Source: an uncultured Gammaproteobacteria bacterium
GTDB lineage: Bacteria; Patescibacteriota; Patescibacteriia; Magasanikbacterales; GCA-002688135
Direction: 5' to 3'
Length of the DNA stretch: 64,000 nt
Assembly: GCA_964536205.1 (NCBI GenBank)
Contig: CAZHVT010000001.1
Location: 5,944 to 69,943 of the forward strand
Shown: in pieces, positions 1 through 64,000 of the stretch
How positions within the stretch are numbered: position 1 is the first letter of the stretch
Layout of the letters: each line of letters begins with the position of its first letter
Program-made: the position numbers and the translations under genes
Notes under the pieces: generated by a model
What the model saw: only the letters and a program-made list of their open reading frames with translations
Databases searched by the model: none
Told to the model about the DNA's origin: nothing

Positions 1-70
1 TGCAATCCGGAATTGAAGTCAGCACATCTGATTTATCCGAATCAGGTTCTGACATTGTGCAAATAAAAAA

Positions 71-110
71 CCCCTCGTAAGGGGTGCCCGTGCATATGCA
101 TGGGTTTTTT
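71..110. terminator. Two adjacent GC hairpins (ccccTCGTAAgggg; cccgtgcatatgcatggg) with A-run on one side and T-run on the other: bidirectional Rho-independent terminator
   Basis: Inverted repeats read directly; T6 follows on + strand, T-run follows on - strand after the ClpP-like gene. Confidence 0.5.
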
Positions 111-112
111 AA

Positions 113-685
113 TTATCCCGTCAGAAAATCGAGTTCAAACATATCCTCATGTGAAACAGTAGCACGATCAAAACACAATTTTCGAGCGATGCATACTGAT
201 TCTTCTTTTTCATGAGTTCTCATCTGTGAAGCCCAAATGTTGAGCACTTTCTCAAACTTTGCATCAATCACACGAGCTTCTTCTTTTAGCTCTTCACTCG
301 ACATGCTCATGTTCTCGAAATAGTGACGCTTGATTGGATGAAAAAGGAAAAGACTATGAGGAGCGCTTGATCGAGTATCTGCTGCCATCAGCACTGTGAT
401 TGCTGCAGATGATGCCTCACCAGCAACATGAATCTCGAGTTGATCCGACCAGTTGAGTGTATGGCGAACTAGATCATGAAACGCAATCGCTACATCAAGT
501 GATCCACCAGAGCTCGAGAGAATTAATGTGACACTTTTTTCTGCATCTTCTTTGAATAGATCCCCAATTTCACGCACCACGCGCTCCATTGTTTCAGAAT
601 CAATCACTCCAATCCACAGCACGTGTCTTGCGAAACGATCAGCGGCATTCATTACCAATACCACGCTCTTTTTGAACTGCCACAC
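113..685 (-). CDS. ClpP/crotonase-fold serine protease-like protein (Clp protease proteolytic subunit family)
   Basis: Motifs ILSSSGGSLDVAIAFHDL and IHVAGEASSAAITVLMAAD resemble the ClpP GG(S/D)V...GxA(A)SMG active-site region; true start may be an internal Met. Confidence 0.55.
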   Translation of the reverse strand: MWQFKKSVVLVMNAADRFARHVLWIGVIDSETMERVVREIGDLFKEDAEKSVTLILSSSGGSLDVAIAFHDLVRHTLNWSDQLEIHVAGEASSAAITVLMAADTRSSAPHSLFLFHPIKRHYFENMSMSSEELKEEARVIDAKFEKVLNIWASQMRTHEKEESVCIARKLCFDRATVSHEDMFELDFLTG

Positions 686-846
686 TGAATATTATATTTA
701 TCTCGACTCATTTTTTGCTCCTATTTTCTAGTTTTTTGGTTAAAGGATTTATAATGATCGATGGGGAACATTAGCACTTCTTTGAATGTATGTCAATCCC
801 AAGATATTAAAAAACCGCCATTATTGGCGGCTATATAGACAGGTAC

Positions 847-1125
847 TTAATGAACGAGGTCTTCGAAAAAACCATAATCCTTACTATGCCTGATCAAATA
901 ATCACCATCTGACTCATGTTTGTCTGGCATATCAGATTGCTTGATCTCTCCTTCCACCCGCTTTTGAGAATGTATGTAGAATCGCCCATTTCGTGTTGCT
1001 TCGTTCAGCTGATCAAGCGCTTGTCTTTTGGAACGCAGTGCAAGCGGCAACCTTCTGTCGGATTCATCAATTAAATGCCAGTGATCTTCTGCACATCTTT
1101 CAAGTCGCGCATTTGATTGTGTCAC
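847..1125 (-). CDS. hypothetical small protein
   Basis: 92-aa ORF, no recognisable motif. Confidence 0.3.
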   Translation of the reverse strand: MTQSNARLERCAEDHWHLIDESDRRLPLALRSKRQALDQLNEATRNGRFYIHSQKRVEGEIKQSDMPDKHESDGDYLIRHSKDYGFFEDLVH

Positions 1126-1245
1126 ATTTTCTCCCTGTAAAGAACAGTTTTGAAACTACACTATTTTACTTAGTTTGTCAATCACCTTACATGCTATACA
1201 CTCCACGCAATGCACGGCCTGCCATGCACCCCACGCGGTGCATGG

Positions 1246-1950
1246 TCAACCCTTTGAGGCAAGAATGAATAAATTATGCCCCACATCTTGCGTCGCGCGT
1301 TTTCTATTTTTTATATAGTGGGCTTTTTTGATTTTGAATCCTGCTTTTTTTGTTAATTCAACTAATTCATCTTTTAAAAATACATGGACATAACGATTCA
1401 TGAGTAATGTGCCATCGCTGGCATACCATGGAATTGTCATGTCGGATTTTTGTAAATCTTTGTGAGAAAGTTTGAGGCGTTTCTTGTAATAGTTTGCATA
1501 GAGATTCCATGTGGTGATGATTGCCATTCCGCCAGGTTTTAAAACTCGGAAGATTTCATCGAGTGCTTGTTGTTGGAATTTCTCTGAAGGGATGTGATGC
1601 AATGTTGCGAGAGAAAATACCGCATCAAAATAATTGTCTTTGCAGGGGATTTCAAGAAGGTTTGCTGCGACAAATTTTGCACCATCCATTGCATATTGAT
1701 TTTTGGCGGCCTCTATGATAGTCTCGCTTTGATCAATCCCGATGTAGTCAGCTTTTTTTGCGAGTACATATGGAGCGAATCTTCCCGAGCCACAACCAAG
1801 ATCGAGTACGCGCCCTTTATAAGGAATGTATTGCGCGAACATGTCAGCATCTGCCCAAAACTTTGTGCGTGTTTCCTTAAAGTGAGAGGTTATGTTGTCA
1901 TAACCTACTCGTGTTTGTTCCATGATGTTCTGCGCTTCTTTCACATTCAT
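1246..1950 (-). CDS. class I SAM-dependent methyltransferase
   Basis: VLDLGCGSGRF glycine-rich SAM motif I and LKPGGMAIITTWN post-I motif; N-terminus trimmed to MNVKEAQ because the first 27 codons of the listed ORF are translated from the tandem-repeat structure. Confidence 0.7.
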   Translation of the reverse strand: MNVKEAQNIMEQTRVGYDNITSHFKETRTKFWADADMFAQYIPYKGRVLDLGCGSGRFAPYVLAKKADYIGIDQSETIIEAAKNQYAMDGAKFVAANLLEIPCKDNYFDAVFSLATLHHIPSEKFQQQALDEIFRVLKPGGMAIITTWNLYANYYKKRLKLSHKDLQKSDMTIPWYASDGTLLMNRYVHVFLKDELVELTKKAGFKIKKAHYIKNRKRATQDVGHNLFILASKG

Positions 1951-1960
1951 ATCGAATATA

Positions 1961-2090
1961 GTAACGAGTAAAGCGTAAAGCGTAAAGCGTAAGCGGTGTC
2001 GCCAAAGGCGACGATGTATAGATTGTCGCATTGCGACTCATTTTACGCATTACGCATTACGCTTTACGAATTACTCTTTACGCATTTCTA
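1961..2090. repeat. Composite palindrome built from tandem heptamers: (GTAAAGC)x3-GTAAGCG, central hairpin gtcgccAAAggcgac, then inverted (CGCATTA)x2-CGCTTTACG
   Basis: Read directly; sits in the divergent intergenic region between the methyltransferase and the Elp3-like gene. Confidence 0.6.
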
Positions 2091-2094
2091 ACAC

Positions 2095-3846
2095 ATGTCC
2101 ATCAACAAACAAATCATCAAAGAATTAACCATGGCTGATCTCCATGACTTTCGTGATGTCGATAAAATTAAACACAGCGTATTGCGCGCGGCAAAAGGGA
2201 AGCAGCCGACTAAATCGGAATTACTCAAAACCTATCGCGAGATGCTGGATTCTGGGGAAGTAGAGAAATCTGCGGTGATTGAACGATTGCTGCAACGTGG
2301 TCATATTCGATCTCTCTCTGGAGTTTCCGTGATTACTGTTTTGACGAAACCTTATGCATGTCCTGGAAAGTGCGTGTATTGCCCAACTGAATCTATCATG
2401 CCAAAAAGTTATCTTTCTAATGAGCCAGCGGCACAGCGAGCGTTGCGCAATAAGTTCGACCCGTGGCTGCAGATTTCAAATCGGATTTGTATGTTGGAGG
2501 GAAATGGTCATGCGGTTGATAAAGTTGAGATGATTGTGAAGGGTGGAACCTGGAATGCGTATCGATATGATTATCAGTTGTGGTTTATTCGACGTTGTTA
2601 TGAGGCGTGTAATCGATATGGAACTTCTGATGCAAATCTTCCTGATGAGCGCGCGGATTTTAAGATGAAGGAGATTGATCCTGAAACAACTTTTACGAAT
2701 GTGAATTCTTTGGAGGTGATTGATGCGCCGAATGCGACCACTTCAGATGAGATTCAGAAATCTATTGAAATAGAAAAACAAAAATTGGCCGAAGCGATTA
2801 AAATTAATGAGATGGCGAAATATCGGATTATTGGATTAACTTTGGAGACGCGACCGGATTGGATTCGCCCAGAAGAAGTTGCGCGCATGCGTGAGATGGG
2901 ATGTACGCGCGTTGAGGTTGGCCTACAACACACTGATGATGAGGTTTTAAAATTAATAAAACGTGGGCACACCGTCCAGCAATTTAAGGATGGGATTTCT
3001 TTGTTGCGTGATGCGGGATTCAAAGTTGATTTGCATACGATGCCTCATTTGCCTGGTGCGACGCCGGAATCTGATATTAAGATGTATGATATTTTATTTG
3101 ATGATCCTGGATTGCGGCCGGATATGATTAAAATTTATCCGTGTACAGTTGTCCCACTTTCTGAATTGCAAGATTGGTATGATGAAGGAAAATTTACACC
3201 ATATCCAATTGAAGATTTGTATCGCGTTTTGAAAGAAGCGAAAAAACGTGTGCCTAAATATTGTCGGATTTCGCGTTTGATCCGAGATATTCCTTCTGAT
3301 TCTATTACAGCTGGGAACAAAGTCACAAACTTAAGAGAAATGCTTCAGAAAGATATGGAGGCTGATGGAGAGACTTGTGTGTGTTTGCGGTGTCGTGAAT
3401 ATGGTCGATCTTCAAAAAAATACGATGATTTACTTAAAGAAGAGCCGCAACTCTTTATAGAAAAATTTATTGCAGGGAATGGGACGGAGTATTTTTTGTC
3501 TTATGAGGATCCGCAGCGGAGATGTGTGTTTGCTTTCTTGCGATTGCGATTGCCATCATCGCAGGATGAGAAGATATTAGAATTGATGCCGGAAATTAAA
3601 GATTGTGCTTTTGTGAGAGAGTTGCATACATATGGTCATCTCGTAAAAATCGATGCGGAAGCTTCAGATTCAGATGTGCAACACAAGGGCTTCGGAAAGA
3701 AATTAATGAAAGAAGCAGAAAACATCGCCACAGAAAAAGGATTTAAAACGATGGCCGTCATCTCCGGTGTCGGCGTCCGCCAATACTACGAAAAACTCGG
3801 TTACCATCCCGGCGAAACATATATGCTGAAGAACTTGTCATCCTGA
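2095..3846 (+). CDS. elp3: Elp3-like radical SAM / GNAT acetyltransferase (tRNA uridine-34 modification enzyme homolog)
   Basis: 583 aa. KPYACPGKCVYCP radical-SAM Cys cluster, conserved Elp3 core (GHTVQQFKDGISLLRDAGFKVDLHTMPHLPGAT, MIKIYPCTVV) and C-terminal GNAT-like segment (HKGFGKKLMKEAENIA); ends at a TGA stop. Confidence 0.85.
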   Translation: MSINKQIIKELTMADLHDFRDVDKIKHSVLRAAKGKQPTKSELLKTYREMLDSGEVEKSAVIERLLQRGHIRSLSGVSVITVLTKPYACPGKCVYCPTESIMPKSYLSNEPAAQRALRNKFDPWLQISNRICMLEGNGHAVDKVEMIVKGGTWNAYRYDYQLWFIRRCYEACNRYGTSDANLPDERADFKMKEIDPETTFTNVNSLEVIDAPNATTSDEIQKSIEIEKQKLAEAIKINEMAKYRIIGLTLETRPDWIRPEEVARMREMGCTRVEVGLQHTDDEVLKLIKRGHTVQQFKDGISLLRDAGFKVDLHTMPHLPGATPESDIKMYDILFDDPGLRPDMIKIYPCTVVPLSELQDWYDEGKFTPYPIEDLYRVLKEAKKRVPKYCRISRLIRDIPSDSITAGNKVTNLREMLQKDMEADGETCVCLRCREYGRSSKKYDDLLKEEPQLFIEKFIAGNGTEYFLSYEDPQRRCVFAFLRLRLPSSQDEKILELMPEIKDCAFVRELHTYGHLVKIDAEASDSDVQHKGFGKKLMKEAENIATEKGFKTMAVISGVGVRQYYEKLGYHPGETYMLKNLSS

Positions 3847-3891
3847 ATGCTTTAGTCGAAGAATCTCCTCAAATTTTCTGCAATTAAAAAA

Positions 3892-3914
3892 ATCCCGTTG
3901 TCCGGGATTTTTTG
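3892..3914. terminator. Bidirectional Rho-independent terminator (atcccgTTGTCcgggat + T6)
   Basis: Perfect 6-bp stem; A-run on one side and T-run on the other, between convergent genes. Confidence 0.6.
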
Positions 3915-3915
3915 A

Positions 3916-4494
3916 TCAGCCTATGCGAATCATGAGCGCGACACTTCCGTTTCCGATAATACCATTTACGATTGGATGCACCAGCGCCATTGCACTTGTG
4001 TCATTCCAGTTCAGAATAATTCCCACAATCACCAAGCAATATGCCAAAACAGCTGTATCCCACGGCGGCGTTTTTTCTCTAAGCGTGCCATTCCATAACC
4101 CTACCACAGTAGGATAAAACGAAATGAGATACACAATTTGTAATAAGATATTTGCGAGTACGGCATTACCTGTTGTCTGCCACAAAATACCCACTGCAAG
4201 TGAAATGCAAAGCGAGAACTTTTCAATTTTTCCCACTCTCGCAAATTTTCCCTTTGCCAGAGCGTAGAAAAAAATCGTACTTAATCCGATAGTTGCAGTC
4301 AGTGTGATTGACCATTCAAACAAATTTCCGTCGACTACTGTGAAGTATGTCGCCGTGTTGATCAATCCAATCACTGTCCAAATCAGCCATGTCGCTGGAT
4401 TGGGAATAGATACCCCTTGCACGATCTGACGAAAATACATCACAATAACAAGGATCAAAACCACACTTGCCAGGGTTGAAAATACCTCTGCCAT
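3916..4494 (-). CDS. polytopic membrane protein, function unknown
   Basis: 192 aa, about 6 hydrophobic helices. Confidence 0.5.
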   Translation of the reverse strand: MAEVFSTLASVVLILVIVMYFRQIVQGVSIPNPATWLIWTVIGLINTATYFTVVDGNLFEWSITLTATIGLSTIFFYALAKGKFARVGKIEKFSLCISLAVGILWQTTGNAVLANILLQIVYLISFYPTVVGLWNGTLREKTPPWDTAVLAYCLVIVGIILNWNDTSAMALVHPIVNGIIGNGSVALMIRIG

Positions 4495-4589
4495 GAGCCC
4501 TCCTTTTGTAATGAGCCACCACAGAAACTACTTGAAAAATCTGTACTTGTCAATCCCAAATAAAAAACACCCAAACGGGTGTTGAAATT

Positions 4590-5423
4590 TTATGTGTCGA
4601 GAATCGCACCATTATAAAACGTTTTGTTCCAGAATACGCGTTCCCAATAATCGCTGTTTGCGCTAGCTGGTTGAGATGTTCGCCATTCATATCGACACAT
4701 CCCACAATTACTAATCGCAAATTTTTTATCTTCACGATTCAAATCGGCCAAGAGAGTCTGTTCGTCGATATGTTCAATCTCGGCTCGCAACCCCATGAGA
4801 GACGCAAGATGACCAATAATCACCACATCCTTTTCGCCATATTGCGGAGTATAAATCCGCTGCAAAAATCCTCCAACTCGACGTACCACCTGCCAATGCG
4901 ACTCCCCCGTCATCGTCGGCAGATCCATCGCTATATCGCCGGTCGTCAAACCATTGTGCCTGAACTTTGTATAATCGCGATGTTTGAGCTCTAATAATCT
5001 CAAACGCTTAAATTGCATATCCCACGACTCGCGCTTATCAGGATCCAAATATAGAACGTTGTCACCCTGATCTTGTTCAGCAAGTGCTTTTGAATCCTTG
5101 CTTTGTCTTTTCACACGAGCTCGAATCCCATCATCTTGCCAGGCAGCCTGCATTAATTCTAATGTTTGCCGAACCCGTAACCAAGGACTGTAGAAAATGG
5201 TAATAAATCCCTTGGGGTACATTTCAGCAAGTGCATGCCCGGTAGCAATCGCCTGCTCTTTGCCCGCTGGCGTCAGCGGCACATGCTGTTCCTGCACGCC
5301 AATTATTTGATGTGGTACATCATCTAAACTCTCGAAATGAAAATTAGCACGCTGTGCTATGTTCCAATAATACTCACCATGCCGTAACAACGTAATGCTG
5401 TTTGGCCGATGCATTCCCATCAT
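4590..5423 (-). CDS. histidine phosphatase superfamily protein (phosphoglycerate mutase-like)
   Basis: N-terminal LLRHGE (RHG catalytic motif) and downstream VVIIGHLASL second His; start moved to the ATG 7 nt after the AAGGAGG RBS. Confidence 0.7.
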   Translation of the reverse strand: MMGMHRPNSITLLRHGEYYWNIAQRANFHFESLDDVPHQIIGVQEQHVPLTPAGKEQAIATGHALAEMYPKGFITIFYSPWLRVRQTLELMQAAWQDDGIRARVKRQSKDSKALAEQDQGDNVLYLDPDKRESWDMQFKRLRLLELKHRDYTKFRHNGLTTGDIAMDLPTMTGESHWQVVRRVGGFLQRIYTPQYGEKDVVIIGHLASLMGLRAEIEHIDEQTLLADLNREDKKFAISNCGMCRYEWRTSQPASANSDYWERVFWNKTFYNGAILDT

Positions 5424-5498
5424 GATCACAGCCTCCTTGTGGTCTTTCACACACTTCAATGAACGAGGTCAGAGATTACCATGACACTGGATTGCGCG

Positions 5499-5939
5499 TC
5501 AATACTTTGCCTTACCAATTGCTTTCACCAACTTCTCCGGTTCATCAGTTCCTAACATAAAAGTTTTACCGTCGGATTTTTCGATGAGAACAGCATGACG
5601 TCCGGAAATATTATACAGCCATCCTCTGCGTGTGAGATGAATCCCCCATCCTTCAATTATTTTTGTTTTCACTGCTTTAGCACTTATAATATCCGACAAT
5701 ATCACTCGTTTCTTTATGAGAGGAATCGGACCGAAATTCCAGATAAGTTCATGATCTGTGATTCTGATGGTTAATGTGGAAAATATCAACGCTAGGAATA
5801 AAAATAATATACCCTCAACCAACAACACTACCCGCGCCGTATCATCTTGCATCAACAAAGCCGTTACAAAAATACCCACCGCAACAAGCCCCAGCGCGAT
5901 CATGATCACATAACCTTGTTGTGTGTGCCTGTATTTCAT
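5499..5939 (-). CDS. membrane protein with two N-terminal TM helices and a bacterial PH-like domain
   Basis: Hydrophobic N-terminus followed by a basic beta-rich domain; 4-nt overlap with the upstream toxin gene. Confidence 0.45.
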   Translation of the reverse strand: MKYRHTQQGYVIMIALGLVAVGIFVTALLMQDDTARVVLLVEGILFLFLALIFSTLTIRITDHELIWNFGPIPLIKKRVILSDIISAKAVKTKIIEGWGIHLTRRGWLYNISGRHAVLIEKSDGKTFMLGTDEPEKLVKAIGKAKY

Positions 5940-6181
5940 CTGTATGTATTATCATTTCTTTTTTCTAATCTCAATACTTTTGTCTTCTCACCGATTACTC
6001 GATATATAACTCTGACTTTTCCTTTTCTTACTCGATATATATCATTCCTTCCTTTTAATTTTTTAACATCCAACCCGCTTAACTGATTTTTTTTTATACG
6101 AATAAGGAGCGTTTTGCATACACTCCTTTCTTTTTCAGACATCTTGGCCAGGATTTTCTTAATCTTTTCCATATACAGCAC
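5936..6181 (-). CDS. relE: type II toxin, RelE/ParE family
   Basis: 81 aa, basic, C-terminal YRVRKGKVRVIYRV typical of RelE/ParE mRNA interferases; immediately downstream of an antitoxin-like gene. Confidence 0.7.
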   Translation of the reverse strand: MLYMEKIKKILAKMSEKERSVCKTLLIRIKKNQLSGLDVKKLKGRNDIYRVRKGKVRVIYRVIGEKTKVLRLEKRNDNTYR

Positions 6182-6397
6182 TTAGAGCAATGCTAGTATA
6201 TCATCGATGTCTACTCCTCCTTTTTTAATTTTTGTAAAATCAGCAACCATCTCCCAATTGCTTTGTGAATCAGCTGCAGATAATCGAAAAAGTGGTTTAT
6301 TTTTTCTCATTACTATGAATGTTTGGCCCTTAGTGATAAGCTTCGCAAATTTGTCTACATCTTGTCGCAACTCTTTGAGTCCTATGATGTTTTCCAT
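6182..6397 (-). CDS. type II antitoxin, Phd/YefM family
   Basis: 71 aa; IGLKELRQDVDKFAKLITKGQTFIVMRKNKPLFRL aligns to the Phd/YefM N-terminal pattern (I..TEaR..l..ll..v..GE.v.ItRrGKPvAvL). Confidence 0.65.
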   Translation of the reverse strand: MENIIGLKELRQDVDKFAKLITKGQTFIVMRKNKPLFRLSAADSQSNWEMVADFTKIKKGGVDIDDILALL

Positions 6398-6482
6398 ATT
6401 TTTTGTAAGTAAGATTATCTTAAGGTTATCTTATGCTACATTGTTTGTCAAACAAAAAACCCACCGATGTGGTGGGTACGAT

Positions 6483-7211
6483 TTAGAGCGATAATCCACA
6501 CATTGCGAGAGCTCCGAGCGTGAGACCGTCGTCAAGTTCGCCTGCTTCCACAAGCTGACGGATTTCCGACATGGAGTGCAATTTGCTTCCTCCAATCAAC
6601 TCAGTTTCTTCTGGAGATGCATCGCCGATGGATTTGATTTTTGCATGGACGACATATTGTGCATGCGCGAAATATGCAGAATCCATCATCAAACGTCCAA
6701 CAATGCGTGCTCCTGCGATTTCGTATCCTGCTTCATCGAGAGCTTCCATCTTTGCTGTTTTAATGACAAAGTCTTCGATCGATTCGTTGCCTTCAGCGTC
6801 GGGATTTGGTGGAATTTGTCCACGTGGGCATTCCCATCGCCATTGACCCAGCGATGCAACAAGCTCTTCCCACAGCTGATTTTCATCAATATATTTGATG
6901 TAATCTGCAGCATCACCCTCAAAAGGCAGCCTCTCTCCCGTCATTCGGTAATTGCGAATGAGCCCTACGCGATCGCCAACCTGCGCGATTACAATCGACC
7001 CCGCAGTTTCTGCGATGATGATCCGATCAAATGACGGCTGAAACTCACCATCACGAAATCGTTCTTCCATGAGACGTAGCAGAGCCCAGCCGCGCTTGTT
7101 GTGAATCCCACCCACTCCTTGCGAGTTTGGACCCCATCCAATCACTGATGCAGCCTTCACAAAATGATCTTCTCCCAGCAGCACTACCCTTCCGGGTCTT
7201 TCTTCGGTCAT
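6483..7211 (-). CDS. hypothetical protein; possible divergent NUDIX-like fold
   Basis: Segment GNESIEDFVIKTAKMEALDEAGYEI loosely resembles a Nudix box but does not fit GX5EX7REUXEEXGU exactly. Confidence 0.3.
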   Translation of the reverse strand: MTEERPGRVVLLGEDHFVKAASVIGWGPNSQGVGGIHNKRGWALLRLMEERFRDGEFQPSFDRIIIAETAGSIVIAQVGDRVGLIRNYRMTGERLPFEGDAADYIKYIDENQLWEELVASLGQWRWECPRGQIPPNPDAEGNESIEDFVIKTAKMEALDEAGYEIAGARIVGRLMMDSAYFAHAQYVVHAKIKSIGDASPEETELIGGSKLHSMSEIRQLVEAGELDDGLTLGALAMCGLSL

Positions 7212-7365
7212 TCTTTGTCCTTTTGCTCTTCCGAAGCAACACACTTCAGCGCCGCAACCTTAGAATAAAATGATCTAATTGTCAATCATTAGATTTGTGA
7301 TAAAAAAAGAACCCTGCCTCTCGCTTGTAGCGATATGACAGAGTTTCTTGTGCGATGACTGGGTG

Positions 7366-7716
7366 TTAGTTTGCTCTCTGAAAAGCGCGCAGCCGCTCTA
7401 CGAAATCTTTGACCGCCTGCCGTCGTCCAGCCTTGGTCATTGAGCCATCCTCACAGAGCAGATGATCGTCGTAGAACACGAAGTGATCTCGATCTCGACA
7501 CAATGCCGCTAGCTCATCATTCCGACACATCATCATCGATGAAGATCTCACCATCACCGGCCCGTTGTCGGGCACCGAATCCAGCGTACCGTGCCAGTCA
7601 TGCCTCTCAAGCACGATCCCCAACCCCTCAAGCATCGCCATAAGTACTGGCGAATGATTGAAAAGAGATCTGATGCCCACATAATCTGGAAACAGATATA
7701 CTTTTACTTTCATCAT
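7366..7716 (-). CDS. hypothetical protein
   Basis: 116-aa ORF, higher local GC, no motif recognised. Confidence 0.4.
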   Translation of the reverse strand: MMKVKVYLFPDYVGIRSLFNHSPVLMAMLEGLGIVLERHDWHGTLDSVPDNGPVMVRSSSMMMCRNDELAALCRDRDHFVFYDDHLLCEDGSMTKAGRRQAVKDFVERLRAFQRAN

Positions 7717-7823
7717 TCTCCTCTTTTTTCATGCGTGAAATGACAGATTCAATACGGCTATAATAACACAAAAAAGCAGTTCTGTCAACAGTCTAGATGG
7801 CTGTAATTTTATATTTGCAATGA

Positions 7824-7852
7824 TTGACATATATCTATTGATTTGATAGATT
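7824..7852 (+). promoter_or_regulatory. sigma70-like promoter TTGACA-N17-TAGATT
   Basis: TTGACA at 7824-7829 and TAGATT at 7847-7852, upstream of the RBS AAAGGAGG. Confidence 0.45.
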
Positions 7853-7884
7853 CAAGCATCCTGAAATGGAAAGGAGGTGCAGAA

Positions 7885-8457
7885 TTGTTTCACATCATAT
7901 TGCAAATCTGGGGCGGTGGATTCTATCTCCTCAACAAGATCTTTTTCTCACAAGCTGAACGAAGCAAAGATGACGTAAAACAGAAATGGCTTGTTCGTTC
8001 ATGGGCAGTTTATCTGATTGGTCTTCCTGCATGGCTCGTGATATTCGTACTTGAGCGAAACTGGATTGTTTTCGCAGTAGAAGCTGGTGGCGCCACAGGC
8101 ATGGTTCTCGGACTCATGATTGCCAAACAAGGAATTGGAAATGAACCCAAGTGGCTGGATTACATTACACGCGTTGCGGTTGTAATGGGCATCGGCGTGA
8201 GTCTATATGACTTTGGTGGCATCACAACGATCAATCAAGTTCTCGAATTAGGTACCATTGTTGGATTCCTTTTCGGGACATACTTGCTTGCCAAACAAAA
8301 AGCTTCGGGCTATCTATGGTTTATTCTCATGAATGGATCAATGGGGACCTTGCTGGCAGTACAAAACTATTTTTGGCTTGTCCTTCAGCAAGCATTGTCT
8401 CTCATATTCGTACTCGATGCCTATCGCATGAACAAGCGCAATAAAGCACATTCATAA
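7885..8457 (+). CDS. polytopic membrane protein (possibly PnuC-like transporter; uncertain)
   Basis: TTG start 8 nt after AAAGGAGG; about 7 hydrophobic segments rich in Trp. Confidence 0.45.
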   Translation: MFHIILQIWGGGFYLLNKIFFSQAERSKDDVKQKWLVRSWAVYLIGLPAWLVIFVLERNWIVFAVEAGGATGMVLGLMIAKQGIGNEPKWLDYITRVAVVMGIGVSLYDFGGITTINQVLELGTIVGFLFGTYLLAKQKASGYLWFILMNGSMGTLLAVQNYFWLVLQQALSLIFVLDAYRMNKRNKAHS

Positions 8458-8524
8458 TCCATCCTGCGCGGTGGATTTTTTATTTACCCAAACAAAAAAT
8501 CCCCTTTCGGAGATCTTTTGTATA

Positions 8525-8597
8525 AGCAGGTGGCGGGAATCGAACCCGCATCGTCTGCTTGGAAGGCAGAAATAATAAGCCACTATACCACACCTGC
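8525..8597 (-). tRNA. tRNA-Gly (anticodon TCC)
   Basis: Reverse complement GCAGGTGTGGTATAGTGGCTTATTATTTCTGCCTTCCAAGCAGACGATGCGGGTTCGATTCCCGCCACCTGCT folds as a cloverleaf; anticodon loop CTTCCAA. Confidence 0.85.
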
Positions 8598-8841
8598 GTG
8601 AGTTGTTGTGGCAGTAGAATACAACATATTAAAATAAACGTCAATAAAAAAAGAAAGGGTATGCGCATCTTGCACATACCCTTGCCCTTAGGCTTCGTCT
8701 AGCTCTCGCTCGATGTCGAGTTGAGGCAGTGCTTCACGATCGTCCTTATCGACCGCACGCTCAAGGAGTTCCAATCGCTTCCATATATACAACATTATAT
8801 TTCCCTTCATGATATACTTTCCATGCATGAAATTCACCGTG

Positions 8842-9933
8842 ATGTCACACATTTATAAACAAGCTATCAAACCCCTTCTTTTCCGTATGGATCCTGAATC
8901 TGCACATGACAGGTTCATTCGCATGGGACATGTATTGGGGCGATATTCTGGCGCTCGCCATGCAACAAGCGCTTTGTTTAGATATGAGCACCCCAGTCTT
9001 TCTCAAAAGTTGTGTGGCTTGAAATTTAAAAATCCTGTTGGTCTTTCTGCAGGATTTGATAAAAATGGTGATCTTACGCAGATTATGGAACCTGTTGGTT
9101 TTGGGTTTATGCAGGTTGGCACACTTACACTTCATGCATACGCAGGAAATCCCAAACCGCGTGCTGTTCGATTACCACATTCTCAAGCGCTCGTGGTGAA
9201 CTATGGTTTAAAAAATATCGGGGTGGAGCACATTCTTCCCAAGCTTAACACGCATACTGATTTCCCTATTGGTGTTTCTGTTGGAAAAACTAATTGTTAT
9301 GAGACAGCTGATGTTAATGCGGGGATTTTGGACTATGCTTCTTGTTTATATAAAGTAATTCAGAGTGGGGCTGGAGATTTTTACACGATCAATATTTCAT
9401 GCCCTAATACTTTTGGTGGTGAGCCGTTTATTACATCTGATCGTCTTGATAGATTATTGACCTCCTTGTTTCGATTAAAAATTGAGAAACCTGTTTTTTT
9501 GAAAATGCCCATTCATCTTGCGTGGAATAATTTTAAACCCTTATTAGATGTTGCTGTTGCTCATGGAGTTGATGGAGTGATTATTGGAAACTTGTGTAAG
9601 GATCGACATTATCCGCTTATCAAAGATGCGTTGTCTCCTGCTGTGAAAGGTGGGATTAGTGGTAAGCCAACATGGGATGCATCTAACGAATTGATTTCTC
9701 AAGCATTTGAAAATTATAGAAATCAATTACTTATTGTTGGTGTTGGAGGAATTTTTTCTGCGGCTGATGCGTATGAAAAAATAAAACGCGGAGCTTCGCT
9801 TGTGCAACTTATTACCGGTATGATTTACGAAGGCCCTCAGCTGATTGGATCTATAAATAAAGGACTTGTGCAACTTCTGCGTGCTGATGGATATAAGAAT
9901 ATTTCTGATGCAATTGGTGCATACCATAAATAA
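8842..9933 (+). CDS. pyrD: dihydroorotate dehydrogenase (quinone), class 2
   Basis: N-terminal LLFRMDPESAHDRF, LKFKNPVGLSAGFDKNG and GVDGVIIGN motifs typical of PyrD; start at internal Met is approximate. Confidence 0.85.
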   Translation: MSHIYKQAIKPLLFRMDPESAHDRFIRMGHVLGRYSGARHATSALFRYEHPSLSQKLCGLKFKNPVGLSAGFDKNGDLTQIMEPVGFGFMQVGTLTLHAYAGNPKPRAVRLPHSQALVVNYGLKNIGVEHILPKLNTHTDFPIGVSVGKTNCYETADVNAGILDYASCLYKVIQSGAGDFYTINISCPNTFGGEPFITSDRLDRLLTSLFRLKIEKPVFLKMPIHLAWNNFKPLLDVAVAHGVDGVIIGNLCKDRHYPLIKDALSPAVKGGISGKPTWDASNELISQAFENYRNQLLIVGVGGIFSAADAYEKIKRGASLVQLITGMIYEGPQLIGSINKGLVQLLRADGYKNISDAIGAYHK

Positions 9934-9967
9934 AAAACGACCTTTTTTCGAGTGGCCGTAAACTCGT

Positions 9968-10423
9968 TTATTTCAGTAATCGCGCGCGGATGTTCATCAA
10001 CCGCGAGCAGAATTCTTCCTCCGTGAGAACTGTCCTTTTCGGATCTGCATTGCCCATCGAGTGGGTCAGTAGTTGGTCACCTGTCGACAGCAGTGCGATT
10101 CGCCAGTGGACGTTTTTTGCGAGTGCATCAAACGCGCGGTCGAGAAGTTTTTGATATTCCTCGCCTTCGCGCTCGTATGCTACGCCATTCCACCACAATG
10201 TTTGCGTCGATTGCCACTCCAGGTTTTTTTGTCGCCCAACTTTTTTTGCCATGCGACCAACCAAGACGCACACCCGTTTCTGATCCAATGGATGCGGAAA
10301 TTTGAATGCTTGCAGCAATCCTTCCATCGACTGACACACCAAACCATCAAAGGTAAAGATGCGCATCGGAAAGTTGGAGAGTTCTGCCGCAGGTCCTGTT
10401 TGTTCCGATGATATGTCGATCAT
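9968..10423 (-). CDS. NADAR (YbiA-like, DUF1768) domain protein
   Basis: LSNFPMRIFTFDGLVCQSMEGLLQAFKF matches the NADAR signature (FLSNF...F...S.E...QA.KF). Confidence 0.65.
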   Translation of the reverse strand: MIDISSEQTGPAAELSNFPMRIFTFDGLVCQSMEGLLQAFKFPHPLDQKRVCVLVGRMAKKVGRQKNLEWQSTQTLWWNGVAYEREGEEYQKLLDRAFDALAKNVHWRIALLSTGDQLLTHSMGNADPKRTVLTEEEFCSRLMNIRARLLK

Positions 10424-10710
10424 GGTTCCATTCTCTTGTTTCCAACTCGTGTGATGGTGGGTGTGAAATTGAAGCGGAATGTCTCATAAAAATGCTCTTC
10501 GCAATCCCCGCAATAGAATTGGATTTCCTCTTCAGCATTGCCTTTTGGATAGCTGAGATAGTCATTGTCACCTTCACCCCAATCTGCGGCGGTATTGCAT
10601 GTCGGACAGTGCGATGTAATTATCACACCCCCCATCTGATACTGCTTGATGTCTTCCAAATAAAAATTTTTGATTTCAATTGTTGTTGCAAAGGCACTTT
10701 TGTCTACCAT
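10420..10710 (-). CDS. small zinc-ribbon protein
   Basis: CPTCN...CGDC pairs; start and stop codons overlap the downstream NADAR gene. Confidence 0.45.
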   Translation of the reverse strand: MVDKSAFATTIEIKNFYLEDIKQYQMGGVIITSHCPTCNTAADWGEGDNDYLSYPKGNAEEEIQFYCGDCEEHFYETFRFNFTPTITRVGNKRMEP

Positions 10711-10813
10711 GATTCTCTCCTCTTTTTTATGTTAATGAACACGAAACTATACCTTAAAAATCACTATTTGTCAATGGTAGCATAAAAAAAGCCCAGCGTG
10801 TGCTGAGTGTAAG

Positions 10814-11128
10814 TTAATTGCTCAAAATGAGTGAGATGATATGCGGGAGATCGCCGGCGAGATCCGCGATGATGCCATCGTGATCGACAGTTACCACTGT
10901 TCGTACCCACTGCTCCACCTCATGCGCTATCGATGGACGAGACCCGCGCGGAATCTCCATTTGTGTGATCAATTCAACGAGTGCCTTGAGTGTATGCAAC
11001 GCAATGTTCTTGCGGTCTGTTTCACCTCCAAGCGCTGCTATTGATGCTTGTCCGGCGAAATCTGAAATCATCATGAGCGTTGCTTCGTAGCCGGGAAGTT
11101 TCTGACTATGTGTTTGTGGTTGTGGCAT
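10814..11128 (-). CDS. hypothetical protein
   Basis: 104-aa ORF. Confidence 0.4.
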   Translation of the reverse strand: MPQPQTHSQKLPGYEATLMMISDFAGQASIAALGGETDRKNIALHTLKALVELITQMEIPRGSRPSIAHEVEQWVRTVVTVDHDGIIADLAGDLPHIISLILSN

Positions 11129-11266
11129 TATGCCCTCCTTATAATGATCGTGACCGAACCATACCTCATCACTTACTTCTTGTCAATATTTTTGACGCCT
11201 GCCCTTCGTAGCTTTAGCGAAGAAGGGTCGAAATAAAAAGTGCCCCCGATTTCTCGAGGGCTTTTT

Positions 11267-12412
11267 CTATAACTCGTTTTGTGGCCAAACGTGGCCAGCG
11301 CGGTTCACCTTGATGAGCCATGGTGCGCCTGTGTTGTATTTCCGGAACTCTTCCAGATCATCTGGTTTGTAGTCCCATGTTTTGTCTTTTTCTTGCGAGT
11401 AGAATTTTACCTCGTACTCCCCTTTGTGTGTATTGCGGAGATCGCTCCTGCCGTTTGTTGGAAAATCTGGCCAATGTTCCTCGTGTGTTGTCCCGCCAAC
11501 CACATTTGTTTTGATAACATCCCATTCGTGATAGTCGAATGAACACCACTCATCGTAAACAGGACATTGATCGTAGCACGTGTCGTACTCGGTTCGGTAA
11601 CAGGTGTCGTAGCAGGTCGAACATGTTGTTGTGCAGGATGCATAGCCATTTCCACTAGGTGAGCATGACTCGCGACAATTACAATCATGAGGTCTACAAT
11701 CGTAGCTCACTTGATGAGGATTACAATCGTGCGGATTACATCGTTCGTACTCCTTGAACTTGGTCACACACTTTACATTATGTGCGTCACTTGGCATGTT
11801 TCCATCCCAATCATTGCCATGCTTGAGAAATCGCTGTTCAAGATTTACGGTATGCTCCCAATGAATTCCTGTGACCTCGGCGTTCACTTCATATGGCATG
11901 AAAATCCACAAAAGTAATCCGACTACTAATGCAATGCCGCCGATAATGCTCGCGATTTTTATCATTCGCGTTTTACGCTGTCGCGCAAACTCGAAATCAA
12001 CTTCATAGCGATCAAAAGATGATGTGAAATCATCATTTCTGCGAATCGGCGTTCCTGGTTTCATATCCTGCTCGGGATGATACCGCTTAGTTTCCCGTGC
12101 CTCTGGATGGAAACTATCCATATCTTTTTTTCCGGCGCAGTTACGGCAACTGCCATTGAGATTTCTCTCCTGCGATCCGCAGTACTCGCACACCCAGTTT
12201 GCTCCAGCATTCGCTTCACGCAAACGCTCGGCGTCGGTGACGGATGCAACTTTTGTCGAGTCACCAGGCATGATGTCTTTTTCATCAGCCTCTTTTGGCG
12301 ACCCACAACTCTGACACTGCGTGTGGCGTCCTTTATTCACATGATGACAGCTCGAGCATTCCCATGTCAGCTCGATAATGCGATGCCCTCTGCGTTTCAT
12401 GAATCCCTCCAT
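11267..12412 (-). CDS. Cys-rich single-pass membrane protein with two N-terminal zinc ribbons and a C-terminal Cys-rich ectodomain
   Basis: CSSCHHV...CQSCGS and CEYCGS...CRNCAG, TM helix MIKIASIIGGIALVVGLLLWIF, then about 24 Cys in 200 aa. Confidence 0.5.
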   Translation of the reverse strand: MEGFMKRRGHRIIELTWECSSCHHVNKGRHTQCQSCGSPKEADEKDIMPGDSTKVASVTDAERLREANAGANWVCEYCGSQERNLNGSCRNCAGKKDMDSFHPEARETKRYHPEQDMKPGTPIRRNDDFTSSFDRYEVDFEFARQRKTRMIKIASIIGGIALVVGLLLWIFMPYEVNAEVTGIHWEHTVNLEQRFLKHGNDWDGNMPSDAHNVKCVTKFKEYERCNPHDCNPHQVSYDCRPHDCNCRESCSPSGNGYASCTTTCSTCYDTCYRTEYDTCYDQCPVYDEWCSFDYHEWDVIKTNVVGGTTHEEHWPDFPTNGRSDLRNTHKGEYEVKFYSQEKDKTWDYKPDDLEEFRKYNTGAPWLIKVNRAGHVWPQNEL

Positions 12413-12661
12413 TGCTAAAAGTTTTGCAGAAATACAATTTGAAAGAACATAGTACTATAACATGATATTTCACTTTTGTCAATGTTTATACGCAAAAATT
12501 GATATCTATTGACCTATTGCTGGGTCTATGGTATTATCTTCCGACACAAAAGACTCGCAGCATAGGTGGGCTTCCCACACGTCGGTATGTCAGGTCTAAG
12601 TGTTTATATATAAGAGGTGCTGCTTAATCCTCGGATTATCTGCATCTCGCGAACCGAATCT

Positions 12662-12859
12662 ATGACCGGTACCATTGCAAGAAAAATGGACAAGGGTTAC
12701 GGATTCATCAAATCAGATGAGATGGAAAAAGATCTCTTCTTCCACGCCAAGGAATTGGTTGGAGTAATGTTTGATGAATTGAACGAGGGCGACGCAGTAA
12801 CTTTCGAAGTTGCTGAAGGACCTAAGGGCGCAAACGCTGTGAACGTACAGCGCGCGTAG
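12662..12859 (+). CDS. cspA: cold-shock protein (CspA family)
   Basis: MTGTIARKMDKGYGFIKSDE...DLFFHAKEL aligns with the cold-shock domain RNP motifs (KGFGFI, VFVHF-like); long leader upstream. Confidence 0.8.
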   Translation: MTGTIARKMDKGYGFIKSDEMEKDLFFHAKELVGVMFDELNEGDAVTFEVAEGPKGANAVNVQRA

Positions 12860-12948
12860 TAACCGTCCCAAAAACCACTCTTTACGAGTGGTTTTTGTTT
12901 TGCAATTTAAAAATCCCCTTTTTGGGGGATTAAGCGCTACTTGATGTA

Positions 12949-13332
12949 CTAGTTGGCGTTTTCTTGCCCTGTTTCGCCCTGGGGAATGAGAAGGCTACGC
13001 AACTTGGCTTGCATGCGATACATCATGGCGAGTGCAGCCCAGAATTTGTGATCCTCCGCGTGATCGTCACTTATGTCTTTCAACCATGACTCAACCTTCA
13101 ACTCAAGATAGCTCGTCATGTAGGTAACCTTCGCTTTGTCAGCTACTGACAGACTCCCCACCAATGCAGGATCTCCGAATATATCTCCAGTCTGTCTCAG
13201 GGGATAAATAATGTCTCCCACAGTACCTAACACTTCAGAATCTCCAGAATCGAGAATTTCACGAGTCAATGCATCAACTTCTGTTTCCGTTCTTTTGAGA
13301 AGTACGACGAGTAGTGCGTTTGGTTCATCCAT
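12949..13332 (-). CDS. hypothetical protein
   Basis: 127-aa ORF. Confidence 0.4.
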   Translation of the reverse strand: MDEPNALLVVLLKRTETEVDALTREILDSGDSEVLGTVGDIIYPLRQTGDIFGDPALVGSLSVADKAKVTYMTSYLELKVESWLKDISDDHAEDHKFWAALAMMYRMQAKLRSLLIPQGETGQENAN

Positions 13333-13450
13333 TATGTCCTCCGTTTGAATGAGCGTACACTATTACATCATACCCGTTCGGATTAATCAATTATTGACAC
13401 TTTAACCATCTTTTGATACATTCTTCTCATCGCTCATAAAAGGAGGCATC

Positions 13451-13744
13451 GTGCACTTTGCCACGTTTCAACAAACAATCGCTGTAAACTTCGAAGATCC
13501 GCACAATTTTCGTGATCTGACTGACATGACCGGATTCAACTTTCCTTTGTTTTCGGCCGAACTTTCTCATCGACAATTTGGTCGATTTGAGATTCGCGTT
13601 GCAGAGGCTTCTCGTCGATATTGGAATGCATGGATTGAGCGCGCAGTGCTCGGAACACGCAATCTCCGTATTAACGGCGCACGATCTATCGATATTGCAC
13701 TTACTTCGTTCATTCCGATTGTTCAATCGCATTTGATTGATTGA
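13451..13744 (+). CDS. hypothetical protein
   Basis: GTG start 5 nt after AGGAGG; followed by a strong terminator. Confidence 0.45.
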   Translation: MHFATFQQTIAVNFEDPHNFRDLTDMTGFNFPLFSAELSHRQFGRFEIRVAEASRRYWNAWIERAVLGTRNLRINGARSIDIALTSFIPIVQSHLID

Positions 13745-13751
13745 AATTCAT

Positions 13752-13780
13752 CCGCATGTCTACAGACATGCGGTTTTTTT
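13752..13780 (+). terminator. Rho-independent terminator ccgcatgtcTACAgacatgcgg + T7
   Basis: 9-bp perfect stem plus T-run. Confidence 0.7.
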
Positions 13781-13822
13781 GATGTGAATATGTTTTTTGC
13801 TAAAATTGGTCACCAACTTATC

Positions 13823-13905
13823 TTATTTCCACATCACCTTGTCTTTATCCACATCTATGCACACCTTTGTGGATAACATGTGGAAGTTATGCACATATCC
13901 ACAGA
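13823..13905. promoter_or_regulatory. Cluster of DnaA-box motifs (perfect TTATCCACA at 13845-13853, GTTATCCACA on the opposite strand at 13868-13877, TATCCACA at 13897-13904, plus weaker TTTCCACA/TGTGGAAG)
   Basis: Matches to the DnaA box consensus TTATCCACA read directly. Confidence 0.5.
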
Positions 13906-14759
13906 TTGTGTGCATAACCATGTGTATTGTTTGTGATTACACACAGTTTTAAATTCAATGTCCAACTTCTCTGCAACTAATTTAAGTAAAAAAGCTACGT
14001 TGACAAAACCGGTTTTTCATGTTATACTGTTTATGTAACTGAGATGACCGTTTGCACACCACTTACGCATCCGCGTTACCCATCATGTACAGTTAGCACC
14101 ACCACTACCAACTGTATATACCACTACAACCACTTAGTTCATTCATGGGCCTGTCGCACCTGCGATAGACCTACAATCAAATCTTCCTCGTTCACTCGTT
14201 GGGAGAATTGGGTTTAACCTCTTTCTCCATCACTCTGCTCTGCTTTATGCTTACGTATATACCAAACAGGACACTGTGTGGCATACTCATAAGCTTGGGA
14301 ACCTCTTTTAGATGGATCTCCCGTGGCTTGGGTAGGATGATGAGGTAAGTCACTCGGAAAATCCAGGAGAGTTATGTTGCAGATGCGTATAGCATGAGAT
14401 GTCTCATGTCGTACTATACGCGTCTGCAGGTACTCGTCGATTATCCGAAGGGGGTACTGCAGGCTTTAAGCAACACTGTAAGGCTGTCGCAGACCCCTCT
14501 TTTTTTTGCTTAAAACCAGAAATCTCCGATTTCGTAAGTTTTAAGTATTCCCGAGGCCTACCACAATTTTGAAAATATTACGCGTATCGCATACCACTTA
14601 GTCAGAAGAATGCACAGATGAACCTAGCCGTGTGGAACAAAGCAAGAGGCGAGCTGAGGATTTTTACCAAGACTAATACGCCTCCATCGTATTCCCTTCG
14701 AAATTTCTGATTGCCTTAATTTTCTTGGACGCATCCGAAGCCTATCAAGCAGATTTTTA

Positions 14760-14783
14760 ACACCACATAATGTGGTTTTTTTA
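14760..14783 (+). terminator. Rho-independent terminator ccacatAAtgtgg + T7
   Basis: Hairpin plus T-run ending an ORF-free transcript region. Confidence 0.55.
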
Positions 14784-15054
14784 TTTCTCTAAAAAATGCG
14801 GATGTGCCTGGCTTCTGGTGCGATAGATACTGAATTCCGTATTTACCATTACACCCACCTAACAAGAGCATTCACCATCCAAGAAATACAGCATCATCAG
14901 CACCAAGATCTAAGAGAGCAAATCTTCACCCACAACAATTTATTATATATTTTGTCACAAAAACCCCAACAAAAAAGTAAATTATTATCCCCAAACCAAC
15001 TTGACATAGCCCCTATTTCGGAGGATAATGATTTCATAATTTTGATATAGAAAT

Positions 15055-15435
15055 ATGGCTGGACACACAAAAACATTTGTTAAAAAAATGAATGAGCAAC
15101 TTCTTGAGGAAGAAACTCGATTGAAGTTTGAATTGGGTCAAATTGCTGATCCTCAAGCTGAAGGTGGAAGTGAATATGAAACTCGTTTCCCGCAATATGG
15201 AGATTCTGAAGAAGATAATGCCGCAGAAGTTGAGGATTTTAGTCATAACATTGCGATGAAGGGTACATTAACCAAAGAACTAGCGGATGTTCAGAAAACC
15301 CTCAAAAGGCTCGATTCTGGCGATTATGGTATTTGCAAGTATTGTGAGCAACCCATAGAGGAAAAGCGCTTAGAGGCGCGTCCTACGTCTAATTCTTGTG
15401 TTGCGTGCAAGAAGGCCTTAAAACAAGAGATTTAA
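15055..15435 (+). CDS. DksA/TraR-family C4 zinc-finger transcription factor
   Basis: C-terminal CKYCEQPIEEKRLEARPTSNSCVACK four-Cys finger; acidic coiled-coil N-terminus. Confidence 0.7.
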   Translation: MAGHTKTFVKKMNEQLLEEETRLKFELGQIADPQAEGGSEYETRFPQYGDSEEDNAAEVEDFSHNIAMKGTLTKELADVQKTLKRLDSGDYGICKYCEQPIEEKRLEARPTSNSCVACKKALKQEI

Positions 15436-15605
15436 TCTTTTCAAATGACAAGTGGTCATCGCACTAATAATTGTCACCCAACTGCAGCGATCCTTTTCTA
15501 CTAAACACCCTTAAAGCTTGTCGGCGATGCACCTACATCTCCTCCTCGCTTATTCGGCTCTTTAGCGAAAAACTATCACTACATTTGAATAACACTATTA
15601 CTGTG

Positions 15606-16055
15606 ATGACCACTAAAAAAAAAGCGACATATTTATTTATAGTGTCGTTTTTTTTGTTGATTGTTGATCGTGCGCTCAAAATGTTTGCGATGCGCGACAA
15701 TATTCGTGTATTAATTGAGAATAGATTGCATATTAGATTGTTTGAGAATGATCGTATTGCATTTTCATTACCAGTCTCGTGGGGGCCTTTTTTGTCTGGC
15801 ATTGCAATTATGATTATGATATTTGTTCTTATCAAAGCCTATCGTACGTATCGTGAGTATTATTATGTTGATGCTGTACTTTGGTTGATGATTTTCTTGG
15901 GAGCAGCTTCAAATATTTATGATCGCTTGGTGCACGGATTTGTGATTGATTATATTCATTTACTTCCTGCTTCGTATTTTAATATTGCGGATGTGTTTAT
16001 TGGAGTTGGAATTATTGCGTTGATGTTTATGAAGCCTAAAGTTTGTAGGGTATGA
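15606..16055 (+). CDS. lspA: lipoprotein signal peptidase II
   Basis: About 150 aa with 4 TM segments; FNIADVFIGVG matches the LspA FNxAD motif; upstream part of the listed ORF is probably not translated. Confidence 0.7.
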   Translation: MTTKKKATYLFIVSFFLLIVDRALKMFAMRDNIRVLIENRLHIRLFENDRIAFSLPVSWGPFLSGIAIMIMIFVLIKAYRTYREYYYVDAVLWLMIFLGAASNIYDRLVHGFVIDYIHLLPASYFNIADVFIGVGIIALMFMKPKVCRV

Positions 16056-17248
16056 AGTACATAGTTCAAGTTGGGAGAGAGCCGGCCCTAGCGGTTTCAG
16101 AGGTTCTCACACTCGCCGAAACATTTAATAAACAAGTTACCATGTCGTGGGTTCACGATTCTTTAGTTTGTTTTGAAGCGGATTCTGCGTGTGATTTTAT
16201 GACGACTGATCGACTTGGTGGTGCTTTGAAAGTTATTGAGCCTCTTGAATATGTTGATGATGTTCATACTGCGATAGTTGAGCATGTTTTGAAAACTGAA
16301 GGTAAAATTACGTTTGGGATTAGTTCGTGGATTGATGATGATCGACTAGCGCCGCAACACCTTTGTCCTGCAATTAAATCTGAATTGCGGGATCATGATC
16401 GTTCTGCGCGATTTATATTGCCAAAGAAAAAGCAGTTGGATGCTGCTGCAATTATTCATAGTGATATTTTGAAATCTGGTGGTGAGTTTCATATTATCCC
16501 GGAGGGTGACAAGATTTTGTTAGGACGATCGACGTCAGTCCATGATATAGATGCGTGGAGTACACGTGATTTTGAAAAGCCTGCACGCGATGCAAAACGT
16601 GGCATGTTGCCACCAAAGTTAGCGCGTACGATGGTGAATTTGAGTGGGATTTCTTCAGGAACTATTTTGGATCCGTTTTGTGGGACAGGAACTGTTTCTA
16701 TGGAAGCGTCGTTATTAGGATTTGATGGGATTGCGTCTGATGCAGACCCAGAAGCTATTGAAGCAACAAAACAGAATATTGAGTGGCTTTCCTCTGTCAT
16801 CCCGAATATGATTGTCATTCCCGCGAAGGCGGGAACCCATGTAGAAATACTGCAAAGTGATGCGCGCGACGTAGCACGCCGAATTAAAAAGGATGTTGAT
16901 GCAATTGTTACAGAACCATTTCTCGGCAATCCAAAAAAACTTACACATGCACAACGAGAAGAACATGCATTAGGAATTGCGGATTTGTATGCTGATGCTT
17001 TAAAAAATTGGACGAAATTTCTCGAAAAGGGAGCGAGGGTTGTGATGGTAATTCCATTGTACGTAACAAAAAAGGGATTAGTGGCAATCCCGATTCATGA
17101 TAAAATTTCTACATTAGGTTACGAAGTTATCGAGCCGCCGACTAAACCTATTTCGCTCGATGACCAACTCTCTCCTGCTGGTAATCTCCTCTACGGCCGC
17201 GATGATCAACGCGTGCTCCGCGAAATTATTTTGTTACGCAGAAATTAA
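16052..17248 (+). CDS. THUMP-domain RNA (guanine-N2)-methyltransferase-like protein
   Basis: DPFCGTGT SAM motif and TEPFLGNP motif IV-like segment typical of RlmL/Trm11-type N2-G methyltransferases; contains repeat R1 in-frame. Confidence 0.7.
   Translation: MKYIVQVGREPALAVSEVLTLAETFNKQVTMSWVHDSLVCFEADSACDFMTTDRLGGALKVIEPLEYVDDVHTAIVEHVLKTEGKITFGISSWIDDDRLAPQHLCPAIKSELRDHDRSARFILPKKKQLDAAAIIHSDILKSGGEFHIIPEGDKILLGRSTSVHDIDAWSTRDFEKPARDAKRGMLPPKLARTMVNLSGISSGTILDPFCGTGTVSMEASLLGFDGIASDADPEAIEATKQNIEWLSSVIPNMIVIPAKAGTHVEILQSDARDVARRIKKDVDAIVTEPFLGNPKKLTHAQREEHALGIADLYADALKNWTKFLEKGARVVMVIPLYVTKKGLVAIPIHDKISTLGYEVIEPPTKPISLDDQLSPAGNLLYGRDDQRVLREIILLRRN
16813..16838 (+). repeat. R1 hairpin repeat copy a (TGTCATTCCCGCGAAGGCGGGAACCC)
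   Basis: One of five near-identical about 26-bp elements; this one lies inside the THUMP methyltransferase gene and is translated as IVIPAKAGT. Confidence 0.7.
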
Positions 17249-18189
17249 GCAACCTCGTCAATATCTTCTGGTTTCACTGGTTTTCTCTCTTGCGTTGCTG
17301 CATGCGGATCTATAGTATCTTTTTGAACCGCTTCCAGTGATGGAAGTGTTTTTTCTGTGCCGTCATATTCTACTGTATCATCGATAGGATTTACTGCAGC
17401 TACCGTTTCTCCTGTCTCATCAACCTCACCTGTAATTGCCAAAAGATCTCGTGCAACTGTGTCGTCAGTTGGAGATACATGCTCAAGCGTAGGCTCTTCT
17501 CCTGTGAACCTTTCCGTCCCTGCTCTTTCTGACCGTCTTGAAAATGTTGGTTGGGTCACCGCTAGTTTTAATGTTTCCTCTGGATCACTGTGGGTTTCTA
17601 ACATTCGCTGTTCTAATATTGCAAACTCTCCCATTAATCCCTCGATCTTTGCTCGAAAGGCTTTCAGTTTTTCTGGTTCAACACTTTTACCTTCCAGAAT
17701 TTCATCACTTGTTTCAGCTCGTGCATCATCAATTGATTCCTCATACTCATTAGTAACCTCTTCAAATTCTGTTTTCCACTGTCTAAATACTCCTTCTAAT
17801 TGAGCATCTCTATCCTCAAGTACATTTGCTGCAAAAGTCATTTCATCATCACTCTCATCTGATACCACATGCAATTCACCATACTTTTCCTTTATATATG
17901 TTGCTCTTATGACCAACAAAGAAACAAGCCTGCTCGCCTTCACTTGTAAGCGTGCAATATCGACCAACGATATTTTGTCCTTTGCGAGAACCTCCTCAAC
18001 ATCATTAAACTGCGTTTCCCTTTCAGTAAACGTACTCTCAATTAATTCTTCAATGCGCTCAATTTTCTTTTTTCGTTCTTCGGGTGAATCCTGCTCCACC
18101 TCTTCTGGTTGTTCTTCTTTCGGTTCAGAAAACTCGACCTCTTTCTTATTTCTTCTTGCTAGATACTCATCTATTTTTTTAAAAAATCC
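17245..18189 (-). CDS. highly acidic coiled-coil protein, function unknown
   Basis: Start placed at MGFFKK 5 nt after GGAGG; about 30% Asp+Glu. Confidence 0.5.
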   Translation of the reverse strand, partial: GFFKKIDEYLARRNKKEVEFSEPKEEQPEEVEQDSPEERKKKIERIEELIESTFTERETQFNDVEEVLAKDKISLVDIARLQVKASRLVSLLVIRATYIKEKYGELHVVSDESDDEMTFAANVLEDRDAQLEGVFRQWKTEFEEVTNEYEESIDDARAETSDEILEGKSVEPEKLKAFRAKIEGLMGEFAILEQRMLETHSDPEETLKLAVTQPTFSRRSERAGTERFTGEEPTLEHVSPTDDTVARDLLAITGEVDETGETVAAVNPIDDTVEYDGTEKTLPSLEAVQKDTIDPHAATQERKPVKPEDIDEVA

Positions 18190-18193
18190 CATA

Positions 18194-19252
18194 TTATCCT
18201 CCAATTTTAAATACACATACATCTCCATCTTGCATGACATATGTTTTTCCTTCAAGTCGAACCTTTCCCACTTCTTTTAATCCACCCCATCCGTTGTGTT
18301 CTACAAAATCATCGTATGTTGCGATTTCTGCCGCGATGAATTTCTTCTCAAAATCTCCATGGATTTTTCCGGCTGCTTGCGGCGCAGCTGTTCCTTTTTG
18401 GATTTTCCATGCGCGGGATTCAAGCTCTCCAGATGTGAGATACGTCATAAGATTCAATAATTCTTGTCCTGTTTTTATAACGCGAACCAACCCGCTTTCC
18501 TCCATTCCCAAATCGCTCATGAATTCTTTGGCTTCTTCTGCTGATAATTCTGAAAGTTCTGCTTCGATTTTTGCAGAGATTTTTACGATGGGGCAATTAA
18601 ATGTTCCCTTCAAATCTTCATCCTCGCCCTCGTCAGTGTTTTGGATAATGAAGTATGGTTTTGCGGTTAGTAAACTGAGTTCTTGGGCGAGATATTTTTC
18701 ATCTTCTTCAATTGCATCGATGATTGCTTTGCCTTGATCAAGTCGCGCTTTAAATTTCTCTAAAATGGAAAGGTCTTTCTCGAGTTCTTTGCTTGATCCT
18801 GCTTTCATGTTGCTTTTTGTTTTTTCAAGGCGTTTTTGTACGGTAGCGAGATCTGCCATGGCGAGTTCTATCATAATGACATCTAAATCGTTTTCCGGGT
18901 CGACGTCGCCGTGAACATGCATGACATCTTTATCTGTGAATGCGCGGATGACATGAGCTATCGCATCGACTTCGCGGATGTGTGCGAGAAATTGATTTCC
19001 CAATCCCTCACCTTCTGATGCACCTTTTACTAATCCGGCGATATCTACAAATTCAATTGTTGATGGGACGATTTTTTGTGATTGTGAAATTTCTGCGAGT
19101 TTGTCGAGGCGTTCGTCTGGAACATCAACAATACCGACTGATGGGTCGATTGTTGCGAATGCATAATTTGCAATCAATGTTTGTTTTTTGGTAAGAGCTT
19201 TGAATAAGGTTGATTTCCCTACATTCGGCAGCCCGACAATTCCAATTTTCAT
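18194..19252 (-). CDS. ychF: ribosome-binding ATPase YchF (Obg-like GTPase family)
   Basis: MKIGIVGLPNVGKSTLF P-loop, TIDPSVGIV, DIAGLVKGAS G-motifs and conserved C-terminal TGS-like region. Confidence 0.9.
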   Translation of the reverse strand: MKIGIVGLPNVGKSTLFKALTKKQTLIANYAFATIDPSVGIVDVPDERLDKLAEISQSQKIVPSTIEFVDIAGLVKGASEGEGLGNQFLAHIREVDAIAHVIRAFTDKDVMHVHGDVDPENDLDVIMIELAMADLATVQKRLEKTKSNMKAGSSKELEKDLSILEKFKARLDQGKAIIDAIEEDEKYLAQELSLLTAKPYFIIQNTDEGEDEDLKGTFNCPIVKISAKIEAELSELSAEEAKEFMSDLGMEESGLVRVIKTGQELLNLMTYLTSGELESRAWKIQKGTAAPQAAGKIHGDFEKKFIAAEIATYDDFVEHNGWGGLKEVGKVRLEGKTYVMQDGDVCVFKIGG

Positions 19253-19319
19253 AGATGAGGATTGTAGCATTTTTGCTCGTCTACATCAAGATTCTAAAAA
19301 CGCCCTTGCGGGCGATGTT

Positions 19320-19775
19320 TTAGAGTTTTTTGAGTGCTTCGATTTGGGAGTCTTCGAGGTGTATTACTGGGCGTTTTGATTGTACTTCTGCAATTGCTTC
19401 GTCCACCGACATCCCTGTGCTGATGAGATATGCTGCGACTAATGTTGGTGCGCGACCATGCCCGTTTTTGCAATGTACATATACTTTTTCATTTTGTCCG
19501 ACCAGCGATGCAATCATATCTACACCTGATTTGATTTGTGATGGATTTGGCGGCGTGTGATCTACTGTCGGAAGCCAGAGAAATAAATCAACTCCGTATG
19601 GCGCATCCAAATGTTCTTTTTCTAGTGAGATGTCAGATTTTACTCCGTTTGCTAATAACTCATCTTTGAAATGATCTACGCAACATGCGTTTGTTCCGAG
19701 ATAAATGTGGTCTGTGATTTGATTGTACTCAAAATCTGGCTGGCCTTCTTCGTGTGCTTTCATATATATTGTCAT
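19320..19775 (-). CDS. dual-specificity protein phosphatase
   Basis: VHCKNGHGRAPTLVAAYL = HCx2Gx2R(S/T) catalytic loop; the start codon is embedded in repeat R1 copy b. Confidence 0.7.
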   Translation of the reverse strand: MTIYMKAHEEGQPDFEYNQITDHIYLGTNACCVDHFKDELLANGVKSDISLEKEHLDAPYGVDLFLWLPTVDHTPPNPSQIKSGVDMIASLVGQNEKVYVHCKNGHGRAPTLVAAYLISTGMSVDEAIAEVQSKRPVIHLEDSQIEALKKL

Positions 19776-19796
19776 TCCCGCGAAGGCGGGGACCCA
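19771..19796 (+). repeat. R1 hairpin repeat copy b
   Basis: TGTCATTCCCGCGAAGGCGGGGACCC; overlaps the phosphatase start codon. Confidence 0.7.
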
Positions 19797-22700
19797 TTAA
19801 ATAACTTCCTCCTCCTCAATTATCTCCTCTACGACCTCTTCGACTGGGGTCACCTCTTCTTGTGTTTCTTCTTCTATTATTTCTTCTAGGATCTCTTGAG
19901 CTGTTTGTTCTTCTGCTTCTTCTGCTTCTTCGATTACTTCCTCAAAAACTTCTTCTACTACCTCTTCTTCGGCGGTTTCTTCATTTTCCTCTAAAGATGA
20001 AACAGGATTTGTTTCTTCTTCCTGTTCGATTATTTCCTCTTCAATCACCGCTTCTTCAACATCTACAACTGTTTCCTCTACAACTTCTTCAGTAACATCC
20101 TCAATTACCTCTTCTTGTGCTTCTTGCTCTAGCTCCTCAAATGTTGGGATTGGTTCTTCTGAAATGATTTCTTCTGGAGTTTCCGCTGCTTGTGCTGGTT
20201 CGCCAAATGGAATTGGTGGAGCTTGCGCTGCTTCGATTTCTGTTTCAACTCCTTCTTTTTGAACGATCCACCAATCGAGTAATGTGTATTCTGAAACTGG
20301 TGAGGACAGCATGATCGTGAATGATTCTCCTGGAATTTTTTCAGAAATATGGTAGCTTCTTCCTGCAAGATTGGTGAGGAAACTTACGAAAACTTTTGAA
20401 TTATCCTGAATTGCTGGCGTGATAACTTTCAGCGAATCATTTCCTGTTTCAATCACCCCCTCACCGATCGTTGGGGCATTGAGGTTTTGCTCAACAACGT
20501 ATTCTTCCGATGTAATTCGTTTTACTGAAATCTTACCATCTTGATCAATCGCCCATGTTCCTCGAGTTGAAGTAATTGCTGTTGCCAACATATCAGAGCT
20601 ACTTGGTGACGATAAACTTCCATCTGAATTTTCTCCAATTGAAAGTGTTGTGCTTGATGTCATCATGCCGGCTCGAACCAATGTTTTGATATTTCCCATT
20701 CCTTCATCATGACTTTCCAGAGCTGTTGCAACAACAATTGCGTTGATTCCTATTGCAAGACTTGAATCGTATTTCATGAGATATCCTGGTTCTGATGCGG
20801 TCACCAACATATCTCCAACCTTAATTGCACCATTTTCATCTGATACATTTGTGTTTACCAGTCCGGCCAATGCGAGCGCTGCGCGATTCTCACCGCGAGC
20901 CCCCATCACAAAGGCAGCAGTGTTTGAAATGATACCTGCTGCAGATGATGAATATGCTTCATCAACTTTTTTGAATTTTCCTTCATGTTCTGGGTCTGGC
21001 ATTACTACATCTCCAGACTCTACAAATTGTCCAGGCGCAAGATCAACATACTCAGCAAGATCACCAATTCCGAAGTCTGTTGAGTTTGCTATGAAACTGT
21101 TTTTTGCGTATACATTTCCGCCTGCACCGACATGGAATTTCGGTGTTCCTCCATTTGAAACTGTGAGTAATGTTCGATCGAGTGCATCTGTCGATGATGT
21201 GATGGAATTTTCCGTGTCAAAGTGAAATGCTGTTGCACCTTCAGCATCTTGAATCCCAGAGAAAAATGTTGTTGTTGTGAAATTACCAGATGGATCGATT
21301 GCATAACCGATTTCAAGCAATGTCCTGTTTACGCTTCCGTCTTCTGTGGTTGTACTGAATGATACGAGGTTTCCTTGGTCTATATCTGTTCCAGTAACCG
21401 CAAATCCAAATGCTGAAGTTCCGTCCGAGTTTGTTGGCTGCGATACAAGTGACCCAGCACTTGAAAAGAATATCGCATTCCCCGCCATTGCATCTGTTGT
21501 ATCGACGGTAAGCGTACCATTTACGAATATTCCTCCTGCAACCTGAAGTTTTGCTCCTTCTGCAGTCGTATTAAGTGTTGTTGAGCTAATTCCTACGAAT
21601 CCCCCTCCAGTTGTGTCCGCAATAATAATCGGTGCATTTCCAGTAGATCCATGTCCGATGTGTGCAGTTCCAGATGTGTATAATTCTGTCCATGCATTTC
21701 CTGGTTCACCTAAGTCGCGTGTTCCGTTTGGAATGACATCTGATGTGATAACACCTTGGATGGTGATTCCATCTCCTCCGTCACTTGAGCCAAGTATGAC
21801 TGCACCTTCTGCTGAAAATACTTGATTGTTTGTGACAGTTAATGCGCTGAAATATCCTGGGCCACCAAAGAATGTTCCAGAAGCATAAATGTCATCCAAT
21901 GCATTGTTTACTGCTCCAATATCGTATGTGTTGTGTGTGCCAAGTGATACTTCGGAATTCAGTGTGATTCCAGCATTGAACGTAGAGGTTGCATTTACTG
22001 TGAGTGTGTCTTGAGATGACGCTGTGAATGTATCACCGATGATCATATTTCCTCCAAAATATGATTCGTAACCATCCCCTAATATTAACCCGTAATTCAT
22101 GTATCCACCTCCAAAAATAGTACTGGTTGCAATCGCCACTCCATTTTGAGCACCGTTTTGAATTCTAACTACTGGAAGCCCACTTGCCCCCCCATTGGTA
22201 GCTCCTCCGAGGTGTGCTGCTCCAGATGCATATAACCCTTGAAATGATAATGATTGTGATCCTAAATCTGTCGAGGCTGTTGCTTTAGGAAGAAGGTTCT
22301 GGCCGAATCTTGCTATTCCATTAAATGTAATGTTATCTCCGGATCCATCTCCTAGCGTGACATGACTGTTGAATGAAACTTGGTCTCTTACAGAAGTTGT
22401 TGAGTAGATGAGTAATGAGTCCCCTGCAGAATTGTCACCAATGATTACGCGCTCATCGAATTGTATGTCTGATTCAAATGTAGACGATGAGTGGACTACT
22501 AAATTATTTCCACTATTTGTTCCTATTACCACATCCCCTTCAGCTGTTAATGCTGATTCAAACGATGATGTTGAATGCACTCGTAAACTATTGCTATTGT
22601 TGGTTCCAATATAAAATTCTCCATCAATTCCAGCATTGTTTGCAAAAGTTGTTGATGCGTTTACGGTAACCAAGTCAGTCCCCGCACTTCCGATCGCATC

Positions 22701-24368
22701 TGGAAGCATTGTTGATGCGTACATTGTTCCTGATGTGTATGTGTTCCCATTTCCATCAATTGAGAATTTTTCTTCGCCTTGTTGTCTCACCATCAATAAC
22801 GATCGGTTTTCTGCTACGGTCAAACCTCGTGCTGTATCAAATACAAATGCACCTGCTCCAGCCTGATCCAAAACTTCTGATTTGAATAGAACTTCTGCTG
22901 TATCTGTTCCGTAAATGAATAGTCTCGTTGCATCATCTGAAGACAAAGCTAGAATCGGTGATTTCGATGCATCATCTTCATTATCAATTCGAACAGCTGC
23001 CGTGCTTGATGTATCCGTCAAATTATGCTGACTTGAATTTGATGTTCCTTCCAGCTCGACCCATCCACCTGCAACATACAGATCACTTACTCCAGCACTC
23101 CAACTTCCGGAGATAAACTGTCCTAAACCAGCATCGTCCAACGTCACTCCATCGTCATCCATCCCAATAAACAACGCCTTTCCATTTGACCTTTGATCCA
23201 TAATCACAAGCTGAGATTCCCCCATATTTAAATCTTGTCCATTTTCATCCATTGCATGAATGATAACTGAAGCCTCACGATTATTTCCCAACCCTTGTTT
23301 TGTATTTATTAATAATGCATGGTCATCGTATGCCATGTCTTGGTTCTCGTTAATATACACGTTGTTGAATAGCGATGTATCCCCTGAAATATCGAGTGTC
23401 GAACTTCCATAAAATGCTCCGCCAGAATCTACCCAAGCTAGCAAACTTGAGGAGGCGGAATTTACCCATTGTGTGAGATGTCCGGAAGTTCCTGTTGCGT
23501 GAATTGAGAGTGCTGGCTGTCCGGAGTCCGGGACGATGGTGAGTTTACCGACTGCTGTTGATGTACCAAATGCAAGATCGTCTGATGTGTCATCGAGTGT
23601 GATCGTTCCTCCGTTATCTGTAATTCCTCCTCCGCCACATCCTGTACATGTTCCGGAAACCGTGAGGTCTCCTGTGTACATTGTTCCAGATGCAAAAACA
23701 TCTCCATCTTCATCAACGCGGAATTTTTCTGTGCCCCCAACCGCAAGACCCAGCAGTGTGTAGTCTGCTGTTGCTGATGCTGGGTTGATGTAGAGCACAC
23801 CGCCAGCTACTTCAGTGCTTGTTGGCGTTCCGGTAAAAACGAAATCTCCATTGCTTAATGCTGCTGGAATGTATGCTCCTGTTCCGCCGGCTGTGGATGT
23901 TGCAAGTCCAGAGAGATAGAGTGCGTTGTATGCGAAACCGACGTTGTTTAATTGTTTGCGTGGCGTCATTTCTGAATCTGATGCAACGGTGACGCCGAGA
24001 AAAAGATTGTTTGATTGGAAAATTGTTGGATCGATGGTATTTGTATCTGATCCATCTCCTAAGTTTACAGAGAAAATTCCGCCGGTTACCGTGACGGTAA
24101 CTGCAGTTGGCGTTCCACATGTTCCTGATGCAGTGTATTGACATGATCCGCCAGTTGATGCGTCGTAGATTGAAAATTTGATACTATAATCACCATCTGA
24201 AACCGTAGTTCCTGTGCTATCGGAGAGTTTTCCTTGATATGTGATGATGCCGTCAAATGCGTGAGCTGGTGTTGCGAAAAAGATTATTGAGATGCTTACC
24301 ATGACAAAAACCATCACAGTAAATGTGATCTTAAAAAACCATTCAGTACGTGACAAGAATGGGGGCAT
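19797..24368 (-). CDS. giant secreted/surface protein (1523 aa): signal peptide, Gly/Thr/Ser-rich beta-repeat region, strongly acidic Glu/Val/Ile C-terminal tail
   Basis: N-terminal hydrophobic leader ending AHA-FDG; long low-complexity G/T/S repeats; last about 150 aa roughly 50% Glu. Confidence 0.65.
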   Translation of the reverse strand: MPPFLSRTEWFFKITFTVMVFVMVSISIIFFATPAHAFDGIITYQGKLSDSTGTTVSDGDYSIKFSIYDASTGGSCQYTASGTCGTPTAVTVTVTGGIFSVNLGDGSDTNTIDPTIFQSNNLFLGVTVASDSEMTPRKQLNNVGFAYNALYLSGLATSTAGGTGAYIPAALSNGDFVFTGTPTSTEVAGGVLYINPASATADYTLLGLAVGGTEKFRVDEDGDVFASGTMYTGDLTVSGTCTGCGGGGITDNGGTITLDDTSDDLAFGTSTAVGKLTIVPDSGQPALSIHATGTSGHLTQWVNSASSSLLAWVDSGGAFYGSSTLDISGDTSLFNNVYINENQDMAYDDHALLINTKQGLGNNREASVIIHAMDENGQDLNMGESQLVIMDQRSNGKALFIGMDDDGVTLDDAGLGQFISGSWSAGVSDLYVAGGWVELEGTSNSSQHNLTDTSSTAAVRIDNEDDASKSPILALSSDDATRLFIYGTDTAEVLFKSEVLDQAGAGAFVFDTARGLTVAENRSLLMVRQQGEEKFSIDGNGNTYTSGTMYASTMLPDAIGSAGTDLVTVNASTTFANNAGIDGEFYIGTNNSNSLRVHSTSSFESALTAEGDVVIGTNSGNNLVVHSSSTFESDIQFDERVIIGDNSAGDSLLIYSTTSVRDQVSFNSHVTLGDGSGDNITFNGIARFGQNLLPKATASTDLGSQSLSFQGLYASGAAHLGGATNGGASGLPVVRIQNGAQNGVAIATSTIFGGGYMNYGLILGDGYESYFGGNMIIGDTFTASSQDTLTVNATSTFNAGITLNSEVSLGTHNTYDIGAVNNALDDIYASGTFFGGPGYFSALTVTNNQVFSAEGAVILGSSDGGDGITIQGVITSDVIPNGTRDLGEPGNAWTELYTSGTAHIGHGSTGNAPIIIADTTGGGFVGISSTTLNTTAEGAKLQVAGGIFVNGTLTVDTTDAMAGNAIFFSSAGSLVSQPTNSDGTSAFGFAVTGTDIDQGNLVSFSTTTEDGSVNRTLLEIGYAIDPSGNFTTTTFFSGIQDAEGATAFHFDTENSITSSTDALDRTLLTVSNGGTPKFHVGAGGNVYAKNSFIANSTDFGIGDLAEYVDLAPGQFVESGDVVMPDPEHEGKFKKVDEAYSSSAAGIISNTAAFVMGARGENRAALALAGLVNTNVSDENGAIKVGDMLVTASEPGYLMKYDSSLAIGINAIVVATALESHDEGMGNIKTLVRAGMMTSSTTLSIGENSDGSLSSPSSSDMLATAITSTRGTWAIDQDGKISVKRITSEEYVVEQNLNAPTIGEGVIETGNDSLKVITPAIQDNSKVFVSFLTNLAGRSYHISEKIPGESFTIMLSSPVSEYTLLDWWIVQKEGVETEIEAAQAPPIPFGEPAQAAETPEEIISEEPIPTFEELEQEAQEEVIEDVTEEVVEETVVDVEEAVIEEEIIEQEEETNPVSSLEENEETAEEEVVEEVFEEVIEEAEEAEEQTAQEILEEIIEEETQEEVTPVEEVVEEIIEEEEVI

Positions 24369-24572
24369 AATCTCCTTCGCGGAATATTATTTCCGGTTAC
24401 TTATTATACCATGAAAAGATATATTTTTTTATACTTTTTATGATGATTTCTGTGTATAAATTCTACATAAACTTTTTCTAAATTTAGGATGAAATAAATA
24501 TTTTAACTTGGAAAGAAAAAAACGGCCCTGGCCGTTTTTCTCATAGAACACTGAACTTAGAACTTGAAACAT

Positions 24573-27500
24573 TTAAGAGCCTTTTCCCTCACCAAAATAT
24601 CCTCCAGATTTTGGTAATGGTGGTAGTTTTGGAGGTGAGTCCGTATCACTCTCGCTTTCAGGTGTTTTTTCAGTGGGTTTTTTACCTTCATGAAATAGAT
24701 CCTTTGGTTCATTTGGATTTGTTGGTGTTTTGTCTGTTTCTGGAGTTGTTTTTTTCTCTGAAGGTAACGCTGTTGGAGTTGATCCCGAATCTGGGTGTTT
24801 TTGGGTGGTTTGTGCTTCTTCGAGCTGCTTATCCTGTTGTTGTGTGCTTTGTTCTTGTGTTTTTTGTTCCTGGCCTTCGCCGCGCTCTAACATTACTTTT
24901 TCACCAATAATTGTGGCTTCTTTTTTGTCTGATAAATCGAATACCTCACTCTTTTTCTTAATGAATCCCTTCTTTTCGTAGGTGACGTAGTATGTGCGTT
25001 GTGATGCGAGAAAGGCATATCTGCCGCGTGCATCAGTAAGTTGTGTATCCAACAGCTTGTTGTATTCTGTGTCGAAAATACGTGCAACTGTGTATCGCAA
25101 CGGTTTTCGTACAAATGCATCGAATACAATTCCCCATTCTTTTGGTTTCTTTGGATATGCAAGACGTCTTATGAGGAAGAATAATGCGATGTGAGCGAAT
25201 AGAATGAATATTGTTTTTGCGGTTGGAACAATGATTACCGAAACGAGCGCTAATACAATTCCCAACATTGAGATCCCAACTTGTACTTTTCGACCGATCG
25301 CCTTGAATATCAATTTCTTGATTGAAACATTGTCTGCCTTAGCTGGATCCAGAGGAATGTTTGGTGCGATGCGATGTGCTTCATTTTCAACGACGATTTC
25401 TTCGTTATGATAAAGTTCTGCGTATCGCCCATCAAGTTGTGTATCTTTGACGTATGTTGATGGGAAGGTGAATTTGTTTTTTGATGCTTCAAGTCTGTAT
25501 CTTCCTTGATCTACGAAGAATGCATATCGTCCGAGTTTGTCTGTGATTTTTGTTCTGATGATTCGCCCGGAATTTACATCGATCAGTCGAACATATGCGA
25601 GATCAACAGGATTTTTTGTGAGTGAGTTATATACCACTCCCCAACCCTTTCTTTTGCGTCGACTGAATAGCAAGAGTGGTTGTGTGAACATGAATTGAAG
25701 ATAGTGCAGCATCGAAGGCAAACCTGTTGCCGCGACAGTGTTTACTGCGATAGCTGTTGCAACAGTTGGAGCAACTGTTTGCTCCGTCGCATCCTCAACC
25801 TCTGGATTTTGTACGAATTTGATTGTTTCACGCACAGCAATTTTTGATCCATATGCAACTTTTTCTCCAACGTTTTCAGTGACATTTAATATGTTTTCGA
25901 GAACTGGAGCGTCGGGATCTATTACATCTGCGATTTTTTTCGGTATGCGAAATAGATCGAACGATCGATTTATGATGTTGTTTTCTATATCGAATGTTAC
26001 TGTTTCAGTTCGATGTCCTGGCTCACTTACTTCAATTTTGTATCGTCCATTTGGAATCATAAATCCGAACAGTCCATTTCCTGAAGTTGTGGTTGGATTT
26101 GTTTGACCATACGGCGATACATCAATATTGTTTCCATCTACGTCTGTGAGTTTGATTGAAGCTCCTGGAAGTGCAGTGAGTGTGCCGTCAGTTTTTGATG
26201 ATACTAACCCATACAGCGCCCCGCCGATTGTAAATGATGTTGTGTCTTCACTTCCGTCAGAGTATGCCACTCGCACAAATGATGATTCTTGGCCGGCTTT
26301 TTTCATCAGTGTTGCGTGATAGGATTTGTCACTTTCTTTGAGTGAGAATGTTTGTTCTCCGGTTACTAATGTGACTGATTGTACTTCTTTTTCAGCTTGT
26401 AGATTCTTTTTAGGTACGACTACACTTAGATCAAATCCTGTCAGAACTGTGACGGTATTTTTTATTGGCTTGAGTGTAATCGAGTATGAAGCGGTTGCAA
26501 ATGCAAGATCATTGATGTCGAAAACATCTTCTGGTGCGCTGCCAAATCCTATTAATCCCAGCGCTGTGTCAGCTATCCCCTTTTCTTCTTCTCCTTTTGG
26601 AATATCTGCAGCCTCATCAGCTCCTGCATCCTCACCATCACCACCTTGCGGTGGTTTGAATGGAATTTCGTCAGGAATTCCCGGCTCTTCTCCGTCGGTT
26701 TCTGGAAAGGCATCTTCATCGCACGCATCTCCAATTCCATTTGCATCTTTGTCGATTTGATCAGGATTGTGAACATCTGGGCAGTTATCCTCGTCATTTG
26801 GAAATCCATCGTTGTCTTTATCTGCGGCTACTGGCTCATCTTCCGGTTTTGGTTCAATCAAATCTCCTTGTGCGAGCGCGCCTGATGAAACATTTCCAGA
26901 TGTGTCTTTTGTGAATGCAACGAAATACACTTGTTTTGGAAATGATGCTTCTTTTGGAACTGAAATTATGATTGATGTTGTTTCTGCTGTTGTGGTTACG
27001 AGTGATAATCCGTCAGTTATACTTGTTGGTTTTGTATCTAAATTGTATCGAATAACTGTGCTTTCAAAATCTGGAACTGGTGGATTTTTCCATTTGAGAA
27101 TTGCGAGCCATGAGTAGTTGTTTTCTCCGATTGGTTCTGGAATTAAGTTTGCCTGAAAATCGATGACGTTTGGTGGTGACACTTCGTCAGTTAGTGTGTT
27201 AAATGTTTTTATTTCGAGTGTTCCATTTGATTGCGCATCAGCCACAAATACATTCACCTCTTGTGATGCATTTGAAATCAAATTCACAAATGTTGCGGTG
27301 TGTGTTGTGCTAAATCCTTCTGGTGCTTTTGTTTGTGGCTCAACCGTTTCGTGTTCTTGGTCAATTATTTGGATGACACTTGTGGTTGGCTCGTTCGTTG
27401 TTACCGTAATTGTTGCTGTGGTTTGGGTGATGTTTGTGATTTCAAATGATAGGATTTGTGGTGCAGTTGTGTCTGGAGTTTGGAATGATCCGACATCACT

Positions 27501-28553
27501 TGTTGTTGTTCCATAAGCACCCTCGGCTTTGACTATGTAAAAGTAGGTTGTGTCTGATAACAATTCTGAAATTGGAATTGCATGATTTGTTTCGTCTTGA
27601 GGATTTATGAGGATGATATCAAACGGCCCTTCGATGGATGTCGAGAGACTCACGTTTGATGCAACTGCTTCGCTTGTTTGCCAACTTAAAATTCCACTTG
27701 TGTCGCTGACTGATTGATATGAGATGCCGCTTATAGTTGGTGGTACACCTGTTGTGGTTGCTGATGTTTCGACTTCTTCAGATTCTTGATCTGTGGCGGA
27801 TGTGAGTCTTATAAAATATTCTGTGAGTGGTTCGAGTTGTGTGATTCCTACACTGTGTTGCGTGCTTAATTCTGCTGTATATGATTGTCCAATTTCATAT
27901 GCCGCGGTTTTTCCAAGTTCGAGTTTTGTGTCTGCGTCTTTATTTGTTACCCACGTTACAGTGATTTTGCCGGCTGTATCTGCATCTACTTGCACATCTG
28001 TTATTTCAAGTGCGACAAAATCTGCGGCTGGTGTAGTGATAACCACCTCTTCTTGCACAGCTAATTCTGTGTCTGTTGCTGATGAGATTTTTCCAAAATA
28101 CGTGATTTCAGGATTCAGACCTGTTAGCACCATTGTGTGATTACTCAATTCATTTGGGTCGTACGTGGATCCGAGTTCGTAGTTTAATGTTGTCCCCCAT
28201 TCCACTTGAGAATCTGCTGCATGATTCGTGGTCCATGTGATTTTCATGGATGTTCCTGATATCGGAGTTACTACCACATTTGAGATTGCGAGTGATGCTG
28301 GTGGATCTGGATCTAATGGGTCAACTGGAGGATCTGCTGGAGGATCTGGCTGACTAGGAGCTCCCCCGCCGCCTCCGGACGGAACAGTTGCCTCAATAAT
28401 CACATTTCCGGTACTTGTTGATATGATTTGAGAATGCGCGTCCTGTACTCCGGTTTGCATCAATCCAAAAGCTCCGAGCGCGAGCGCGGTGATTGCAATA
28501 TATATGTGTATGCTTTTTTGTAGGCGCTTAATCATATTGATTATCGTCATTTT
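24573..28553 (-). CDS. giant surface protein (about 1320 aa) with Fn3-like repeats, thrombospondin type-3 Ca-binding repeats, carboxypeptidase-regulatory-like domains and internal TM segments
   Basis: Signal peptide; repeated S..V.W.T Fn3-like units; DKDNDGFPNDEDNCPDVHNPDQIDKDANGIGDACDED is a TSP3 repeat; GRYKIEVSEPGH / GRYAFLASQ CarbopepD_reg-like; start is approximate. Confidence 0.65.
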   Translation of the reverse strand, partial: KMTIINMIKRLQKSIHIYIAITALALGAFGLMQTGVQDAHSQIISTSTGNVIIEATVPSGGGGGAPSQPDPPADPPVDPLDPDPPASLAISNVVVTPISGTSMKITWTTNHAADSQVEWGTTLNYELGSTYDPNELSNHTMVLTGLNPEITYFGKISSATDTELAVQEEVVITTPAADFVALEITDVQVDADTAGKITVTWVTNKDADTKLELGKTAAYEIGQSYTAELSTQHSVGITQLEPLTEYFIRLTSATDQESEEVETSATTTGVPPTISGISYQSVSDTSGILSWQTSEAVASNVSLSTSIEGPFDIILINPQDETNHAIPISELLSDTTYFYIVKAEGAYGTTTSDVGSFQTPDTTAPQILSFEITNITQTTATITVTTNEPTTSVIQIIDQEHETVEPQTKAPEGFSTTHTATFVNLISNASQEVNVFVADAQSNGTLEIKTFNTLTDEVSPPNVIDFQANLIPEPIGENNYSWLAILKWKNPPVPDFESTVIRYNLDTKPTSITDGLSLVTTTAETTSIIISVPKEASFPKQVYFVAFTKDTSGNVSSGALAQGDLIEPKPEDEPVAADKDNDGFPNDEDNCPDVHNPDQIDKDANGIGDACDEDAFPETDGEEPGIPDEIPFKPPQGGDGEDAGADEAADIPKGEEEKGIADTALGLIGFGSAPEDVFDINDLAFATASYSITLKPIKNTVTVLTGFDLSVVVPKKNLQAEKEVQSVTLVTGEQTFSLKESDKSYHATLMKKAGQESSFVRVAYSDGSEDTTSFTIGGALYGLVSSKTDGTLTALPGASIKLTDVDGNNIDVSPYGQTNPTTTSGNGLFGFMIPNGRYKIEVSEPGHRTETVTFDIENNIINRSFDLFRIPKKIADVIDPDAPVLENILNVTENVGEKVAYGSKIAVRETIKFVQNPEVEDATEQTVAPTVATAIAVNTVAATGLPSMLHYLQFMFTQPLLLFSRRKRKGWGVVYNSLTKNPVDLAYVRLIDVNSGRIIRTKITDKLGRYAFFVDQGRYRLEASKNKFTFPSTYVKDTQLDGRYAELYHNEEIVVENEAHRIAPNIPLDPAKADNVSIKKLIFKAIGRKVQVGISMLGIVLALVSVIIVPTAKTIFILFAHIALFFLIRRLAYPKKPKEWGIVFDAFVRKPLRYTVARIFDTEYNKLLDTQLTDARGRYAFLASQRTYYVTYEKKGFIKKKSEVFDLSDKKEATIIGEKVMLERGEGQEQKTQEQSTQQQDKQLEEAQTTQKHPDSGSTPTALPSEKKTTPETDKTPTNPNEPKDLFHEGKKPTEKTPESESDTDSPPKLPPLPKSGGYFGEGKGS

Positions 28554-29452
28554 TTTCGTTTTTGTATTATCATCCAGCCGAATAATGGCAAGAAAAAGAT
28601 CCACAATAATGGCGTGTAGATTATGAAACGTGATGTTAGTACCTCTCCCTGATAACCATTAAGTTGTAATTCGGCTTCGTACAATCCAATGCTTAGTGGG
28701 CTGAGCGCGTCATACCATTTGTTGTTTGCGTTCCAATATTGTCTGATTGTGCGTTGTGAATTTGGTAGGATTTTGTGAAAATCTTCGTTTATGGTTACGA
28801 AGTCTTGTGCCCCGGTAAATATATTTGTGACACTAATAATTCCTTGTGGTGTTGTATGAATTGAGCCTGTGTTTTCTAACATGAAAGATAGTTCAACTGG
28901 AAATCCTATAATTGTTTTGGGGGTTGCTGTGAACTCTTTAATTTCTTTTGTGATTTTCATGTCTCCCTCAACTGTGATGAAATGCAGAATTCCAACTTCA
29001 TTTGCGCTTGCGATGATTGCGTTTTCCGGAGGTCGTGTTCGTGCAAAAACTGCTGCGTAATATCCTCCTGGGTTTGCATCTGGCGGAACTGTTATGGTGA
29101 TGGGAATTTTTTTTGTTTCTTGTGGTTCAAGTGATATTTCTTGTTGTGGTACTTGAAACCATCTTACTGGCAAAGTCTCACTATCATCTGTAAATTCTGG
29201 CACACCTTCTGTTTCTCCTGCTGTGAATGCACGGACTTTAAAACTTACGAGTTCGATGAATGACGATTGATTGCTCACTTCTACTTCGAATTCGTGCCTT
29301 ACTCCTGCTTCTCCGATTACTTCTTTGGTGAATGGGCGTACACCGAGCGCGTCAGCTTTTGTTGGGATTATTACTGCTGTAAAACCTAATATCAATGCCA
29401 TCAATACTAAGATTGAGTGCCTATTTGTGTGAGTTTTTCTTAAAGTAAGCAT
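28547..29452 (-). CDS. cell-surface protein with N-terminal signal peptide and C-terminal TM anchor followed by KRKK
   Basis: Architecture read from hydrophobicity; ends LWIFFLPLFGWMIIQKRKK. Confidence 0.5.
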   Translation of the reverse strand: MLTLRKTHTNRHSILVLMALILGFTAVIIPTKADALGVRPFTKEVIGEAGVRHEFEVEVSNQSSFIELVSFKVRAFTAGETEGVPEFTDDSETLPVRWFQVPQQEISLEPQETKKIPITITVPPDANPGGYYAAVFARTRPPENAIIASANEVGILHFITVEGDMKITKEIKEFTATPKTIIGFPVELSFMLENTGSIHTTPQGIISVTNIFTGAQDFVTINEDFHKILPNSQRTIRQYWNANNKWYDALSPLSIGLYEAELQLNGYQGEVLTSRFIIYTPLLWIFFLPLFGWMIIQKRKK

Positions 29453-29458
29453 GTATTA

Positions 29459-30106
29459 CTAGAAATTTGCGACTGTTGAAAATGTGACTGTGTGTGCATA
29501 TGATCCGGGTTCTGTATTGTCTGATATTGCTGCTTTGAAATATACGGTCGTTTCGTCTGATGTTACCGCACTACTTGAGCTAATGATTGATAGCAATGCT
29601 GAAGTTATTCCGATATCACGTGTGTTATATAGTCCAGATGTTCCGTCAGTTTGAAAACCATATTCTTCCGTTCCTGCAGTTACAACGAAATCTGAAACAT
29701 CATCAATATCATAATCTCCACTTCTTAAGTTTCCGTCTTCACTCATTTTTACCGAGTAACCTGACATTGCATCTGTTGTAACGGTTATTAATAATCGAGC
29801 CTGCTCTATAGAAGAATCTGAAAGCTGACCGAGATCAAGCGAGCCTGTCGATAATGATGCGGTTAAAACTCCGTCCTGAAGTGCTCCGATCAGTCCGTCG
29901 ATAACTTGATAATTTGTACTGGTTGCTGTCTCGCCGCCAAACTCCCCTATTGTGTCTTTGAGTGTATAATTTGTTGATGTTGAAAGACCTCCAGATCCGA
30001 ATGAATCGAGCTGAATATGATAATTTGTTGAGGACATTGTTTCCGCCCACACAGCATATGGCATGAGCACTAACACGATTATTATTGCGGCGATTTTAGA
30101 TTTCAT
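29459..30106 (-). CDS. secreted protein with repeated STNY-x(n)-G motifs
   Basis: Signal peptide MKSKIAAIIIVLVLMPYAVWA; three STNY repeats. Confidence 0.45.
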   Translation of the reverse strand: MKSKIAAIIIVLVLMPYAVWAETMSSTNYHIQLDSFGSGGLSTSTNYTLKDTIGEFGGETATSTNYQVIDGLIGALQDGVLTASLSTGSLDLGQLSDSSIEQARLLITVTTDAMSGYSVKMSEDGNLRSGDYDIDDVSDFVVTAGTEEYGFQTDGTSGLYNTRDIGITSALLSIISSSSAVTSDETTVYFKAAISDNTEPGSYAHTVTFSTVANF

Positions 30107-30116
30107 ATCGACTGAA

Positions 30117-30899
30117 TTATAGCACGAAATTTGCGCGTGGATCTGATTGGGATGAATCCCATAAAACGTTCCATAATGACTTGAGTTGGCCGACCACCAT
30201 CATGTCCGTCATATATGTTATATGATATTTTCCTGCTTTTCGGTAGAGATAAATTACCGTGGATCCGAGGATGATGCTGTTTGTTGGGAATAATTCTGGT
30301 CCGGACCATTTTCTTACGTGGAGTGGGGGCTGATGAACTGTTACGTCATGTTGATTTATTTCTTTTGAAAACGAGAGGATGTGGATTGGTACATCTATGT
30401 TGTGTGTGAATGCGAGGTCTTGGAGTATTTCCAGAAATGGGATTGTTGTTCTTTTGTCAGCGTATGCCCAGCCTTTGAGAGATGCAAGTGAATCGATTTT
30501 TACGAGAGAATCGAATTTTTCTGATATGTGCGAGACTGCTAGTTCGAGTGATTCGAATTGGTGTCGGGCTGCATATTCATAATCATCTTCAGCTTGAAGC
30601 TGCTCGATTACTCTTTGGGTGGCTTTTTTCTTTTCTTTTACTTGGGCTGCTTCTTTTTGGATTATGGATTCGAGGACATGTGGCGACTGTGGTGTGAATG
30701 ATGTTCCGGCCGTATTTGTCATTATTGAAATGAGTCCTTTTTTGGACAGTTCTTTAGTGGCGCTGTATACGGTGGTTCGATTTATCCCTGTTGCTGATGA
30801 TATGTCTTTTGGAGATGCTGTACCTGAATCGAGCAGCCATACGTATATGGCTGCTTCTGTTTTTGTGAGTCCTACTGTTACTAGGTCTTGTTCCAACAT
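30117..30899 (-). CDS. TrmB-family transcriptional regulator
   Basis: N-terminal winged-HTH LTKTEAAIYVWLLDSGTASPKDISSATGINRTTVYSATKELSKKGLI typical of TrmB; ATG start chosen 2 nt from the operator palindrome. Confidence 0.65.
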   Translation of the reverse strand: MLEQDLVTVGLTKTEAAIYVWLLDSGTASPKDISSATGINRTTVYSATKELSKKGLISIMTNTAGTSFTPQSPHVLESIIQKEAAQVKEKKKATQRVIEQLQAEDDYEYAARHQFESLELAVSHISEKFDSLVKIDSLASLKGWAYADKRTTIPFLEILQDLAFTHNIDVPIHILSFSKEINQHDVTVHQPPLHVRKWSGPELFPTNSIILGSTVIYLYRKAGKYHITYMTDMMVVGQLKSLWNVLWDSSQSDPRANFVL

Positions 30900-30900
30900 G

Positions 30901-31006
30901 TGTTGAAGGTACTTCAACAGGTATTTAAAGCTAAATTTAGTATAACAAAGTGTGAAATAAAGTCAAATTGTTGAAGGTACTTCAACACGAATTACTCTAA
31001 ATTTAG
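30901..31006. promoter_or_regulatory. Duplicated composite operator: TGTTGAA-N5-TTCAACA (30901-30919, 30969-30987), each followed after about 10 bp by the perfect palindrome CTAAATTTAG (30931-30940, 30997-31006)
   Basis: Inverted and direct repeats read directly; located at and upstream of the TrmB-like gene start. Confidence 0.55.
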
Positions 31007-31177
31007 CGGTGTAGTTTCTATAATACATCTATCTGAGGCGCTTCTTGTTGGATCTCTTCCAACACAAAAACTCCTGGATTGCCGTCTATTTTTTGAGATT
31101 ATGGCAATAAAAAAATCCGATATATTATCGGATATAACTTACATATGTTTACAGTGCGTTCCGCGTGAAACACCACA

Positions 31178-31741
31178 CTATCCAACTAAAAATCTATGAA
31201 TTCTGTTTACTATTAACCCGTAATCAATATCTGCTGGAATACCAGTGTTAACCTCAATCACGTCACCATTAATAGCAAGAGACTGCAGTTCCTTATTACT
31301 AAATAACTTGGATATTTCCTGCATATTCAGCTCATCTCGATGTCCTTTATGACGATCACCGCTCGTAGCTCTGGACGCAAACCTACTTCGCAGTACTCCA
31401 GCACTGGCAGTACAAACAACCTGAATGGCTCTGCATCTACTATCCTCTATGATCTGTCCCACTTTGGGAGAATCGATTTCAGGCTTGAAATTACTCTCCA
31501 CTATCGCAATGGCTCCTGACCTCATCAATTCCCTAAGAACTGTGTACATCATGAGATAGCTTGCGGCTCCAATCTTCCTTGACCACTCCCTATCTCCAAT
31601 TCCCATTGTATCGAATAGCCCCTCTTTTATATCATCCCTGCTAATGAGAGGCAGGTCCAAAGTCGTCGCCAAGTATCGTGCCAGAGTCGTCTTGCCACTT
31701 GCCGGCAAACCCCCAACGATGATTAATGCTCCTGTATTCAT
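31178..31741 (-). CDS. P-loop NTPase / small-molecule kinase-like protein (AAA_33-type)
   Basis: Walker A GGLPASGKTTLARYLA near the N-terminus; 187 aa. Confidence 0.6.
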   Translation of the reverse strand: MNTGALIIVGGLPASGKTTLARYLATTLDLPLISRDDIKEGLFDTMGIGDREWSRKIGAASYLMMYTVLRELMRSGAIAIVESNFKPEIDSPKVGQIIEDSRCRAIQVVCTASAGVLRSRFASRATSGDRHKGHRDELNMQEISKLFSNKELQSLAINGDVIEVNTGIPADIDYGLIVNRIHRFLVG

Positions 31742-31763
31742 GCATCCTCCGTCAGCACTATCC

Positions 31764-31836
31764 TGTCCCCAAGAGGAGTCGAACCTCTATCTCCACCTTA
31801 GGAGGGTGGCATTCTATCCGGTTGAATTATGGGGAC
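31764..31836 (-). tRNA. tRNA-Arg (anticodon CCT)
   Basis: Reverse complement GTCCCCATAATTCAACCGGATAGAATGCCACCCTCCTAAGGTGGAGATAGAGGTTCGACTCCTCTTGGGGACA; anticodon loop CTCCTAA. Confidence 0.85.
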
Positions 31837-31920
31837 TTATTTGTTGAATTTGAGTTTACTCTGCTTTTTCCTCGTTTTGTGAGCTCAATGTTCTTTTTTT
31901 CTCATTCCTGTACATGATTT

Positions 31921-31951
31921 GTGGATATTCTGTGGATAGCGTGGATAAGTG
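31921..31951. promoter_or_regulatory. Three tandem DnaA-box-like motifs TGTGGATAT, TGTGGATAG, GTGGATAAG
   Basis: Direct reading; in the AT-rich region between tRNA-Arg and rmuC. Confidence 0.45.
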
Positions 31952-32168
31952 TTTCACGCGTAACTCTTTTTGCCACTTTGTTTAATATTCCAGAGCCAAT
32001 TTCTAAACTTGTTTTTTAACAGGGGATTGGTCATCACTTCTGCGTAAGTTCTTGTGTTTGTGAAACATAGCATGAAACACTATGTGCTATTTATTTTAAA
32101 TTAGTAAAATAATATTTTCTGTTTCGTACACATCTCAAGAAACGAGGTCTGTGTTATAATAGTGCCCT

Positions 32169-33146
32169 ATGAATACTCTATCAATTATCTTTGCTGCTGT
32201 CAGCGTGGTCGCTATTGGTCTTCTTTTATATATGCTCCGCGAAATCCGCGCACTTCATCATTCTCAAATGGCTGATAAATCATCTGAATTGCTTAATCAA
32301 AACGTACAGAATATGCATCAACGTTTAGATGCTGCGACAAAAATCCTTAATGAACGTCTTGATGCTTCACATAAAACCATGCTAACTAGTCATGAGTCAA
32401 TGTCTAAGGTTATGGGAACTGTTGGACAAGAATTGGGAACTGTAAAGGAAATCGGCCACAAACTCTCCAAGTTTCAGGAATTTCTCAACTCACCAAAACT
32501 TCGAGGAAATTTGGGAGAGCATATTTTGTATGATTCTCTTGCAAAAATCCTTCCAAAAGACAGTTTTACTCGGCAACATACATTCAAAACAGGAGCATGC
32601 GTAGACGCGCTTATTATAACAGATAAAGGCCATATTCCTATTGATTCGAAGTTTCCCATGGAGGATTTTCAAGCTCTAGCGAAATGTGAAGATGAGGAAG
32701 AGTTGGCGCGATTGCAATCTGCATTTAATCGAAGTACAAAAAAACATGTTGATGCAATCAGCAATAAGTATATTTTGCCGGCAGAGGGGACTGTTGATTT
32801 CGCATTGATGTATGTTCCTGCAGAGCAAGTTTATTATGAAATGGTGAGTGGAGATCACCAAATCTCTACATATGCCCAACAAAAGAAGGTGATTATGGTT
32901 TCACCAAACACATTCTTCCATTTCCTTCGCGTGGTTTTGATGGGACTTGAGAGATCCAAAGTAAATGATGAAGCGGAGAAAGTTTGGAAACTACTCACCT
33001 CACTCCAGCATGATTTCACCAAATTCGGTAAGCAAATCGACATCTTACAGAAGCATATATCACACGCAAGTTCCGCTGTTGAAGGCGTATCATCCGATTA
33101 CACGAAGATTGGCCTGAAGTTTGACAATATCAAGCAATTAGATTAG
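32169..33146 (+). CDS. rmuC: DNA recombination protein RmuC
   Basis: N-terminal TM helix, long coiled coil, conserved LRGNLGE and C-terminal RmuC domain. Confidence 0.8.
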   Translation: MNTLSIIFAAVSVVAIGLLLYMLREIRALHHSQMADKSSELLNQNVQNMHQRLDAATKILNERLDASHKTMLTSHESMSKVMGTVGQELGTVKEIGHKLSKFQEFLNSPKLRGNLGEHILYDSLAKILPKDSFTRQHTFKTGACVDALIITDKGHIPIDSKFPMEDFQALAKCEDEEELARLQSAFNRSTKKHVDAISNKYILPAEGTVDFALMYVPAEQVYYEMVSGDHQISTYAQQKKVIMVSPNTFFHFLRVVLMGLERSKVNDEAEKVWKLLTSLQHDFTKFGKQIDILQKHISHASSAVEGVSSDYTKIGLKFDNIKQLD

Positions 33147-33213
33147 AATATCTCCGATTTGTAGTTTCGCACACATGTTTTGTGTCTCATTCGGTGAGCG
33201 AAGCGAAATCCCG

Positions 33214-33241
33214 CGTTACGCTTTACTCGTTACGCTTTACT
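33214..33241 (+). repeat. Tandem 14-mer CGTTACGCTTTACT x2 immediately upstream of rpsT
   Basis: Direct repeat; shares the TTACGCTTTAC core with the palindrome at 1961-2090. Confidence 0.5.
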
Positions 33242-33249
33242 CATAAATT

Positions 33250-33528
33250 ATGGCAAATACATCAGAAAGAAAGAGCGCTGGCTTAAAAGCCGTCCGCTCA
33301 GATAAAAAACGTGCTGCACGCAACGCCGCTCAAAAAGGCGCAATTGAAGTGCAAGAACGCATGATGAAAAAAGCAATCGTTGCAAAAGATTCAGAAGCAA
33401 TCAAAAAAATTCAACTCGGATTACAGAAACTCTACGACAAGGCAACAAAGAACAACATCATGCATAGCAAAACTGCCGATCGTAAAAAATCTCGATTAGC
33501 AAAACGTGTTGCAACTGCAACAAAATAG
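33250..33528 (+). CDS. rpsT: 30S ribosomal protein S20
   Basis: 92 aa, very basic, MANTSERKSAGLKAVRSDKKRAARNAAQK matches the S20 N-terminus. Confidence 0.85.
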   Translation: MANTSERKSAGLKAVRSDKKRAARNAAQKGAIEVQERMMKKAIVAKDSEAIKKIQLGLQKLYDKATKNNIMHSKTADRKKSRLAKRVATATK

Positions 33529-33614
33529 TCTCAATGAATCGCCGCTTGGCGATTTTTTGTTTGATCTTGACCATAATGAGTCTTATACTTTGTATCTAAC
33601 TATCAAATTTTTTT

Positions 33615-34439
33615 ATGAAAATCGGAGCACATGTTTCTATTGCAGGGGGGATTGATAATGCGCCTGGACGCGCTGCTGAGTTAGGTTGTGAGGTTTTTCA
33701 GATTTTTTCTCGTTCACCACAGGGTGGTCCTGCGCCAAAATTGACTTCTGAATTGGTTGATAATTTTTTGAATGAATGTGAGAAATACAAAATATCGGAA
33801 TGGGTCGTGCATACGCCGTATTATATTAATTTGGCGAATGCGAAAGAGGCGACACGGAAAAATTCCGCGCGGATTATTCGTGAGGAATTAGAGCGGGCGA
33901 GTGTGATTGGTGCGGCGTATGTTATGACGCATATTGGAAGTTCTCGTGAAGTTGGTCCTGAAGAAGGCTTGAAGTTATGCGTTGAGGGTGTGAAAAGGAT
34001 TATGGATGGATATGATGGATCTGCGAAATTTTTAATTGAGATTGCTGCTGGTTCTGGTCATGTGATTGGCGGAACATTTGAGGAAATAGCTGAAATCATC
34101 AAAAAATCTAAAGCTGATGTAGAGGTTTGTTTTGATACCCAACATGCATTTGGCGCAGGATATGATTTATCGACAAAAGCTGGCGTGAAAAAAACTCTCG
34201 ATCATTTTGATGCAACTGTTGGATTAGATAAGCTCAAAATTTCACATTGTAATGACTCAAAAGTAGAACTTGGGTCGCAGAAAGATCGTCATGAACATAT
34301 CGGTGAAGGATTTATTGGAACAAAAGGTTTTGAAGCTTGGTTTGCCGACAAACGCACAAAAAACATCAATTTATACCTTGAAACAAAACACGACGCAGTT
34401 GATACAGACATTAAACTTTTAAAGAAGCTGCGGGGTTGA
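33615..34439 (+). CDS. nfo: endonuclease IV (AP endonuclease, Nfo)
   Basis: MKIGAHVSIAGG start, TIM-barrel metal-ligand motifs (HTPYYINLA, HCNDSK, HEHIGEG). Confidence 0.9.
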   Translation: MKIGAHVSIAGGIDNAPGRAAELGCEVFQIFSRSPQGGPAPKLTSELVDNFLNECEKYKISEWVVHTPYYINLANAKEATRKNSARIIREELERASVIGAAYVMTHIGSSREVGPEEGLKLCVEGVKRIMDGYDGSAKFLIEIAAGSGHVIGGTFEEIAEIIKKSKADVEVCFDTQHAFGAGYDLSTKAGVKKTLDHFDATVGLDKLKISHCNDSKVELGSQKDRHEHIGEGFIGTKGFEAWFADKRTKNINLYLETKHDAVDTDIKLLKKLRG

Positions 34440-34791
34440 CAAAGTCGTGAAATCCTGCTATACTTTTTTTGATTCGTTGGACTTTGTCCAGTCGAAGGAG
34501 TTGATTGCTGGGCTCATTACCCAGCAATACAACTCAGCACCCTGAGTGGAAGTTGGCCCGGGTAGCGTATATGCTGCAGCAGTCCAATCTCGTAAGGAGA
34601 TTGTGGGGCATACGTGCCCTTAAGCGGACTACCTCGTCCAGACTTCATCTAGCTTTGTGTGTGCCACAAAAGATTCTGCTGCGAGCGCCTGTTATCTATA
34701 TGATGACGGGCGTTTTTCTTTTTGAGTTACTCATTGACATTTCAAAAAATTTATTCTAGTATTGCTGCAGATCATTTGAAAAGGATGGAAA

Positions 34792-35184
34792 ATGAGCATT
34801 AGACTGAAGATTAAAACACCCCGACAGACCTTTGAGCGAATTCTCAATATGGTGAGGGGGCATTCAAAGGTGTATACGAGAAACGAAGAACTTCTCATCA
34901 TTTCATGTGGAGAGTTGAGCGGAGAGATTCTTGCGCGAGTCATCGCTCTTGGTGGGACGGTAAATCAAGAAAAGCCGTCTGATCTGGAAGACCCCGACAA
35001 ATTCATTCACTTTGAAATTGATGGCGTTCAATATGGTGCCGACCGCACACAATTTCTTGAGACTGGGTGTGTGCTTTTGCCCGGGGGGATGGTCATACGT
35101 ATTAATACTTGGAATGAGACTGCGCCTCCGACACCACGAACGTGGTCTGTTGTTCAAATGGCCAAAGCCTACCTTCTTCCATAG
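34792..35184 (+). CDS. hypothetical protein
   Basis: RBS AAGGATGG upstream; 130 aa. Confidence 0.45.
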   Translation: MSIRLKIKTPRQTFERILNMVRGHSKVYTRNEELLIISCGELSGEILARVIALGGTVNQEKPSDLEDPDKFIHFEIDGVQYGADRTQFLETGCVLLPGGMVIRINTWNETAPPTPRTWSVVQMAKAYLLP

Positions 35185-35198
35185 ACTAGGGACATCGC

Positions 35199-35471
35199 AT
35201 GTACGAACATTACCATGCCGTGATGATGCGATCTGTTCGAGATAAGTGGAAGGAATCTACTTTTCTTGACTGGGTTGCACGAAATTTAAATATGGATCGT
35301 TCGACGATTTCACTTCAGACAACAGTTCCAACAGAAGATGCAATAGAATCGGTTATCAGTTATCTCGTGTGGCATCATTGCTCTCTTGATAAAGGCCTGC
35401 TTCCAAAAGATCGACTCCCAACATTAGAAGAAATTCGATCGATTTTTTCTCACACATCTGGTGGTGATTAA
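35199..35471 (+). CDS. hypothetical protein
   Basis: 90-aa ORF followed by hairpin tcccgTACCGcggga + T6 at 35486-35506. Confidence 0.4.
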   Translation: MYEHYHAVMMRSVRDKWKESTFLDWVARNLNMDRSTISLQTTVPTEDAIESVISYLVWHHCSLDKGLLPKDRLPTLEEIRSIFSHTSGGD

Positions 35472-35510
35472 TAACCACTCATACATCCCGTACCGCGGGA
35501 TTTTTTAATT

Positions 35511-35535
35511 AAAAAATCCTCAACCGTAGTTGAGG
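35511..35535 (-). terminator. Terminator hairpin cctcaaccGTAGttgagg + T-run on the minus strand (repeat-type terminator, second copy at 38620-38644)
   Basis: Same 18-bp hairpin sequence occurs twice, each directly after a paralog gene. Confidence 0.55.
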
Positions 35536-35539
35536 AACT

Positions 35540-36247
35540 TTAACGAAAGAAAAGTTCTTGTGGATGAACATCTACAGTCGGTAGATTCCACCACCAATGC
35601 AGAAGCGGCTTCCATCGCGAAGCGCTGGGTGCGAAATACACGGAGTTATCTTGACTTGGAATCGCAGGAAATGCACCCCCGATGAAGTATGAAAAATGCT
35701 CATCCATTCCGAATTCATCAATCAAAGAAACATCGGTGTTGTTCTTGCGGGCAATGCAGAATATACAGTATAACCACGTGCATGTTACGCTACGTTTGTG
35801 AGTTATCTTTGCCCATAATTTGCAGTTTGTTGAATCGCACTCTTGGCATCGATAATTTTCCGGGATTGGCTTTTCAGGAAGTACCTCTAATTCTGACAAT
35901 CCTTCCCACAATCCTACATGAGCGGAGGTGAGACAGCTCTTACGTACCCACGAATCAGCAATGCACAGTCTTCCGCCCGTGAAGTACATGCATTTCACTG
36001 CGCGCGTGTATCCACGATCTTCACATATTTTCTCATTTTCTTGCGTTGTCGTGCTCTTGGTGACTATCTGCCTTGTTCCCACAATACACTCAGTGCATGC
36101 GTACTGCGTGTATCTCATCGGCAGTGACAATGATGATGGTCGGCCTATATAACCCGAAGCTTCCTTCCACCACAATCTACATTTACGAGCGCCACATGTC
36201 TGACAACTGTGTCCCATCATTGATTCCAATAGTACTATATCTGACAT
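35540..36247 (-). CDS. Cys-rich HPQELFF-tail family protein A (two zinc-ribbon-like modules)
   Basis: CQTCGARKCRLW...CTEC and CQECDSTNCKLW...CIFC; FPAIP; HWWWNLP; ends HPQELFFR. Confidence 0.7.
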   Translation of the reverse strand: MSDIVLLESMMGHSCQTCGARKCRLWWKEASGYIGRPSSLSLPMRYTQYACTECIVGTRQIVTKSTTTQENEKICEDRGYTRAVKCMYFTGGRLCIADSWVRKSCLTSAHVGLWEGLSELEVLPEKPIPENYRCQECDSTNCKLWAKITHKRSVTCTWLYCIFCIARKNNTDVSLIDEFGMDEHFSYFIGGAFPAIPSQDNSVYFAPSASRWKPLLHWWWNLPTVDVHPQELFFR

Positions 36248-36255
36248 GTTCCCCC

Positions 36256-36615
36256 CTATTGAAAGAATTTTTCTTGCGGATGGATTTCTTCAGGAGCGTC
36301 CTTCGTGGGTATGTTCAGATGAGCAAATGCTTTCGCGAGCTGTACTGGCAGCTCCCACTCCTCATCCTCTTCTTCATTCCATGGATGTACGAAGGTAAAC
36401 CTACAACTATGCATTTTTGCAGCAGAATTAAGCTTTTTACCCAAGAGGCACTTATGATCTGCTGTTATGTATGGACAAGTTATTGGTTTTACAACTGTGC
36501 TTGCATCACCGTGCTTCTCAATCCGAACATACAAATTTACAGGTTTCACTAGAATCGCAGCTCCATTAGCCCCAACTCCAACACAATCAACACGAATATC
36601 AAGTGTGTCTTCCAT
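36256..36615 (-). CDS. divergent HPQEKFF-tail family protein (lacks canonical zinc ribbon)
   Basis: Ends ...NIPTKDAPEEIHPQEKFFQ; start placed at MEDTLD directly after the upstream gene stop, with GGAGGAAAC RBS. Confidence 0.55.
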   Translation of the reverse strand: MEDTLDIRVDCVGVGANGAAILVKPVNLYVRIEKHGDASTVVKPITCPYITADHKCLLGKKLNSAAKMHSCRFTFVHPWNEEEDEEWELPVQLAKAFAHLNIPTKDAPEEIHPQEKFFQ

Positions 36616-36623
36616 GTTTCCTC

Positions 36624-37305
36624 CTACTGAAAGAATAGTTCTTGTGGATGGATGCGTTGCGTTTGGAGGTTGCGCCACCATATAACGCGATCCTCTGGCG
36701 CGGCGGTGAATTTCCAGTAGCCTGTGCCTTCTAAGTTTGGCACTGCAGGCATATACGAACCAATCCAATCTGTTTTGACGTTTTCGCGAGCAAAGAGAGG
36801 ATTTACTATTTTCCCCTGATCATCAATTTTATTTACATCGATTCCAACATCTTTTGCCACACATTCTGCACAAAATGTCGATGTGCCGTTTTGCTTTCGC
36901 CACAACTTACAGTCATCTGCAGCACATTCGATACACCAATAATTTTTTGGTGTACCAATTGAGGATGTATCAATGTTCGGTCGTGCTTTTGTTTCCAGTG
37001 CACACCACCATTTCACGGCGTCGTCTGGAGCCCCTGCATATTCCCAGTAAGCCGAATTGTCAGGAAGCGGAATAGCGGCATAATACCACCCAATCCGATC
37101 ATTTTTGAGACCGTCGTCATCTGTAAACACTCCCGAATCATCCATGTCGCTGATGTTTTTTTCTTCTCTTCGAGAAGCACATGGTGCGCACACAAGACCG
37201 TATGACGGTACTGAGAAGTTTCTGAACAATTTACAGTTTGTGGAATTGCACTCGCGACAATAGTAATCAGCAGGAATCTCGTTTGTACTATAATCCAACA
37301 TCATC
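36624..37305 (-). CDS. Cys-rich HPQELFF-tail family protein B/C (two modules)
   Basis: CRECNSTNCKLF...CAPC and CIECAADDCKLW...CAEC; AAIP/PAVP; WWCALE/WWRNLQ; ends IHPQELFFQ; AGGAGG RBS before ATGATG. Confidence 0.7.
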
Positions 37306-37312
37306 GTACCTC

Positions 37313-38029
37313 CTATTGAAAGAATAATTCTTGTGGATGTGATGACTCTACAGGGAGTCGCTTCCACCAATCGAGCATTTCTTTGGTGATTTGTTCATTC
37401 CGCGCAGTGCCATGATTGGACGTCGCTTGTGCAGATGGGATTGCTGGATCCCATCTCGACTCAGGCAGATATGGTTTTATGTATGGAATATCCACCCCTC
37501 TTGGATTTTCTTCAACATCCTCATGAGTCAGCAGCTTCACCTTCATTATGCATGCCTTGCAAGATAATTCAAGATTATCGCTTTCCCAAAGTTGCATTCC
37601 TGTCTGCTCGCACTCCAAGCATCTATACCATTCGGGAACCTCACTCGCTGTGTAATCGAATACATTTTCGTCTGCATCTTCTTCAGGCTCGATGATGCCT
37701 AGTTTCTGTAGCACTGGGATAATCTCTCCGGGTGGTTTCCAGCCGGGGTTTTGTTTTTTCGAATATAGATAGTCAAAAGACAATCGACAATAAACCCCCT
37801 TTCTCTCTGGATCACATGTTTGACTCATGACGAAACATCGTGAACCAGATTCCTCACGACCAAACATGCACTCTTCCACTCTGACACGTACGTCAGATTC
37901 TTTGCTCAGCTTTAGAATCCCTATACGTACACTAACCCCCGCCCCCTCTAAGACAGGCTGGCCTTCGAAATCATAGCCCTCACATACCACTCTGGTTATT
38001 ACATCAATTCTTCCTGTGTCCTTAGTCAT
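37313..38029 (-). CDS. Cys-rich HPQELFF-tail family protein D
   Basis: CLECEQTGMQLW...CKAC; DPAIP; DWWKRLP; ends SHPQELFFQ; own TTGACA-N17-TACATT promoter. Confidence 0.7.
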   Translation of the reverse strand: MTKDTGRIDVITRVVCEGYDFEGQPVLEGAGVSVRIGILKLSKESDVRVRVEECMFGREESGSRCFVMSQTCDPERKGVYCRLSFDYLYSKKQNPGWKPPGEIIPVLQKLGIIEPEEDADENVFDYTASEVPEWYRCLECEQTGMQLWESDNLELSCKACIMKVKLLTHEDVEENPRGVDIPYIKPYLPESRWDPAIPSAQATSNHGTARNEQITKEMLDWWKRLPVESSHPQELFFQ

Positions 38030-38127
38030 AGCCGTCTTCTCCTTTTGTCAAAGAGCCTTTGAAATGTACGTTATTTTTTGTGGTTTGTCAATAGTTTAGA
38101 GAAAATAAAACCCCACTTACCGCGGGG

Positions 38128-38487
38128 CTATCTGAAGAATTTTTCTTGTGGATGCATGGGGTGTGTTGGGATATTCCTCCACCATAAACTCTCTTGCGCG
38201 CTGTTTGGTGTGTCTGTATACCATCCTCCGTCCTTGTTCCGTCTCGGGATTGCGGGGATGAACCAGCCTATGTGATTTGTTCTACCGGGGTGTTCTCGAT
38301 AGTGCGGATCAGAAATTGTTCCATCATCGTCTATTTCTTCGGTTGTTATTTTGACCCTTCTGGCGACGCATGCAACACAGTATGTGGTGTCTATCCTTTC
38401 TGTTTTCCATAACTTGCATTGAGATGCACCACACAAACTACACATGTAAGAGTCGGGTATATTCTGTGAGCTGTAGTCAAACGACAT
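38128..38487 (-). CDS. Cys-rich HPQEKFF-tail family protein E
   Basis: CSLCGASQCKLW...CVAC; IPAIP; LWWRNIP; ends MHPQEKFFR; own TTGACA-N17-TACATT promoter and terminator ccccgcggtaagtgggg. Confidence 0.7.
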   Translation of the reverse strand: MSFDYSSQNIPDSYMCSLCGASQCKLWKTERIDTTYCVACVARRVKITTEEIDDDGTISDPHYREHPGRTNHIGWFIPAIPRRNKDGGWYTDTPNSAQESLWWRNIPTHPMHPQEKFFR

Positions 38488-38619
38488 GCGCACCCCCATC
38501 TGAATAATTCTTTTTGTGGCCGGATCTCTTTTTTGGTTCTTGTTTTAATTGGAGGCCATCTCCCTATATTCCAAAGAGTTATTGTAATGTACGGTGCTGT
38601 GATGTACTTGTCAATAATT

Positions 38620-38644
38620 AAAAACCTCAACCGCAGTTGAGGAA
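38620..38644 (-). terminator. Terminator hairpin cctcaaccGCAGttgagg + T-run on the minus strand
   Basis: Near-identical copy of the hairpin at 35518-35535. Confidence 0.55.
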
Positions 38645-38675
38645 TTTTATTGAATTAATGCTCCTTGTGAATGTT

Positions 38676-39008
38676 TTAGGGTACATTCGGCAAGCTCATC
38701 CACCATTGTGCTTGTGATTTTGTGTGGTGTCCTGTTGCCACATATTTCTCGTGTGAATCTAGTATGGCTGGGTAGTAGGCTCCGAGATTCCAGATTCTAC
38801 ACTCTGTATGATTCAGAGTGCATATACGTGTCCCATCTTCCCCTATATCCCTCAGACTTATCCCGAAATAATTAGTCAGACACACAATGCATTGCAACCC
38901 CTTGAAGCTTGGGTTCTTCCACAACTTACATTGTTTTGCGCCACATACTGCACACAGATAAAAGTCGGGTATCGACCTTGGTGTATCTTCTTGTAATGCG
39001 TCGTCCAT
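38676..39008 (-). CDS. Cys-rich family protein F (tail-less: ends WWMSLPNVP)
   Basis: CAVCGAKQCKLW...CIVC; YYPAIL; WWMSLP; promoter TTGACA-N17-TATTAT and GGGGGG RBS upstream. Confidence 0.65.
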   Translation of the reverse strand: MDDALQEDTPRSIPDFYLCAVCGAKQCKLWKNPSFKGLQCIVCLTNYFGISLRDIGEDGTRICTLNHTECRIWNLGAYYPAILDSHEKYVATGHHTKSQAQWWMSLPNVP

Positions 39009-39075
39009 TTTGACCCCCCGCATGTATTAATAAAAGAACAGCACATAATATCAAATATACTTGAATATGTCAACC

Positions 39076-39348
39076 CTACACCAGGTCATTTCCACCTTTG
39101 TTCCAAGGGTTGCAGCGGAGGATTCTAAAGAGTGTTTTTATTGATCCTTTTGTTAGGCCGTATTTTTTTATTGATTTGTAACTGTACTGCGAGCATGTTG
39201 GATTGAATTTGCAGTATCCGTGTGGGAAGAATTTTTTGAGCGGGCCGTGATCTGGAGAGAGTGTTTTTTGATAGAGGCGTACTAAAAACATTCCAATATG
39301 GCGGGGAATGTGTAGGATGTTCATACTGGCGTTTGTGCTAATCCTCAC
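39076..39348 (-). CDS. yidD: membrane protein insertion efficiency factor YidD
   Basis: YQKTLSP...CKFNPTCSQYSY...ILRCNPWNKGGNDLV matches the YidD/haemolytic-domain signature. Confidence 0.75.
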   Translation of the reverse strand: MRISTNASMNILHIPRHIGMFLVRLYQKTLSPDHGPLKKFFPHGYCKFNPTCSQYSYKSIKKYGLTKGSIKTLFRILRCNPWNKGGNDLV

Positions 39349-39377
39349 GAGATCCTTCGACTTCGCTCAGGATGACG

Positions 39378-39761
39378 CTATCGCGTCAGTTTTGAGATGA
39401 GCTCCTTCATGTTTTCCATCACATCTTTATATGAAGCTGCGCGCTCGGGAGGCGTTTTTTGACCCTCTTCTTTCGGTTTGGTGTATGTGGTAGATGCTGA
39501 TCGTGCTTGAATAACAACATCAAAACCTTTTGGAACTGTTTCCAAAATTTCTCGCAATGATTCGCGAACACGACGTTTGATTAAATTTCGAACTGTGGCT
39601 CGTTTTGCAACTTTTGTACTTACAACTACTGCGAAGCGAGTTTCTTCTGCATTTGTTTTCAAAACTTGATACCGAAAAAGCGGCGTTATTACGCGCCGCC
39701 CTTTTTTAAATACTTTTTTAATGTCTCGTTCCGCCCGAAGTCTGTTTTGTTTGGGCAACAT
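39378..39761 (-). CDS. rnpA: ribonuclease P protein component
   Basis: MLPKQNRLRAERDIKKVFKKGRR... basic 127-aa protein, conserved RnpA N-terminus; adjacent to rpmH. Confidence 0.85.
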   Translation of the reverse strand: MLPKQNRLRAERDIKKVFKKGRRVITPLFRYQVLKTNAEETRFAVVVSTKVAKRATVRNLIKRRVRESLREILETVPKGFDVVIQARSASTTYTKPKEEGQKTPPERAASYKDVMENMKELISKLTR

Positions 39762-39767
39762 AGTAAT

Positions 39768-39905
39768 TTATACAGCAAGAGACTTTCTTCCTTTGGCACG
39801 ACGTCTTTTCAAAATGTTACGTCCTCCTGGAGAATTTGTTCGAGCTCGAAAACCGTGCTTTCGTGCACGTTTTCTTACTTTTGGTTGATATGTTCGCTTA
39901 GGCAT
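39768..39905 (-). CDS. rpmH: 50S ribosomal protein L34
   Basis: [45 protein letters not shown] is near-consensus L34; upstream part of the listed ORF is not translated. Confidence 0.9.
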
Positions 39906-39959
39906 ATGTTTATTGGGCAGTAGGTTGCAGGGAGCAGGCAGTAGTTTTGCTTCGCTCAA

Positions 39960-40285
39960 TGCTTTATTTGTGGGGGTATACTAACATTGTGGATTTTGTT
40001 TGGCAAGAGGTTGGGATGCACCGCGACATTTTGAGTATGTGTGGATAAGGGTTGACAGAATCCACAGGTCACGATAGGCTTAAATTCTAGCTATTGTTAG
40101 TGAATTAATATATTTTTAAAAATATATTCACACTTATTTTTTACATTTATCCACACTATCCACAAGTTTTCCACATGGTACACACATATCGTAAACAGTT
40201 GACCCTTTTCAAAGAATATTTTGTGATGTATCATCAGAAGACTTGTACTTTTATCGGGTGTGATACCCCATGACCTCCCACTATT
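39960..40285. promoter_or_regulatory. oriC DnaA-box region upstream of dnaA (TGTGGATTT 39989-39997, TGTGGATAAG 40041-40050, ATCCACA 40071-40077, TTATCCACA 40147-40155, TATCCACA 40157-40164, TTTCCACA 40167-40176) with an AT-rich tract at 40100-40140
   Basis: DnaA-box consensus matches plus the canonical rpmH | dnaA-dnaN synteny and the strand switch at this point. Confidence 0.65.
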
Positions 40286-41683
40286 ATGATGACGAATGAA
40301 TCAATCTGGCAAGCAGTGCTTGCAGAATTGGAGCTAGAGCTCTCTAAAGCGAACTTTACGACGTGGTTTCGTAATACTTCATTATCTTTAATGGAGAATA
40401 ATGAGGTTTCAGTGTATGTCCCTAATAACTTCACCAAATCATGGTTGGAGAAAAAGTATCACACATCTATATTGAAAACCCTTGAACAGGTTCTTGGAGC
40501 TCGTATTCAAAAGGTTGCGTATTGCGTTGAGAAAAATCCACAAAAATCCCAAGCTTCTTTTATCACACAAGGTTTCACCTTCAATCACGATTCTGCAGAC
40601 AATTCACTTACTGTTGGCCCACAGGCTCCTGTGGTACAGCAAAATCCAAATGCGCGCGGCTTACACCCGCGTTATGTTTTTGAAAATTTTATTGTGAGTA
40701 AAAGTAATGAGTTGGCACATGCCGCGGCGCAGGCTGTGGTATCCAACCCCGGTGCTTCTTATAACCCCCTCTTTATATACGGCGGAGTTGGGCTTGGAAA
40801 AACTCATTTAATGCAAGCGATCGGACACTCTGTTTTGCAACAAAATCAAGAGGCGAAAGTTTTGTATGTTTCTTGCGAGACATTTACGAATGATTTCATT
40901 CACGCAGTTCGCAATGGTTTGGCAAAAGAATTTAAAGATCGTTATCGCAATGTTGATGTATTGATTGTTGATGATATTCAATTTATTACTGGAAAAGAGG
41001 GGACGCAGGAAGAGTTTTTTCACACGTTTAATGCGCTTCACCAACAGGATAAGCAGATTATTATTTCATCAGATCGTCCACCAAAAGCAATTCCGGCATT
41101 GGAGCAGCGATTACTTTCTCGTTTTGAATGGGGGATGATTGCTGATATTTCATTTCCAGATGTTGAAACACGTGTGGCTATTTTGGAAGCGCGTTGCTCA
41201 GAGCGTGGTATTAAAGTTCCATCAGATGTATTGCACACTATTGCAAATCACATCCAAAATAATATTCGTGAATTAGAAGGAGCTTTGAATAAAATTATTG
41301 CGACGATTGAAATGCACAAGAGTGAGCCTACGTCTGAAATGGTACAGCAAGTTTTAGGAAGTATTAAAGCATCACGCACCATTCACTCTGTATCACCTAA
41401 GGAATTGATTAGAGTGGTTTCTGAATACTTTGATGTAGGTATTGATGATATGGTTGGAAAAAGCCGTGAGAAACGTATTGCATTCCCACGACAGATTATT
41501 ATGTATTTGTTGCGTAAGGAGATGAAAAACTCATATCCTTCGATTGGAGCGGAGTTGGGTGGACGAGATCATACAACTGCGATTCATGCGTATGAGAAGA
41601 TTCGTAAGGCTGTTGAGGTTGATAATAAACTCAAAGCCGACATACAGTATATTAAAGAACGATTGTATACGCCTGCGGCGTAG
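40286..41683 (+). CDS. dnaA: chromosomal replication initiator DnaA
   Basis: AAA+ Walker A GGVGLGKTHL, sensor motifs, C-terminal DNA-binding helix-turn-helix; 465 aa. Confidence 0.95.
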   Translation: MMTNESIWQAVLAELELELSKANFTTWFRNTSLSLMENNEVSVYVPNNFTKSWLEKKYHTSILKTLEQVLGARIQKVAYCVEKNPQKSQASFITQGFTFNHDSADNSLTVGPQAPVVQQNPNARGLHPRYVFENFIVSKSNELAHAAAQAVVSNPGASYNPLFIYGGVGLGKTHLMQAIGHSVLQQNQEAKVLYVSCETFTNDFIHAVRNGLAKEFKDRYRNVDVLIVDDIQFITGKEGTQEEFFHTFNALHQQDKQIIISSDRPPKAIPALEQRLLSRFEWGMIADISFPDVETRVAILEARCSERGIKVPSDVLHTIANHIQNNIRELEGALNKIIATIEMHKSEPTSEMVQQVLGSIKASRTIHSVSPKELIRVVSEYFDVGIDDMVGKSREKRIAFPRQIIMYLLRKEMKNSYPSIGAELGGRDHTTAIHAYEKIRKAVEVDNKLKADIQYIKERLYTPAA

Positions 41684-41702
41684 TGAGTTGGTGAGACTAT
41701 TT

Positions 41703-41767
41703 CGTTGTACGTTCTACGTTGTACGTTCTAGGGTGATTTCTAGAATGTAGGACGTAGAACGTAGAAC
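41703..41767. repeat. Imperfect long palindrome built from direct repeats (CGTTGTACGTTCTA)x2 ... TAGAATGTAGGACGTAGAACGTAGAAC just downstream of dnaA
   Basis: Read directly; same architecture class as 1961-2090. Confidence 0.55.
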
Positions 41768-42064
41768 TTTTCCACTCTTTAATCACATGTTGGTAGGGTG
41801 TGAATTCGGTCGAACAACTGGTGTATAAACATTCAGTTGTGCACAGGAAAATCTAGAACGTTTTGTTCATACACATTTCGTACACATAGCATTTCACAGT
41901 CAGTGTGTATAAATTATCGTCTAAATTTAAAACAAAAATATAGTTGTTAGACTTATCCCGTGCCTTATTATTACTATTAGTTTAATTTATATAAAAATAT
42001 ATAATATAGCGTTTCAGAAAATGAGAATCTAGGAGGAACTTACACACACTAACCCAAAGAGGAT

Positions 42065-43189
42065 ATGAAGTTCTCATGCACAAAGGAGAATTTACTCAAA
42101 GCATTAACCTGTACAGGATATGTATCAGGTAAACAGGTGAACTTACCGATATTGCAAAATGTGTTGATATCGATGAAGAATACCGAAACTAAGATTGTGT
42201 CGACTAATTTGGAGATTGCTGTTTCAGCGCAGTTGCGAGCAAAAGTTGAGACTGATGGAGAATTTACAGTTCCAGCTCGAGTATTTTTGGAGTATATGGC
42301 GAATGTTCCAGGTGATCGTGTTGATATTGAATTGCATGAATCTGGATTGGGTGTTCAGATGGGGCATTCAAAAACTGTTTTGAAGGGGATGGAAGCTACG
42401 GAATTTCCGTTGATTCCAGGAATTGAGGGGGATGTAGTATTTGAGTTAGATGCGAAAGTTTTATTGAATGCATTGCATCAGGTTTTGTTTGCTGCATCTA
42501 AGAGTGATGTGCGTCCTGAATTATCTGGAGTTTTATTTCATTGTAATCCACCCGAAGGAAAACAAAGTTTGGTGTTGGCGGCGACAGATAGTTTTCGATT
42601 AGCTGAAAAGAAAATTACGTTTAAGAGTGGGGGAACAGAGGAAAAGCGAGTGATTGTTCCATCTCGTACAGTTTCCGAATTGGTTCGCATTATAAATGTT
42701 TCGACGAAAGAAATTGATAGTGTAACGATGCGTGTTTCTGATCATCAGATTGTGTTTGTGTGTGGTGGTGTGCAAATTACTTCGCGATTGACTGATGGGA
42801 ATTATCCGAACTATGAACATATTATCCCCAAGGAATCGAATGTTGAGATGAGTGCGTTGAAGGATGATGTGGTGAAGCAGGTGAAGGGTGCGAGTTTATT
42901 TACGACAAAGGGAATTGGTGCGGTGCGGATGAAATTTGTGGCAGCAGAAAATAAAATTAATATTACATCGACGAATGCGCAGACGGGTGAGCACGCGGGG
43001 AGTGTTGTTGCTGAAGGGAAGGGTGATGAGGTTGAGATGTATTTGAATCATCGATATATTTTGGATGGGTTGAGTGTGATTGATAATGAGCGAGTGAAAT
43101 TTTCCGCGCAATCTACTGATGCGCCGTTGGTGATGCGTCCGCAGATGGATAAGGACTATCTTTACATGATAATGCCTATTAAGCAGTAA
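42065..43189 (+). CDS. dnaN: DNA polymerase III beta sliding clamp
   Basis: 374 aa, three-domain clamp; synteny with dnaA. Confidence 0.9.
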   Translation: MKFSCTKENLLKALTCTGYVSGKQVNLPILQNVLISMKNTETKIVSTNLEIAVSAQLRAKVETDGEFTVPARVFLEYMANVPGDRVDIELHESGLGVQMGHSKTVLKGMEATEFPLIPGIEGDVVFELDAKVLLNALHQVLFAASKSDVRPELSGVLFHCNPPEGKQSLVLAATDSFRLAEKKITFKSGGTEEKRVIVPSRTVSELVRIINVSTKEIDSVTMRVSDHQIVFVCGGVQITSRLTDGNYPNYEHIIPKESNVEMSALKDDVVKQVKGASLFTTKGIGAVRMKFVAAENKINITSTNAQTGEHAGSVVAEGKGDEVEMYLNHRYILDGLSVIDNERVKFSAQSTDAPLVMRPQMDKDYLYMIMPIKQ

Positions 43190-43446
43190 CCGCTCGCGAG
43201 GAGGGCGATATATGTTTGCTTCATAAAACATTTGCTCGACGTACGCCTGTACGACTCGCTGCATGTTTTACTCCAGCTGCGCATATCTCATCCCACCTCA
43301 CTTCGCTAGCTTCGTGGATAGCTTTCAGAATTTTCTTATTCGAGTTATTGTTTAATAGCCCTCATTTCGAAAATTCTTCCAAACACGCACATTTCATCTC
43401 AATATACTTTGCTGACTTCGTGGTAGGTTATTGTGCTTGCATGTAC

Positions 43447-43472
43447 TGTCATTCCCGCGAAGGTGGGAATTC
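43447..43472 (+). repeat. R1 hairpin repeat copy c
   Basis: TGTCATTCCCGCGAAGGTGGGAATTC in the dnaN-downstream intergenic region. Confidence 0.65.
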
Positions 43473-43570
43473 AGAAAATTCAAGAGTAAAAGTAAAAACC
43501 AACGATTTTAAGCGTATCATTCTGGGGTGAGGTATGAATGATAGAATATGGTTTTATAAACATGGATCCC

Positions 43571-43596
43571 GTACGACTACGGGATGACAGGTACAA
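43571..43596 (+). repeat. R2 hairpin repeat (CATGGATCCCGTACGACTACGGGATG); second copy at 53646-53671
   Basis: 26-bp element with internal hairpin cccgtaCGACtacggg, followed by GATGACA resembling the R1 3' end. Confidence 0.55.
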
Positions 43597-43666
43597 CACT
43601 TTGTAGAATGTTACATTGTATAAATTTAAATTGAATTAAAAAACCGCTGGCGTGCCGGCGGTTTTA

Positions 43667-44353
43667 CTATTGGAAGAATTTTTCTTGTGGGTGTTGTTCT
43701 GTCGAGTCGGGGAGTGATTCCCACCATGCGATCATTGAGCCTGTGATGGTGTGTCTGAGTTCAAAATATTCGCGTGTCATGTGGGTTGGTATTGCAGCTC
43801 GAAAAAAACGTTTGCTAAAGCTCAATTCAACTTTTGGTACACGTATTTCGTTTAGATTTTTATGGGGCGTATGTATTTTCAGCACATTGACTTGTATATC
43901 ACTCATACACTTATAACACAGTAACATTCCGAAGTTGTTTATCCATAGCTTACATGTCGTTGCTTCACACTCATCACATTTGTAGTGAAGAGGAATATCA
44001 ATTCCCTCATGGTGTTGTGGAATTTTGTCGTCTAGTACATTTTCCGTTGTTGGTTGTACCGACAAACTTTTCCACCAACTCCAACCTTTTTCAGTTAATG
44101 AGGTGTATGGTGTGTATAGTTGGGCACGTGAATTTTTCGGTACTGCTGGGTGGAATGGTCCGATTTTATCATTATTAGTAGTCAGATCTTCGAAGAAATT
44201 ATCACGAATGCAATTCCAGCATTTTAATGCTACGTCATCCATGTGATCTGTTCGTGTAAACCACAATCTGCAGTTTGTTGCATTACATTTTTTACAGAGG
44301 TACCACGGTGGGCACTCTTTGAGCTTCAGATTGAATACTCCGAATTTTGCCAT
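43667..44353 (-). CDS. Cys-rich HPQEKFF-tail family protein G/H (two modules)
   Basis: CKKCNATNCRLW...CWNC and CDECEATTCKLW...CYKC; HPAVP/AAIP; WSWWKSL/AWWESLP; ends QHPQEKFFQ; AAAAGGAG RBS. Confidence 0.7.
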   Translation of the reverse strand: MAKFGVFNLKLKECPPWYLCKKCNATNCRLWFTRTDHMDDVALKCWNCIRDNFFEDLTTNNDKIGPFHPAVPKNSRAQLYTPYTSLTEKGWSWWKSLSVQPTTENVLDDKIPQHHEGIDIPLHYKCDECEATTCKLWINNFGMLLCYKCMSDIQVNVLKIHTPHKNLNEIRVPKVELSFSKRFFRAAIPTHMTREYFELRHTITGSMIAWWESLPDSTEQHPQEKFFQ

Positions 44354-44461
44354 GCCATCTCCTTTTGTTTGTAATGAACGGTTTTTAGATTAGTGGATTT
44401 TTTGGGTTCTGTCAAGGTGTTGACTTGTTATGAAATAAAAAAACCACCGGAGTGTCGGTGG

Positions 44462-44827
44462 TTAGTGAAAGAACAATTCTTGTGGGTGGAGTTCTGGTGC
44501 TTTTTCTTGTGCGTGCCACCAGGTCATCATTTCTTGTGTGATGTCGTCGATCCACGGTGTGTGTTGTTGCTTGCAATCAGTTCTTTTGCATTTTGTTGGG
44601 ATTGCTGGTTCGAACCAACTCATAGTAATCAACTCTACCCCATGTGCGTTTTTTTCTGTTTCGATTCGTGACTTTTCGTCTAGCTCGTCGTTATGTAAGC
44701 ATGTTCCGCATATGAATTCTGGGTTGATTAAGATACCGGAACTTCGCCATAGCTGTACATAATCATTTCCACATCTTGCGCATATATAATCTTGTCTTTG
44801 TGGACAAAATGTTCTGGTGTGTTTCAT
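44462..44827 (-). CDS. Cys-rich HPQELFF-tail family protein I
   Basis: CARCGNDYVQLW...CGTC; EPAIP; TWWHAQE; ends LHPQELFFH. Confidence 0.7.
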   Translation of the reverse strand: MKHTRTFCPQRQDYICARCGNDYVQLWRSSGILINPEFICGTCLHNDELDEKSRIETEKNAHGVELITMSWFEPAIPTKCKRTDCKQQHTPWIDDITQEMMTWWHAQEKAPELHPQELFFH

Positions 44828-44871
44828 GTGTATCTCCTCAAGATCTAGCTCACTTTATAGCGTGAGAGATT

Positions 44872-45615
44872 TTACTGAAAGAACAATTCTTGTGGGTGAA
44901 TTTCTGGTTCTTCTGGGAGGTTCATCCACCACTCGTTCATGACATAATGCATGGAGAATTGATTTACCATATATGTTGGGTCGACCATGCTGGGTACTGC
45001 GTTTAAATAATTGCCTCGCATAAAGTAGTAATGATCCCTACCTTGTGATGCAGTCTGCATTTTATCTGAATTTATGAGATTGAGACACGCTGTACAGATG
45101 AGTGCTGGTTTTATTTTGTCTGACGATAGGTTTGGTTGTCATAACCTACAGTCAGTTTGTTTGCATTGATTACAGACATAATTTTCTGGCACAGTTCTTC
45201 CATAATAGTCGAACCATGACTCCTTTTTTTTCATGGGCGGTGGTTTTTCGGGGAGGTTGGCCCACCATTCCAACATATCATCAGTGAAGTTACTTGATCG
45301 TTCTGATTGTTTTGTGTCTTGTGCGATAGGGATTGCTGGTATGAATGCACCTTTTACGGGATAGATGAGACCTTTTACGTTTCTAAATTTAGCATCCCGT
45401 CCTGCTATTTCATTATGGGGTAAGCATGTGGTGCACCACAATATTGATCTGTATAGTGTTGCTCTTGACCTTCGCCATAGGCGACAATTTGTTATTCCGC
45501 ACATGTTGCAGACATAACCATCCGGCACTACTTTTTCGAAATAGTTGAGCATGATTTTACCTTTTGGGTTGTGAAAGGACTTATGGATAATAGTGTTTTC
45601 TTGTTGGATTGTCAA
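44872..45615 (-). pseudogene. Two-module Cys-rich family gene (K/J) interrupted by an in-frame TGA exactly at the conserved Trp of the second CxxCx5C(K/R)LW motif
   Basis: 45139..45615 ends ...YVCNQCKQTDCRL-TGA; the same frame continues QPNLSSDKIKPALICTACL...WWMNLPEEPEIHPQELFFQ (44872..45060). Paralogs have W (TGG) at this position. Confidence 0.6.
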
Positions 45616-46463
45616 GGTTTTAGTCGTTTGGTGATGTCTTTGTAAATTGGTGATTCTGGTTGAATGTGTGAAGATGTTGTAGTAAAAATTCCGATTTCGC
45701 GAGAGATTTTGAAGGGGAGTTTTATTTTTTGAAGTGATTTTGATGTGAGTTCGTCTGCTATGTGATGTTGTGGGAGAAGTGTTACTCCAGCGCCAGATTC
45801 TGCCATCTCCAAAAGAAAGTTTGGATTGGTGGACTCGATGAGAATTTTTGGCGCGTAATTATTTTTTTGAAATGTTGTATCGATGTAGGATCTTGTTGTT
45901 GATCCGGCGTCATACAGAATAAAAGGGATTTCATTTTTTGGATTCCACTTTTTTTCAGATACTGGGATGAGTTCTTCTTTGTGTGTTGAAAGTATTTTGA
46001 TATTTTCTGGTGGTTTGTAATTTTGTGGAATAACGCAAATGCAGATGTCGAATAATCCAGCAGCTAGCCATGAGAGAAGATTGCGAGAATTATCAATTTT
46101 CATTTCAAAATGATATTCGTGTGTGTCGAGATTTTTTTTGAGAAAGGGGATGAGTTTGAGTGCTGCGGAATCATAGAGGCCGAGTGAGACAATTTGAGAT
46201 CCTCGAAGATTCGTCAGTTCGCTGGCATTTTGTATTTTATCCCAATTGTCGTTCATTCGTCTGGCGAGCTGGTATACGATTTGGCCTTCTTTGGAGAGCT
46301 GTGGTGTTGGGGTGAGTGATGTGAATAGATTGAGCTGTAGATGCTCTTGAAGGCGCTTGAGTGACTGTGAGATGGCTGGTTGGGATATTTGATGGTGTTG
46401 GGCTGCTTTTGTGAGTGAGCCTTTGTGTACGATTGATATGAATCGTTGTAGTTCGAGGAGCAT
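45612..46463 (-). CDS. LysR-family transcriptional regulator
   Basis: N-terminal HTH LTKAAQHHQISQPAISQSLKRLQEHL and LysR substrate-binding domain; stop overlaps the first paralog start (ATGA). Confidence 0.8.
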   Translation of the reverse strand: MLLELQRFISIVHKGSLTKAAQHHQISQPAISQSLKRLQEHLQLNLFTSLTPTPQLSKEGQIVYQLARRMNDNWDKIQNASELTNLRGSQIVSLGLYDSAALKLIPFLKKNLDTHEYHFEMKIDNSRNLLSWLAAGLFDICICVIPQNYKPPENIKILSTHKEELIPVSEKKWNPKNEIPFILYDAGSTTRSYIDTTFQKNNYAPKILIESTNPNFLLEMAESGAGVTLLPQHHIADELTSKSLQKIKLPFKISREIGIFTTTSSHIQPESPIYKDITKRLKP

Positions 46464-46493
46464 GTGTTTTGGTCCACGAATAGTATAAATCTT

Positions 46494-46641
46494 TTACAAA
46501 TCTACAAATGCTTTTCTAGCAACAACTTGACCAACTGTCATTGCGAGCATTTTAGCGAAGCAATCTCATCCACAGATTGCTTCGTAAGCTCGCAATGACA
46601 GTCTACCACCAGCGTGCTCGAAGAGAATTTGTAGATTTGTA
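46494..46641. repeat. Nested large palindrome: outer arms ACAAATCTACAAA / TTTGTAGATTTGT; inner 14-bp arms CTGTCATTGCGAGC / GCTCGCAATGACAG; innermost GAAGCAATCT / AGATTGCTTC; loop CATCCACA
   Basis: Read directly in the LysR / inositol-phosphate-synthase divergent intergenic region. Confidence 0.6.
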
Positions 46642-46760
46642 TTCAATTTGTATTATTCGTGGGTGTAGTGTGGATAAGCTGTGTTTATAGTGGATAAGTA
46701 TCATTAATTTGGATTATATATGAGTATGGTATATAGTTCAAGCGTTCTTTACTTATTTAC

Positions 46761-46786
46761 TGGATTCCCACATTCGTGGGAATGAC
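46761..46786 (-). repeat. R1 hairpin repeat copy d (reverse orientation; GGGAATGACA faces the downstream gene start)
   Basis: GGATTCCCACATTCGTGGGAATGACA immediately 5' of the RBS AAAGGAGAG. Confidence 0.65.
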
Positions 46787-46802
46787 AAGAAAGGAGAGTT
46801 TT

Positions 46803-47942
46803 ATGTCCTCTAAAAACATCAATGTTGCGATTGTTGGCGTAGGAAACTGCGCTTCTTCATTCGTACAGGGTTTGGAATATTATCGTGATCACGAGGGTGA
46901 TCATATTCCTGGTTTGATTAACACGGATTTGGGTGGATATCGCATTGGTGATATTCGTGTGGTTGCGGCGTTTGATGTGAATGCTGAGAAGGTCGGGCGC
47001 GATCTTTCGCATGCGATTTTCACTGCTCCGAATAACACGAAGAAATTTTCCGATGTTCCGCTTACGGGCGTGCGTGTTCATAATTCGAAACCTTTGGATG
47101 GCATCGGCGAGTATATCCAAGATGTGTATCCACTTTCTGATGCAGAGATTCCAGATCCAGTTCAAGTGCTTCGAGAGTCTGGAGCTGATGTGTTAGTGAA
47201 TTATCTTCCTGTCGGTTCGCAAAAAGCGGTTGAATACTGGGCGCAGGTTTGTCTGGATGCTGGTGTGGCGATGGTGAATTGCATGCCGGTGTTTATTGCG
47301 AGCGATCGGGGTTGGGCGGCGAAGTTTACTGCTGCTGGCGTTCCGATTGTCGGCGATGATATCAAATCACAATTTGGTGCGACGATTTTGCATCGTGCTT
47401 TGATTAAGTTGATGGCTGATCGTGGAATGCCGGTTGATACGACATATCAATTGAATTTTGGTGGGAATACTGATTTTCAGAATATGTTGGAACGTAAACG
47501 TCTTGCCAGCAAGAAACTTTCCAAAACGCGTGCTGTGACTTCTCAAGCAGATCGAGATCAGAGTTTGCTGCATGATGATGCGACGCATATTGGTCCATCT
47601 GATTTTGTTCCTCATCTGAAGGATAATAAGATTGCACAGATTCATTTGGAGGGTCGTCATTTTGGTGATGTTCCGATGAGCGTTGAGATTCGATTGTCTG
47701 TTGAGGATTCTCCGAATTCTGCTGGGGTTGTGGTTGATGCGGTGCGATGCGCTAAGCTTGCGCTGGATGCGCATATTGGTGGGCCTTTGTTGGCGCCCAG
47801 CGCGTACTACATGAAATCTCCGATTCGGCAGATGGAAGATACGGCTGCGCGAGATGGTGTGTTTGCATTTGTACATGAATGTCAATCCATGATTTCTAGC
47901 CCCTCGCTTCCAGTGATGGAGCCAATGCGGCAACGCGCGTAA
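46803..47942 (+). CDS. myo-inositol-1-phosphate (inositol-3-phosphate) synthase-like protein
   Basis: N-terminal NAD-binding VAIVGVGNCASSFVQG, overall length and layout like archaeal/bacterial MIPS; assigned from recall, not searched. Confidence 0.65.
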   Translation: MSSKNINVAIVGVGNCASSFVQGLEYYRDHEGDHIPGLINTDLGGYRIGDIRVVAAFDVNAEKVGRDLSHAIFTAPNNTKKFSDVPLTGVRVHNSKPLDGIGEYIQDVYPLSDAEIPDPVQVLRESGADVLVNYLPVGSQKAVEYWAQVCLDAGVAMVNCMPVFIASDRGWAAKFTAAGVPIVGDDIKSQFGATILHRALIKLMADRGMPVDTTYQLNFGGNTDFQNMLERKRLASKKLSKTRAVTSQADRDQSLLHDDATHIGPSDFVPHLKDNKIAQIHLEGRHFGDVPMSVEIRLSVEDSPNSAGVVVDAVRCAKLALDAHIGGPLLAPSAYYMKSPIRQMEDTAARDGVFAFVHECQSMISSPSLPVMEPMRQRA

Positions 47943-47983
47943 ATAAAAACCTCCGAGAAACCTCGGAGGTATTTTTTATTTCT

Positions 47984-50800
47984 TTATTTGCTTACAAAGA
48001 CTGGGAGGGTTTGGGAGTTTGTTGTTTGGCCGCTGTCATAGTGAGCTGTGAAAGAAAATTCGTAGATTCCTGAATCTTCTGGAATATTTTCCCATGTGTA
48101 TGTCATGTTTGATGAGATGTTTCCATCAAAGATAATTGTTTCCAAAAGTTCGCCGGCTTTCTTTTTGATGTATAGCGTGACTTTGTTGATACGCGATGGC
48201 ATTGTTGGTCGGAACTCAAATGTGAATGGGAATTCTACTTCTGTGAGCGTGACATTTGCAGGAGGATAGTTCCACACAACCGTTGGTGTGTCGGATTGGC
48301 CGGTAAGGTTGATGGTGAATGATTGTGATTTTACATTGTAATCTGCATCGTATGCGCGCGCTTCGAATGTGTGGAATCCGCTTACGAATTGTCCGAGATT
48401 CAAAGTTGCTGCATATTCTTCTCCTGAAAATACTTCGCCAACTTGAATTCCATCGACAAAATACCTCACGCGTTTCACGCCATTTGGAGCAGATGCGTTT
48501 ACGCGTGCCGTCATAACTCGATTTACTGTTTGTTTTCTGGTGGGTTCGATAATCGAAATTGATGGCGTGAATTCGGGTTTATGAATATCATCATATTCTG
48601 TTGGAGGTTCTGAAATTTCGATGGGTTCTTTTTCTAATTCTTCATCTGTTTTTTCTGCCCATTCCAAAATTCCCTTTTCCCATGCTGCAAATTGTGCGTC
48701 TTCTTGTGGATTTTCTGGTGGTTTTCCTTGTGGATCCTCTTTATTAACGTGATACAAAATTGAATGTCCGGCAAAGAACTTCTTTTTTTCTTTTGTTTCT
48801 TCTGGTGTGTGTTCTGTTGCGAGCTTTCCTGAAATTGTATCGATTTCAACTTCTTGCAATCCTGGATCTTGTCCGATCAAAACCGGTTTTTTTGTTTTTG
48901 GTTCTTCTGGTGGTTCAAATTGTTCGATTTCTGTTCCTGCTAATGCGCGTTGCATAAATGCCTGCCAGATTGGTCCGGCTGCTGTTGATCCACCTGAACC
49001 TTGTCGCATCGGTGTGTTGTCATTATTTCCAGCCCATACTCCCGCAGCAAAAGATGGGGTGTATCCCATGAGCCATCCATCTCGATAATCATTTGTAGTT
49101 CCTGTTTTTGCTGCGACTGGTCGTTCTCCTAATTGCGCCACAGAATTGAGCCCAAATGCGAATGCGCGTGCATTATTATCGGAGAGAATATTTGAGAGTT
49201 GTCGGACAGCATTTTTGTCGATCATTTTTTTACCTCGCTTTTTTTCATGTTCGAAAAGTGTTGTTCCATCATCGTCTTCAACTTTGAGAATTGATACTGG
49301 CGGAATGTACACTCCTTCTCGTGCAAATGATGCATATCCACTCGTGTGATCGAGTAATGTCACTTCTCCACCACCCAACACAAGTGATAATCCGAAACGT
49401 GAGCGATCTCCTAATGTTGTGTATCCAATACTATCTGCGACATCAAGCACATGACTAATTCCCGCCAAATAAATCATTTTAACGGCTGGAATATTGAGTG
49501 ATCCTTGAATCGCTTTTCGGATGGTGACAGGGCCGCGCTCTTTGAAATCGTAATTTTTTGGTTGATATGGTTTTCCGATTGCATTTGAAAAAGCTGTGTT
49601 TACGTCGTAGAGAATTGTTTTTGGAGTGTAGCCTTTTTCAAATCCTGCGACATATACTAATGGTTTGAATGATGATCCTGGTTGTCGCGGCGCGAGCGCA
49701 ACATTAAATTGACCATCATATTCTTTGTCGAAAAAATCTCGAGAACCTACCATAGCTCGGATTTCTGCGGTTTTTACATCCATTGCTACAAGTGCTGCGT
49801 TTGTTGCTTTGTTATGTTCGCGATTATGATCCACGCCCTTTTTTACTTCTTCTTCTGCGATTTCTTGTAGATCGTAATCAAGTGATGTGGTGATTTTTAG
49901 TCCTCCTGTTTCAACTAATTTTTCTCCGAGTGTTTGAGAGAGCTGTTCTTTAACCATCATTACGAAGTGTGGGGCTCGAATTGAATTATCGACACTTTGT
50001 TTGATTTCTACATCGACTTGTTTTGCTGCGCGAGCCGCAGATTCTGATGCAAATTCTTGTTCCACCATTAAATCTAAAATGAAATCTCGTCGATCTTGTA
50101 GTCGTGTAAGATTATTGAGATAGCGAGTCGGCGCTTGTGGGAGAGCTGCGAGGGTTGCAGCTTCGGCAAGAGAAATATCCTCAACTTTTTTTGCGAAATA
50201 ACTTTGTGATGCAGCTTCAATTCCGTAGTTTGTTGATCCGTATGGAATTTCGTTGAAGTATAATTGTAGGATTTCTTTTTTGGTGTATTTTTTTTCAAGT
50301 TGAGTCGCGAGAATCGCTTCTTTGATTTTTCGGATGTACGAATGATCATCTCCAACAATTGCGTTTTTGATGAGTTGTTGTGTGAGTGTTGAGGCACCGC
50401 CTTGTCCGGATTTTTTTCCGAGTAGATTTGAAACGGCTGCGCGCATAATACTTTTGTATGCAACACCTTTGTGGTTGTAGAAGTTTTTATCTTCGACGGC
50501 GAGTGTGGCGTTTACTGCGTAGTCTGGAATGTCGTCGAGCGAGACAAGTGTTCGTTTTCTTTCATTGAAAATTTCGAATAATAAGATCTCTCCTGTGCGA
50601 TCATAAATTTTTGTTGTTTGTCCAAGAGATCTTTCCGAAAGTTTTTCTGGGTCTGGTAAATCTTTTGCGATTGATGCAATCCAAATCGTCAACAAAATGA
50701 ACATGAGTAATCCAGCTCCAAATCCCCATTTAATTAATTTCCAAAAGAAGCGCTTTTTGGCGCGACGTTTTTTGTATGGTTTGTGATATTTTTTTTCCAT
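47984..50800 (-). CDS. penicillin-binding protein 1A (bifunctional glycosyltransferase/transpeptidase) with C-terminal beta-sandwich extension
   Basis: GT51 motifs (GGASTLTQQL), SxxK transpeptidase motif (GSSFKP), N-terminal TM anchor; 938 aa. Confidence 0.85.
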   Translation of the reverse strand: MEKKYHKPYKKRRAKKRFFWKLIKWGFGAGLLMFILLTIWIASIAKDLPDPEKLSERSLGQTTKIYDRTGEILLFEIFNERKRTLVSLDDIPDYAVNATLAVEDKNFYNHKGVAYKSIMRAAVSNLLGKKSGQGGASTLTQQLIKNAIVGDDHSYIRKIKEAILATQLEKKYTKKEILQLYFNEIPYGSTNYGIEAASQSYFAKKVEDISLAEAATLAALPQAPTRYLNNLTRLQDRRDFILDLMVEQEFASESAARAAKQVDVEIKQSVDNSIRAPHFVMMVKEQLSQTLGEKLVETGGLKITTSLDYDLQEIAEEEVKKGVDHNREHNKATNAALVAMDVKTAEIRAMVGSRDFFDKEYDGQFNVALAPRQPGSSFKPLVYVAGFEKGYTPKTILYDVNTAFSNAIGKPYQPKNYDFKERGPVTIRKAIQGSLNIPAVKMIYLAGISHVLDVADSIGYTTLGDRSRFGLSLVLGGGEVTLLDHTSGYASFAREGVYIPPVSILKVEDDDGTTLFEHEKKRGKKMIDKNAVRQLSNILSDNNARAFAFGLNSVAQLGERPVAAKTGTTNDYRDGWLMGYTPSFAAGVWAGNNDNTPMRQGSGGSTAAGPIWQAFMQRALAGTEIEQFEPPEEPKTKKPVLIGQDPGLQEVEIDTISGKLATEHTPEETKEKKKFFAGHSILYHVNKEDPQGKPPENPQEDAQFAAWEKGILEWAEKTDEELEKEPIEISEPPTEYDDIHKPEFTPSISIIEPTRKQTVNRVMTARVNASAPNGVKRVRYFVDGIQVGEVFSGEEYAATLNLGQFVSGFHTFEARAYDADYNVKSQSFTINLTGQSDTPTVVWNYPPANVTLTEVEFPFTFEFRPTMPSRINKVTLYIKKKAGELLETIIFDGNISSNMTYTWENIPEDSGIYEFSFTAHYDSGQTTNSQTLPVFVSK

Positions 50801-51023
50801 GCTTTTGGGGTTGTTGTACTGAAACGATTGTAGAATTATATTGTTACGTTTGATGCTTATTTATACCTTTTTATTGAGTTTAGAGCAATAGAATTGTGTT
50901 GTAAATGAGTTACATCAGATGAAAAATTAATCCACATCAGACCATTGACTTTTAGGCTGTTTTGTGCTATACTACTGGCGTCTCTGAGAGGTTTCTTAGA
51001 GGCTTTTTTATTAGGAAATTGAT

Positions 51024-51049
51024 GGGTTCCCGCCTTTGTGGGAATGACA
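51024..51049 (-). repeat. R1 hairpin repeat copy e (reverse orientation, overlaps candidate start codons)
   Basis: GGGTTCCCGCCTTTGTGGGAATGACA. Confidence 0.65.
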
Positions 51050-51544
51050 ATTTATACTATGATTACTGATTTCTTACTTCAATCTGCAGCGAAAGTTTTA
51101 ATGGTGACCACAGCGGTTTCCACTCTTCCTGTTGCTGCAAATTCTACTTCTTCTGCAGTGCAAGATGTGTCGCGCGGTTTCAGTATTGGGCAGCGTGTGC
51201 CTGATCCTATGCCTATTTCGGAGGAACGTGGATATACGACATGGGTTGGTACGACTGCGTATTCATCTTCACCAGATCAAACGGATGATTCTCCATTTAT
51301 CACGGCCAATCAAACGGTTGTGCGTGATGGGATTGTAGCTGCGAACTTTTTGCCGTTTGGGACTCGTGTGAAAGTTCCCGAGTTGTATGGTGATAAAGAG
51401 TTTGTTGTTGCTGATCGTATGAATGCGCGTTATTACAAGAAGATGGATTTTTGGATGCCTACTCGTGAGGCTGCGATGGCTCATGGGTATAAATATGTTG
51501 AGATTGAGGTTTTGCCTCCTGCGAGTAATATCGCGCGGAGATAA
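51038..51544 (+). CDS. 3D-domain cell-wall-binding protein (MltA/RpfB C-terminal-like)
   Basis: Signal peptide; C-terminal VAANFLPFGTRVKVP...ADRMNARY resembles the 3D domain; start is ambiguous (51038 vs 51059). Confidence 0.5.
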   Translation: MGMTIYTMITDFLLQSAAKVLMVTTAVSTLPVAANSTSSAVQDVSRGFSIGQRVPDPMPISEERGYTTWVGTTAYSSSPDQTDDSPFITANQTVVRDGIVAANFLPFGTRVKVPELYGDKEFVVADRMNARYYKKMDFWMPTREAAMAHGYKYVEIEVLPPASNIARR

Positions 51545-51684
51545 CTTTTATTGATTATTTCAAAAAACGGCTTCGGCCGTTTTTTGTGTTATTTGGTTGA
51601 CAACAGTGGAATTTGTGCTTACAGTGAAAAGTGGTCAGGGTGGTCATTGATAACTTAATTATTGTTGATTGTGAGGAGGGTAGC

Positions 51685-52044
51685 ATGGGTCATTCGGGTC
51701 CGTGGAAGAAACGTCATACAGGCGTGAATGAAATGAATAAGCGATCTGATGAATTTCGGCATCATACCGATTCCGCATTGATTGCTTTACATAGTGGATT
51801 GGGTGGTCGTGTGACGCGCATGCATACGCGTCTTAAAATTGTGTTGATTGTTTTGTTGATGAGTGTGATTGGTGCTGTTTCACTTTTTCGTGTGGTTTCG
51901 TGGATTGCGTATATTTTTATTGGCGTGTCCATTGTGAGTTCTTTTGTGGGGTTGCATGCGATTCACATGAAGGAGAAGTTTAGTAATAGAATTTCGATGA
52001 TTTTTGCTGAATTGAAAGCGCGTGGAGCTGCTCATCGTCTGTAA
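51685..52044 (+). CDS. small membrane protein, hypothetical
   Basis: ATG after GAGGAGGG RBS. Confidence 0.4.
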   Translation: MGHSGPWKKRHTGVNEMNKRSDEFRHHTDSALIALHSGLGGRVTRMHTRLKIVLIVLLMSVIGAVSLFRVVSWIAYIFIGVSIVSSFVGLHAIHMKEKFSNRISMIFAELKARGAAHRL

Positions 52045-52059
52045 TTGACTTGAGGTTGT

Positions 52060-52488
52060 TTGGGGAGTACATTGTGCCCAGATCATTTTAAGGAGCAGAC
52101 TGTGAAAACTCGGACAGTGGAAATTCCGCCTGATGTGCACACTATAGATGTGACACTGTTAGGCAGGCAGCTTAAACGTCTTGAGATCGGTATTGCGATT
52201 TCTGAAGCGCATCGCCGTCGTGGTGAGTATTTTTCTTACATGTGGGCGTCATGGTCGCTTTCTTCTTGGCTGCTGCTTTTGCTTGTTCTTGCTCAATCTT
52301 ATTTGCCGCCTCGTCTTTATCTTCCTTTGCTTTTTGTGCTCTTAGTTTCCTCCATTATTCCTTTGTTGGTTTTGGTGATTAAGGTTCAAATTGTTAATCG
52401 AGAGATTCATCAATTGGAGGAGCAGAGAGCTGGTATTACTGTTGATAATGTATCAACGGGTATTAGGCTTCTTGGCGAGACTGGTTAG
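52060..52488 (+). CDS. small membrane protein, hypothetical
   Basis: 142-aa ORF with a central hydrophobic stretch. Confidence 0.35.
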   Translation: MGSTLCPDHFKEQTVKTRTVEIPPDVHTIDVTLLGRQLKRLEIGIAISEAHRRRGEYFSYMWASWSLSSWLLLLLVLAQSYLPPRLYLPLLFVLLVSSIIPLLVLVIKVQIVNREIHQLEEQRAGITVDNVSTGIRLLGETG

Positions 52489-52489
52489 T

Positions 52490-52735
52490 ATGAGGTTGGT
52501 GTACGGCGCAGGAGTTATGGGTGGGTTGATAGGATTGTGTGGAATTCTCGGTGTGTTATTTTTTGTAGCTCGAGCGAGATATTTGCAGTCACAGCAATCT
52601 CATGACGATGTAGAATCTGCACATCAGGACATGTATACATTGCAAGGAATTCTTCCTCAATTTGCTGCAAGTCTGTTTGCACTTTTGCTGGGAATAGTCC
52701 TGATTGTTGTTTCGCATATTTTTGGCGGGCCATGA
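52490..52735 (+). CDS. small membrane protein, hypothetical
   Basis: Start placed at the ATG immediately after the upstream stop. Confidence 0.35.
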   Translation: MRLVYGAGVMGGLIGLCGILGVLFFVARARYLQSQQSHDDVESAHQDMYTLQGILPQFAASLFALLLGIVLIVVSHIFGGP

Positions 52736-52811
52736 ACCACAAGGGTTCACGGTGCCGTCTTTTTTATTTGCTTGATTAATGTCTATGATTTCTATATGAT
52801 TATTTCGCTGT

Positions 52812-52843
52812 GGCCAGGTAGCCAAGTGGTAAGGCAGGGGCCT
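52812..52843 (+). other. Duplicated 5' half (32 nt) of tRNA-Cys; not a functional tRNA
   Basis: GGCCAGGTAGCCAAGTGGTAAGGCAGGGGCCT identical to positions 1-32 of the complete tRNA-Cys 205 bp downstream, then diverges. Confidence 0.7.
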
Positions 52844-52915
52844 ACTTCACCCTCCATTCGTTATTGCTCAACATCCGATACTAGCAAGCTGCACTTGTCT
52901 TCACTCGTCACTTAT

Positions 52916-52947
52916 TCGACGTACGGAAATGTACGACTCATTGCGTG
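52916..52947 (+). repeat. R3 repeat (TCGACGTACGgaaaTGTACGACTCattgcgtg); related copy at 43236-43265
   Basis: Shared CGACGTACG-N4-TGTACGACTC core between the two intergenic regions. Confidence 0.45.
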
Positions 52948-53016
52948 ACTCCCTCCAGACAAGCACATCTTACACAGTCTCGAATGTCGTCCGTGTTCGT
53001 GGAAAATTTACATTAT

Positions 53017-53088
53017 GGCCAGGTAGCCAAGTGGTAAGGCAGGGGCCTGCAAAGCCTCTATTCGTGGGTTCGATCCCCGCTCTGGCCT
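53017..53088 (+). tRNA. tRNA-Cys (anticodon GCA); CCA encoded at 53089-53091
   Basis: GGCCAGGTAGCCAAGTGGTAAGGCAGGGGCCTGCAAAGCCTCTATTCGTGGGTTCGATCCCCGCTCTGGCCT cloverleaf, anticodon loop CTGCAAA; terminator hairpin follows at 53100-53125. Confidence 0.85.
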
Positions 53089-53179
53089 CCATCCGATAAA
53101 AGTCCTTATGGGCTTTTTTTGGTTGACAATGTTTAATGTTGATGCTATAGTTTGGTCGTTCTTTTTCTGGAGGTGAATT

Positions 53180-53584
53180 GTGGGTGATACAAAAGATAGT
53201 GTGGGGCTTTTTATCCGAAATGCTGCGGGGTTGTATTTATTGCAGTTTCGGGATAATGCGCCGCAGAATACCGCCAAGCTGACATGGGATGTATTTGGTG
53301 GACATATGAAGTTGGGTGAAACTCCGGAGAAGTGTGCGTCCCGTGAATTGCCTGAGGAGCTTGCAATTGGATCTGTCCATATTGCATCCTTCTCAATTGT
53401 GGGTTATTTTGAGAAGGAAAATGGCGGGCTCATGTATTGCGCTCAGTACCAATTTCCTATTGAGTGGAAAGATTTTCGAGTTTTGGAAGGTGCTGGTGCA
53501 GGATTTTTTTCCACGTATGATGTCTCTTGTTTGCAGCCCGTTTTCTCGGGTGCACGTGAAATGTTTCGGAGATTTGGTAAATGA
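53180..53584 (+). CDS. NUDIX hydrolase
   Basis: Canonical Nudix box GGHMKLGETPEKCASRELPEELAI (GX5EX7REUXEEXGU); GTG start after GGAGGTG; terminator aaaaggccTTATggccttttttt follows. Confidence 0.8.
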   Translation: MGDTKDSVGLFIRNAAGLYLLQFRDNAPQNTAKLTWDVFGGHMKLGETPEKCASRELPEELAIGSVHIASFSIVGYFEKENGGLMYCAQYQFPIEWKDFRVLEGAGAGFFSTYDVSCLQPVFSGAREMFRRFGK

Positions 53585-53645
53585 GTCAAAAGGCCTTATG
53601 GCCTTTTTTTATTTGGGTTGAGGTGGTAAGATTTGTTTCTACATA

Positions 53646-53671
53646 CATGGATTCCGTACGACTACGGAATG
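53646..53671 (+). repeat. R2 hairpin repeat copy 2, immediately upstream of the polA start
   Basis: CATGGATTCCGTACGACTACGGAATG. Confidence 0.55.
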
Positions 53672-53677
53672 GTAATT

Positions 53678-56323
53678 ATGAGTGATAAAAAGACATTGGT
53701 TTTAATTGATGGAAATGCGATTTTGCATCGTGCGTATCATGCGTTGCCTCCGATGAGTACGAAGGATGGGACGCTGGTGAATGCGGTGTATGGATTTTCA
53801 TCACTGCTTTTAAAAATTATGAATGACATCAAGCCGGATGGTTTGGTGTGTACGTTTGATTTGGCTGGTGGAACGTTTCGGGACGAGATTTATCCAGAAT
53901 ATAAAGCGACGCGTGAGAAGAAATCGCAGGAGTTATATGATCAGTTGGATCCGATTAAGGATGTATTGGATGCCTTTGCTATTCCGTGGTTTGAGAAAGA
54001 AGGGTATGAGGCGGATGATATTATTGGATCGATTTCAAAGCAGATTACGAAAAAAAATAAAGATTGGAAGGTGTTGATTGTGACGGGGGATTTGGATGAG
54101 TTGCAGTTGGTGGATGAGCAGATTAATTTGTATATGTTGAAGAAAGGGATTTCGCAGGTGAAGATTTATGATGAGGTTGCGGTGCATGAGCGATATGGAT
54201 TGACGCCGGATGAGTTGATTGATTATAAAGCGTTTAAGGGTGATCCTTCGGATAATATTAAGGGTGTTGCGGGGATTGGTGATAAGGGGGCGACGCAATT
54301 GATTCAGTCGTTTGGTTCGGTTGAGGGAGTATATAAGGCTTTGAGTGATGAGGGGTTGGAGGGATTTTCTGCGGGTGTTGCGAAAAAGGTTCGTGATGGT
54401 GAGGAGGATGCGAAGTTGGCGAAGGAGTTGGTAACAATCGTCACGGATTTGAAAACAGATTTTGATTTGAAAGATTCTTATTTGCATGATTTTGAGTTTG
54501 AGGATGTTGAGAAAGTTTTTCGTGGTTTGGAATTTGGTTCGTTGTTGTCTCGTGTTCCAGGTTCGAAGGTTGCACCAGTGCGCGCATCTAAAGCATCTTC
54601 TACTATTATCCCGCTGGAGGTGACGGTGGATCAGAAGGATTGGAAAGATTTTATTTTACTGTGTGAGAAGCAGAAGTATGTGGTTGTGTTTGCGCATAAG
54701 GCTGAACAGACTTCGATGTTTGAATCTGGTGTGACGATGGGATGTGTAGTTGGTGATGAAACGTTTGTATTTTTATTGAATGATGCACGGCGAAATGTGT
54801 TGCTAGATATTATTTTGAATAAGAAAATTGCGTTGGTTGGATTTGATGTGAAGCGATTGTTTCATGTGTTGGATGTTGATGATGTTTCTGATTTTGTGAT
54901 TGATGATGTGATGTTGTTGGAATATGTGTTGCATGCGGGGCGTCAAACTACATTAGCGAATGTGTTGTTTCAGTATGCGGATGTGACGCTTCCTTCTAAG
55001 GTGCCTGCTGATGTTGTTGGTTATGTTGGTTCTATTGTAGATGGGTTGTCACATGCATATACAGCTTTGCGAAAAGAGATTAAAGGAAATTCTGTTGAGA
55101 AAGTTTTGGATGAGATTGAGATACCTTTGTTGCCGGTTTTGTATGCGATGGAGCGTGCTGGCGTGCAGCTGGATGTTCTCGAATTATCGAAATTGCATGA
55201 TGTGGTGGTGAAGGATATCGAGAATTTAAAAAAGAAAATGTATAAGGCCTGTGGCGTTGAGTTTAATATTTCATCACCCTCGCAATTGAAGGATGTGTTG
55301 TTTGAGACGTTGCAATTGCCGACGCAAGGGATTAAGAAAGGGAAAACAGGGTATTCGACGGCTGCTTCTGAATTAGAAAAGTTGCGTGGAATGCATCCGA
55401 TTATTGAGGATATTTTTGTGTATCGTGAGTTATCGAAATTGCAGTCGACGTATATTGATGCATTGCCGAAGTTGGTTGCCAGAGATGGTCGAGTGCATAC
55501 GACGTTTGCGCAATCGGTTACATCGACGGGACGATTGGCATCATTGAGTCCGAATTTGCAGAATATTCCGATGCGGACTGCGCGTGGACGAGAGGTGCGC
55601 GCGGCATTTATTCCGAAAGATGGTTTTGTTTTATTGGCGGCTGATTATTCACAGATTGAGTTACGTCTTGTGGCACATATTTCAAAAGATAAAGAATTGA
55701 CTCGAATTTTTAAGGAGGGTGAGGATGTGCACACAGCGACCGCGGCGAAGATTCATGGAATTCCAATTGAGAAAGTGACGAAAGATATTCGGAGAACTGC
55801 GAAGGAAGTTAACTTTGGAGTTTTGTATGGGATGGGTGCATTTGGGTTAGCGTCTCGAACGGGGATTTCTCGAGTTGAGGCTGCGGAATTTATTGAAAAT
55901 TATTTTGATTCGTTTTTTGGTGTGAAAAAATATGTTGATGCGACGATAAAGAAAGCGGCGAAAGATGGATATGTTGAGACGATGTTTGGTCGTCGTCGTG
56001 AATTGCCAGAATTATCAAGTGATGTTGGAATGGTTCGAAAGGCAGGAGAGCGCATGGCGGTTAATATGCCAACGCAGGGCGCGCAAGCTGATATTATTAA
56101 AAAGGCGATGGTGGAAATGCATGAGATTTTAGATGGAGAGGAAAAAGAGATTCAGATGTTGCTGCAAGTTCATGATGAGTTAGTATTTGAAGTGAAAAAG
56201 GGAAAAGAACAGGAGTGGGCAAAAAAAATAAAGAAAGTGATGGAAGGTGTGGTGAAGTTGAAAGTTCCGATTATCGTTGATGTACATGTTGGCGATAATT
56301 GGCGTGATATGAAAGATTTGTAA
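53678..56323 (+). CDS. polA: DNA polymerase I
   Basis: 5'-3' exonuclease N-terminus (LIDGNAILHRAYHA), polymerase motifs A (DYSQIELR), B (RRTAKEVNFGVLYG) and C (VHDE); about 880 aa. Confidence 0.9.
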   Translation: MSDKKTLVLIDGNAILHRAYHALPPMSTKDGTLVNAVYGFSSLLLKIMNDIKPDGLVCTFDLAGGTFRDEIYPEYKATREKKSQELYDQLDPIKDVLDAFAIPWFEKEGYEADDIIGSISKQITKKNKDWKVLIVTGDLDELQLVDEQINLYMLKKGISQVKIYDEVAVHERYGLTPDELIDYKAFKGDPSDNIKGVAGIGDKGATQLIQSFGSVEGVYKALSDEGLEGFSAGVAKKVRDGEEDAKLAKELVTIVTDLKTDFDLKDSYLHDFEFEDVEKVFRGLEFGSLLSRVPGSKVAPVRASKASSTIIPLEVTVDQKDWKDFILLCEKQKYVVVFAHKAEQTSMFESGVTMGCVVGDETFVFLLNDARRNVLLDIILNKKIALVGFDVKRLFHVLDVDDVSDFVIDDVMLLEYVLHAGRQTTLANVLFQYADVTLPSKVPADVVGYVGSIVDGLSHAYTALRKEIKGNSVEKVLDEIEIPLLPVLYAMERAGVQLDVLELSKLHDVVVKDIENLKKKMYKACGVEFNISSPSQLKDVLFETLQLPTQGIKKGKTGYSTAASELEKLRGMHPIIEDIFVYRELSKLQSTYIDALPKLVARDGRVHTTFAQSVTSTGRLASLSPNLQNIPMRTARGREVRAAFIPKDGFVLLAADYSQIELRLVAHISKDKELTRIFKEGEDVHTATAAKIHGIPIEKVTKDIRRTAKEVNFGVLYGMGAFGLASRTGISRVEAAEFIENYFDSFFGVKKYVDATIKKAAKDGYVETMFGRRRELPELSSDVGMVRKAGERMAVNMPTQGAQADIIKKAMVEMHEILDGEEKEIQMLLQVHDELVFEVKKGKEQEWAKKIKKVMEGVVKLKVPIIVDVHVGDNWRDMKDL

Positions 56324-56332
56324 TTCGTTATT

Positions 56333-56839
56333 ATGTCAAAATTTGATCATGATGAAGTGATTGAAAAAGCGATTCGCTTTTTATGTGAGTATGCCCCTAA
56401 AGAATGGGATCGGCCGAAACGACTTGTGATGCATGATTTGCGAGTTGGGTTTTATTTATATGAGCGTAATTATTCGCTAGACGTTATTGTCGCTGGTTTT
56501 CTTCATGATATTTTAGAATGGACGGAGTGTGATGAGACCCTCATAAAGGAAAAATTTGGGGATCATGTGTTTGAAATTGTGAATGCGAATACAAAGGATC
56601 GTTCTATACATGATCCGAAAGATCGTCGCAGCGATTATGTCCAGCGGTGTTTGGGGGTTGGTGTTGATGCTTTGATTGTGAAGGCTGCGGATACTTTGGA
56701 CAGTTATGAATTTTATAGTGAGCAGCAGAACAATTCTGAAATGGCACGTTCTTGTGATATTGCGGAAAAATTGCTGAGTGTTATTTCTCCTGAAATGAGC
56801 GATAGTATTTTTGAGGAACTGAAATTAATTCTGGTTTAA
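56333..56839 (+). CDS. HD-domain phosphohydrolase
   Basis: H...HD motif (VMHDLRVG, GFLHDILE); 168 aa. Confidence 0.65.
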   Translation: MSKFDHDEVIEKAIRFLCEYAPKEWDRPKRLVMHDLRVGFYLYERNYSLDVIVAGFLHDILEWTECDETLIKEKFGDHVFEIVNANTKDRSIHDPKDRRSDYVQRCLGVGVDALIVKAADTLDSYEFYSEQQNNSEMARSCDIAEKLLSVISPEMSDSIFEELKLILV

Positions 56840-56843
56840 TTTT

Positions 56844-57806
56844 ATGGTACTTTTTTACTGGGGAGCTGATGGTTTTCGGTCGCATGAGCATGTTGTGCGG
56901 ACGATTGAGAGTTTTCGTGAAAAAAGAGATCCGCAGGGATACAATGTTTTTGTGTTTGATGTGAAGGATGCGAAATCTTCGGAGGTGTGGGAGGCGATTT
57001 CGTCGGCGCCTTTTATGGCTGAGAAGAAGATGGTTGTGGTGAAACATTTATTTTCGGTGAAGTCTGAATTTGAGGATGAGTTGAAAGAAAGATTGTCGAG
57101 TTTAGATGCACGAGAGGATTTGGTTTTGCTTTTGCATGCAGAAGGAGATAAATTTCGAAATAGTTTGTTTAAGGATGTGATGAAATTGCAGTATGCGCAG
57201 GAATTTATTCCGATGAAGGCGCCGGAAATTATGGGATGGATTGCGGAGCGTTTGGATGGGCATGGCGTGACGATTGAATCTGATGCGTCGAATGTGTTGG
57301 CCAAATCATATGCAGAGGATATGTGGGCGTTGTCGCGGTTGGTTGATCAATTGGTGGCGTTTGTGAAATCTGAATCTCGTGCGATTGTGACGAAATCTGA
57401 TTGTGAAATATTTTTACCAGAAGTTATTGATGATAATACATTTCATTTTGTGGATGCGATTAATGCGAGAGATCATGGGCGTGCGTTGTCGTTGCTGGAT
57501 CAGCAGTGGCAGGCAGGAAAAACACCGATTGAGGTGATTGGGTTGTTGTTGTGGCAGTGGCGGGTTATGTTGAAAGTTCGTGCGTTGTTGGATGAGCAGC
57601 CGAAATTACGAGGAAAAGAAATTGCGAAGGAATTAAAGATTCATGCTTTCGTTGCTGACAAATCCGCGCGTTTGGTTCGTGATGTTGACGTCAATCATGT
57701 TTTGGGACAATATAATCAACTCATGCAATTAGATGAGTCCGCAAAGTCTGGGGGATATGCGCAAGCGGAATTAACCTCGCTGGTAACAGCACTTACATGT
57801 CAGTGA
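56844..57806 (+). CDS. holA: DNA polymerase III delta subunit
   Basis: Length and layout like HolA, follows polA; family assignment from pattern only. Confidence 0.6.
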   Translation: MVLFYWGADGFRSHEHVVRTIESFREKRDPQGYNVFVFDVKDAKSSEVWEAISSAPFMAEKKMVVVKHLFSVKSEFEDELKERLSSLDAREDLVLLLHAEGDKFRNSLFKDVMKLQYAQEFIPMKAPEIMGWIAERLDGHGVTIESDASNVLAKSYAEDMWALSRLVDQLVAFVKSESRAIVTKSDCEIFLPEVIDDNTFHFVDAINARDHGRALSLLDQQWQAGKTPIEVIGLLLWQWRVMLKVRALLDEQPKLRGKEIAKELKIHAFVADKSARLVRDVDVNHVLGQYNQLMQLDESAKSGGYAQAELTSLVTALTCQ

Positions 57807-58633
57807 AAAGAATATTCGTCATATTAAGTATTGTTTTGATGGGGGCTACCCCTTCTTTTTTGTTTGGGCAGGAGCGATTGGAAAATGAGATTAAGCTTTC
57901 GGTTCCAGCGGAAATTCATGACGAGGTTTTGGCGTACATGCTTTCTGTGTTTGTAGATGAGCGATTTGTGTTTGAGGATTTTCGTTTGGATGGGGATTTT
58001 GTGACTGAACAATTTTTTGATTCGTATTATGATACATCGCGATTTGATGTGGTTGATGATGATAATGGGATTCGGTATCGTCGGCGCTATGCCGATGGTG
58101 AGTTTTCGTCGCGTGTGGTGCAGGTGAAGGTTGCTGGTGAGGATACCACTGCGCAGGAATTTAAATTTGAGGTTGATAATGGTTCGTTTGATGATCGCTC
58201 TCCAAAATTATTTGATTTAGTTGTTGATGAGGATGGTTTTGGTGATTTGATGAGTGAATTGGGATACAATGCAAAAAAATTGCGTCCGGCTTTGGAATTA
58301 GCGCAGGTTCGTGATCGTGTGTTGCTTTTTGTTGATGGTGATCCCCGGGTAACTTTGACGCTTGATTCTGTGTATTCAAAAAAATGGTGGATCGATCACC
58401 AGTTTGTTGAGTTAGAGTTGGAATTGAATGAGGTGTATTATACTGCGGCGGATGATGATGAGCGCGCGCGATGGGAGCGCTTAGCTCAAGCGATTGAGGA
58501 TGAGATCACTTCGGAGTTTGAGGAGATTGTGCCGAATCAGCGTCCGAAGTATTCGCAGATGTTTGAACGACTTGCGTCTGTGTTTCCACTTTCGTGGTTT
58601 TGGCGGCCGTTTCGATGGGTGGGGTTGATGTAG
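57797..58633 (+). CDS. secreted CYTH-like domain protein (tentative)
   Basis: Signal peptide, then EIKLSVPAEIHDEVL resembling the CYTH ExExK start; acidic. Confidence 0.4.
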   Translation: MSVKRIFVILSIVLMGATPSFLFGQERLENEIKLSVPAEIHDEVLAYMLSVFVDERFVFEDFRLDGDFVTEQFFDSYYDTSRFDVVDDDNGIRYRRRYADGEFSSRVVQVKVAGEDTTAQEFKFEVDNGSFDDRSPKLFDLVVDEDGFGDLMSELGYNAKKLRPALELAQVRDRVLLFVDGDPRVTLTLDSVYSKKWWIDHQFVELELELNEVYYTAADDDERARWERLAQAIEDEITSEFEEIVPNQRPKYSQMFERLASVFPLSWFWRPFRWVGLM

Positions 58634-58884
58634 ATATGGCTTCGCCATACTATTTTTGGCATCCGTAGTTCTATTACTGAGTCTGTATGAAAGCTTTTTT
58701 TTATTTAAATTATTATCGGTAGTACTTTTTCAAAAAAGTACCAAAAACTTTCGCGCCACGTTCAGTTCAGGGCTCGACTTGATTTTTCAGACAAAAAATC
58801 AAACTCGCTAAAACGCTCAAACAGTGATTTTTTGTAGCTGAAAAATCTTCGTCTCGCTGATCCTGAACTTCTCTATGCGCGGCC

Positions 58885-58925
58885 GCTATCGCGGATTTAT
58901 AGAACGGCTATCGCCGATTTATAGA
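58885..58925 (+). repeat. Direct 19-bp repeat GCTATCGC(G/C)GATTTATAGA x2 separated by 3 bp
   Basis: Read directly in the intergenic region upstream of the CotH-like gene. Confidence 0.5.
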
Positions 58926-58951
58926 TTTTTACTGGGGCAGTTTTTTATTTA

Positions 58952-60586
58952 TTAGTAGCCGACGGAGGTGATAGGGAGTTCATGGAGTTTTTGGGATATG
59001 AGGTTTTGGAGAGTGAGAGTGATGTGATGCCTTTCTGTTTGTGGTCGATTGAATCGCATGGTGAATGTATATGTTTGTGGTTCGGTTTTGAATGTTGTGT
59101 AGAGAAGGTGGTTTTCGCGGATGATTTTTTGAGCCATGATATCTGGTTGATGTACTCGTTTTTCTGCTTCGTTAAATATCGAGAAATTTCCATCTGTGCT
59201 CCACTCAATAATTTTATATGGCGCGCCACTTTGTGTGGTGATTTTTATTTCAGCGATGGTGTTTCGCACATTCCAATTTGCTGATGCATAAACTTTAAAT
59301 TCTTGCAGTTCATTTTTTATTGCGTCTATGTTTGTTTCGCGAAGTCGTGTGTAATTTGAAAATTCTTGTTCGATGGCATTATTTGTTGGTTCTTTTGCAC
59401 GATCCCAAAAGAGTGCTGGTCTCATGAGTGTGATTGCATGTTCAAAATTTGTGCGATCGTCTTGTTTCCATTTTTGGCTTGCGACAGTTTCCCACAAAAT
59501 TTTTCCGCGCATGATTTGGTATTCTTTAATGTTTGCGAGACGATCGAGAATAGGATTGTATTTTCGATCGATCATGTTTTCGCGATGCAATTCATCAAAT
59601 AATACATCCCACGGCATGAATTTTAGTTTGCCTTCTGCTGGCGAATAATAGATGCGCATGTTGTGTGCCCAATCTTGATGATTTGAGCCAGCAAGGATTG
59701 AGTGTGCGTGCCATGTTGCGAGATTTTCTGTGTCTACAATTTGTTTGAGTTTTCTGTAATAGATTTCGTCGGATGGTTCATTGAGAATTTCTAATAATGT
59801 CTCAAGTTGTTTGTACGATGTGTTTGGATCGCCAGCTTTGATGCTCCAATATCCAGCATTTGAGAAGATCGGTTCGTTCACACCATCTTCACCGAAAATC
59901 ACTGTATCTTCAGGAAGATCATGATTGAAAATAAAATCATCACTCACTTGTTCAAATAATACGTACGGCCCCATCTTTTTTTGATTGAGCGTGAGTGCAA
60001 CGAATTGTGCATCTGGGACGAGCAGGTTCATTGATTTAGCTCGTTCGTTGTTGAGCCATTCCATGACGTACAACCGATCTTCGGGAACGATGAGATTAAA
60101 TACTTTGTGTCCAAGAATTGTTTTATTTTTTTTGAGTTCAATGCGCCATGATTTTTTTGTGTATGCCCAGTGCGAGCTTGTATCTCCGCGCAAGCGTGCG
60201 CGTGCTTTGTATGTTTGTCCTTCAAATTCTACTTCTGCGTCACGCCATACTTTTCCGCGTGTTTGATATGCATCATCAGAATCGATCGTATTGAGCGCGT
60301 CGATATCTGTTGGTTTCATGATGAGGTTTATTGTGGGGAGTTTTTTGTTTTGAAATGCTGTTTTGATCATTGAGGGTGCGTCTTTGATATAGAGCGATGT
60401 ATTTTTTCCTGCTTTTCGCAATCCGTCGGGCAAGCTATTAACAAATGTTGATCCTCGTAGGGCTTGAATATTTCCTGTTGCTACAAATAAAAAAACGCCC
60501 GCGAGTGCGATTCCGGCGATTCCCCAGATAATTTTGTGTCTTTTTTTCATCGGGCACAGGTTAGCAAATGCATGATGTGGAATCAA
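58952..60586 (-). CDS. CotH-like (spore-coat protein H family, atypical kinase fold) protein with N-terminal TM/signal
   Basis: ARARLRGDTSSHWAYTKKSWRIEL matches the CotH signature (RGNSS...KKS(Y/W)(K/R)(I/L)); 544 aa. Confidence 0.65.
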   Translation of the reverse strand: MIPHHAFANLCPMKKRHKIIWGIAGIALAGVFLFVATGNIQALRGSTFVNSLPDGLRKAGKNTSLYIKDAPSMIKTAFQNKKLPTINLIMKPTDIDALNTIDSDDAYQTRGKVWRDAEVEFEGQTYKARARLRGDTSSHWAYTKKSWRIELKKNKTILGHKVFNLIVPEDRLYVMEWLNNERAKSMNLLVPDAQFVALTLNQKKMGPYVLFEQVSDDFIFNHDLPEDTVIFGEDGVNEPIFSNAGYWSIKAGDPNTSYKQLETLLEILNEPSDEIYYRKLKQIVDTENLATWHAHSILAGSNHQDWAHNMRIYYSPAEGKLKFMPWDVLFDELHRENMIDRKYNPILDRLANIKEYQIMRGKILWETVASQKWKQDDRTNFEHAITLMRPALFWDRAKEPTNNAIEQEFSNYTRLRETNIDAIKNELQEFKVYASANWNVRNTIAEIKITTQSGAPYKIIEWSTDGNFSIFNEAEKRVHQPDIMAQKIIRENHLLYTTFKTEPQTYTFTMRFNRPQTERHHITLTLQNLISQKLHELPITSVGY

Positions 60587-60619
60587 GCATAAAAAAACTC
60601 CGCTCGTGGCGGAGAAGTT

Positions 60620-61108
60620 TTAATTAAAAAATTTTTCTTGCGGATGCGGTGTTGTGTCTACTTCTTCAGCGCTTACTTCAAATGCTTCGGCGAGCGCGAG
60701 AATGGCTTTACCCCATCTGTTTTCTTTCGTAAGCGGTTTGAGGTAGTTTGTGGATTCTCGTTCGCTATTAGCAACCTGTTGTTTCATGAGATTGCTTTGT
60801 CTGACAATTTCATGAATGATGAGCTGGATTGCTTCTTTTTCCGAACCATCACAGTCGCTTGCGAGTTCCTGGCACATGGTGAGATATTCTTGGAAAGAAC
60901 TTTCAAAGTAATTTACGTATGTTTCTGTTGTTGGTTGTGCGTCTTTTTTACCCAAGCCTGCGGCAAATGAGCAGAAGTTCCCTGTAGTTGCATCGAGACT
61001 TTTTGGACTTAGGGGTTTCATTCGTATACCAAAAGGATGTGAGAAACCGCGCAAATCGTACTGTGTCATCACGATTGCTCGGTCGATGTTTGCTGTGAGA
61101 AATGACAC
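60620..61108 (-). CDS. non-Cys-rich protein carrying the same C-terminal tail (…TPHPQEKFFN)
   Basis: GTG start 6 nt after AAAGGAG; N-terminal region unrelated to the zinc-ribbon paralogs; own promoter and terminators. Confidence 0.55.
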   Translation of the reverse strand: MSFLTANIDRAIVMTQYDLRGFSHPFGIRMKPLSPKSLDATTGNFCSFAAGLGKKDAQPTTETYVNYFESSFQEYLTMCQELASDCDGSEKEAIQLIIHEIVRQSNLMKQQVANSERESTNYLKPLTKENRWGKAILALAEAFEVSAEEVDTTPHPQEKFFN

Positions 61109-61184
61109 GATATTCTCCTTTGATAATATTATAATAAAGAGCGTTGTGTGGAGTGTAGTGTATTGTTTTGAGCTTGTCAATACA

Positions 61185-61206
61185 AAAACCCCGTTGCCGG
61201 GGTTTT
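61185..61206 (-). terminator. Rho-independent terminator ccccggcaacgggg + T-run after tig
   Basis: Hairpin plus T5 on the minus strand. Confidence 0.6.
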
Positions 61207-61211
61207 TGTTT

Positions 61212-62531
61212 TTATGAGGTTTTTTCTTTTTCTTCTTTTTTAGCTTCGGCTTTTTTGATGAGTCGCTCGCGGAGTTTTTCTGTTGTTTTTCTGTTTCGGA
61301 GGTTTACGGTGATGAAGTCGATGATGTTTGGATCTTTCAATTTTTCATCGATTTGTGGATTGTCTTGATATGATTTTCTGACATTTTCTAATTCGAGTTT
61401 GATTTCTTCATCTGAAACTTCGATGTTTTCTAGGTCTGCGAGGTCGCGGAACACGAGTGATCCTTTGACGCGTTTAACTGCTTGATCTTTAAATCCTTCT
61501 GCGACTTCTTCAATTGTTTTTTTGACATCAGCGAGATATTTTTCAATATCCATTCCTTGATCGCTTAATCGTTGTTTGAATTCTCCAAAGAGGCGATCTT
61601 TCTCCGCTTCAATTAATACTTCTGGGATTTCGCCGAATGTTGATTTTTCTAGAATCGTGTCGATCATTTCTCCTGTTGCGCGATCTGTTTCTTTTGCTTG
61701 TTTATCACGCAACAAATTTTCTTTGAGCATTGTTTTGAGTTGGTCAATTGATTCTGTTCCCAAACCTTTTGCAAATGCTTCGTCCAATTCTGGGAGTGTT
61801 CGTTCAAACACTTCTTTTACTTTCACTTTGAATTGCGCTTTTTTCCCAGCTAACAATTTTGAGTAATGCGTTTTTGGGATTTCGAGATTGAAATCTAAAT
61901 CAGCGTCCTTTTTTGCACCAATTAATTTTTCAGTCAATCCTGGAACATAACTATCTTCTGAAAGATAGATTGAGTGATCTTTTGTTGTACCTCCTTCAAT
62001 CGCAACATTTTCGACGAGGATTTCCATGTCGATGACTACGCGATCTTCTTTTGTTGCAGCTTTTGTTGTTGCTGCTTCTGTTGCGCGCATTTTTTGGATT
62101 TCCCCAATTGCTTTTTCAACTTCTTTATCATCTACTTCAACTGTTTTTTCTTCAACTGAAATTGTTGAGATGTCTGGAAGTTTTGTTTCTGGGAGTTTTG
62201 CCCAATCTACATTAACTTCTACATCATTTCCTGGGGTGAGTTTTTTGATTTCAACTTGAGGTTGTCCAATAGTTTTCAGGTTGTGTTCTTTCACTGCATC
62301 GACTAAACCTTTTTGGATCATTTGATCTGCAGCAGTTTCAAGAATAGCCATTTCGCCAACTTCTTTTTTGACGATATCAAATGGAATGTGTCCTGGACGA
62401 AATCCAGAGACCTTTAGATTTTGTGAAATTTTTTCTGCGGCTTTTTGCAGAAATGGTTCCTGTTCTGCGACAGGAATAGTGAGTGTGATGAATGCCATTG
62501 ATTTTGGCTTGGATTCACAGGTGATTTGCAT
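61212..62531 (-). CDS. tig: trigger factor
   Basis: N-terminal ribosome-binding domain with GFRPGHIP signature, PPIase-like middle, C-terminal arm; 439 aa. Confidence 0.9.
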   Translation of the reverse strand: MQITCESKPKSMAFITLTIPVAEQEPFLQKAAEKISQNLKVSGFRPGHIPFDIVKKEVGEMAILETAADQMIQKGLVDAVKEHNLKTIGQPQVEIKKLTPGNDVEVNVDWAKLPETKLPDISTISVEEKTVEVDDKEVEKAIGEIQKMRATEAATTKAATKEDRVVIDMEILVENVAIEGGTTKDHSIYLSEDSYVPGLTEKLIGAKKDADLDFNLEIPKTHYSKLLAGKKAQFKVKVKEVFERTLPELDEAFAKGLGTESIDQLKTMLKENLLRDKQAKETDRATGEMIDTILEKSTFGEIPEVLIEAEKDRLFGEFKQRLSDQGMDIEKYLADVKKTIEEVAEGFKDQAVKRVKGSLVFRDLADLENIEVSDEEIKLELENVRKSYQDNPQIDEKLKDPNIIDFITVNLRNRKTTEKLRERLIKKAEAKKEEKEKTS

Positions 62532-62618
62532 AGAATAGAGTTAATTTGATGGTGAGAGTATAGCCTGTTTTGTGGTTTATGTCAACAGTCACAATGGGAT
62601 AAAAAATACCCCATAGTA

Positions 62619-63107
62619 TTATGAGGCATTGTTTTGGCTTTTAAATGTTACGTCGATGACGGGTGACATCATTCTCATGAGAAATATCAACCATCCGATG
62701 TCTTGTGTGGTGTATCGATGTGTGACGCCTGTAAGTATGAATGATCCAATCCCTGTCAGTATTCGTTCAAAGTCTCTGTATGGGTCTCTTTCGTCATTTT
62801 CTTTACAGAGCTTGTTTGTGAGTTCTCGTATGATTACGAATAACATCCATGAGAGATCTTCTCTGTTTTTGTTGGTTTCTTTTCGGAGAGCATGTTCTAG
62901 GCCTTCGTAGCCTTGTTTGTGTGAGAACGTGTAATCGCAATCGTCGCTCGACATGGTGAGTTGTACTTTTTCTGAATCGTATGCGTTGGCGAGAACAAAC
63001 TTAATTGTACATGTTTGTTTTTTATTACTTATGCGAATGCTTACTGTGCCTTCACATCTTTTTTCTGGTTGAAGATTAGGAGCATCTGCAAAAAGTGTGA
63101 CGCGCAT
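62619..63107 (-). CDS. hypothetical protein
   Basis: 162-aa ORF. Confidence 0.4.
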   Translation of the reverse strand: MRVTLFADAPNLQPEKRCEGTVSIRISNKKQTCTIKFVLANAYDSEKVQLTMSSDDCDYTFSHKQGYEGLEHALRKETNKNREDLSWMLFVIIRELTNKLCKENDERDPYRDFERILTGIGSFILTGVTHRYTTQDIGWLIFLMRMMSPVIDVTFKSQNNAS

Positions 63108-63201
63108 GTTTCCCTCTTAAATGATCTGTGGGTTTTGTATCATGGATACTTTATTAGGTCAAAGTATTGTAATAAAAGAGCACCCCGTGGGGTGCGAGTT
63201 T

Positions 63202-63969
63202 TTATTTTTTGGTTCGTTTTTCGTGAGAGGCGATGAGTGCATTGAGTTCTTTCTTGATTCGCCGTGCATCTTCGCCGCGCCATCCGCGAGCCCACAGCAG
63301 GAATCGATGAATAATTCCTAGGGCGTTGTCCATGTAGTAATCTTCGCCTACATGTACGATGTTTTTCATGTGCGAATGATAATCTGCGGCATTTCGATTT
63401 GGATTTTTCCAGCATGCTTTGATCTCATTTGAGATGTCATACACACTTCGTTCACCAGTCATGAATGTTCTGAGGCAAGCGAAGTACATTCGAAATGAAC
63501 ATTGATAGAGGTCGGCATTCGAGAATATCTTCAGGCCGCCTTTTTTGTTATCGTGAGCAACGAGTGTTGCTAGCTGAAGTGCGAGTATCTGTCCGGCTTG
63601 CAATGATTCTGACGGATCCGTTCCGATGTCATGTTCGATATCAATGCGTGACATTTCGAATTTGTTGTGCGGATCGTATCGCCACTCAATGGGGAATGAT
63701 GCAGACTCTAGCGTTTCGTGAAGCCAGAATGTGATCGTTCCTTTTGTGACGAATTTTGGTAGTTCTTCGTCAGGGCTGGTGCGGATGCATGCAATCGAAA
63801 TGGAAACGTTGTGATCGCATGTTGTTTGCTGGATAGGTTCGTTGACAGTCATTACGCAGCCTTTTTGCTGATGATGAGAAGTGGATGATTTTTTTTGTAG
63901 CGAACCTCTGCGTTCATTTGGTGATGCGAGAGGTTTCGTTTGATTCGGTCCACGACACTTGTGCTCCAT
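63202..63969 (-). CDS. hypothetical protein
   Basis: 255-aa ORF. Confidence 0.4.
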   Translation of the reverse strand: MEHKCRGPNQTKPLASPNERRGSLQKKSSTSHHQQKGCVMTVNEPIQQTTCDHNVSISIACIRTSPDEELPKFVTKGTITFWLHETLESASFPIEWRYDPHNKFEMSRIDIEHDIGTDPSESLQAGQILALQLATLVAHDNKKGGLKIFSNADLYQCSFRMYFACLRTFMTGERSVYDISNEIKACWKNPNRNAADYHSHMKNIVHVGEDYYMDNALGIIHRFLLWARGWRGEDARRIKKELNALIASHEKRTKK

Positions 63970-64000
63970 TTTTGTGGAAGCGGCACGTCGACGGTTTCTC

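Follow-up and report, generated by a model that had tools for sequence, protein, structure and literature searches.

To our knowledge, few bacterial non-coding RNAs (ncRNAs) exceed about 400 nt and have a complex conserved fold. Those known to us have proved to be ribozymes, essential ribonucleoproteins (RNPs) or unusual RNA assemblies. The RNA described here resembles OLE RNA, ROOL, GOLLD and the raiA motif RNA in being large, intricately folded and limited to a single lineage, with much covariation and very highly conserved loops and junctions; those RNAs were likewise first recognised by comparative genomics, without an obvious catalytic or regulatory assignment. DnaA-box clusters outside the replication origin oriC are also familiar, for example those upstream of sda and ywlC in B. 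subtilis. The CPR/Patescibacteria are uncultured bacteria with very small genomes and few known regulators, and our literature searches returned no RNA class described for them. Furthermore, the RNA reported here was not described in the literature consulted on CPR/Patescibacteria ncRNAs, 6S RNA and RNase P RNA, nor in the 224-motif paper.

The locus lies within a stretch of 64,000 nucleotides from an uncultured bacterium, which was analysed at its full length and is referred to as the window. There is very little doubt that positions 14035-14507 are a real, conserved gene for a structured ncRNA that is new to Rfam. With a little better than even confidence, the locus as a whole is read as one gene of a Parcubacteria-like CPR bacterium, encoding a new, highly structured ncRNA of about 470 nt that is trans-acting, probably controlled by DnaA and likely a protein scaffold. 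Among large structured bacterial ncRNAs it represents a new class, drawn from an uncultured lineage and unusual in its association with DnaA boxes. The gene and its surroundings are laid out as follows (positions in the window).

12617-12859: gene for a cold-shock-domain (CSD) protein (Pfam)
13845-13917: DnaA-box array, with boxes at 13845-13853 (+), 13868-13876 (-), 13887-13895 (+), 13895-13903 (+) and 13909-13917 (-)
13957-13964, + strand: AATGTCCA element, about 40 nt upstream of the -35 element and present in six of eight homologs, followed by an A/T-rich, UP-element-like stretch
14000-14028, + strand: sigma-70-type promoter (TTGACA, 17-nt spacer, TATACT) with an extended -10 TG at 14020-14021
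about 14035-14507, + strand: ncRNA gene of about 470 nt, kept in eight distinct lineages, with covariation and without a match in Rfam or ARAGORN
14511-14964: strain-specific spacer outside the RNA, including 14762-14783; absent in L011 and L012
15055-15435: gene for a DksA/TraR-family zinc-finger protein (dksA; Pfam)

Within 13745-14795, neither strand contains an open reading frame (ORF) of at least 60 amino acids (aa), in agreement with the preliminary description; the largest is 57 aa. The promoter matches the consensus at 11 of 12 positions. Its -35 element, TTGACAAAA, is invariant in all eight lineages, and the TGnTATACT block at -10 is nearly invariant among them. At the other end of the gene, the first of two terminators proposed earlier is well founded: at 14450-14507, a long G+C hairpin of 50 nt is followed by T8, is conserved in homologs and has a U tract that is invariant across those aligned. 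This terminator was missed by a simple scanner because of its large inner loop. The 5' end of the RNA (about 14035) was deduced from the geometry of the promoter, and the U8 tract was taken to mark its 3' end.

Compared with shuffled sequences, the fold of 14036-14510 gave a z-score of -5.4 on the + strand and -3.5 on the - strand. Many conserved G-U pairs, which would be A-C mismatches on the opposite strand, together with the promoter and the terminator, assign the RNA to the + strand. The unit thus has its own promoter and its own intrinsic terminator, both conserved, and a secondary structure with covariation above that of controls, the features by which an independent bacterial ncRNA gene is recognised. 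The ncRNA would be expected to be made as a discrete, abundant and stable transcript.

The secondary structure derived from the eight aligned sequences consists of the following elements.

14049-14067, + strand: P1 hairpin (helix 1) with a conserved 7-nt loop, YACNYCA; three of four pairs show compensatory changes
14087-14117, + strand: P2 hairpin (helices 2-3) with a conserved CA-rich loop, CCACCACUAC
14118-14147, + strand: single-stranded linker with a second CCACUAC and a conserved U-rich UAGUUC(A/U)UUCAU; its columns include invariant ones and no helix is predicted
14147-14171, + strand: additional lineage-specific hairpin that only the window and L011 have
14202-14228, + strand: P3 hairpin, GGAGAAUUGGGUUUAACCUCUUUCUCC (helices 4-5), almost invariant
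14229-14341, + strand: central domain, a closed three-way arrangement in which the long-range P4 (14229-14244 with 14325-14341) surrounds P5 and P6
14250-14293, + strand: P5, inside P4, with an apical GGACAC loop
14296-14323, + strand: P6, inside P4 in the central domain
14354-14448, + strand: P7, a long irregular hairpin (helices 11-13), 14 pairs with compensatory change
14450-14507, + strand: P8 terminator hairpin, with the inner module AGGCUuuAAgCAACAyUGU, then U8; compensatory changes in the outer stem (helix 14)

RNAalifold, run on these eight sequences, predicted 112 pairs, 45 of them with compensatory double changes, and the curated structure contains 109 pairs. Within the latter, 93.2% of the cells are paired, compared with 38-47% when the partners are slid by 1-3 columns, and 45 pairs covary, compared with 4-16 in the slid controls. 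Moreover, in none of 500 column shuffles did the paired fraction, the number of covarying pairs or the covariation score come up to the observed value. Covariation among relatives had been named in the preliminary description as a check on its candidate, and with 45 of 109 pairs covarying in a conserved region the outcome is positive. The helices of the central domain (6-10) contribute 22 pairs with compensatory change. Insertions among the homologs are confined to the loops or tips of hairpins: L011 carries an insertion of about 150 nt within the loop of the extra hairpin, and the tip of P7 tolerates an extra 24-27 nt in L012 and L044. A folded RNA would be expected to confine its length differences to hairpin loops in this way. 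When pseudoknots or long-range pairings of the CA-rich loops were sought, nothing beyond the helices already listed was found.

These results sharpen the outline of the candidate that was first proposed. A structured ncRNA is borne out for 14035-14507 by the promoter, the terminator, the covariation and the lack of a conserved ORF and of an Rfam match; it does not extend to 14511-14790. The long hairpin reported at 14388-14447 as a near-perfect structure of 60 nt does exist, but it lies at 14379-14427, spans 49 nt and is not perfect: a stem of 14 bp, one of them a U-G wobble, is interrupted by five bulged nucleotides in its 3' strand and continues for about 6 bp, and the hairpin forms the distal part, or tip, of P7. 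The second, small terminator is real as a motif (a hairpin and T-run at 14762-14783). The segment that it ends does not behave as a structured RNA, with a fold z-score of 0.05 and no homolog outside the same strain, and 14511-14790 was rejected as an RNA on these grounds and because it is absent from the closest relatives. Beyond it, an ORF of 84 aa at 14796-15050 matches relatives only where it overlaps conserved dksA promoter DNA.

Related loci were fetched from genomes and assemblies with the DksA protein as an anchor. With blastn and nhmmer, the non-coding unit was found in seven distinct lineages besides that of the window, which makes eight in all: the window, L011, L012 (=L040), L013, L042, L044, L046 and L047 (=L048). 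The homologs sit in marine contigs that are Parcubacteria-like, and nearly all of them directly precede a dksA/ylyA-like gene, after which comes lspA. In the window, the proteins encoded on this side are, besides DksA, signal peptidase II (the lspA product) and an RNA/DNA methyltransferase (Pfam). The CSD gene is the ancestral upstream neighbour of the locus. The strain of the window has been assembled repeatedly from marine metagenomes and has a G+C content of about 42%. The sources of the contigs are JGI 3300009375, 3300009106 and 3300009376, ENA SUTE22-1 and SCRA20-1, and Tara, and the MAGs concerned include the bins with NZCD01000066 and CAZHXK010000001. The lineages cover a considerable range of divergence, with DksA identities to the window of 94% for L011, 86% for L012/L040 and L044, and 60-52% for L042, L013, L047/L048 and L046; across them the promoter, the U-tract and most of the internal sequence can be aligned.

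The rates of change differ between the RNA and the genes next to it. Between the window and L011 or L012, respectively, DNA identity is 98% and 84% for the central domain of the RNA and 97% and 90% for its 3' domain; by comparison, dksA stands at 82% and 78%, lspA at 79% and 60% and the methyltransferase gene at 83% and 70%. The central and 3' domains of the RNA therefore evolve more slowly than the adjoining dksA, lspA and methyltransferase genes.

Covariance models were built for the central domain (R1) and for the 3' domain (R2), and high-scoring matches to them are limited to the eight lineages. R2 also matches L030 (24.8 bits) and L052 (27.4 bits), in both cases on the strand of dksA and exactly upstream of that gene, with collinear weak R1 matches and a recurrence of the inner motif of P8. 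L030 and L052 are probably distant members of the family. The family has so far been seen in a narrow clade, with these two weak distant matches. A pattern scan of metagenomes found only two loci, both of the L012 lineage, and two pattern scans of viral contigs together with a phage BLAST found no copy in viral collections.

A cluster of DnaA boxes had been noted at the start of the candidate region. The cluster is present, at 13845-13917, but it is not part of the RNA; it is a conserved upstream element of the RNA promoter. It contains two perfect boxes and three boxes with one mismatch. The last three boxes, at 13887-13917, form a trio of the pattern TTATnCACATATCCACAG-N5-6-TGTGnATAA, with two overlapping direct boxes and one inverted box, which lies 70-85 nt upstream of the -35 element in all eight lineages and is essentially invariant in each of them while the surroundings drift. 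This upstream trio is the putative signature of a DnaA-bound regulatory site, not of an origin. We consider the case for DnaA-dependent control of the promoter to be evenly balanced. The DnaA boxes could alternatively serve DnaA titration, independently of the RNA promoter.

It is highly probable that the ncRNA acts in trans and is not cis-regulatory. We propose that it would do so most probably as a folded, protein-binding scaffold (RNP), in which the 5' domain would present single-stranded CA-rich (CCACUAC) and U-rich (GUUCUUUC) elements as binding platforms and the central and 3' domains, which are nearly invariant, would adopt a specific tertiary fold. Occupancy of the upstream trio by DnaA would tie synthesis of the ncRNA to replication or growth status. 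The binding preferences of KH-domain and cold-shock-domain proteins are similar to YCAY-like clusters and GUUCUUU-like motifs. A scaffold or sponge mechanism specifically, for which the appearance of the motifs and the synteny with the CSD gene and dksA are the only grounds, is put forward tentatively and may well not be the correct one.

Units of a comparable kind occupy the same locus in other Parcubacteria clades (L014/L019/L027/L053, L021/L049, L017 and L051), where a strong promoter is followed by 310-400 nt of non-coding sequence with a long terminator. DnaA boxes and a 20-bp palindrome lie upstream of these units, and the fold shared by L014, L027 and L019 shows compensatory changes in 20 of 95 pairs, a count drawn from three sequences only. 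Searches of the L014, L017, L049 and L053-L055 units with R1 and R2 gave terminator-level scores only, homology of the sister-clade units to the ncRNA of the window was sought by comparison and could not be demonstrated, and Rfam returned only one tRNA from eleven sister-clade loci. These units may represent the same gene evolving fast, or they may be analogous RNAs. In a more far-reaching reading, the ncRNA of the window would be the best-conserved member of a Parcubacteria-wide, fast-evolving superfamily of large structured RNAs, encoded at this one locus in front of dksA-lspA, with DnaA-box promoters and, in the sister clades, a 20-bp palindromic operator. It would then act as a housekeeping RNP or ribozyme, unrecognised until now, through which replication status (DnaA) is coupled to gene expression in bacteria with minimal genomes. 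We regard this extension as possible and rather doubtful.

The ncRNA was compared with the known families. At the gathering threshold, Rfam 15 identified three tRNAs only in the whole window, and ARAGORN found the same number of tRNAs in the window and no tmRNA. When the threshold was relaxed to E<=10, the region and the L044, L046 and L047 loci gave scattered, unrelated matches at chance level, with no family recurring. The preliminary description had been unable to match the region to RNase P RNA, tmRNA or SRP RNA, and the Rfam scan and ARAGORN agree. RNase P RNA was rejected because neither the window region nor the three homolog loci matched its covariance models at E<=10, and because the consensus lacks both CR-I (GAGGAAAGUCC) and CR-V (ACAGAA...GGCUUA), the two strands of the P4 helix, and has no supported 5'/3' terminal helix. 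The P4-like stretch cggaaaatccagg (14355-14367), earlier thought to have no partner, pairs with 14430-14448 as the base of P7, and its sequence is not conserved. tmRNA was rejected for lack of an ARAGORN or Rfam match, of a tRNA-like domain and of a conserved ORF, SRP RNA, which is marked by the helix 8 (domain IV) motif, for lack of a match to the Rfam SRP models, and 6S RNA, a rod of about 180-200 nt modelled by RF00013, for lack of an Rfam match and on account of a multi-branched fold of about 470 nt. OLE, GOLLD, ROOL, HEARO/omega RNA, raiA and IMES were likewise rejected, with no Rfam match at E<=10. No transposase, IscB or phage context was found around the ncRNA.

Several alternatives to the scaffold were weighed, and the data favour none of them. 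The ncRNA could be a base-pairing regulator acting in trans, whose CA-rich (CCACUAC) and U-rich (UAGUUCUUUCAU) seeds pair with mRNAs, for example at AUGAAAGAA-type starts, the structured 3' part serving for stability. The conservation of the single-stranded motifs, one of which is repeated, the terminator hairpin and U-tail typical of bacterial sRNAs, and the independent transcription unit are all consistent with such a role. However, a length of 470 nt with a highly conserved complex fold of about 310 nt goes far beyond the needs of a seed-bearing sRNA, and the 5' domain, where the seeds lie, is the least conserved portion of the ncRNA. Furthermore, complementary sites are not enriched within the 64-kb window: target searches with GTAGTGGT, TATGAAAGAACTA and the longest k-mers remained at chance level there, and the longest complementary 12-mers occur at about the number estimated for chance. 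Regulation by base pairing is thus unlikely.

A further alternative is a regulator that binds RNA polymerase (RNAP), like 6S RNA or the mycobacterial Ms1 RNA, kept beside dksA, the gene of a factor of the RNAP secondary channel. The synteny with the dksA/TraR-family gene persists across all homologs, and the size and the strong promoter recall stable regulatory RNAs. Against this, there is no 6S match in Rfam even at E<=10, and the fold is multi-branched rather than a rod with a large central bubble. In B. subtilis, the ylyA-lspA pair follows ileS, and the adjacency of the RNA to this gene pair may therefore be historical and not functional. We judge a polymerase-binding function to be quite improbable.

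It is also very improbable that the ncRNA belongs to the housekeeping RNAs (RNase P RNA, tmRNA or SRP RNA) and has diverged or been rearranged so far that current models overlook it. Its size class would fit RNase P RNA or tmRNA, its conservation is very strong in a reduced genome and its expression signals are like those of stable RNA genes. Nevertheless, the covariance models of all these families were silent at E<=10 in four different homologs and ARAGORN found no tmRNA; the P4 pair, the terminal helix and the tRNA-like domain are missing, the P4-like stretch is variable and pairs locally, and the family is narrow and fast-evolving outside its own clade.

A cis-acting leader or attenuator of the dksA-lspA-methyltransferase operon merits no greater credence. 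The RNA does lie directly upstream of dksA on the same strand in seven of eight homologs, with a terminator at its end, as a leader would. However, dksA has its own conserved -35/-10 promoter 3' of the RNA terminator in every lineage examined, and the spacing between the two ranges from 79 nt to about 2 kb across the lineages, being 450 nt in the window, occupied by an ORF of 148 aa in L042 and about 2 kb in L013. Moreover, no alternative antiterminator pairing emerged in the pairing search. A riboswitch, T-box or other leader was rejected on the basis of the dksA promoter after the terminator, the variable spacing and the lack of an Rfam cis-regulatory match above noise.

The DnaA boxes and the transcribed region could also together form a secondary origin or a DnaA-titration locus, at which transcription would modulate initiation. 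In favour of this are the invariance of the trio and the similar pairs of boxes upstream of the equivalent units in the sister clades. The replication genes lie elsewhere in the window:

40040-40175: second DnaA-box cluster, at dnaA
40286-41683: dnaA, 26 kb from the DnaA-box array
42065-43189: dnaN, adjoining the dnaA region

With dnaA and dnaN accompanied by their own boxes at 40.0-43.2 kb, where the likely oriC lies about 26 kb away, and with a cumulative GC skew that is still falling well past 13.8 kb, the chromosomal origin is not at the boxes near 13.85 kb. Between these boxes and the promoter, the aligned homologs show no conserved AT-rich unwinding element (DUE), and an origin at 13845-13917 was rejected on these three counts. 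In addition, an origin-related element would leave the conserved fold of the RNA unexplained, and we give this explanation hardly any weight. Finally, a small-protein mRNA ending in a long structured 3' UTR, suggested by an invariant GAGAUG or GAUGAUG near the 5' end and, in the window, by an ORF of 57 aa (14044-14217), can be dismissed as the least probable alternative, since the frame from the conserved AUG (14044) is lost among the eight lineages (57, 76, 10, 52, 16, 48, 36 and 1 aa, with L042 reading AUG UGA), there is no Shine-Dalgarno sequence, and the 57-aa ORF, like the 84-aa ORF downstream, has no match in Pfam.

That about 470 nt are devoted to a slowly evolving RNA behind invariant DnaA boxes suggests that its function is important and may be connected with the cell cycle. 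The alignment, the structure and the two covariance models make the family searchable in metagenome-assembled genomes (MAGs) and metatranscriptomes, and they provide a defined construct for structural work.

Set beside bacterial RNase P RNA, the ncRNA is similar in size range, in its multi-domain fold and in its strong purifying selection, but it differs in having no P4 pseudoknot strands, CR-I, CR-V or terminal P1 and no covariance-model score. With 6S and Ms1 RNA it shares a stand-alone gene for a stable RNA and a strong promoter, the link to the transcription machinery being given here by the DksA synteny only; in contrast to them, it is 2-2.5 times longer than 6S RNA, is multi-branched and not a rod with a central bubble, and matches no model. 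From OLE RNA, ROOL, GOLLD and the raiA motif RNA it is set apart by the lack of a match to their Rfam models, by its host group, here CPR/Parcubacteria, and by a neighbourhood that is not associated with phages or tRNAs and consists of the CSD gene, the DnaA boxes, the RNA, dksA and lspA. We know of no counterpart to the upstream DnaA-box array among orphan large ncRNAs. As at DnaA-regulated promoters outside oriC, an intergenic cluster of consensus boxes stands immediately before a promoter, tens of kb from oriC. Unlike at those promoters, the gene downstream encodes a large structured ncRNA and not a protein, and the layout of two overlapping direct boxes and one inverted box is invariant across this family.

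A DnaA-box-like sequence, TTATCCCCA, precedes the -35 element of the dksA promoter by a few bases and is kept in all lineages examined. DnaA may also control dksA. The promoter with this sequence was located as follows.

14985-15029, the window
3931-3975, L011 (the closest relative)
4957-5005, L042 (a further lineage with the RNA)
1420-1466, L047 (a further lineage with the RNA)

An 84-aa ORF predicted here by gene finders (14796-15050) is probably spurious as a gene, its likeness to relatives being confined to the last 26–29 codons, where the ORF overlaps the conserved DNA of the dksA promoter.

DnaA-type boxes were also present near other genes of the window.

31920-31948, minus strand, three boxes in tandem (TTATCCACG, CTATCCACA and ATATCCACA)
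46669-46697, two boxes (TGTGGATAA and GTGGATAAG)
40040-40175, box cluster directly upstream of dnaA (40286-41683) and dnaN (42065-43189)

The tandem boxes sit ∼85–110 nt upstream of a tRNA-Arg gene (31764-31836), suggesting that, in this organism, some promoters of stable RNAs may have DnaA boxes as a general upstream element. The pair at 46669-46697 lies upstream of a 388-aa gene starting at 46776. In the region of the 40040-40175 cluster, the GC skew becomes positive, and this region is the probable oriC of the genome.

Three further ORFs lie on the other side of the RNA, two of them small and placed between the cold-shock-domain protein gene and the RNA.

Within 12949-13744, minus strand, small ORF p127
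Within 12949-13744, plus strand, small ORF p97, with its own promoter (13394) and terminator (13752-13773)
11267-12412, minus strand, 381-aa protein with several CxxC zinc-ribbon motifs and one transmembrane segment

Both p127 and p97 are missing from the corresponding position in L011, and neither gave a match in Pfam. The 381-aa protein, very Cys-rich in its C-terminal half, is 56–60% conserved in L011 and L012 (another lineage with the RNA), with a weak match to a RanBP-type zinc finger as its only Pfam hit. The L011 RNA itself contains an A/T-rich insertion of ∼150 nt (3370-3520) within the loop of the hairpin equivalent to window 14147-14171, which may represent an expansion segment or a small mobile insertion.

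Many genome-contig records (L012, L013, L015, L017 and others), derived from binchicken co-assemblies, are titled ‘uncultured Gammaproteobacteria’, yet their dksA–lspA loci are clearly Parcubacteria-like; these organism labels look unreliable.

At the same locus as the window's RNA, another clade has a second non-coding unit, ∼345 nt long, that is conserved and structured.

3517-3861, L014
3478-3816, L027
3227-3579, L019
About 1790-2130, L053

A search of Rfam with this unit returned no match; covariation was seen in 20 of its 95 predicted pairs, as judged from three sequences only. Upstream of the dksA-proximal RNA unit, the sister Parcubacteria clades carry two DnaA boxes ∼32 nt apart, flanked by copies of a ∼20-bp palindrome, TTGTATACAcTAGtGTATACAA (TTGTCTAGACTAGTCTAGACAA in L052, a probable distant member), that is probably an operator for a regulator.

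Boxes and palindrome upstream of the dksA-proximal RNA unit:
3345-3520, L014
1620-1760, L053
3320-3500, L021
15-150, L052
4300-4560, L051

Follow-up and report, generated by a model that had tools for sequence, protein, structure and literature searches.

The short hairpin repeat R1, found in the window (the whole 64,000-nt stretch of DNA analysed, from a Patescibacteria (CPR) bacterium), is likely to be a local family of the NTS/SRM class of oriented hairpin repeats, its copies gained recently in this Patescibacteria lineage and with a GIY-YIG single-stranded DNA (ssDNA) nuclease as the putative partner. We favour this as the best explanation as a whole, judging from comparisons of sequences in related and unrelated genomes.

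All five 26-bp copies reported in the initial annotation are present, with the start of one, copy b, shifted by 1: allowing up to three mismatches, the R1 23-mer gave five matches in the window against 0.00 expected from 100 dinucleotide shuffles. Copy a (16813-16840, + strand; TGTCATTCCCGCGAAGGCGGGAACCCAT) is in frame within the gene for a Trm11/RlmL-like methyltransferase; copy b (19770-19797, + strand) occupies the spacer between the stop of a 1523-aa gene and the start of a phosphatase gene; copy c (43447-43474, + strand) is in a 480-bp intergenic region downstream of dnaN; copy d (46760-46787, - strand; TGTCATTCCCACGAATGTGGGAATCCAG) has its end 15 nt before the ATG (46803) of inositol-phosphate synthase; and copy e (51022-51049, - strand) ends 9 nt upstream of the conserved ATG at 51059 of a 3D-domain protein. 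All five have an identical head, TGTCAT. Each copy can form a DNA hairpin, with a stem of 7-8 bp and a 4-nt loop as also in the R2 element described below. The folding energies as ssDNA are -7.4 to -8.4 kcal/mol for copies a, c and d (z -3.3 to -3.9, a range that includes R2), and copies b and e, with a mismatched stem, fold more weakly (z about -1.5). In copy d the stem is retained through a compensatory G-C to A-T change. In an Rfam scan, only three tRNAs reached the gathering score.

The family of NTS/dRS3 and "Ssn-related motifs" (SRM) was described in 2025 (Chenal et al., Nat Commun, PMC11893778). Sites of this class in Neisseria and Wolbachia are folded when single-stranded, and one strand is bound by small single-domain GIY-YIG Ssn proteins; SsnA binds and cuts NTS as ssDNA, Ssn nucleases cut a few nucleotides upstream of the head, and Ssn genes lie near such repeats (PMC11893778). 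R1 resembles NTS/SRM in its near-identical sequence (TGTCATTCCCGCGAAGGCGGGAAYCCAK versus CGTCATTCCCGCGMAVGCGGGAATCYRG), in its oriented head followed by an 8-bp stem with a 4-nt loop, in being multi-copy, largely intergenic and seldom intragenic, in the occurrence of tail-to-tail inverted pairs and in adjoining small GIY-YIG genes in other genomes, and a small GIY-YIG gene with flanking hairpins is present on the contig of the window. The earlier suggestion that R1 could be a protein-binding site fits the published binding and cutting of NTS ssDNA by SsnA (PMC11893778). To call the repeats unusual was an overstatement, since the family has been known since 2025 and about 2% of its copies in N. 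meningitidis are intragenic.

R1 does differ from the published repeats. Every copy is 3-5 mismatches away from the 28-nt NTS CGTCATTCCCGCGMAVGCGGGAATCYRG (3 in a, 4 in b, 3 in c, 4 in d and 5 in e), so none of the five qualifies under the strict criterion of PMC11893778, which allows at most one mismatch to CGTCATTCCCGCGMAVGCGGGAATCYRG, and the first base is T, not C, in all five. Under the dRS3 criterion, a 20-bp palindrome ATTCCCN8GGGAAT with zero mismatch, copies c and d are exact, whereas a and e end in GGGAAC and b in GGGGAC. Copies a and b match the SRM pattern HGTCWYN(0-2)YYVSBRHN(0-5)WNVSBRGN(0-2)RNCYNB, hand-built from 29 genomes, and c, d, e and the R2-R4 hairpins fail it; the SRM architecture, a non-palindromic head ahead of an ssDNA stem-loop, is nevertheless that of R1. 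The C right after the palindrome, the most critical base for binding (PMC11893778), is found in copies a, b, d and e and is T in copy c (GGGAATTCAG). The host belongs to the Patescibacteria, a group that PMC11893778 leaves unmentioned; R1 is found here about 7 times in 81 kb, and the repeats do not encircle gene clusters; and the only nearby nuclease is UPF0213-like and flanked by R2 rather than R1, and on one side only.

Short oriented imperfect palindromes, inverted pairs, single-stranded hairpins recognised by a small nuclease (putative for R1) and an expected strand bias relative to replication are features that R1 has in common with the REP/BIME-RAYT system and the subterminal hairpins of IS200/IS605. 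It differs from REP/RAYT, however, in its head (TGTCAT, not GTAG), in the class of the partner enzyme (GIY-YIG for R1-type repeats) and in a sequence common to several phyla rather than species-specific, and the Y1_Tnp domain appeared in no Pfam listing for the 81 kb. Rickettsia palindromic elements are in-frame, translated insertions at permissive surface positions of coding genes, 100-150 bp long and encoding a segment of 30-50 residues. Palindromic copy a is likewise inserted in frame and translated, but R1 adds about 9-13 residues and is unrelated in sequence. In Neisseria, Correia elements are about 100-150 bp long, with TA target duplications and documented promoter and RNase III effects, and NIMEs are bounded by dRS3. 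These are, like R1, small gene-boundary repeats able to alter expression, but, as a difference from Correia elements, no promoter or RNase III activity is indicated for R1.

Both copies of the related R2 element in the initial annotation exist, the first about 6 nt away from where it had been placed: copy 1 is at 43560-43589 (- strand; TGTCATCCCGTAGTCGTACGGGATCCATGT) and copy 2 at 53645-53674 (- strand; TACCATTCCGTAGTCGTACGGAATCCATGT), ending 3 nt before the conserved polA ATG at 53678. The end that R2 was thought to share with R1 holds for copy 1, which has the GTCAT head, but not for the polA copy, which has ACCAT. The two differ by a compensatory C-G to T-A stem change and have about 48-70 nt of flank in common. 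At the polA site, the relative L302 has a degenerate homologous hairpin with a conserved upstream flank; elsewhere, neither 249 loci nor the viral collection contained a match to R2. Two more types of GTCAT-headed hairpin, previously missed, occur in the window. R3 (46536-46601) consists of two GTCATTGCGAGC..GAAGCAATC hairpins, inverted tail to tail, with 48-nt inverted arms on the outside at 46474-46521 and 46615-46662; its hairpin type recurs at six unrelated loci, and at one of these a small GIY-YIG gene has the hairpin 96 nt upstream. R4 (39351-39377, - strand; CGTCATCCTGAGCGAAGTCGAAGGATC) directly follows the stop codon TAG at 39378-39380, and its type is also found in the lspA/methyltransferase gap in L127 and the LysR/inositol-phosphate synthase gap in L302. 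R2, R3 and R4 probably belong to the same NTS/SRM class as R1, whose architecture is a GTC head then AT, a stem starting from that AT, a loop, a return stem ending in AT, and a tail of C or CCAT/CCAG.

Neither tblastn nor a profile search found a GIY-YIG gene in the window; one weak tblastn match, at 63241-63432, fell in an unrelated 255-aa ORF and was discarded. About 6.7 kb past its right end, on the same contig (L307, 1636-1878), is the gene for an 80-aa protein beginning MFFVYIAKCSDKTLYTGV, in which GIY-YIG (Pfam PF01541) is the sole domain and which is within the Ssn size range (<150 aa, single-domain GIY-YIG). Its GIY..YxG and later motifs align with those of solved GIY-YIG proteins, the closest being the UPF0213 proteins BH0048 and EF2693 (E 3e-15). 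A 96-aa GIY-YIG protein that adjoins an NTS shares 39% identity with it (pairwise E 5e-11), and the 80-aa protein was the single hit in 81 kb (E 2.9e-13) with a profile of nine repeat-adjacent GIY-YIG proteins. Upstream of its gene, at a distance of 65-140 nt, are two R2 hairpins in inverted orientation. This adjacency could be a coincidence, because the homologs in two other Patescibacteria (71-75% identical) have no flanking hairpins of the R2 sort, one of them being in a housekeeping operon beside greA; no hairpins were found by the homologs in L308, L309 and L310. The genomes of these last three loci carry other TGTCAT-stem-ATCC hairpins elsewhere. The nuclease type that adjoins R1 in other genomes was not found in the 81 kb examined, and NCBIfam and PADLOC were uninformative for small GIY-YIG proteins. 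Many Patescibacteria have this single-domain GIY-YIG protein of UPF0213/YhbQ type, at 65-79% identity. It is conceivable, but doubtful, that UPF0213/YhbQ-type proteins form a second Ssn-like nuclease family for single-stranded hairpins, with R2/R1-type GTCAT hairpins as their sites.

The exact R1 23-mer occurs at no fewer than 120 genome loci in many phyla, including Bacteroidota, Planctomycetota, Chloroflexota, Pseudomonadota, Patescibacteria and Cyanobacteria, and also in Rickettsia; in metagenomes, a 27-mer variant was found at 120 loci or more. The published nuclease association was independently reproduced: of the roughly 240 loci retrieved with R1 patterns from genomes and metagenomes, 15 contain a small GIY-YIG ORF, 16-141 nt from the repeat in 11 of the 15. 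The view of R1 as a small, mobile palindromic family was borne out by filled versus empty sites in relatives, which point to recent movement. Relatives at 72-80% identity have no repeat at sites b and d (for site d, both L302 and L303), dnaN in L302 is directly followed by the next gene at site c, and R1 is absent from the L305 intergenic region matching copy e. The close relative L125 has two extra R1 copies where the window has none, and a tandem duplication of a unit containing the repeat. No target duplication was clearly readable on comparing filled sites with the empty ones of the 72-80% relatives.

Copy a provides the intragenic case. Its host gene (16052..17248, + strand) encodes a 398-aa class I methyltransferase (Pfam UPF0020/RMKL-like), with homologs named tRNA G10 N-methylase Trm11 in their sources. 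As initially annotated, the repeat is translated with the frame unbroken, as I254-T262 (IVIPAKAGT) of this ORF, the 28-nt copy coding for V255-H263. The insert is present in the 86%-identical ortholog L125 and absent at 72-74% identity and from all more distant orthologs, which answers the check proposed in the initial annotation; its refuting condition did not hold, since these orthologs have no such peptide. In the predicted structure (mean pLDDT 90.6) the sole segment with pLDDT<50 is residues 257-261, which coincides with the insert, and copy a is, in this model, in the only disordered loop of the protein. A second, truncated head (16795..16804, + strand; TGTCATCCCG), 8 nt upstream of copy a and translated too (SVIP), is common to the window and L125. 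Part of it may be ancestral, because L127 has TCTGTTCA at the corresponding position. TGTCAT is duplicated before copy a, and in L125 the 5' end of the methyltransferase gene is triplicated. The copy a stretch is 27/28 identical between the window and L125, compared to 82.8% for the whole gene; constraint at the DNA level was considered and rejected, as 5.7% of 28-nt windows were equally conserved and a third-position test was not significant.

Of the R1 copies in 81 kb, seven in all, those as far as 43.4 kb are on the + strand and those from 46.8 kb onwards on the - strand. The polarity changes at dnaA/dnaN, so that to either side of it the leading-strand template carries the cleavable strand (n=7 copies). 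Beyond this contig, with local GC skew as a proxy for replication direction, 41 of 64 genome loci were negative (p 0.03), metagenome loci had no effect and viral loci were ambiguous. We propose that the putative 80-aa nuclease, or another in the genome, would bind or cut R1 and R2 ssDNA exposed during replication, repair or DNA uptake, and that this nuclease-repeat relationship may drive or constrain the spread and orientation of the repeats. Copies survive only where they do little harm, in short gene-boundary spacers and, in frame, in one disordered loop. Consequences for neighbouring genes are side effects: gene callers are misled by in-frame upstream ATGs, and one loop is longer by 9 residues.

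We consider it unlikely that these are instead REP-like structural elements without a dedicated nuclease, whose hairpins would serve at the RNA or DNA level to terminate transcription, stabilise mRNA or insulate operon junctions, and which would have spread by recombination or slippage. Copy b, R4 and the R1 copy in L307, 4 nt past the H+-PPase stop, are indeed at gene ends or operon junctions, one R2 copy has a terminator-like score, stems are kept by compensatory changes, and the tandem duplication in L125 includes the repeat. No T-run follows R1, however, and the copies do not agree in their orientation to transcription: a, c and the H+-PPase copy are sense, and b, d and e are antisense. 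A purely structural role also leaves unexplained the conservation across phyla of 23-27 nt, including the unpaired head, and the proximity of small GIY-YIG genes.

The GGGAATGACA end of copies b, d and e does face a gene and contains an in-frame ATG, as the initial annotation pointed out, but the conserved start is elsewhere: in alignments with orthologs, the phosphatase, inositol-phosphate synthase, 3D-domain protein and PolA all have it further downstream, 9-21 nt from the repeat-internal ATG. For the dual-specificity phosphatase it is ATG 19761-19763 (- strand), which corresponds to the ortholog N-terminus (MKAHEEGQPDFE versus MQAHEQGQPDFE in L129), is used in JGI gene calls of 147 aa and is 12 nt downstream of the R1-internal ATG (19773-19775); the stop of the 1523-aa gene (TAA 19797-19799, - strand) is at the edge of copy b, and the stop-to-start gap at this site in L129 is merely 8 nt. 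Inositol-phosphate synthase starts at ATG 46803, with its own AAGGAG after copy d and 6 nt before the ATG, the 3D-domain protein at ATG 51059 (ortholog N-termini MLSSLIAQATAKALM and similar) and PolA at ATG 53678 by ortholog alignment. That the repeats are mobile promoter, RBS or start-codon modules whose GGGAATGACA end gives the adjacent gene its initiation signals, as had been suggested, is therefore very improbable. In its favour, the internal ATG is in frame with no intervening stop in copies b, d and e and the polA R2 copy, some gene callers use repeat ATGs (a phosphatase of 151 aa, a PolA of 884 aa and a 310-aa gene in L306), and ATGACA is similar to the -35 hexamer TTGACA. The promoter/RBS idea is nonetheless unsupported, because the conserved starts are downstream and none of the 23 sigma-70-like sites in a promoter scan of 43-54 kb (23.8 expected by chance) overlaps a repeat; start codons 9-21 nt from the repeats leave no room for a promoter and leader. 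Relatives express these genes from empty sites, where they function free of the repeat, the stem ends in two base pairs that consist of the internal ATG's A and T, and copies a and c and that at about 64219 face no gene start. A frame preference of the internal ATG (4/4 in the window) was also rejected and is treated as chance, because 109 repeat-to-gene junctions in other genomes have none (38, 37 and 34 in frames 0, 1 and 2). A role in gene starts is largely refuted.

There is similarly little likelihood that a site-specific recombinase or transposase uses R1 copies for attachment or as targets, as filamentous prophages of Neisseria do in integrating at dRS3 and as RAYT tyrosine transposases do in mobilising REPs. 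dRS3 is a reported target of a phage recombinase (PMC11893778), the 23-mer is found in 52 viral contigs, and the presence/absence differences among relatives resemble mobility; against this, the ORFs examined and the precomputed Pfam lists (most of the 81 kb) contain no domain of a transposase, integrase or Y1 transposase, a prophage-like insertion abuts no copy, and the GTAG head, a REP/RAYT hallmark, is missing. A chance match of ordinary coding or intergenic sequence can be ruled out, with no match expected in the shuffles and orthologs without the peptide.

The reading of R1 as recently spread NTS/SRM hairpins with a putative GIY-YIG partner is accordingly the one we retain. The repeat belongs to the family described in 2025, and the main value of the analysis is corrective: such repeats give rise to upstream ATGs in frame with genes and to spurious peptides (VIPAKAGT, MDPRLRGND...), and spurious repeat ATGs were picked by gene callers here for the phosphatase, PolA and the 310-aa gene. 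The NTS/SRM-Ssn class of repeats is now placed in the candidate phyla radiation, and filled versus empty sites, including the methyltransferase loop insertion, help to work out how NTS/SRM elements spread. If the nearby UPF0213-type GIY-YIG protein is the partner, the set of programmable ssDNA nucleases would widen. Were UPF0213/YhbQ-type proteins a second Ssn-like family, their activity on replication-exposed ssDNA would explain the leading-strand-template polarity of R1, the 2025 Ssn discovery would extend to a different, near-universal protein family, and tiny genomes would have a nuclease-repeat system acting on incoming or replicating ssDNA.

A degenerate search with the 23-mer TGTCATTCCCGCGAAGGCGGGAA (up to three mismatches) found five matches in the window, at 16813 (copy a), 19770 (b) and 43447 (c) on the plus strand and at 46765 (d) and 51027 (e) on the minus strand, against a chance expectation of 0 in 100 dinucleotide-preserving shuffles. 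All five copies of the hairpin repeat R1 in the initial annotation are present within one or two bases of where it had placed them, and their likeness reaches ~28-30 nt, (A)TTGTCATTCCCRCRAAKGYGGGRAYYCAK. Folded as single-stranded DNA, copies a, c and d form a 7-8-bp stem with a 4-nt loop (-7.4 to -8.4 kcal/mol, z -3.3 to -3.9), that of d being retained through a two-sided change from G-C to A-T; b and e, with one stem mismatch, fold more weakly. The second hairpin type, R2, was likewise borne out, with copies at 43560-43589 and 53645-53674 (both minus strand) that have ~48-70 nt of flank in common and show a compensatory stem change, from C-G to T-A, between them. The stretch GGGTTGAGGTGGTAAGATTTG, 5' of the R2 hairpin before polA (53600-53645), is kept in an 80% relative (L302, ~4440-4480) and resembles the flank of the other copy (43520-43560), so R2 plus flank is a ~70-nt unit, possibly a regulatory leader; Rfam holds no family matching it.

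A full-text literature search with the dRS3 consensus led us to the Neisseria Transformation Sequence (NTS), CGTCATTCCCGCGMAVGCGGGAATCYRG, which includes the palindrome dRS3 (ATTCCCN8GGGAAT) (Chenal et al., 2025; PMC11893778). SsnA, a 94-residue single-domain GIY-YIG nuclease, binds NTS only as single-stranded DNA and on one strand only, and cuts a few nucleotides upstream of it; Ssn-related motifs (SRM) flank ssn genes across bacterial phyla, and ~2% of the N. meningitidis copies are intragenic (PMC11893778). The R1 copies of the window differ from NTS by 3-5 mismatches; c and d match dRS3 exactly, and a and b match the published degenerate SRM pattern. The exact R1 23-mer occurs at at least 120 genome loci, the hosts among the matches listed being Bacteroidota, Zixibacteria, Planctomycetota, Nitrospirota, Chloroflexota, Cyanobacteria, Spirochaetota, Actinomycetes, Alpha-, Beta-, Gamma- and Deltaproteobacteria, Rickettsia/Tisiphia and several Patescibacteria. 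It is also found in 52 viral contigs, and a 27-mer with the GGGAACCCA tail of the window's lineage occurs at at least 120 metagenome loci. Of ~240 loci, from genomes and metagenomes, that R1 patterns retrieved, 15 carry a small GIY-YIG ORF, mostly of a 96-97-residue type, and in 11 of these 15 the ORF and the repeat are 16-141 nt apart. The earlier proposal that R1 may be a protein-binding site is supported by analogy with the SsnA-NTS work.

The window belongs to a metagenome scaffold of 211 kb. Its methyltransferase and PBP1A have homologues in Magasanikbacteria, Uhrbacteria, Falkowbacteria and 'Patescibacteria group' bacteria, which identifies its source as a CPR bacterium. Copy a, translated in frame within the methyltransferase, recurs as VIPAKAGIH in an 86%-identical orthologue (L125), and at this position 10-13 residues are missing from the 74% and 72% orthologues and from every more distant one; the insert is thus present at 86% identity and absent at 74% or below. 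In a confident AlphaFold2 model of the methyltransferase (mean pLDDT 90.6), the R1-encoded peptide lies in the loop joining helix 233-252 to strand 264-268 of the Rossmann fold, and pLDDT falls below 50 only within it, at residues 257-261. At copy b, R1 fills a 33-nt spacer between the phosphatase start and the stop codon of the large gene before it; in the relative L129 this start and stop are 8 nt apart. The copy d site is empty in L302 and in a further relative, L303, and in relatives the regions corresponding to c and e show rearrangement or carry no repeat. Between lspA and the methyltransferase gene, which overlap in the window, L125 carries two additional R1 copies, inside a tandem duplication that has also left the methyltransferase gene's first 14 nt in three copies. 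Within this clade of 72-86% protein identity R1 has thus been acquired and may also have been lost, and such filled and empty sites uphold its description as a mobile small palindrome. In L125 (3560-3760) the duplicated unit is ~95 bp, the triplicated start is ATGAARTAYATAGT and the window has no such insert; this duplication may bear on how the repeat spreads.

R1 had also been proposed to act as a promoter, RBS or start-codon module, and every gene-facing repeat does carry an internal ATG in frame with its gene (four of four), which gene callers chose for the phosphatase (151 residues) and PolA (884 residues). In all four genes, however, orthologues place the conserved start downstream: at 19761-19763 (minus strand) for the phosphatase, 12 nt from the repeat ATG (MKAHEEGQPDFE versus MQAHEQGQPDFE in L129); at 46803 for the inositol-phosphate synthase, 21 nt away (MSSKNINVAIVG versus MSDKTINVAIVG and MSSQKIRVAIVG) and with AAGGAG 6 nt upstream; at 51059 for the 3D-domain protein, 15 nt away (MITDFLLQSAAKVLM versus MLSSLIAQATAKALM); and at 53678 for PolA, 9 nt away (MSDKKTLVLID versus MASDKKTLVLID). 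None of 23 promoter-like sites at 43-54 kb (23.8 expected by chance) overlaps a repeat, and with the starts downstream the module proposal finds no support. As a general rule the in-frame pattern was rejected, since 109 junctions in other genomes distribute over the three frames as 38, 37 and 34.

Other hairpins have the same layout of GTC, AT-starting stem, loop, AT-ending return stem and C. An inverted pair of GTCATTGCGAGC..GAAGCAATC hairpins (46536-46601) lies within 48-nt inverted arms; this type occurs at six unrelated loci, in one of them with a small GIY-YIG gene 96 nt downstream. The whole is a ~190-bp composite palindrome (46474-46662) between the LysR and inositol-phosphate synthase genes, with arms 81% complementary and the enclosed pair tail-to-tail; it looks MITE-like, is also found in L303 (78%) and has a different, GTCATCCTGAGCG-type hairpin in its place in L302. 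A CGTCATCCTGAGCGAAGTCGAAGGATC hairpin directly follows a stop codon (39351-39377, minus strand), and its type stands at other gene junctions in relatives; one viral contig holds this exact 27-mer three times. Separately, tRNA-Cys has an exact second copy of its first 33 nt (52811-52843 and 53016-53048), which an element integrating into the tRNA gene could have left as a scar; the JGI contig for this genome does not contain 52844-53015, owing either to an indel between strains or to a difference in assembly.

Extending the contig 8.8 kb left and 8.5 kb right (81 kb in all) added two R1 copies, one bordering a gene start ~2.5 kb to the left of the window and one ~220 nt past its right end, 4 nt behind the stop codon of the H+-PPase gene. 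The seven copies lie on the plus strand at -2497, 16813, 19770 and 43447 and on the minus strand at 46765, 51027 and 64219, switching between 43.4 and 46.8 kb, beside dnaA and dnaN (40.3-43.2 kb), with GC skew strongly positive from ~40 kb. If the origin lies there, the strand that an Ssn-type enzyme would cleave would be on the leading-strand template on both sides, and would thus avoid the strand whose exposure as single-stranded DNA is greatest. If the origin is taken as fixed, seven copies would split this perfectly by chance with a two-sided probability of ~0.016, and a GC-skew proxy over pooled loci lends the polarity weak and inconsistent support; the split fits a replication-related orientation bias, as a lead rather than a result. 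In the same region, at least seven paralogous minus-strand ORFs with conserved 3' ends and Cys-rich motifs (35540-45615) flank dnaA-dnaN; one has a weak zinc-knuckle match, and Pfam has no family for any of them. Inverted repeats built from runs of 6-7-nt units (GTAAAGC/TTACGC; GTTGTACGTTCTAC) at 1953-2090, 33212-33244 and 41704-41767, one of them between dnaA and dnaN, could be origin-region or regulator-binding repeats.

The same contig encodes, ~6.7 kb past the right end, an 80-residue GIY-YIG-domain protein whose closest solved relatives are the UPF0213 proteins BH0048 (1zg2, E 3e-15) and EF2693. It is 39% identical to an NTS-adjacent 96-residue GIY-YIG protein and is the sole match in the 81 kb to a profile of nine GIY-YIG proteins neighbouring NTS-type repeats (E 2.9e-13). 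Two R2 hairpins lie tail-to-tail 65-140 nt directly upstream; the single-domain, UPF0213-like gene and this pair together span ~70654-71038 in window numbering (L307 1494-1878). As ssn genes are arranged with their own motifs in the same way (PMC11893778), R2 rather than R1 is the best candidate site of this protein. Its homologues (65-79% identical) occur in many Patescibacteria, and in two other genomes checked no hairpins were found beside them, one homologue lying between a methyltransferase gene and greA, so the R2 adjacency may be coincidental.

By analogy with SsnA, we infer that this bacterium encodes a nuclease acting on R1/R2-type sites. Altogether, R1 adds a new member to the repeat class published in 2025, and its host is new to that class at the phylum level. 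Distinctive of this case are that one copy has inserted in frame into a protein loop, that filled and empty sites are dated, and that R2 accompanies a UPF0213-type GIY-YIG gene.

What the first reader, a model, noticed from the sequence alone, without database searches (positions are those of the whole stretch)
19797..30899. TrmB-headed operon of four secreted/surface proteins including two giants (1343 and 1523 aa)
The genes are contiguous on the minus strand with gaps of 10 nt or less: regulator, then a 215-aa secreted STNY-repeat protein, then a 301-aa protein with signal peptide and C-terminal TM-KRKK anchor, then a 1343-aa protein with Fn3-like repeats, thrombospondin type-3 Ca-binding repeats and CarboxypepD_reg-like domains. 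After a 200-bp gap comes a 1523-aa G/T/S-repeat protein ending in a 150-residue poly-acidic (E/V/I) tail. The layout resembles Gram-positive cell-surface complex loci (small secreted subunit plus membrane-anchored subunit plus large adhesin) and would dominate the cell surface of a small-genome organism. An archaeal-type TrmB regulator controlling it is unusual.
Basis: partly seen in the sequence, partly recalled or inferred. Interest (0 to 1): 0.55.

Follow-up and report, generated by a model that had tools for sequence, protein, structure and literature searches.

The report
Reduced Pam-type surface adhesin locus
This gene cluster from an ultra-small candidate-phyla-radiation (CPR, Parcubacteria-group) bacterium appears to be a stripped-down relative of the recently described CPR "Pam" pilus: one small cap protein, a membrane-tethered chaperone, a giant membrane-anchored stalk and a long fibre adhesin that probably let the cell attach to a host.

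Summary
The five minus-strand genes exist as described. The 1343-aa ORF is a maximum; the protein is probably 1320-1325 aa. They are not an anonymous set of surface proteins.

- **215-aa protein:** a distant homologue of the CPR pilus protein PamT and the Pam pilin C-domain. Its predicted fold resembles chaperone-usher pilins.
- **301-aa protein:** a PapD/CfaA-like two-domain chaperone with a C-terminal membrane helix. It is related to Firmicutes WxLIP (DUF916).
- **1343-aa protein:** carries, right after its signal peptide, the same VxVxATVP strand that two-domain Pam-type pilins in related loci have as their linker. It has no pilin domain and ends in a conserved three-helix membrane module.
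- **1523-aa protein:** has its own promoter and the N-terminal domain of Bdellovibrio MAT fibre adhesins.

The order pilin, chaperone, anchor, fibre recurs in loci from 80 GTDB species, mostly in the Parcubacteria group. The TrmB-like regulator sits directly upstream in only three of them, so it is lineage-specific and not remarkable.

Most likely mechanism (inferred, not shown): chaperone-assisted donor-strand exchange fixes the cap onto the stalk.

Verdict: a new variant of a known kind, of moderate to good interest.

The parts
30901..30987 (-). Control region. Two identical 19-bp near-palindromes TGTTGAAGTACCTTCAACA (30969-30987 and 30901-30919) bracket a sigma70-like promoter, TTGACT-16-TATACT (30966..30939). 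They are candidate operators for the TrmB-like regulator.
   Evidence: These are the only two sites in 64 kb (0.03 expected by chance). Promoter scan. The same pair with the same 68-bp spacing occurs in L006/L009, and degenerate TGTTGAA-N5-TTCAACA copies occur in L007.
30117..30899 (-). TrmB-family winged-helix regulator (260 aa from ATG 30899; the longest ORF starts at 30917). No recognisable sugar-binding C-domain.
   Evidence: Pfam TrmB E 1.2e-12, 48 bits, above the 25.6 cut-off. NCBIfam TrmB/TrmBL1 equivalogs score only 28-44 bits against cut-offs of 600-650. Gene calls of 260 aa. Directly upstream of the pilin gene in only 3 of 80 related loci.
29459..30106 (-). Cap subunit (215 aa), PamT-like. 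It has a signal peptide (aa 1-21), three STNY motifs (aa 24-75; nt 29882-30037) and a pilin-type beta-sandwich (aa 78-215; nt 29462-29875) ending in ...TVANF.
   Evidence: NCBIfam CPR_pilus_PamT 8.8e-19 (67.9 bits, cut-off 240) and CPR_Pam_pilin_C 1.2e-9 (38.4 bits, cut-off 55). All 25 family members hit PamT. AF2: aa 78-215 have pLDDT above 90 and aa 16-73 below 50. Top Foldseek matches are PapA, the PapG pilin domain, FimA, CfaB and CsuA/B (probability 0.99-1.0, E about 1e-3). No donor-linker motif (PSSM 1.3).
28547..29452 (-). Membrane-tethered PapD/WxLIP-like chaperone (301 aa). It has a signal peptide, two beta-sandwich domains (aa 36-161 and 169-279) and a C-terminal TM helix (284-300) followed by KRKK. 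The conserved strand 'IPITITVPPDA' (aa 116-126) is a candidate complementing strand.
   Evidence: AF2 pLDDT 82.9. Foldseek: E. faecium WxLIP 9i1y at 1.3e-10, and CfaA, CsuC, Caf1M, EcpB, PapD, FimC and SafB at 1e-10 to 1e-7. Family profile against EfmWxLIP1, E 1e-6. Pfam WxLIP_PGBD in 30 of 41 members. Motif score 9.7.
24573..28550 (-). Giant stalk/anchor (1320-1325 aa; longest ORF 1343 aa from 28604). From N to C terminus: signal peptide; donor-type strand 'VIIEATVPS' (aa 50-58; nt 28377-28403) followed by a Gly5/Pro-rich spacer; Fn3 repeats; TSP3 repeats; a transthyretin-like domain; a conserved membrane module (aa 881-1230; nt 24861-25910) with three TM passes and two transthyretin-like domains; and a low-complexity tail. 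It contains no pilin domain.
   Evidence: Pfam. TM scan. Alignment A5 shows invariant RRKRKxWG and KPKxWG motifs. All 31 A5 members hit CarboxypepD_reg. The donor-strand PSSM built from 15 two-domain pilin linkers scores the window at 10.0, against a background 95th percentile of 5.3; anchors versus background give p = 3e-13. Linker-HMM hits concentrate in anchors. The pilin HMM gives no significant hit in this protein.
24515..24542 (-). Intrinsic-terminator-like hairpin after the anchor gene (AAAAACGGCCAGGGCCGUUUUUUU).
   Evidence: 12-bp stem followed by a U run, -15.8 kcal/mol, z-score -2.3.
24403..24411 (-). Extended -10 box TGGTATAAT. Together with the Shine-Dalgarno sequence GAAGGAGA before ATG 24368, it indicates that the fibre gene has its own promoter.
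   Evidence: Read directly from the sequence. It was not picked up by the two-hexamer scan.
19797..24368 (-). Fibre adhesin (1523 aa). It has a signal peptide, a MAT-type N-terminal domain (aa 31-170; nt 23859-24278), a long G/T/S-rich body, a conserved C-proximal region (aa about 1000-1390) and an acidic tail (aa 1370-1523; nt 19800-20261; 63 Glu).
   Evidence: NCBIfam Bdello_MAT_N 8.7e-8 (32 bits, cut-off 60); 32 of 34 orthologous N-domains hit it. A fibre gene with this domain follows the anchor gene in 32 of 47 informative loci. Acidic tails recur in orthologues. No PHROG or PDB sequence hit.

Best explanation
The locus encodes a reduced, usher-less chaperone/donor-strand surface assembly of the CPR 'Pam' type, plus a co-located fibre adhesin.

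**Shown by homology and fold:**
- The 215-aa protein is a PamT-like pilin-domain subunit.
- The 301-aa protein is a PapD/WxLIP-like chaperone tethered to the cytoplasmic membrane by a C-terminal helix.
- The 1523-aa protein carries the N-terminal domain of MAT-type trimeric fibres.

**Inferred mechanism:**
1. All four structural proteins are exported by Sec.
2. The tethered chaperone binds the incomplete Ig-like fold of the 215-aa subunit by strand complementation. The candidate complementing strand is IPITITVPP.
3. The giant 1320-aa protein has a VIIEATVP strand on a Gly/Pro spacer at its mature N-terminus but no pilin domain. It displaces the chaperone by donor-strand exchange.
4. The result is not a long polymer. 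A single cap bearing three STNY motifs sits at the distal end of a long Fn3/TSP3 stalk. The stalk is fixed in the membrane by a conserved three-helix module with two probably cytoplasmic transthyretin-like domains. This is the PamR/PapH terminator logic, with the shaft pilins missing.
5. The fibre, transcribed from its own promoter, provides the variable host-binding element.

The first four genes form an operon driven by a promoter flanked by two palindromic operators for the TrmB-like regulator. The overall role is attachment of an episymbiotic CPR cell to its host.
For: **Homology to Pam pilins.**
- NCBIfam PamT at 8.8e-19 and Pam_pilin_C at 1.2e-9 for the window protein. All 25 family members hit PamT and 19 of 25 hit Pam_pilin_C.
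- The predicted fold matches chaperone-usher pilins. The N-terminal 60 residues are not modelled.

**Chaperone.**
- Two-domain fold plus a C-terminal TM helix. Best matches are WxLIP and CfaA/CsuC/Caf1M/PapD/FimC.
- This is the architecture reported for PamC/PamD in bioRxiv 10.64898/2026.03.03.709456.

**Donor strand on the anchor.**
- Related loci contain two-domain pilins with the linker [ED]DQVTV[ST]ATV[DN]P directly before the pilin domain. This is the position of the strand shown by cryo-EM to be donated in PamA/B.
- A PSSM and an HMM built from that linker pick out the N-termini of the anchors. In some lineages the hit is at aa about 175-200, after a pilin-NTD-like domain. Anchors exceed background with p = 3e-13, and the window scores 10.0.
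- The anchors lack a pilin C-domain, and the small pilin lacks the linker motif.

**Other support.**
- Chaperone-anchor gene fusions occur in L012, L013 and L024.
- Conserved gene order: chaperone in 76/76 loci, anchor in 41/52, fibre in 32/47, and a single pilin gene in 64/80.
- The fibre is MAT-like. The Pam paper also reports a tail-fibre-like gene at the centre of pam neighbourhoods.
- Operon signals.
Against: - No complex was modelled and no filament or protein has been observed. Donor-strand exchange between anchor and cap rests on motif similarity alone.
- All Pam family hits fall below NCBI's curated cut-offs (67.9 against 240; 38.4 against 55).
- Foldseek E-values for the pilin are only about 1e-3.
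- The function of the three conserved STNY motifs is unexplained. They could themselves be donor strands, which would give a polymer.
- The donor-type motif exceeds the background 95th percentile in only 30 of 51 anchors.
- In the fusion variants the chaperone domain replaces the free N-terminal strand. This fits permanent complementation rather than exchange.
- The inferred topology puts two CarboxypepD_reg-like domains in the cytoplasm, which is unusual for that fold. The first TM segment scores below the hydrophobicity threshold.
- Adjacency of the fibre gene does not show a physical link.
Confidence: 0.5

Rival explanations
1. A true pilus. The 215-aa protein is the major subunit and polymerises head-to-tail. 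It would use one of its N-terminal STNY motifs as the donor strand, as in single-subunit Caf1/Saf-type fibres or chaperone-free TasA and archaeal threads. The giant protein would only terminate the fibre and anchor it.
For: - The N-terminal 50 residues are conserved, beta-prone repeats that AF2 leaves unstructured in the monomer. This is typical of an N-terminal extension that orders only in a polymer.
- Fold matches include the self-polymerising subunits PapA, FimA, CsuA/B, CfaB and TasA.
- 64 of 80 related loci have only this one pilin gene. It is a large family of 6171 clusters, which is easier to understand for a structural subunit.
Against: - The STNY region lacks the VxVxATVxP donor motif used by the two-domain paralogues (PSSM 1.3).
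- The region aligns to the N-terminal part of the PamT model (profile positions 8-155). The Pam paper describes PamT as a tip subunit without a donor strand.
- Large proteins with the same C-terminal pilin domain and no linker (L053, L063, L069) behave like tip adhesins.
Confidence: 0.27
2. A Csc/WxL-type static cell-surface complex. The 301-aa protein would be a permanent scaffold, like WxLIP, that holds the small subunit on the cell envelope without strand exchange. The two giants would be independent adhesins that merely share regulation or location.
For: - Sequence-level relation of the 301-aa family to WxLIP/DUF916, with 9i1y and 9i25 among the four best fold matches.
- WxL clusters also combine a small subunit, a large subunit and a TM-anchored DUF916 protein (PMC10599100).
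- Chaperone-anchor fusions suggest permanent binding in some lineages.
Against: - No WxL domain or motif in any partner.
- No LPXTG protein.
- The DUF3324 domain was not detected.
- The small subunit is homologous to Pam pilins.
- The anchor's donor-type N-terminal strand is conserved and would be unexplained under this model.
Confidence: 0.15
3. Unrelated secreted or S-layer-like proteins that happen to be neighbours. There would be no shared assembly pathway.
For: - No Pfam hit at all for the 215-aa and 1523-aa proteins.
- No experimental data exist for this lineage.
Against: - The gene order is conserved across loci from 80 species, with 76/76 pilin-chaperone adjacency.
- Gene fusions occur.
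- The pilin and chaperone folds are complementary.
- No S-layer domain hits.
Confidence: 0.03

Closest known systems
Pam pilus of Ca. Mycosynbacter amalyticus (CPR, Saccharimonadia): PamA/B/E pilins, PamT tip, PamC/D membrane-anchored chaperones, PamR anchor (bioRxiv 10.64898/2026.03.03.709456; NCBIfam NF058579 and NF058581)
   Same: - The pilin C-domain and PamT are homologous to the 215-aa protein.
- The chaperone is PapD-like with a C-terminal TM helix.
- A membrane-anchored Fn3 protein carries an extra N-terminal strand, as PamR does.
- There is no usher.
- A tail-fibre-like gene lies in the neighbourhood.
- The system is specific to CPR bacteria.
   Different: - The window has no two-domain shaft pilins (PamA/B/E), so it may not build a filament.
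- It has one chaperone instead of two.
- The anchor is about 1320 aa with a conserved three-TM module and transthyretin-like domains, rather than a small RbmA-like protein with one TM.
- All scores fall below the curated cut-offs.
- The lineage is Parcubacteria-group (Magasanik-, Uhr-, Falkow- and Kerfeldbacteria relatives). [quoted passage not shown]
- No ATP synthase genes were noted among the window ORFs that were scanned.
WxL / Csc cell-surface clusters of Firmicutes: small WxL, large WxL and WxLIP = DUF916-DUF3324-TM (PMC10599100; PDB 9i1y, 9i25)
   Same: - The 301-aa family is related to WxLIP by sequence profile and fold.
- The layout of small secreted subunit, TM-anchored two-domain protein and large surface proteins is the same.
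- Strand insertion from DUF916 into the partner has been predicted for WxLIP.
   Different: - There is no WxL domain or motif.
- There is no LPXTG partner.
- The partner subunit is of Pam/chaperone-usher pilin type.
- DUF3324 was not detected.
Classical chaperone-usher pili (Pap, Fim, CFA/I, Csu, Caf1)
   Same: - The folds of both the subunit and the chaperone match.
- The pilin-like proteins end in an aromatic residue in most cases: F in 64 of 103.
- The tip-adhesin, shaft and terminator logic is visible across related loci.
   Different: - There is no outer membrane and no usher.
- The chaperone is membrane-tethered.
- The terminator is a giant membrane protein.
- There is no detectable sequence similarity.
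Bdellovibrio MAT (mosaic adhesive trimer) fibres (PMC10769870; NCBIfam NF053851)
   Same: - A conserved beta-rich N-terminal domain of about 130 aa follows the signal peptide directly.
- The protein is very long and repeat-rich.
- The distal end is variable.
- Some related loci carry two fibre genes (L004, L057, L077).
   Different: - The match is sub-threshold (32 bits against a cut-off of 60).
- No S74 or known tip domain was found.
- The protein ends in an acidic low-complexity tail.
- The host organism is a monoderm CPR bacterium.

Membership tests
CPR Pam pilus system | Subunit with a C-terminal truncated Ig-like pilin domain homologous to the Pam pilins | tested here: met
   CPR_Pam_pilin_C E 1.2e-9 and PamT E 8.8e-19 for the window protein. 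25/25 family members hit PamT and 19/25 hit Pam_pilin_C. The fold resembles chaperone-usher pilins.
CPR Pam pilus system | Reaches NCBIfam's curated cut-off for PamT (240 bits) or Pam_pilin_C (55 bits) | tested here: not met
   67.9 and 38.4 bits. The two-domain paralogues in related loci score 20-50 bits.
CPR Pam pilus system | FimC/PapD-like chaperone with a C-terminal transmembrane helix | tested here: met
   AF2 model with two beta-sandwich domains and a TM helix at 284-300. Foldseek matches to CfaA, CsuC, Caf1M, PapD and FimC at 1e-10 to 1e-7.
CPR Pam pilus system | Two-domain major pilins (NTD + donated linker + CTD) that form the filament | tested here: not met
   None found among the locus proteins tested; the pilin HMM hits only the 215-aa protein. 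They are present in a minority of related loci.
CPR Pam pilus system | Membrane-anchored terminator with an N-terminal donor strand and FnIII domains (PamR) | tested here: inconclusive
   The architecture and the donor-type motif fit. No sequence comparison with PamR was possible and no complex was modelled.
CPR Pam pilus system | Extracellular filament assembled by donor-strand exchange | not testable with these tools
   Needs cryo-EM/ET or multimer modelling.
WxL / Csc cluster | WxLIP: DUF916 + DUF3324 + TM helix | tested here: inconclusive
   DUF916 is detected: PF06030 at 8.5e-4 for the window protein and in 30/41 members, a profile hit to EfmWxLIP1 at 1e-6, and Foldseek at 1.3e-10. The TM helix is present. 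DUF3324 was not detected.
WxL / Csc cluster | Partner proteins carry a WxL domain with two Trp-x-Leu motifs | tested here: not met
   The mature 215-aa protein has no Trp, and no WxL motif occurs in any of the four proteins. No Pfam WxL hit in 25 family members.
Chaperone-usher pili | Outer-membrane usher | tested here: not met
   No usher family hit in any of the five proteins. CPR cells are monoderm (established knowledge).
Sortase-dependent Gram-positive pili | LPXTG sorting signal and a pilin-specific sortase | tested here: not met
   No LPXTG motif; only LPKSG inside the low-complexity tail. No credible sortase TLxTC ORF in the window; the single TLxTC match lies in a 123-aa ORF within the fibre-gene region.
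Type IV pilins | Class III signal peptide (G/FTLxE) | tested here: not met
   The regex search found none in the four proteins.
MAT fibre superfamily | Conserved beta-rich domain of about 130 aa directly after the signal peptide | tested here: met
   Bdello_MAT_N at 8.7e-8 for the window protein; 32/34 orthologues hit it. All scores are below the curated cut-off of 60 bits.
MAT fibre superfamily | Trimeric beta-prism shaft and a defined tip domain (S74 or lectin-like) | not tested
   No Pfam, PHROG or PDB sequence hit for the body or tip. No structure prediction was run on this protein.
TrmB regulators | N-terminal TrmB winged helix plus a C-terminal sugar-binding domain | tested here: inconclusive
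   The HTH is met (48 bits, above 25.6). The C-domain was not detected, and the equivalog scores of 28-44 bits are far below the 600-650 cut-offs.

The most novel reading that the evidence does not exclude
The cap-stalk assembly may be the docking base for the MAT-like fibre. The three conserved STNY motifs of the cap would each engage one N-terminal domain of the trimeric fibre. If so:
- The cassette would identify the long-sought surface partner of the MAT N-terminal domain, which is explicitly unknown in Bdellovibrio (PMC10769870).
- CPR Pam systems, Firmicutes WxL/Csc clusters and MAT fibres would be parts of one ancient, usher-less chaperone/strand-complementation pathway for mounting adhesins.
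- The anchor's conserved cytoplasmic domains could relay host contact into the cell.
Probability: 0.12. Interest if true: 0.8.

Novelty: new variant of a known kind. Interest (0 to 1): 0.55.

Why it matters
How ultra-small CPR bacteria recognise and hold on to their hosts is largely unknown. The first CPR-specific pilus (Pam) was described only in 2026, from one cultured Saccharimonadia species.

**What this locus adds**
- Related machinery exists in a reduced form in at least 113 GTDB species. The 80 loci examined are mostly from the Parcubacteria group (Magasanik-, Uhr-, Falkow- and Kerfeldbacteria relatives). The small subunit alone accounts for 6171 protein clusters.
- The machinery uses a giant membrane protein as the strand donor, and in most loci it is followed by a MAT-like fibre gene.
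- The membrane-tethered chaperone is linked at sequence level to the DUF916/WxLIP proteins of Firmicutes. The Pam preprint does not mention this link. It suggests a common strand-complementation assembly route in bacteria without an outer membrane.

**Practical consequences**
- The locus provides concrete candidates for attachment factors in uncultured marine CPR.
- It offers testable peptide-domain pairs.
- It identifies families that current annotation thresholds miss.

Tried and rejected
- **PHROGs scan** of the four structural proteins: no hits.
- **PDB sequence searches:**
  - The fibre gave nothing.
  - The pilin profile gave only a chance hit.
  - The fibre N-domain profile gave nothing significant.
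  - The anchor membrane-module profile gave only a NOMO2 transthyretin-like domain at 2e-4.
- **The search for related loci with the full 25-sequence pilin alignment** failed for lack of a conserved stretch. A 10-sequence alignment worked.
- **A strict regex for the donor strand** was too narrow: 14/54 anchors against 11/470 background ORFs. I replaced it with a linker HMM and a PSSM.
- **Literature search for the paper behind PDB 9i1y/9i25** (WxLIP bound to long WxL): not in the library.
- **Direct comparison with the M. amalyticus Pam proteins** was not possible.
- **Readings considered and rejected:**
  - S-layer: no S-layer domain hits.
  - Sortase pilus: no LPXTG signal and no sortase.
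  - Type IV pilin: no prepilin motif.
  - WxL protein: no Trp in the mature small subunit.
- **Rfam and tRNA scans** of the window found only three tRNAs and nothing inside the locus.

Full report
**1. Observation**

The ORF scan confirms five consecutive minus-strand genes:
- 30117-30917: 266 aa
- 29459-30106: 215 aa
- 28547-29452: 301 aa
- 24573-28604: 1343 aa
- 19797-24368: 1523 aa

The spacers are 10 nt and 6 nt, then an overlap, then 204 nt. The 1343-aa figure is the longest possible ORF. Public gene calls and orthologues start at ATG 28550 (1325 aa, ATGA overlap with the preceding stop) or at ATG 28535 (1320 aa). The regulator probably starts at ATG 30899 (260 aa).

Pfam confirms the domain claims:
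- a TrmB HTH (48 bits, above the cut-off);
- Fn3/Pur_ac_phosph_N, TSP_3 and CarboxypepD_reg domains in the 1343-aa protein.

A hydrophobicity scan confirms signal-like N-termini in all four structural proteins. It also confirms the C-terminal TM plus KRKK of the 301-aa protein and the acidic tail of the 1523-aa protein (63 Glu in 154 residues).

**2. Transcription units**

*Upstream of the regulator*
- A promoter-like site, TTGACT-16-TATACT, is bracketed by two identical 19-bp near-palindromes, TGTTGAAGTACCTTCAACA.
- These are the only two copies in the 64-kb window, against 0.03 expected.
- The same pair with the same spacing occurs in the closest relative, L006. Degenerate copies occur in L007.
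- I read them as operators for the TrmB-like protein. This is an inference.

*Downstream of the 1343-aa gene*
- A 12-bp hairpin followed by a U run (-15.8 kcal/mol) comes first.
- An extended -10 box (TGGTATAAT) and a strong Shine-Dalgarno sequence follow, before the 1523-aa ATG.
- The locus is therefore probably a four-gene operon plus a separately transcribed fibre gene.

**3. The 215-aa protein**

*Sequence evidence*
- Pfam gives nothing.
- NCBIfam matches CPR_pilus_PamT (E 8.8e-19) and CPR_Pam_pilin_C (E 1.2e-9). Both are well below the curated cut-offs.
- All 25 homologues collected hit PamT, and 19 hit the pilin C-domain.

*What these families are*
- The models derive from the Pam pilus of Ca. 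Mycosynbacter amalyticus (bioRxiv 10.64898/2026.03.03.709456).
- In that system, the two-domain pilins PamA and PamB polymerise by donating the linker strand between their N- and C-domains.
- PamT is a single-domain tip subunit.
- PamC and PamD are FimC/PapD-like chaperones with a C-terminal TM helix.
- PamR is an FnIII protein with an N-terminal strand and a C-terminal TM.

*Structure*
- An AF2 model built on the family alignment gives a confident beta-sandwich for residues 78-215. Residues 16-73, which hold the three STNY motifs, have no confident structure.
- The best PDB matches are chaperone-usher pilins: PapA, the PapG pilin domain, FimA, CfaB and CsuA/B. Probabilities are 0.99-1.0, but E-values are only about 1e-3.

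*Family size*
- A profile search of 1.84 billion cluster representatives finds 6171 clusters at E <= 1e-3.

**4. The 301-aa protein**

- A two-step homologue search gave a 41-member family.
- 30 of the 41 members hit Pfam WxLIP_PGBD (DUF916).
- The family profile matches E. faecium WxLIP1 in the PDB at E 1e-6.
- The AF2 model (pLDDT 82.9) has two beta-sandwich domains and a C-terminal helix.
- Foldseek returns WxLIP (9i1y, 1.3e-10). It then returns a long list of chaperone-usher chaperones (CfaA, CsuC, Caf1M, EcpB, PapD, FimC, SafB) at 1e-10 to 1e-7.
- This is the PamC/PamD architecture.
- It also ties these CPR chaperones to the DUF916 proteins of Firmicutes WxL/Csc clusters (PMC10599100). 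The Pam preprint does not mention that link.

**5. Comparative genomics**

A scan of one genome per GTDB species found relatives of the small pilin in 113 genomes, and 80 loci were kept. They come from:
- Magasanik-, Uhr-, Falkow-, Kerfeld- and Peregrinibacteria;
- records titled 'Patescibacteria group';
- many MAGs with placeholder 'Gammaproteobacteria' titles.

The closest relative is a marine Parcubacteria-group MAG.

I called ORFs in all loci. I searched them with the pilin and chaperone profiles and with the window proteins. Denominators are the loci with enough flanking sequence to judge.

| Feature | Count |
|---|---|
| Chaperone gene follows the pilin gene | 76 of 76 |
| Protein with the anchor's C-terminal membrane module follows | 41 of 52 |
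| Fibre gene with the same N-terminal domain follows the anchor | 32 of 47 |
| Locus has a single pilin-like gene | 64 of 80 |
| TrmB-like gene directly upstream | 3 of 80 |

Three kinds of variant are informative:
- Extra 345-370-aa two-domain pilins occur in some loci.
- 1400-2100-aa proteins end in a pilin domain, like tip adhesins (L037, L053, L063, L069).
- The chaperone is fused to the anchor in L012, L013 and L024.

**6. The donor strand**

- The two-domain paralogues carry a conserved linker, [ED]DQVTV[ST]ATV[DN]P, immediately before the pilin domain. This corresponds to the donated strand seen by cryo-EM in PamA/B.
- The small pilins, including the window protein, lack this linker.
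- An HMM of the linker finds its next-best hits in the anchors.
  - In some anchors the hit is at residues about 175-200, after a pilin-NTD-like domain and before a Gly-rich spacer.
  - In others, as in the window, a bare strand follows the signal peptide directly: 'GNVIIEATVPSGGGGG'.
- A PSSM built from 15 linkers scores the window anchor at 10.0. The 95th percentile of 470 background ORFs is 5.3.
- Anchors exceed background overall (Mann-Whitney p = 3e-13). 30 of 51 anchors are above the 95th percentile.
- The anchors contain no pilin C-domain. By the logic of chaperone-usher terminators and PamR, they can donate a strand but not accept one.
- The chaperone's conserved strand 'IPITITVPP' scores 9.7 with the same PSSM. 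That is what one expects of a complementing strand that is later exchanged. This is suggestive only.

**7. The anchor's membrane module**

- The most conserved part of the 1343-aa protein is its C-terminal 350 residues (alignment A5).
- The order of elements is:
  - an A/V/T-rich segment plus an amphipathic LRFLFLQP helix, followed by RRKRKxWG;
  - a CarboxypepD_reg-like domain;
  - a TM hairpin at 1091-1131;
  - KPKxWG;
  - a second such domain;
  - a low-complexity tail.
- The positive-inside rule places both beta-sandwich domains in the cytoplasm. That is unusual for this fold, so I flag it as uncertain.

**8. The fibre**

- Its N-terminal 140 residues match NCBIfam Bdello_MAT_N (8.7e-8). 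32 of 34 orthologous N-domains do the same. All scores are sub-threshold.
- In Bdellovibrio, all 21 MAT fibres share such a domain directly after the signal peptide. Its partner on the predator surface is unknown (PMC10769870).
- Acidic, low-complexity C-terminal tails recur in the CPR fibres.
- The body and tip have no detectable homologues.

**9. Interpretation**

*What homology and fold support:* a PamT-like pilin-domain subunit, a membrane-tethered PapD/WxLIP-like chaperone, and a MAT-like fibre.

*What is inferred:* the chaperone holds the cap after Sec export. The anchor's N-terminal strand then replaces the chaperone strand. The window has no shaft pilin, so the product is most simply a capped stalk rather than a filament.

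*Rivals:*
- a homopolymeric pilus that uses the STNY region as the donor;
- a static WxL-like complex;
- unrelated neighbouring genes.

No multimer model or experiment was available, so the mechanism has moderate confidence only.

**10. Comparison and novelty**

- The locus shares homologous parts and logic with the Pam system. It fails the curated family thresholds and lacks the defining shaft pilins.
- It shares the chaperone-like protein with WxL clusters but has no WxL domain.
- It shares folds with chaperone-usher pili but has no usher.

I classify it as a new variant of a known kind. Three features are of interest:
- its breadth in Parcubacteria-group lineages;
- the giant donor-strand anchor;
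- the recurrent link to MAT-like fibres.

Noticed in passing
window 30901-30919 and 30969-30987; L006 8736-8820; L007 about 1320-1490: Two exact copies of the near-palindrome TGTTGAAGTACCTTCAACA flank the promoter of the TrmB-like gene. The pair is conserved, with the same 68-bp spacing, in the closest relative. Degenerate copies occur in a more distant relative. They are probably operator sites.
   Followed up: partly
L006 8830-9170: In the closest relative, a GC-richer insertion of about 340 bp lies between the second palindrome and the regulator's ATG. It is absent from the window and its nature is unknown.
   Followed up: no
window 40286-41683 and 42065-43189: dnaA and dnaN lie about 10-12 kb from the locus (Pfam). 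The cumulative GC skew is lowest between about 22 and 38 kb and rises after about 40 kb. The adhesin locus therefore sits close to the probable replication origin. L006 has the same neighbourhood (DnaA, RmuC, S20).
   Followed up: partly
window 19320-19775: A 151-aa dual-specificity phosphatase (DSPc, HCxxGxxR) lies directly downstream of the fibre gene. It is in the same position in L007.
   Followed up: partly
L012 615-3092, L013 3046-7029, L024 10753-13446: In three related genomes the chaperone-like protein and the anchor membrane module are fused into one polypeptide. This links the two functionally.
   Followed up: partly
L037 4076-10438, L053 6152-10405, L063 4760-9799, L069 5279-10408: Proteins of 1400-2100 aa end in the same pilin domain but have no donor linker. 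They resemble two-domain tip adhesins of chaperone-usher pili.
   Followed up: partly
window 28547-29452 (aa 116-124 of the 301-aa protein): The chaperone's most conserved strand, IPITITVPP(DAxPGGYY), resembles the pilin and anchor donor-strand motif (PSSM 9.7). It could be the complementing strand.
   Followed up: partly
window 24861-25910: The positive-inside rule places two CarboxypepD_reg/transthyretin-like domains of the anchor in the cytoplasm. This would be an unusual location for that fold. The first TM segment is only weakly hydrophobic.
   Followed up: partly
loci L010-L088 (record titles): Many GTDB representative MAGs that carry this CPR cassette are titled 'uncultured Gammaproteobacteria bacterium ... 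binchicken'. These are evidently placeholder names rather than real taxonomy.
   Followed up: no
window 58952-60586 and 47984-50800: A CotH-kinase-domain protein (544 aa) and a class A penicillin-binding protein with a Big_7 domain (938 aa) lie elsewhere in the window. They have no evident connection to the locus.
   Followed up: no
L008 13828-15629: In one distant relative, the pilin/chaperone genes are followed by three small genes with T4SS_pilin (PF18895) hits.
   Followed up: no
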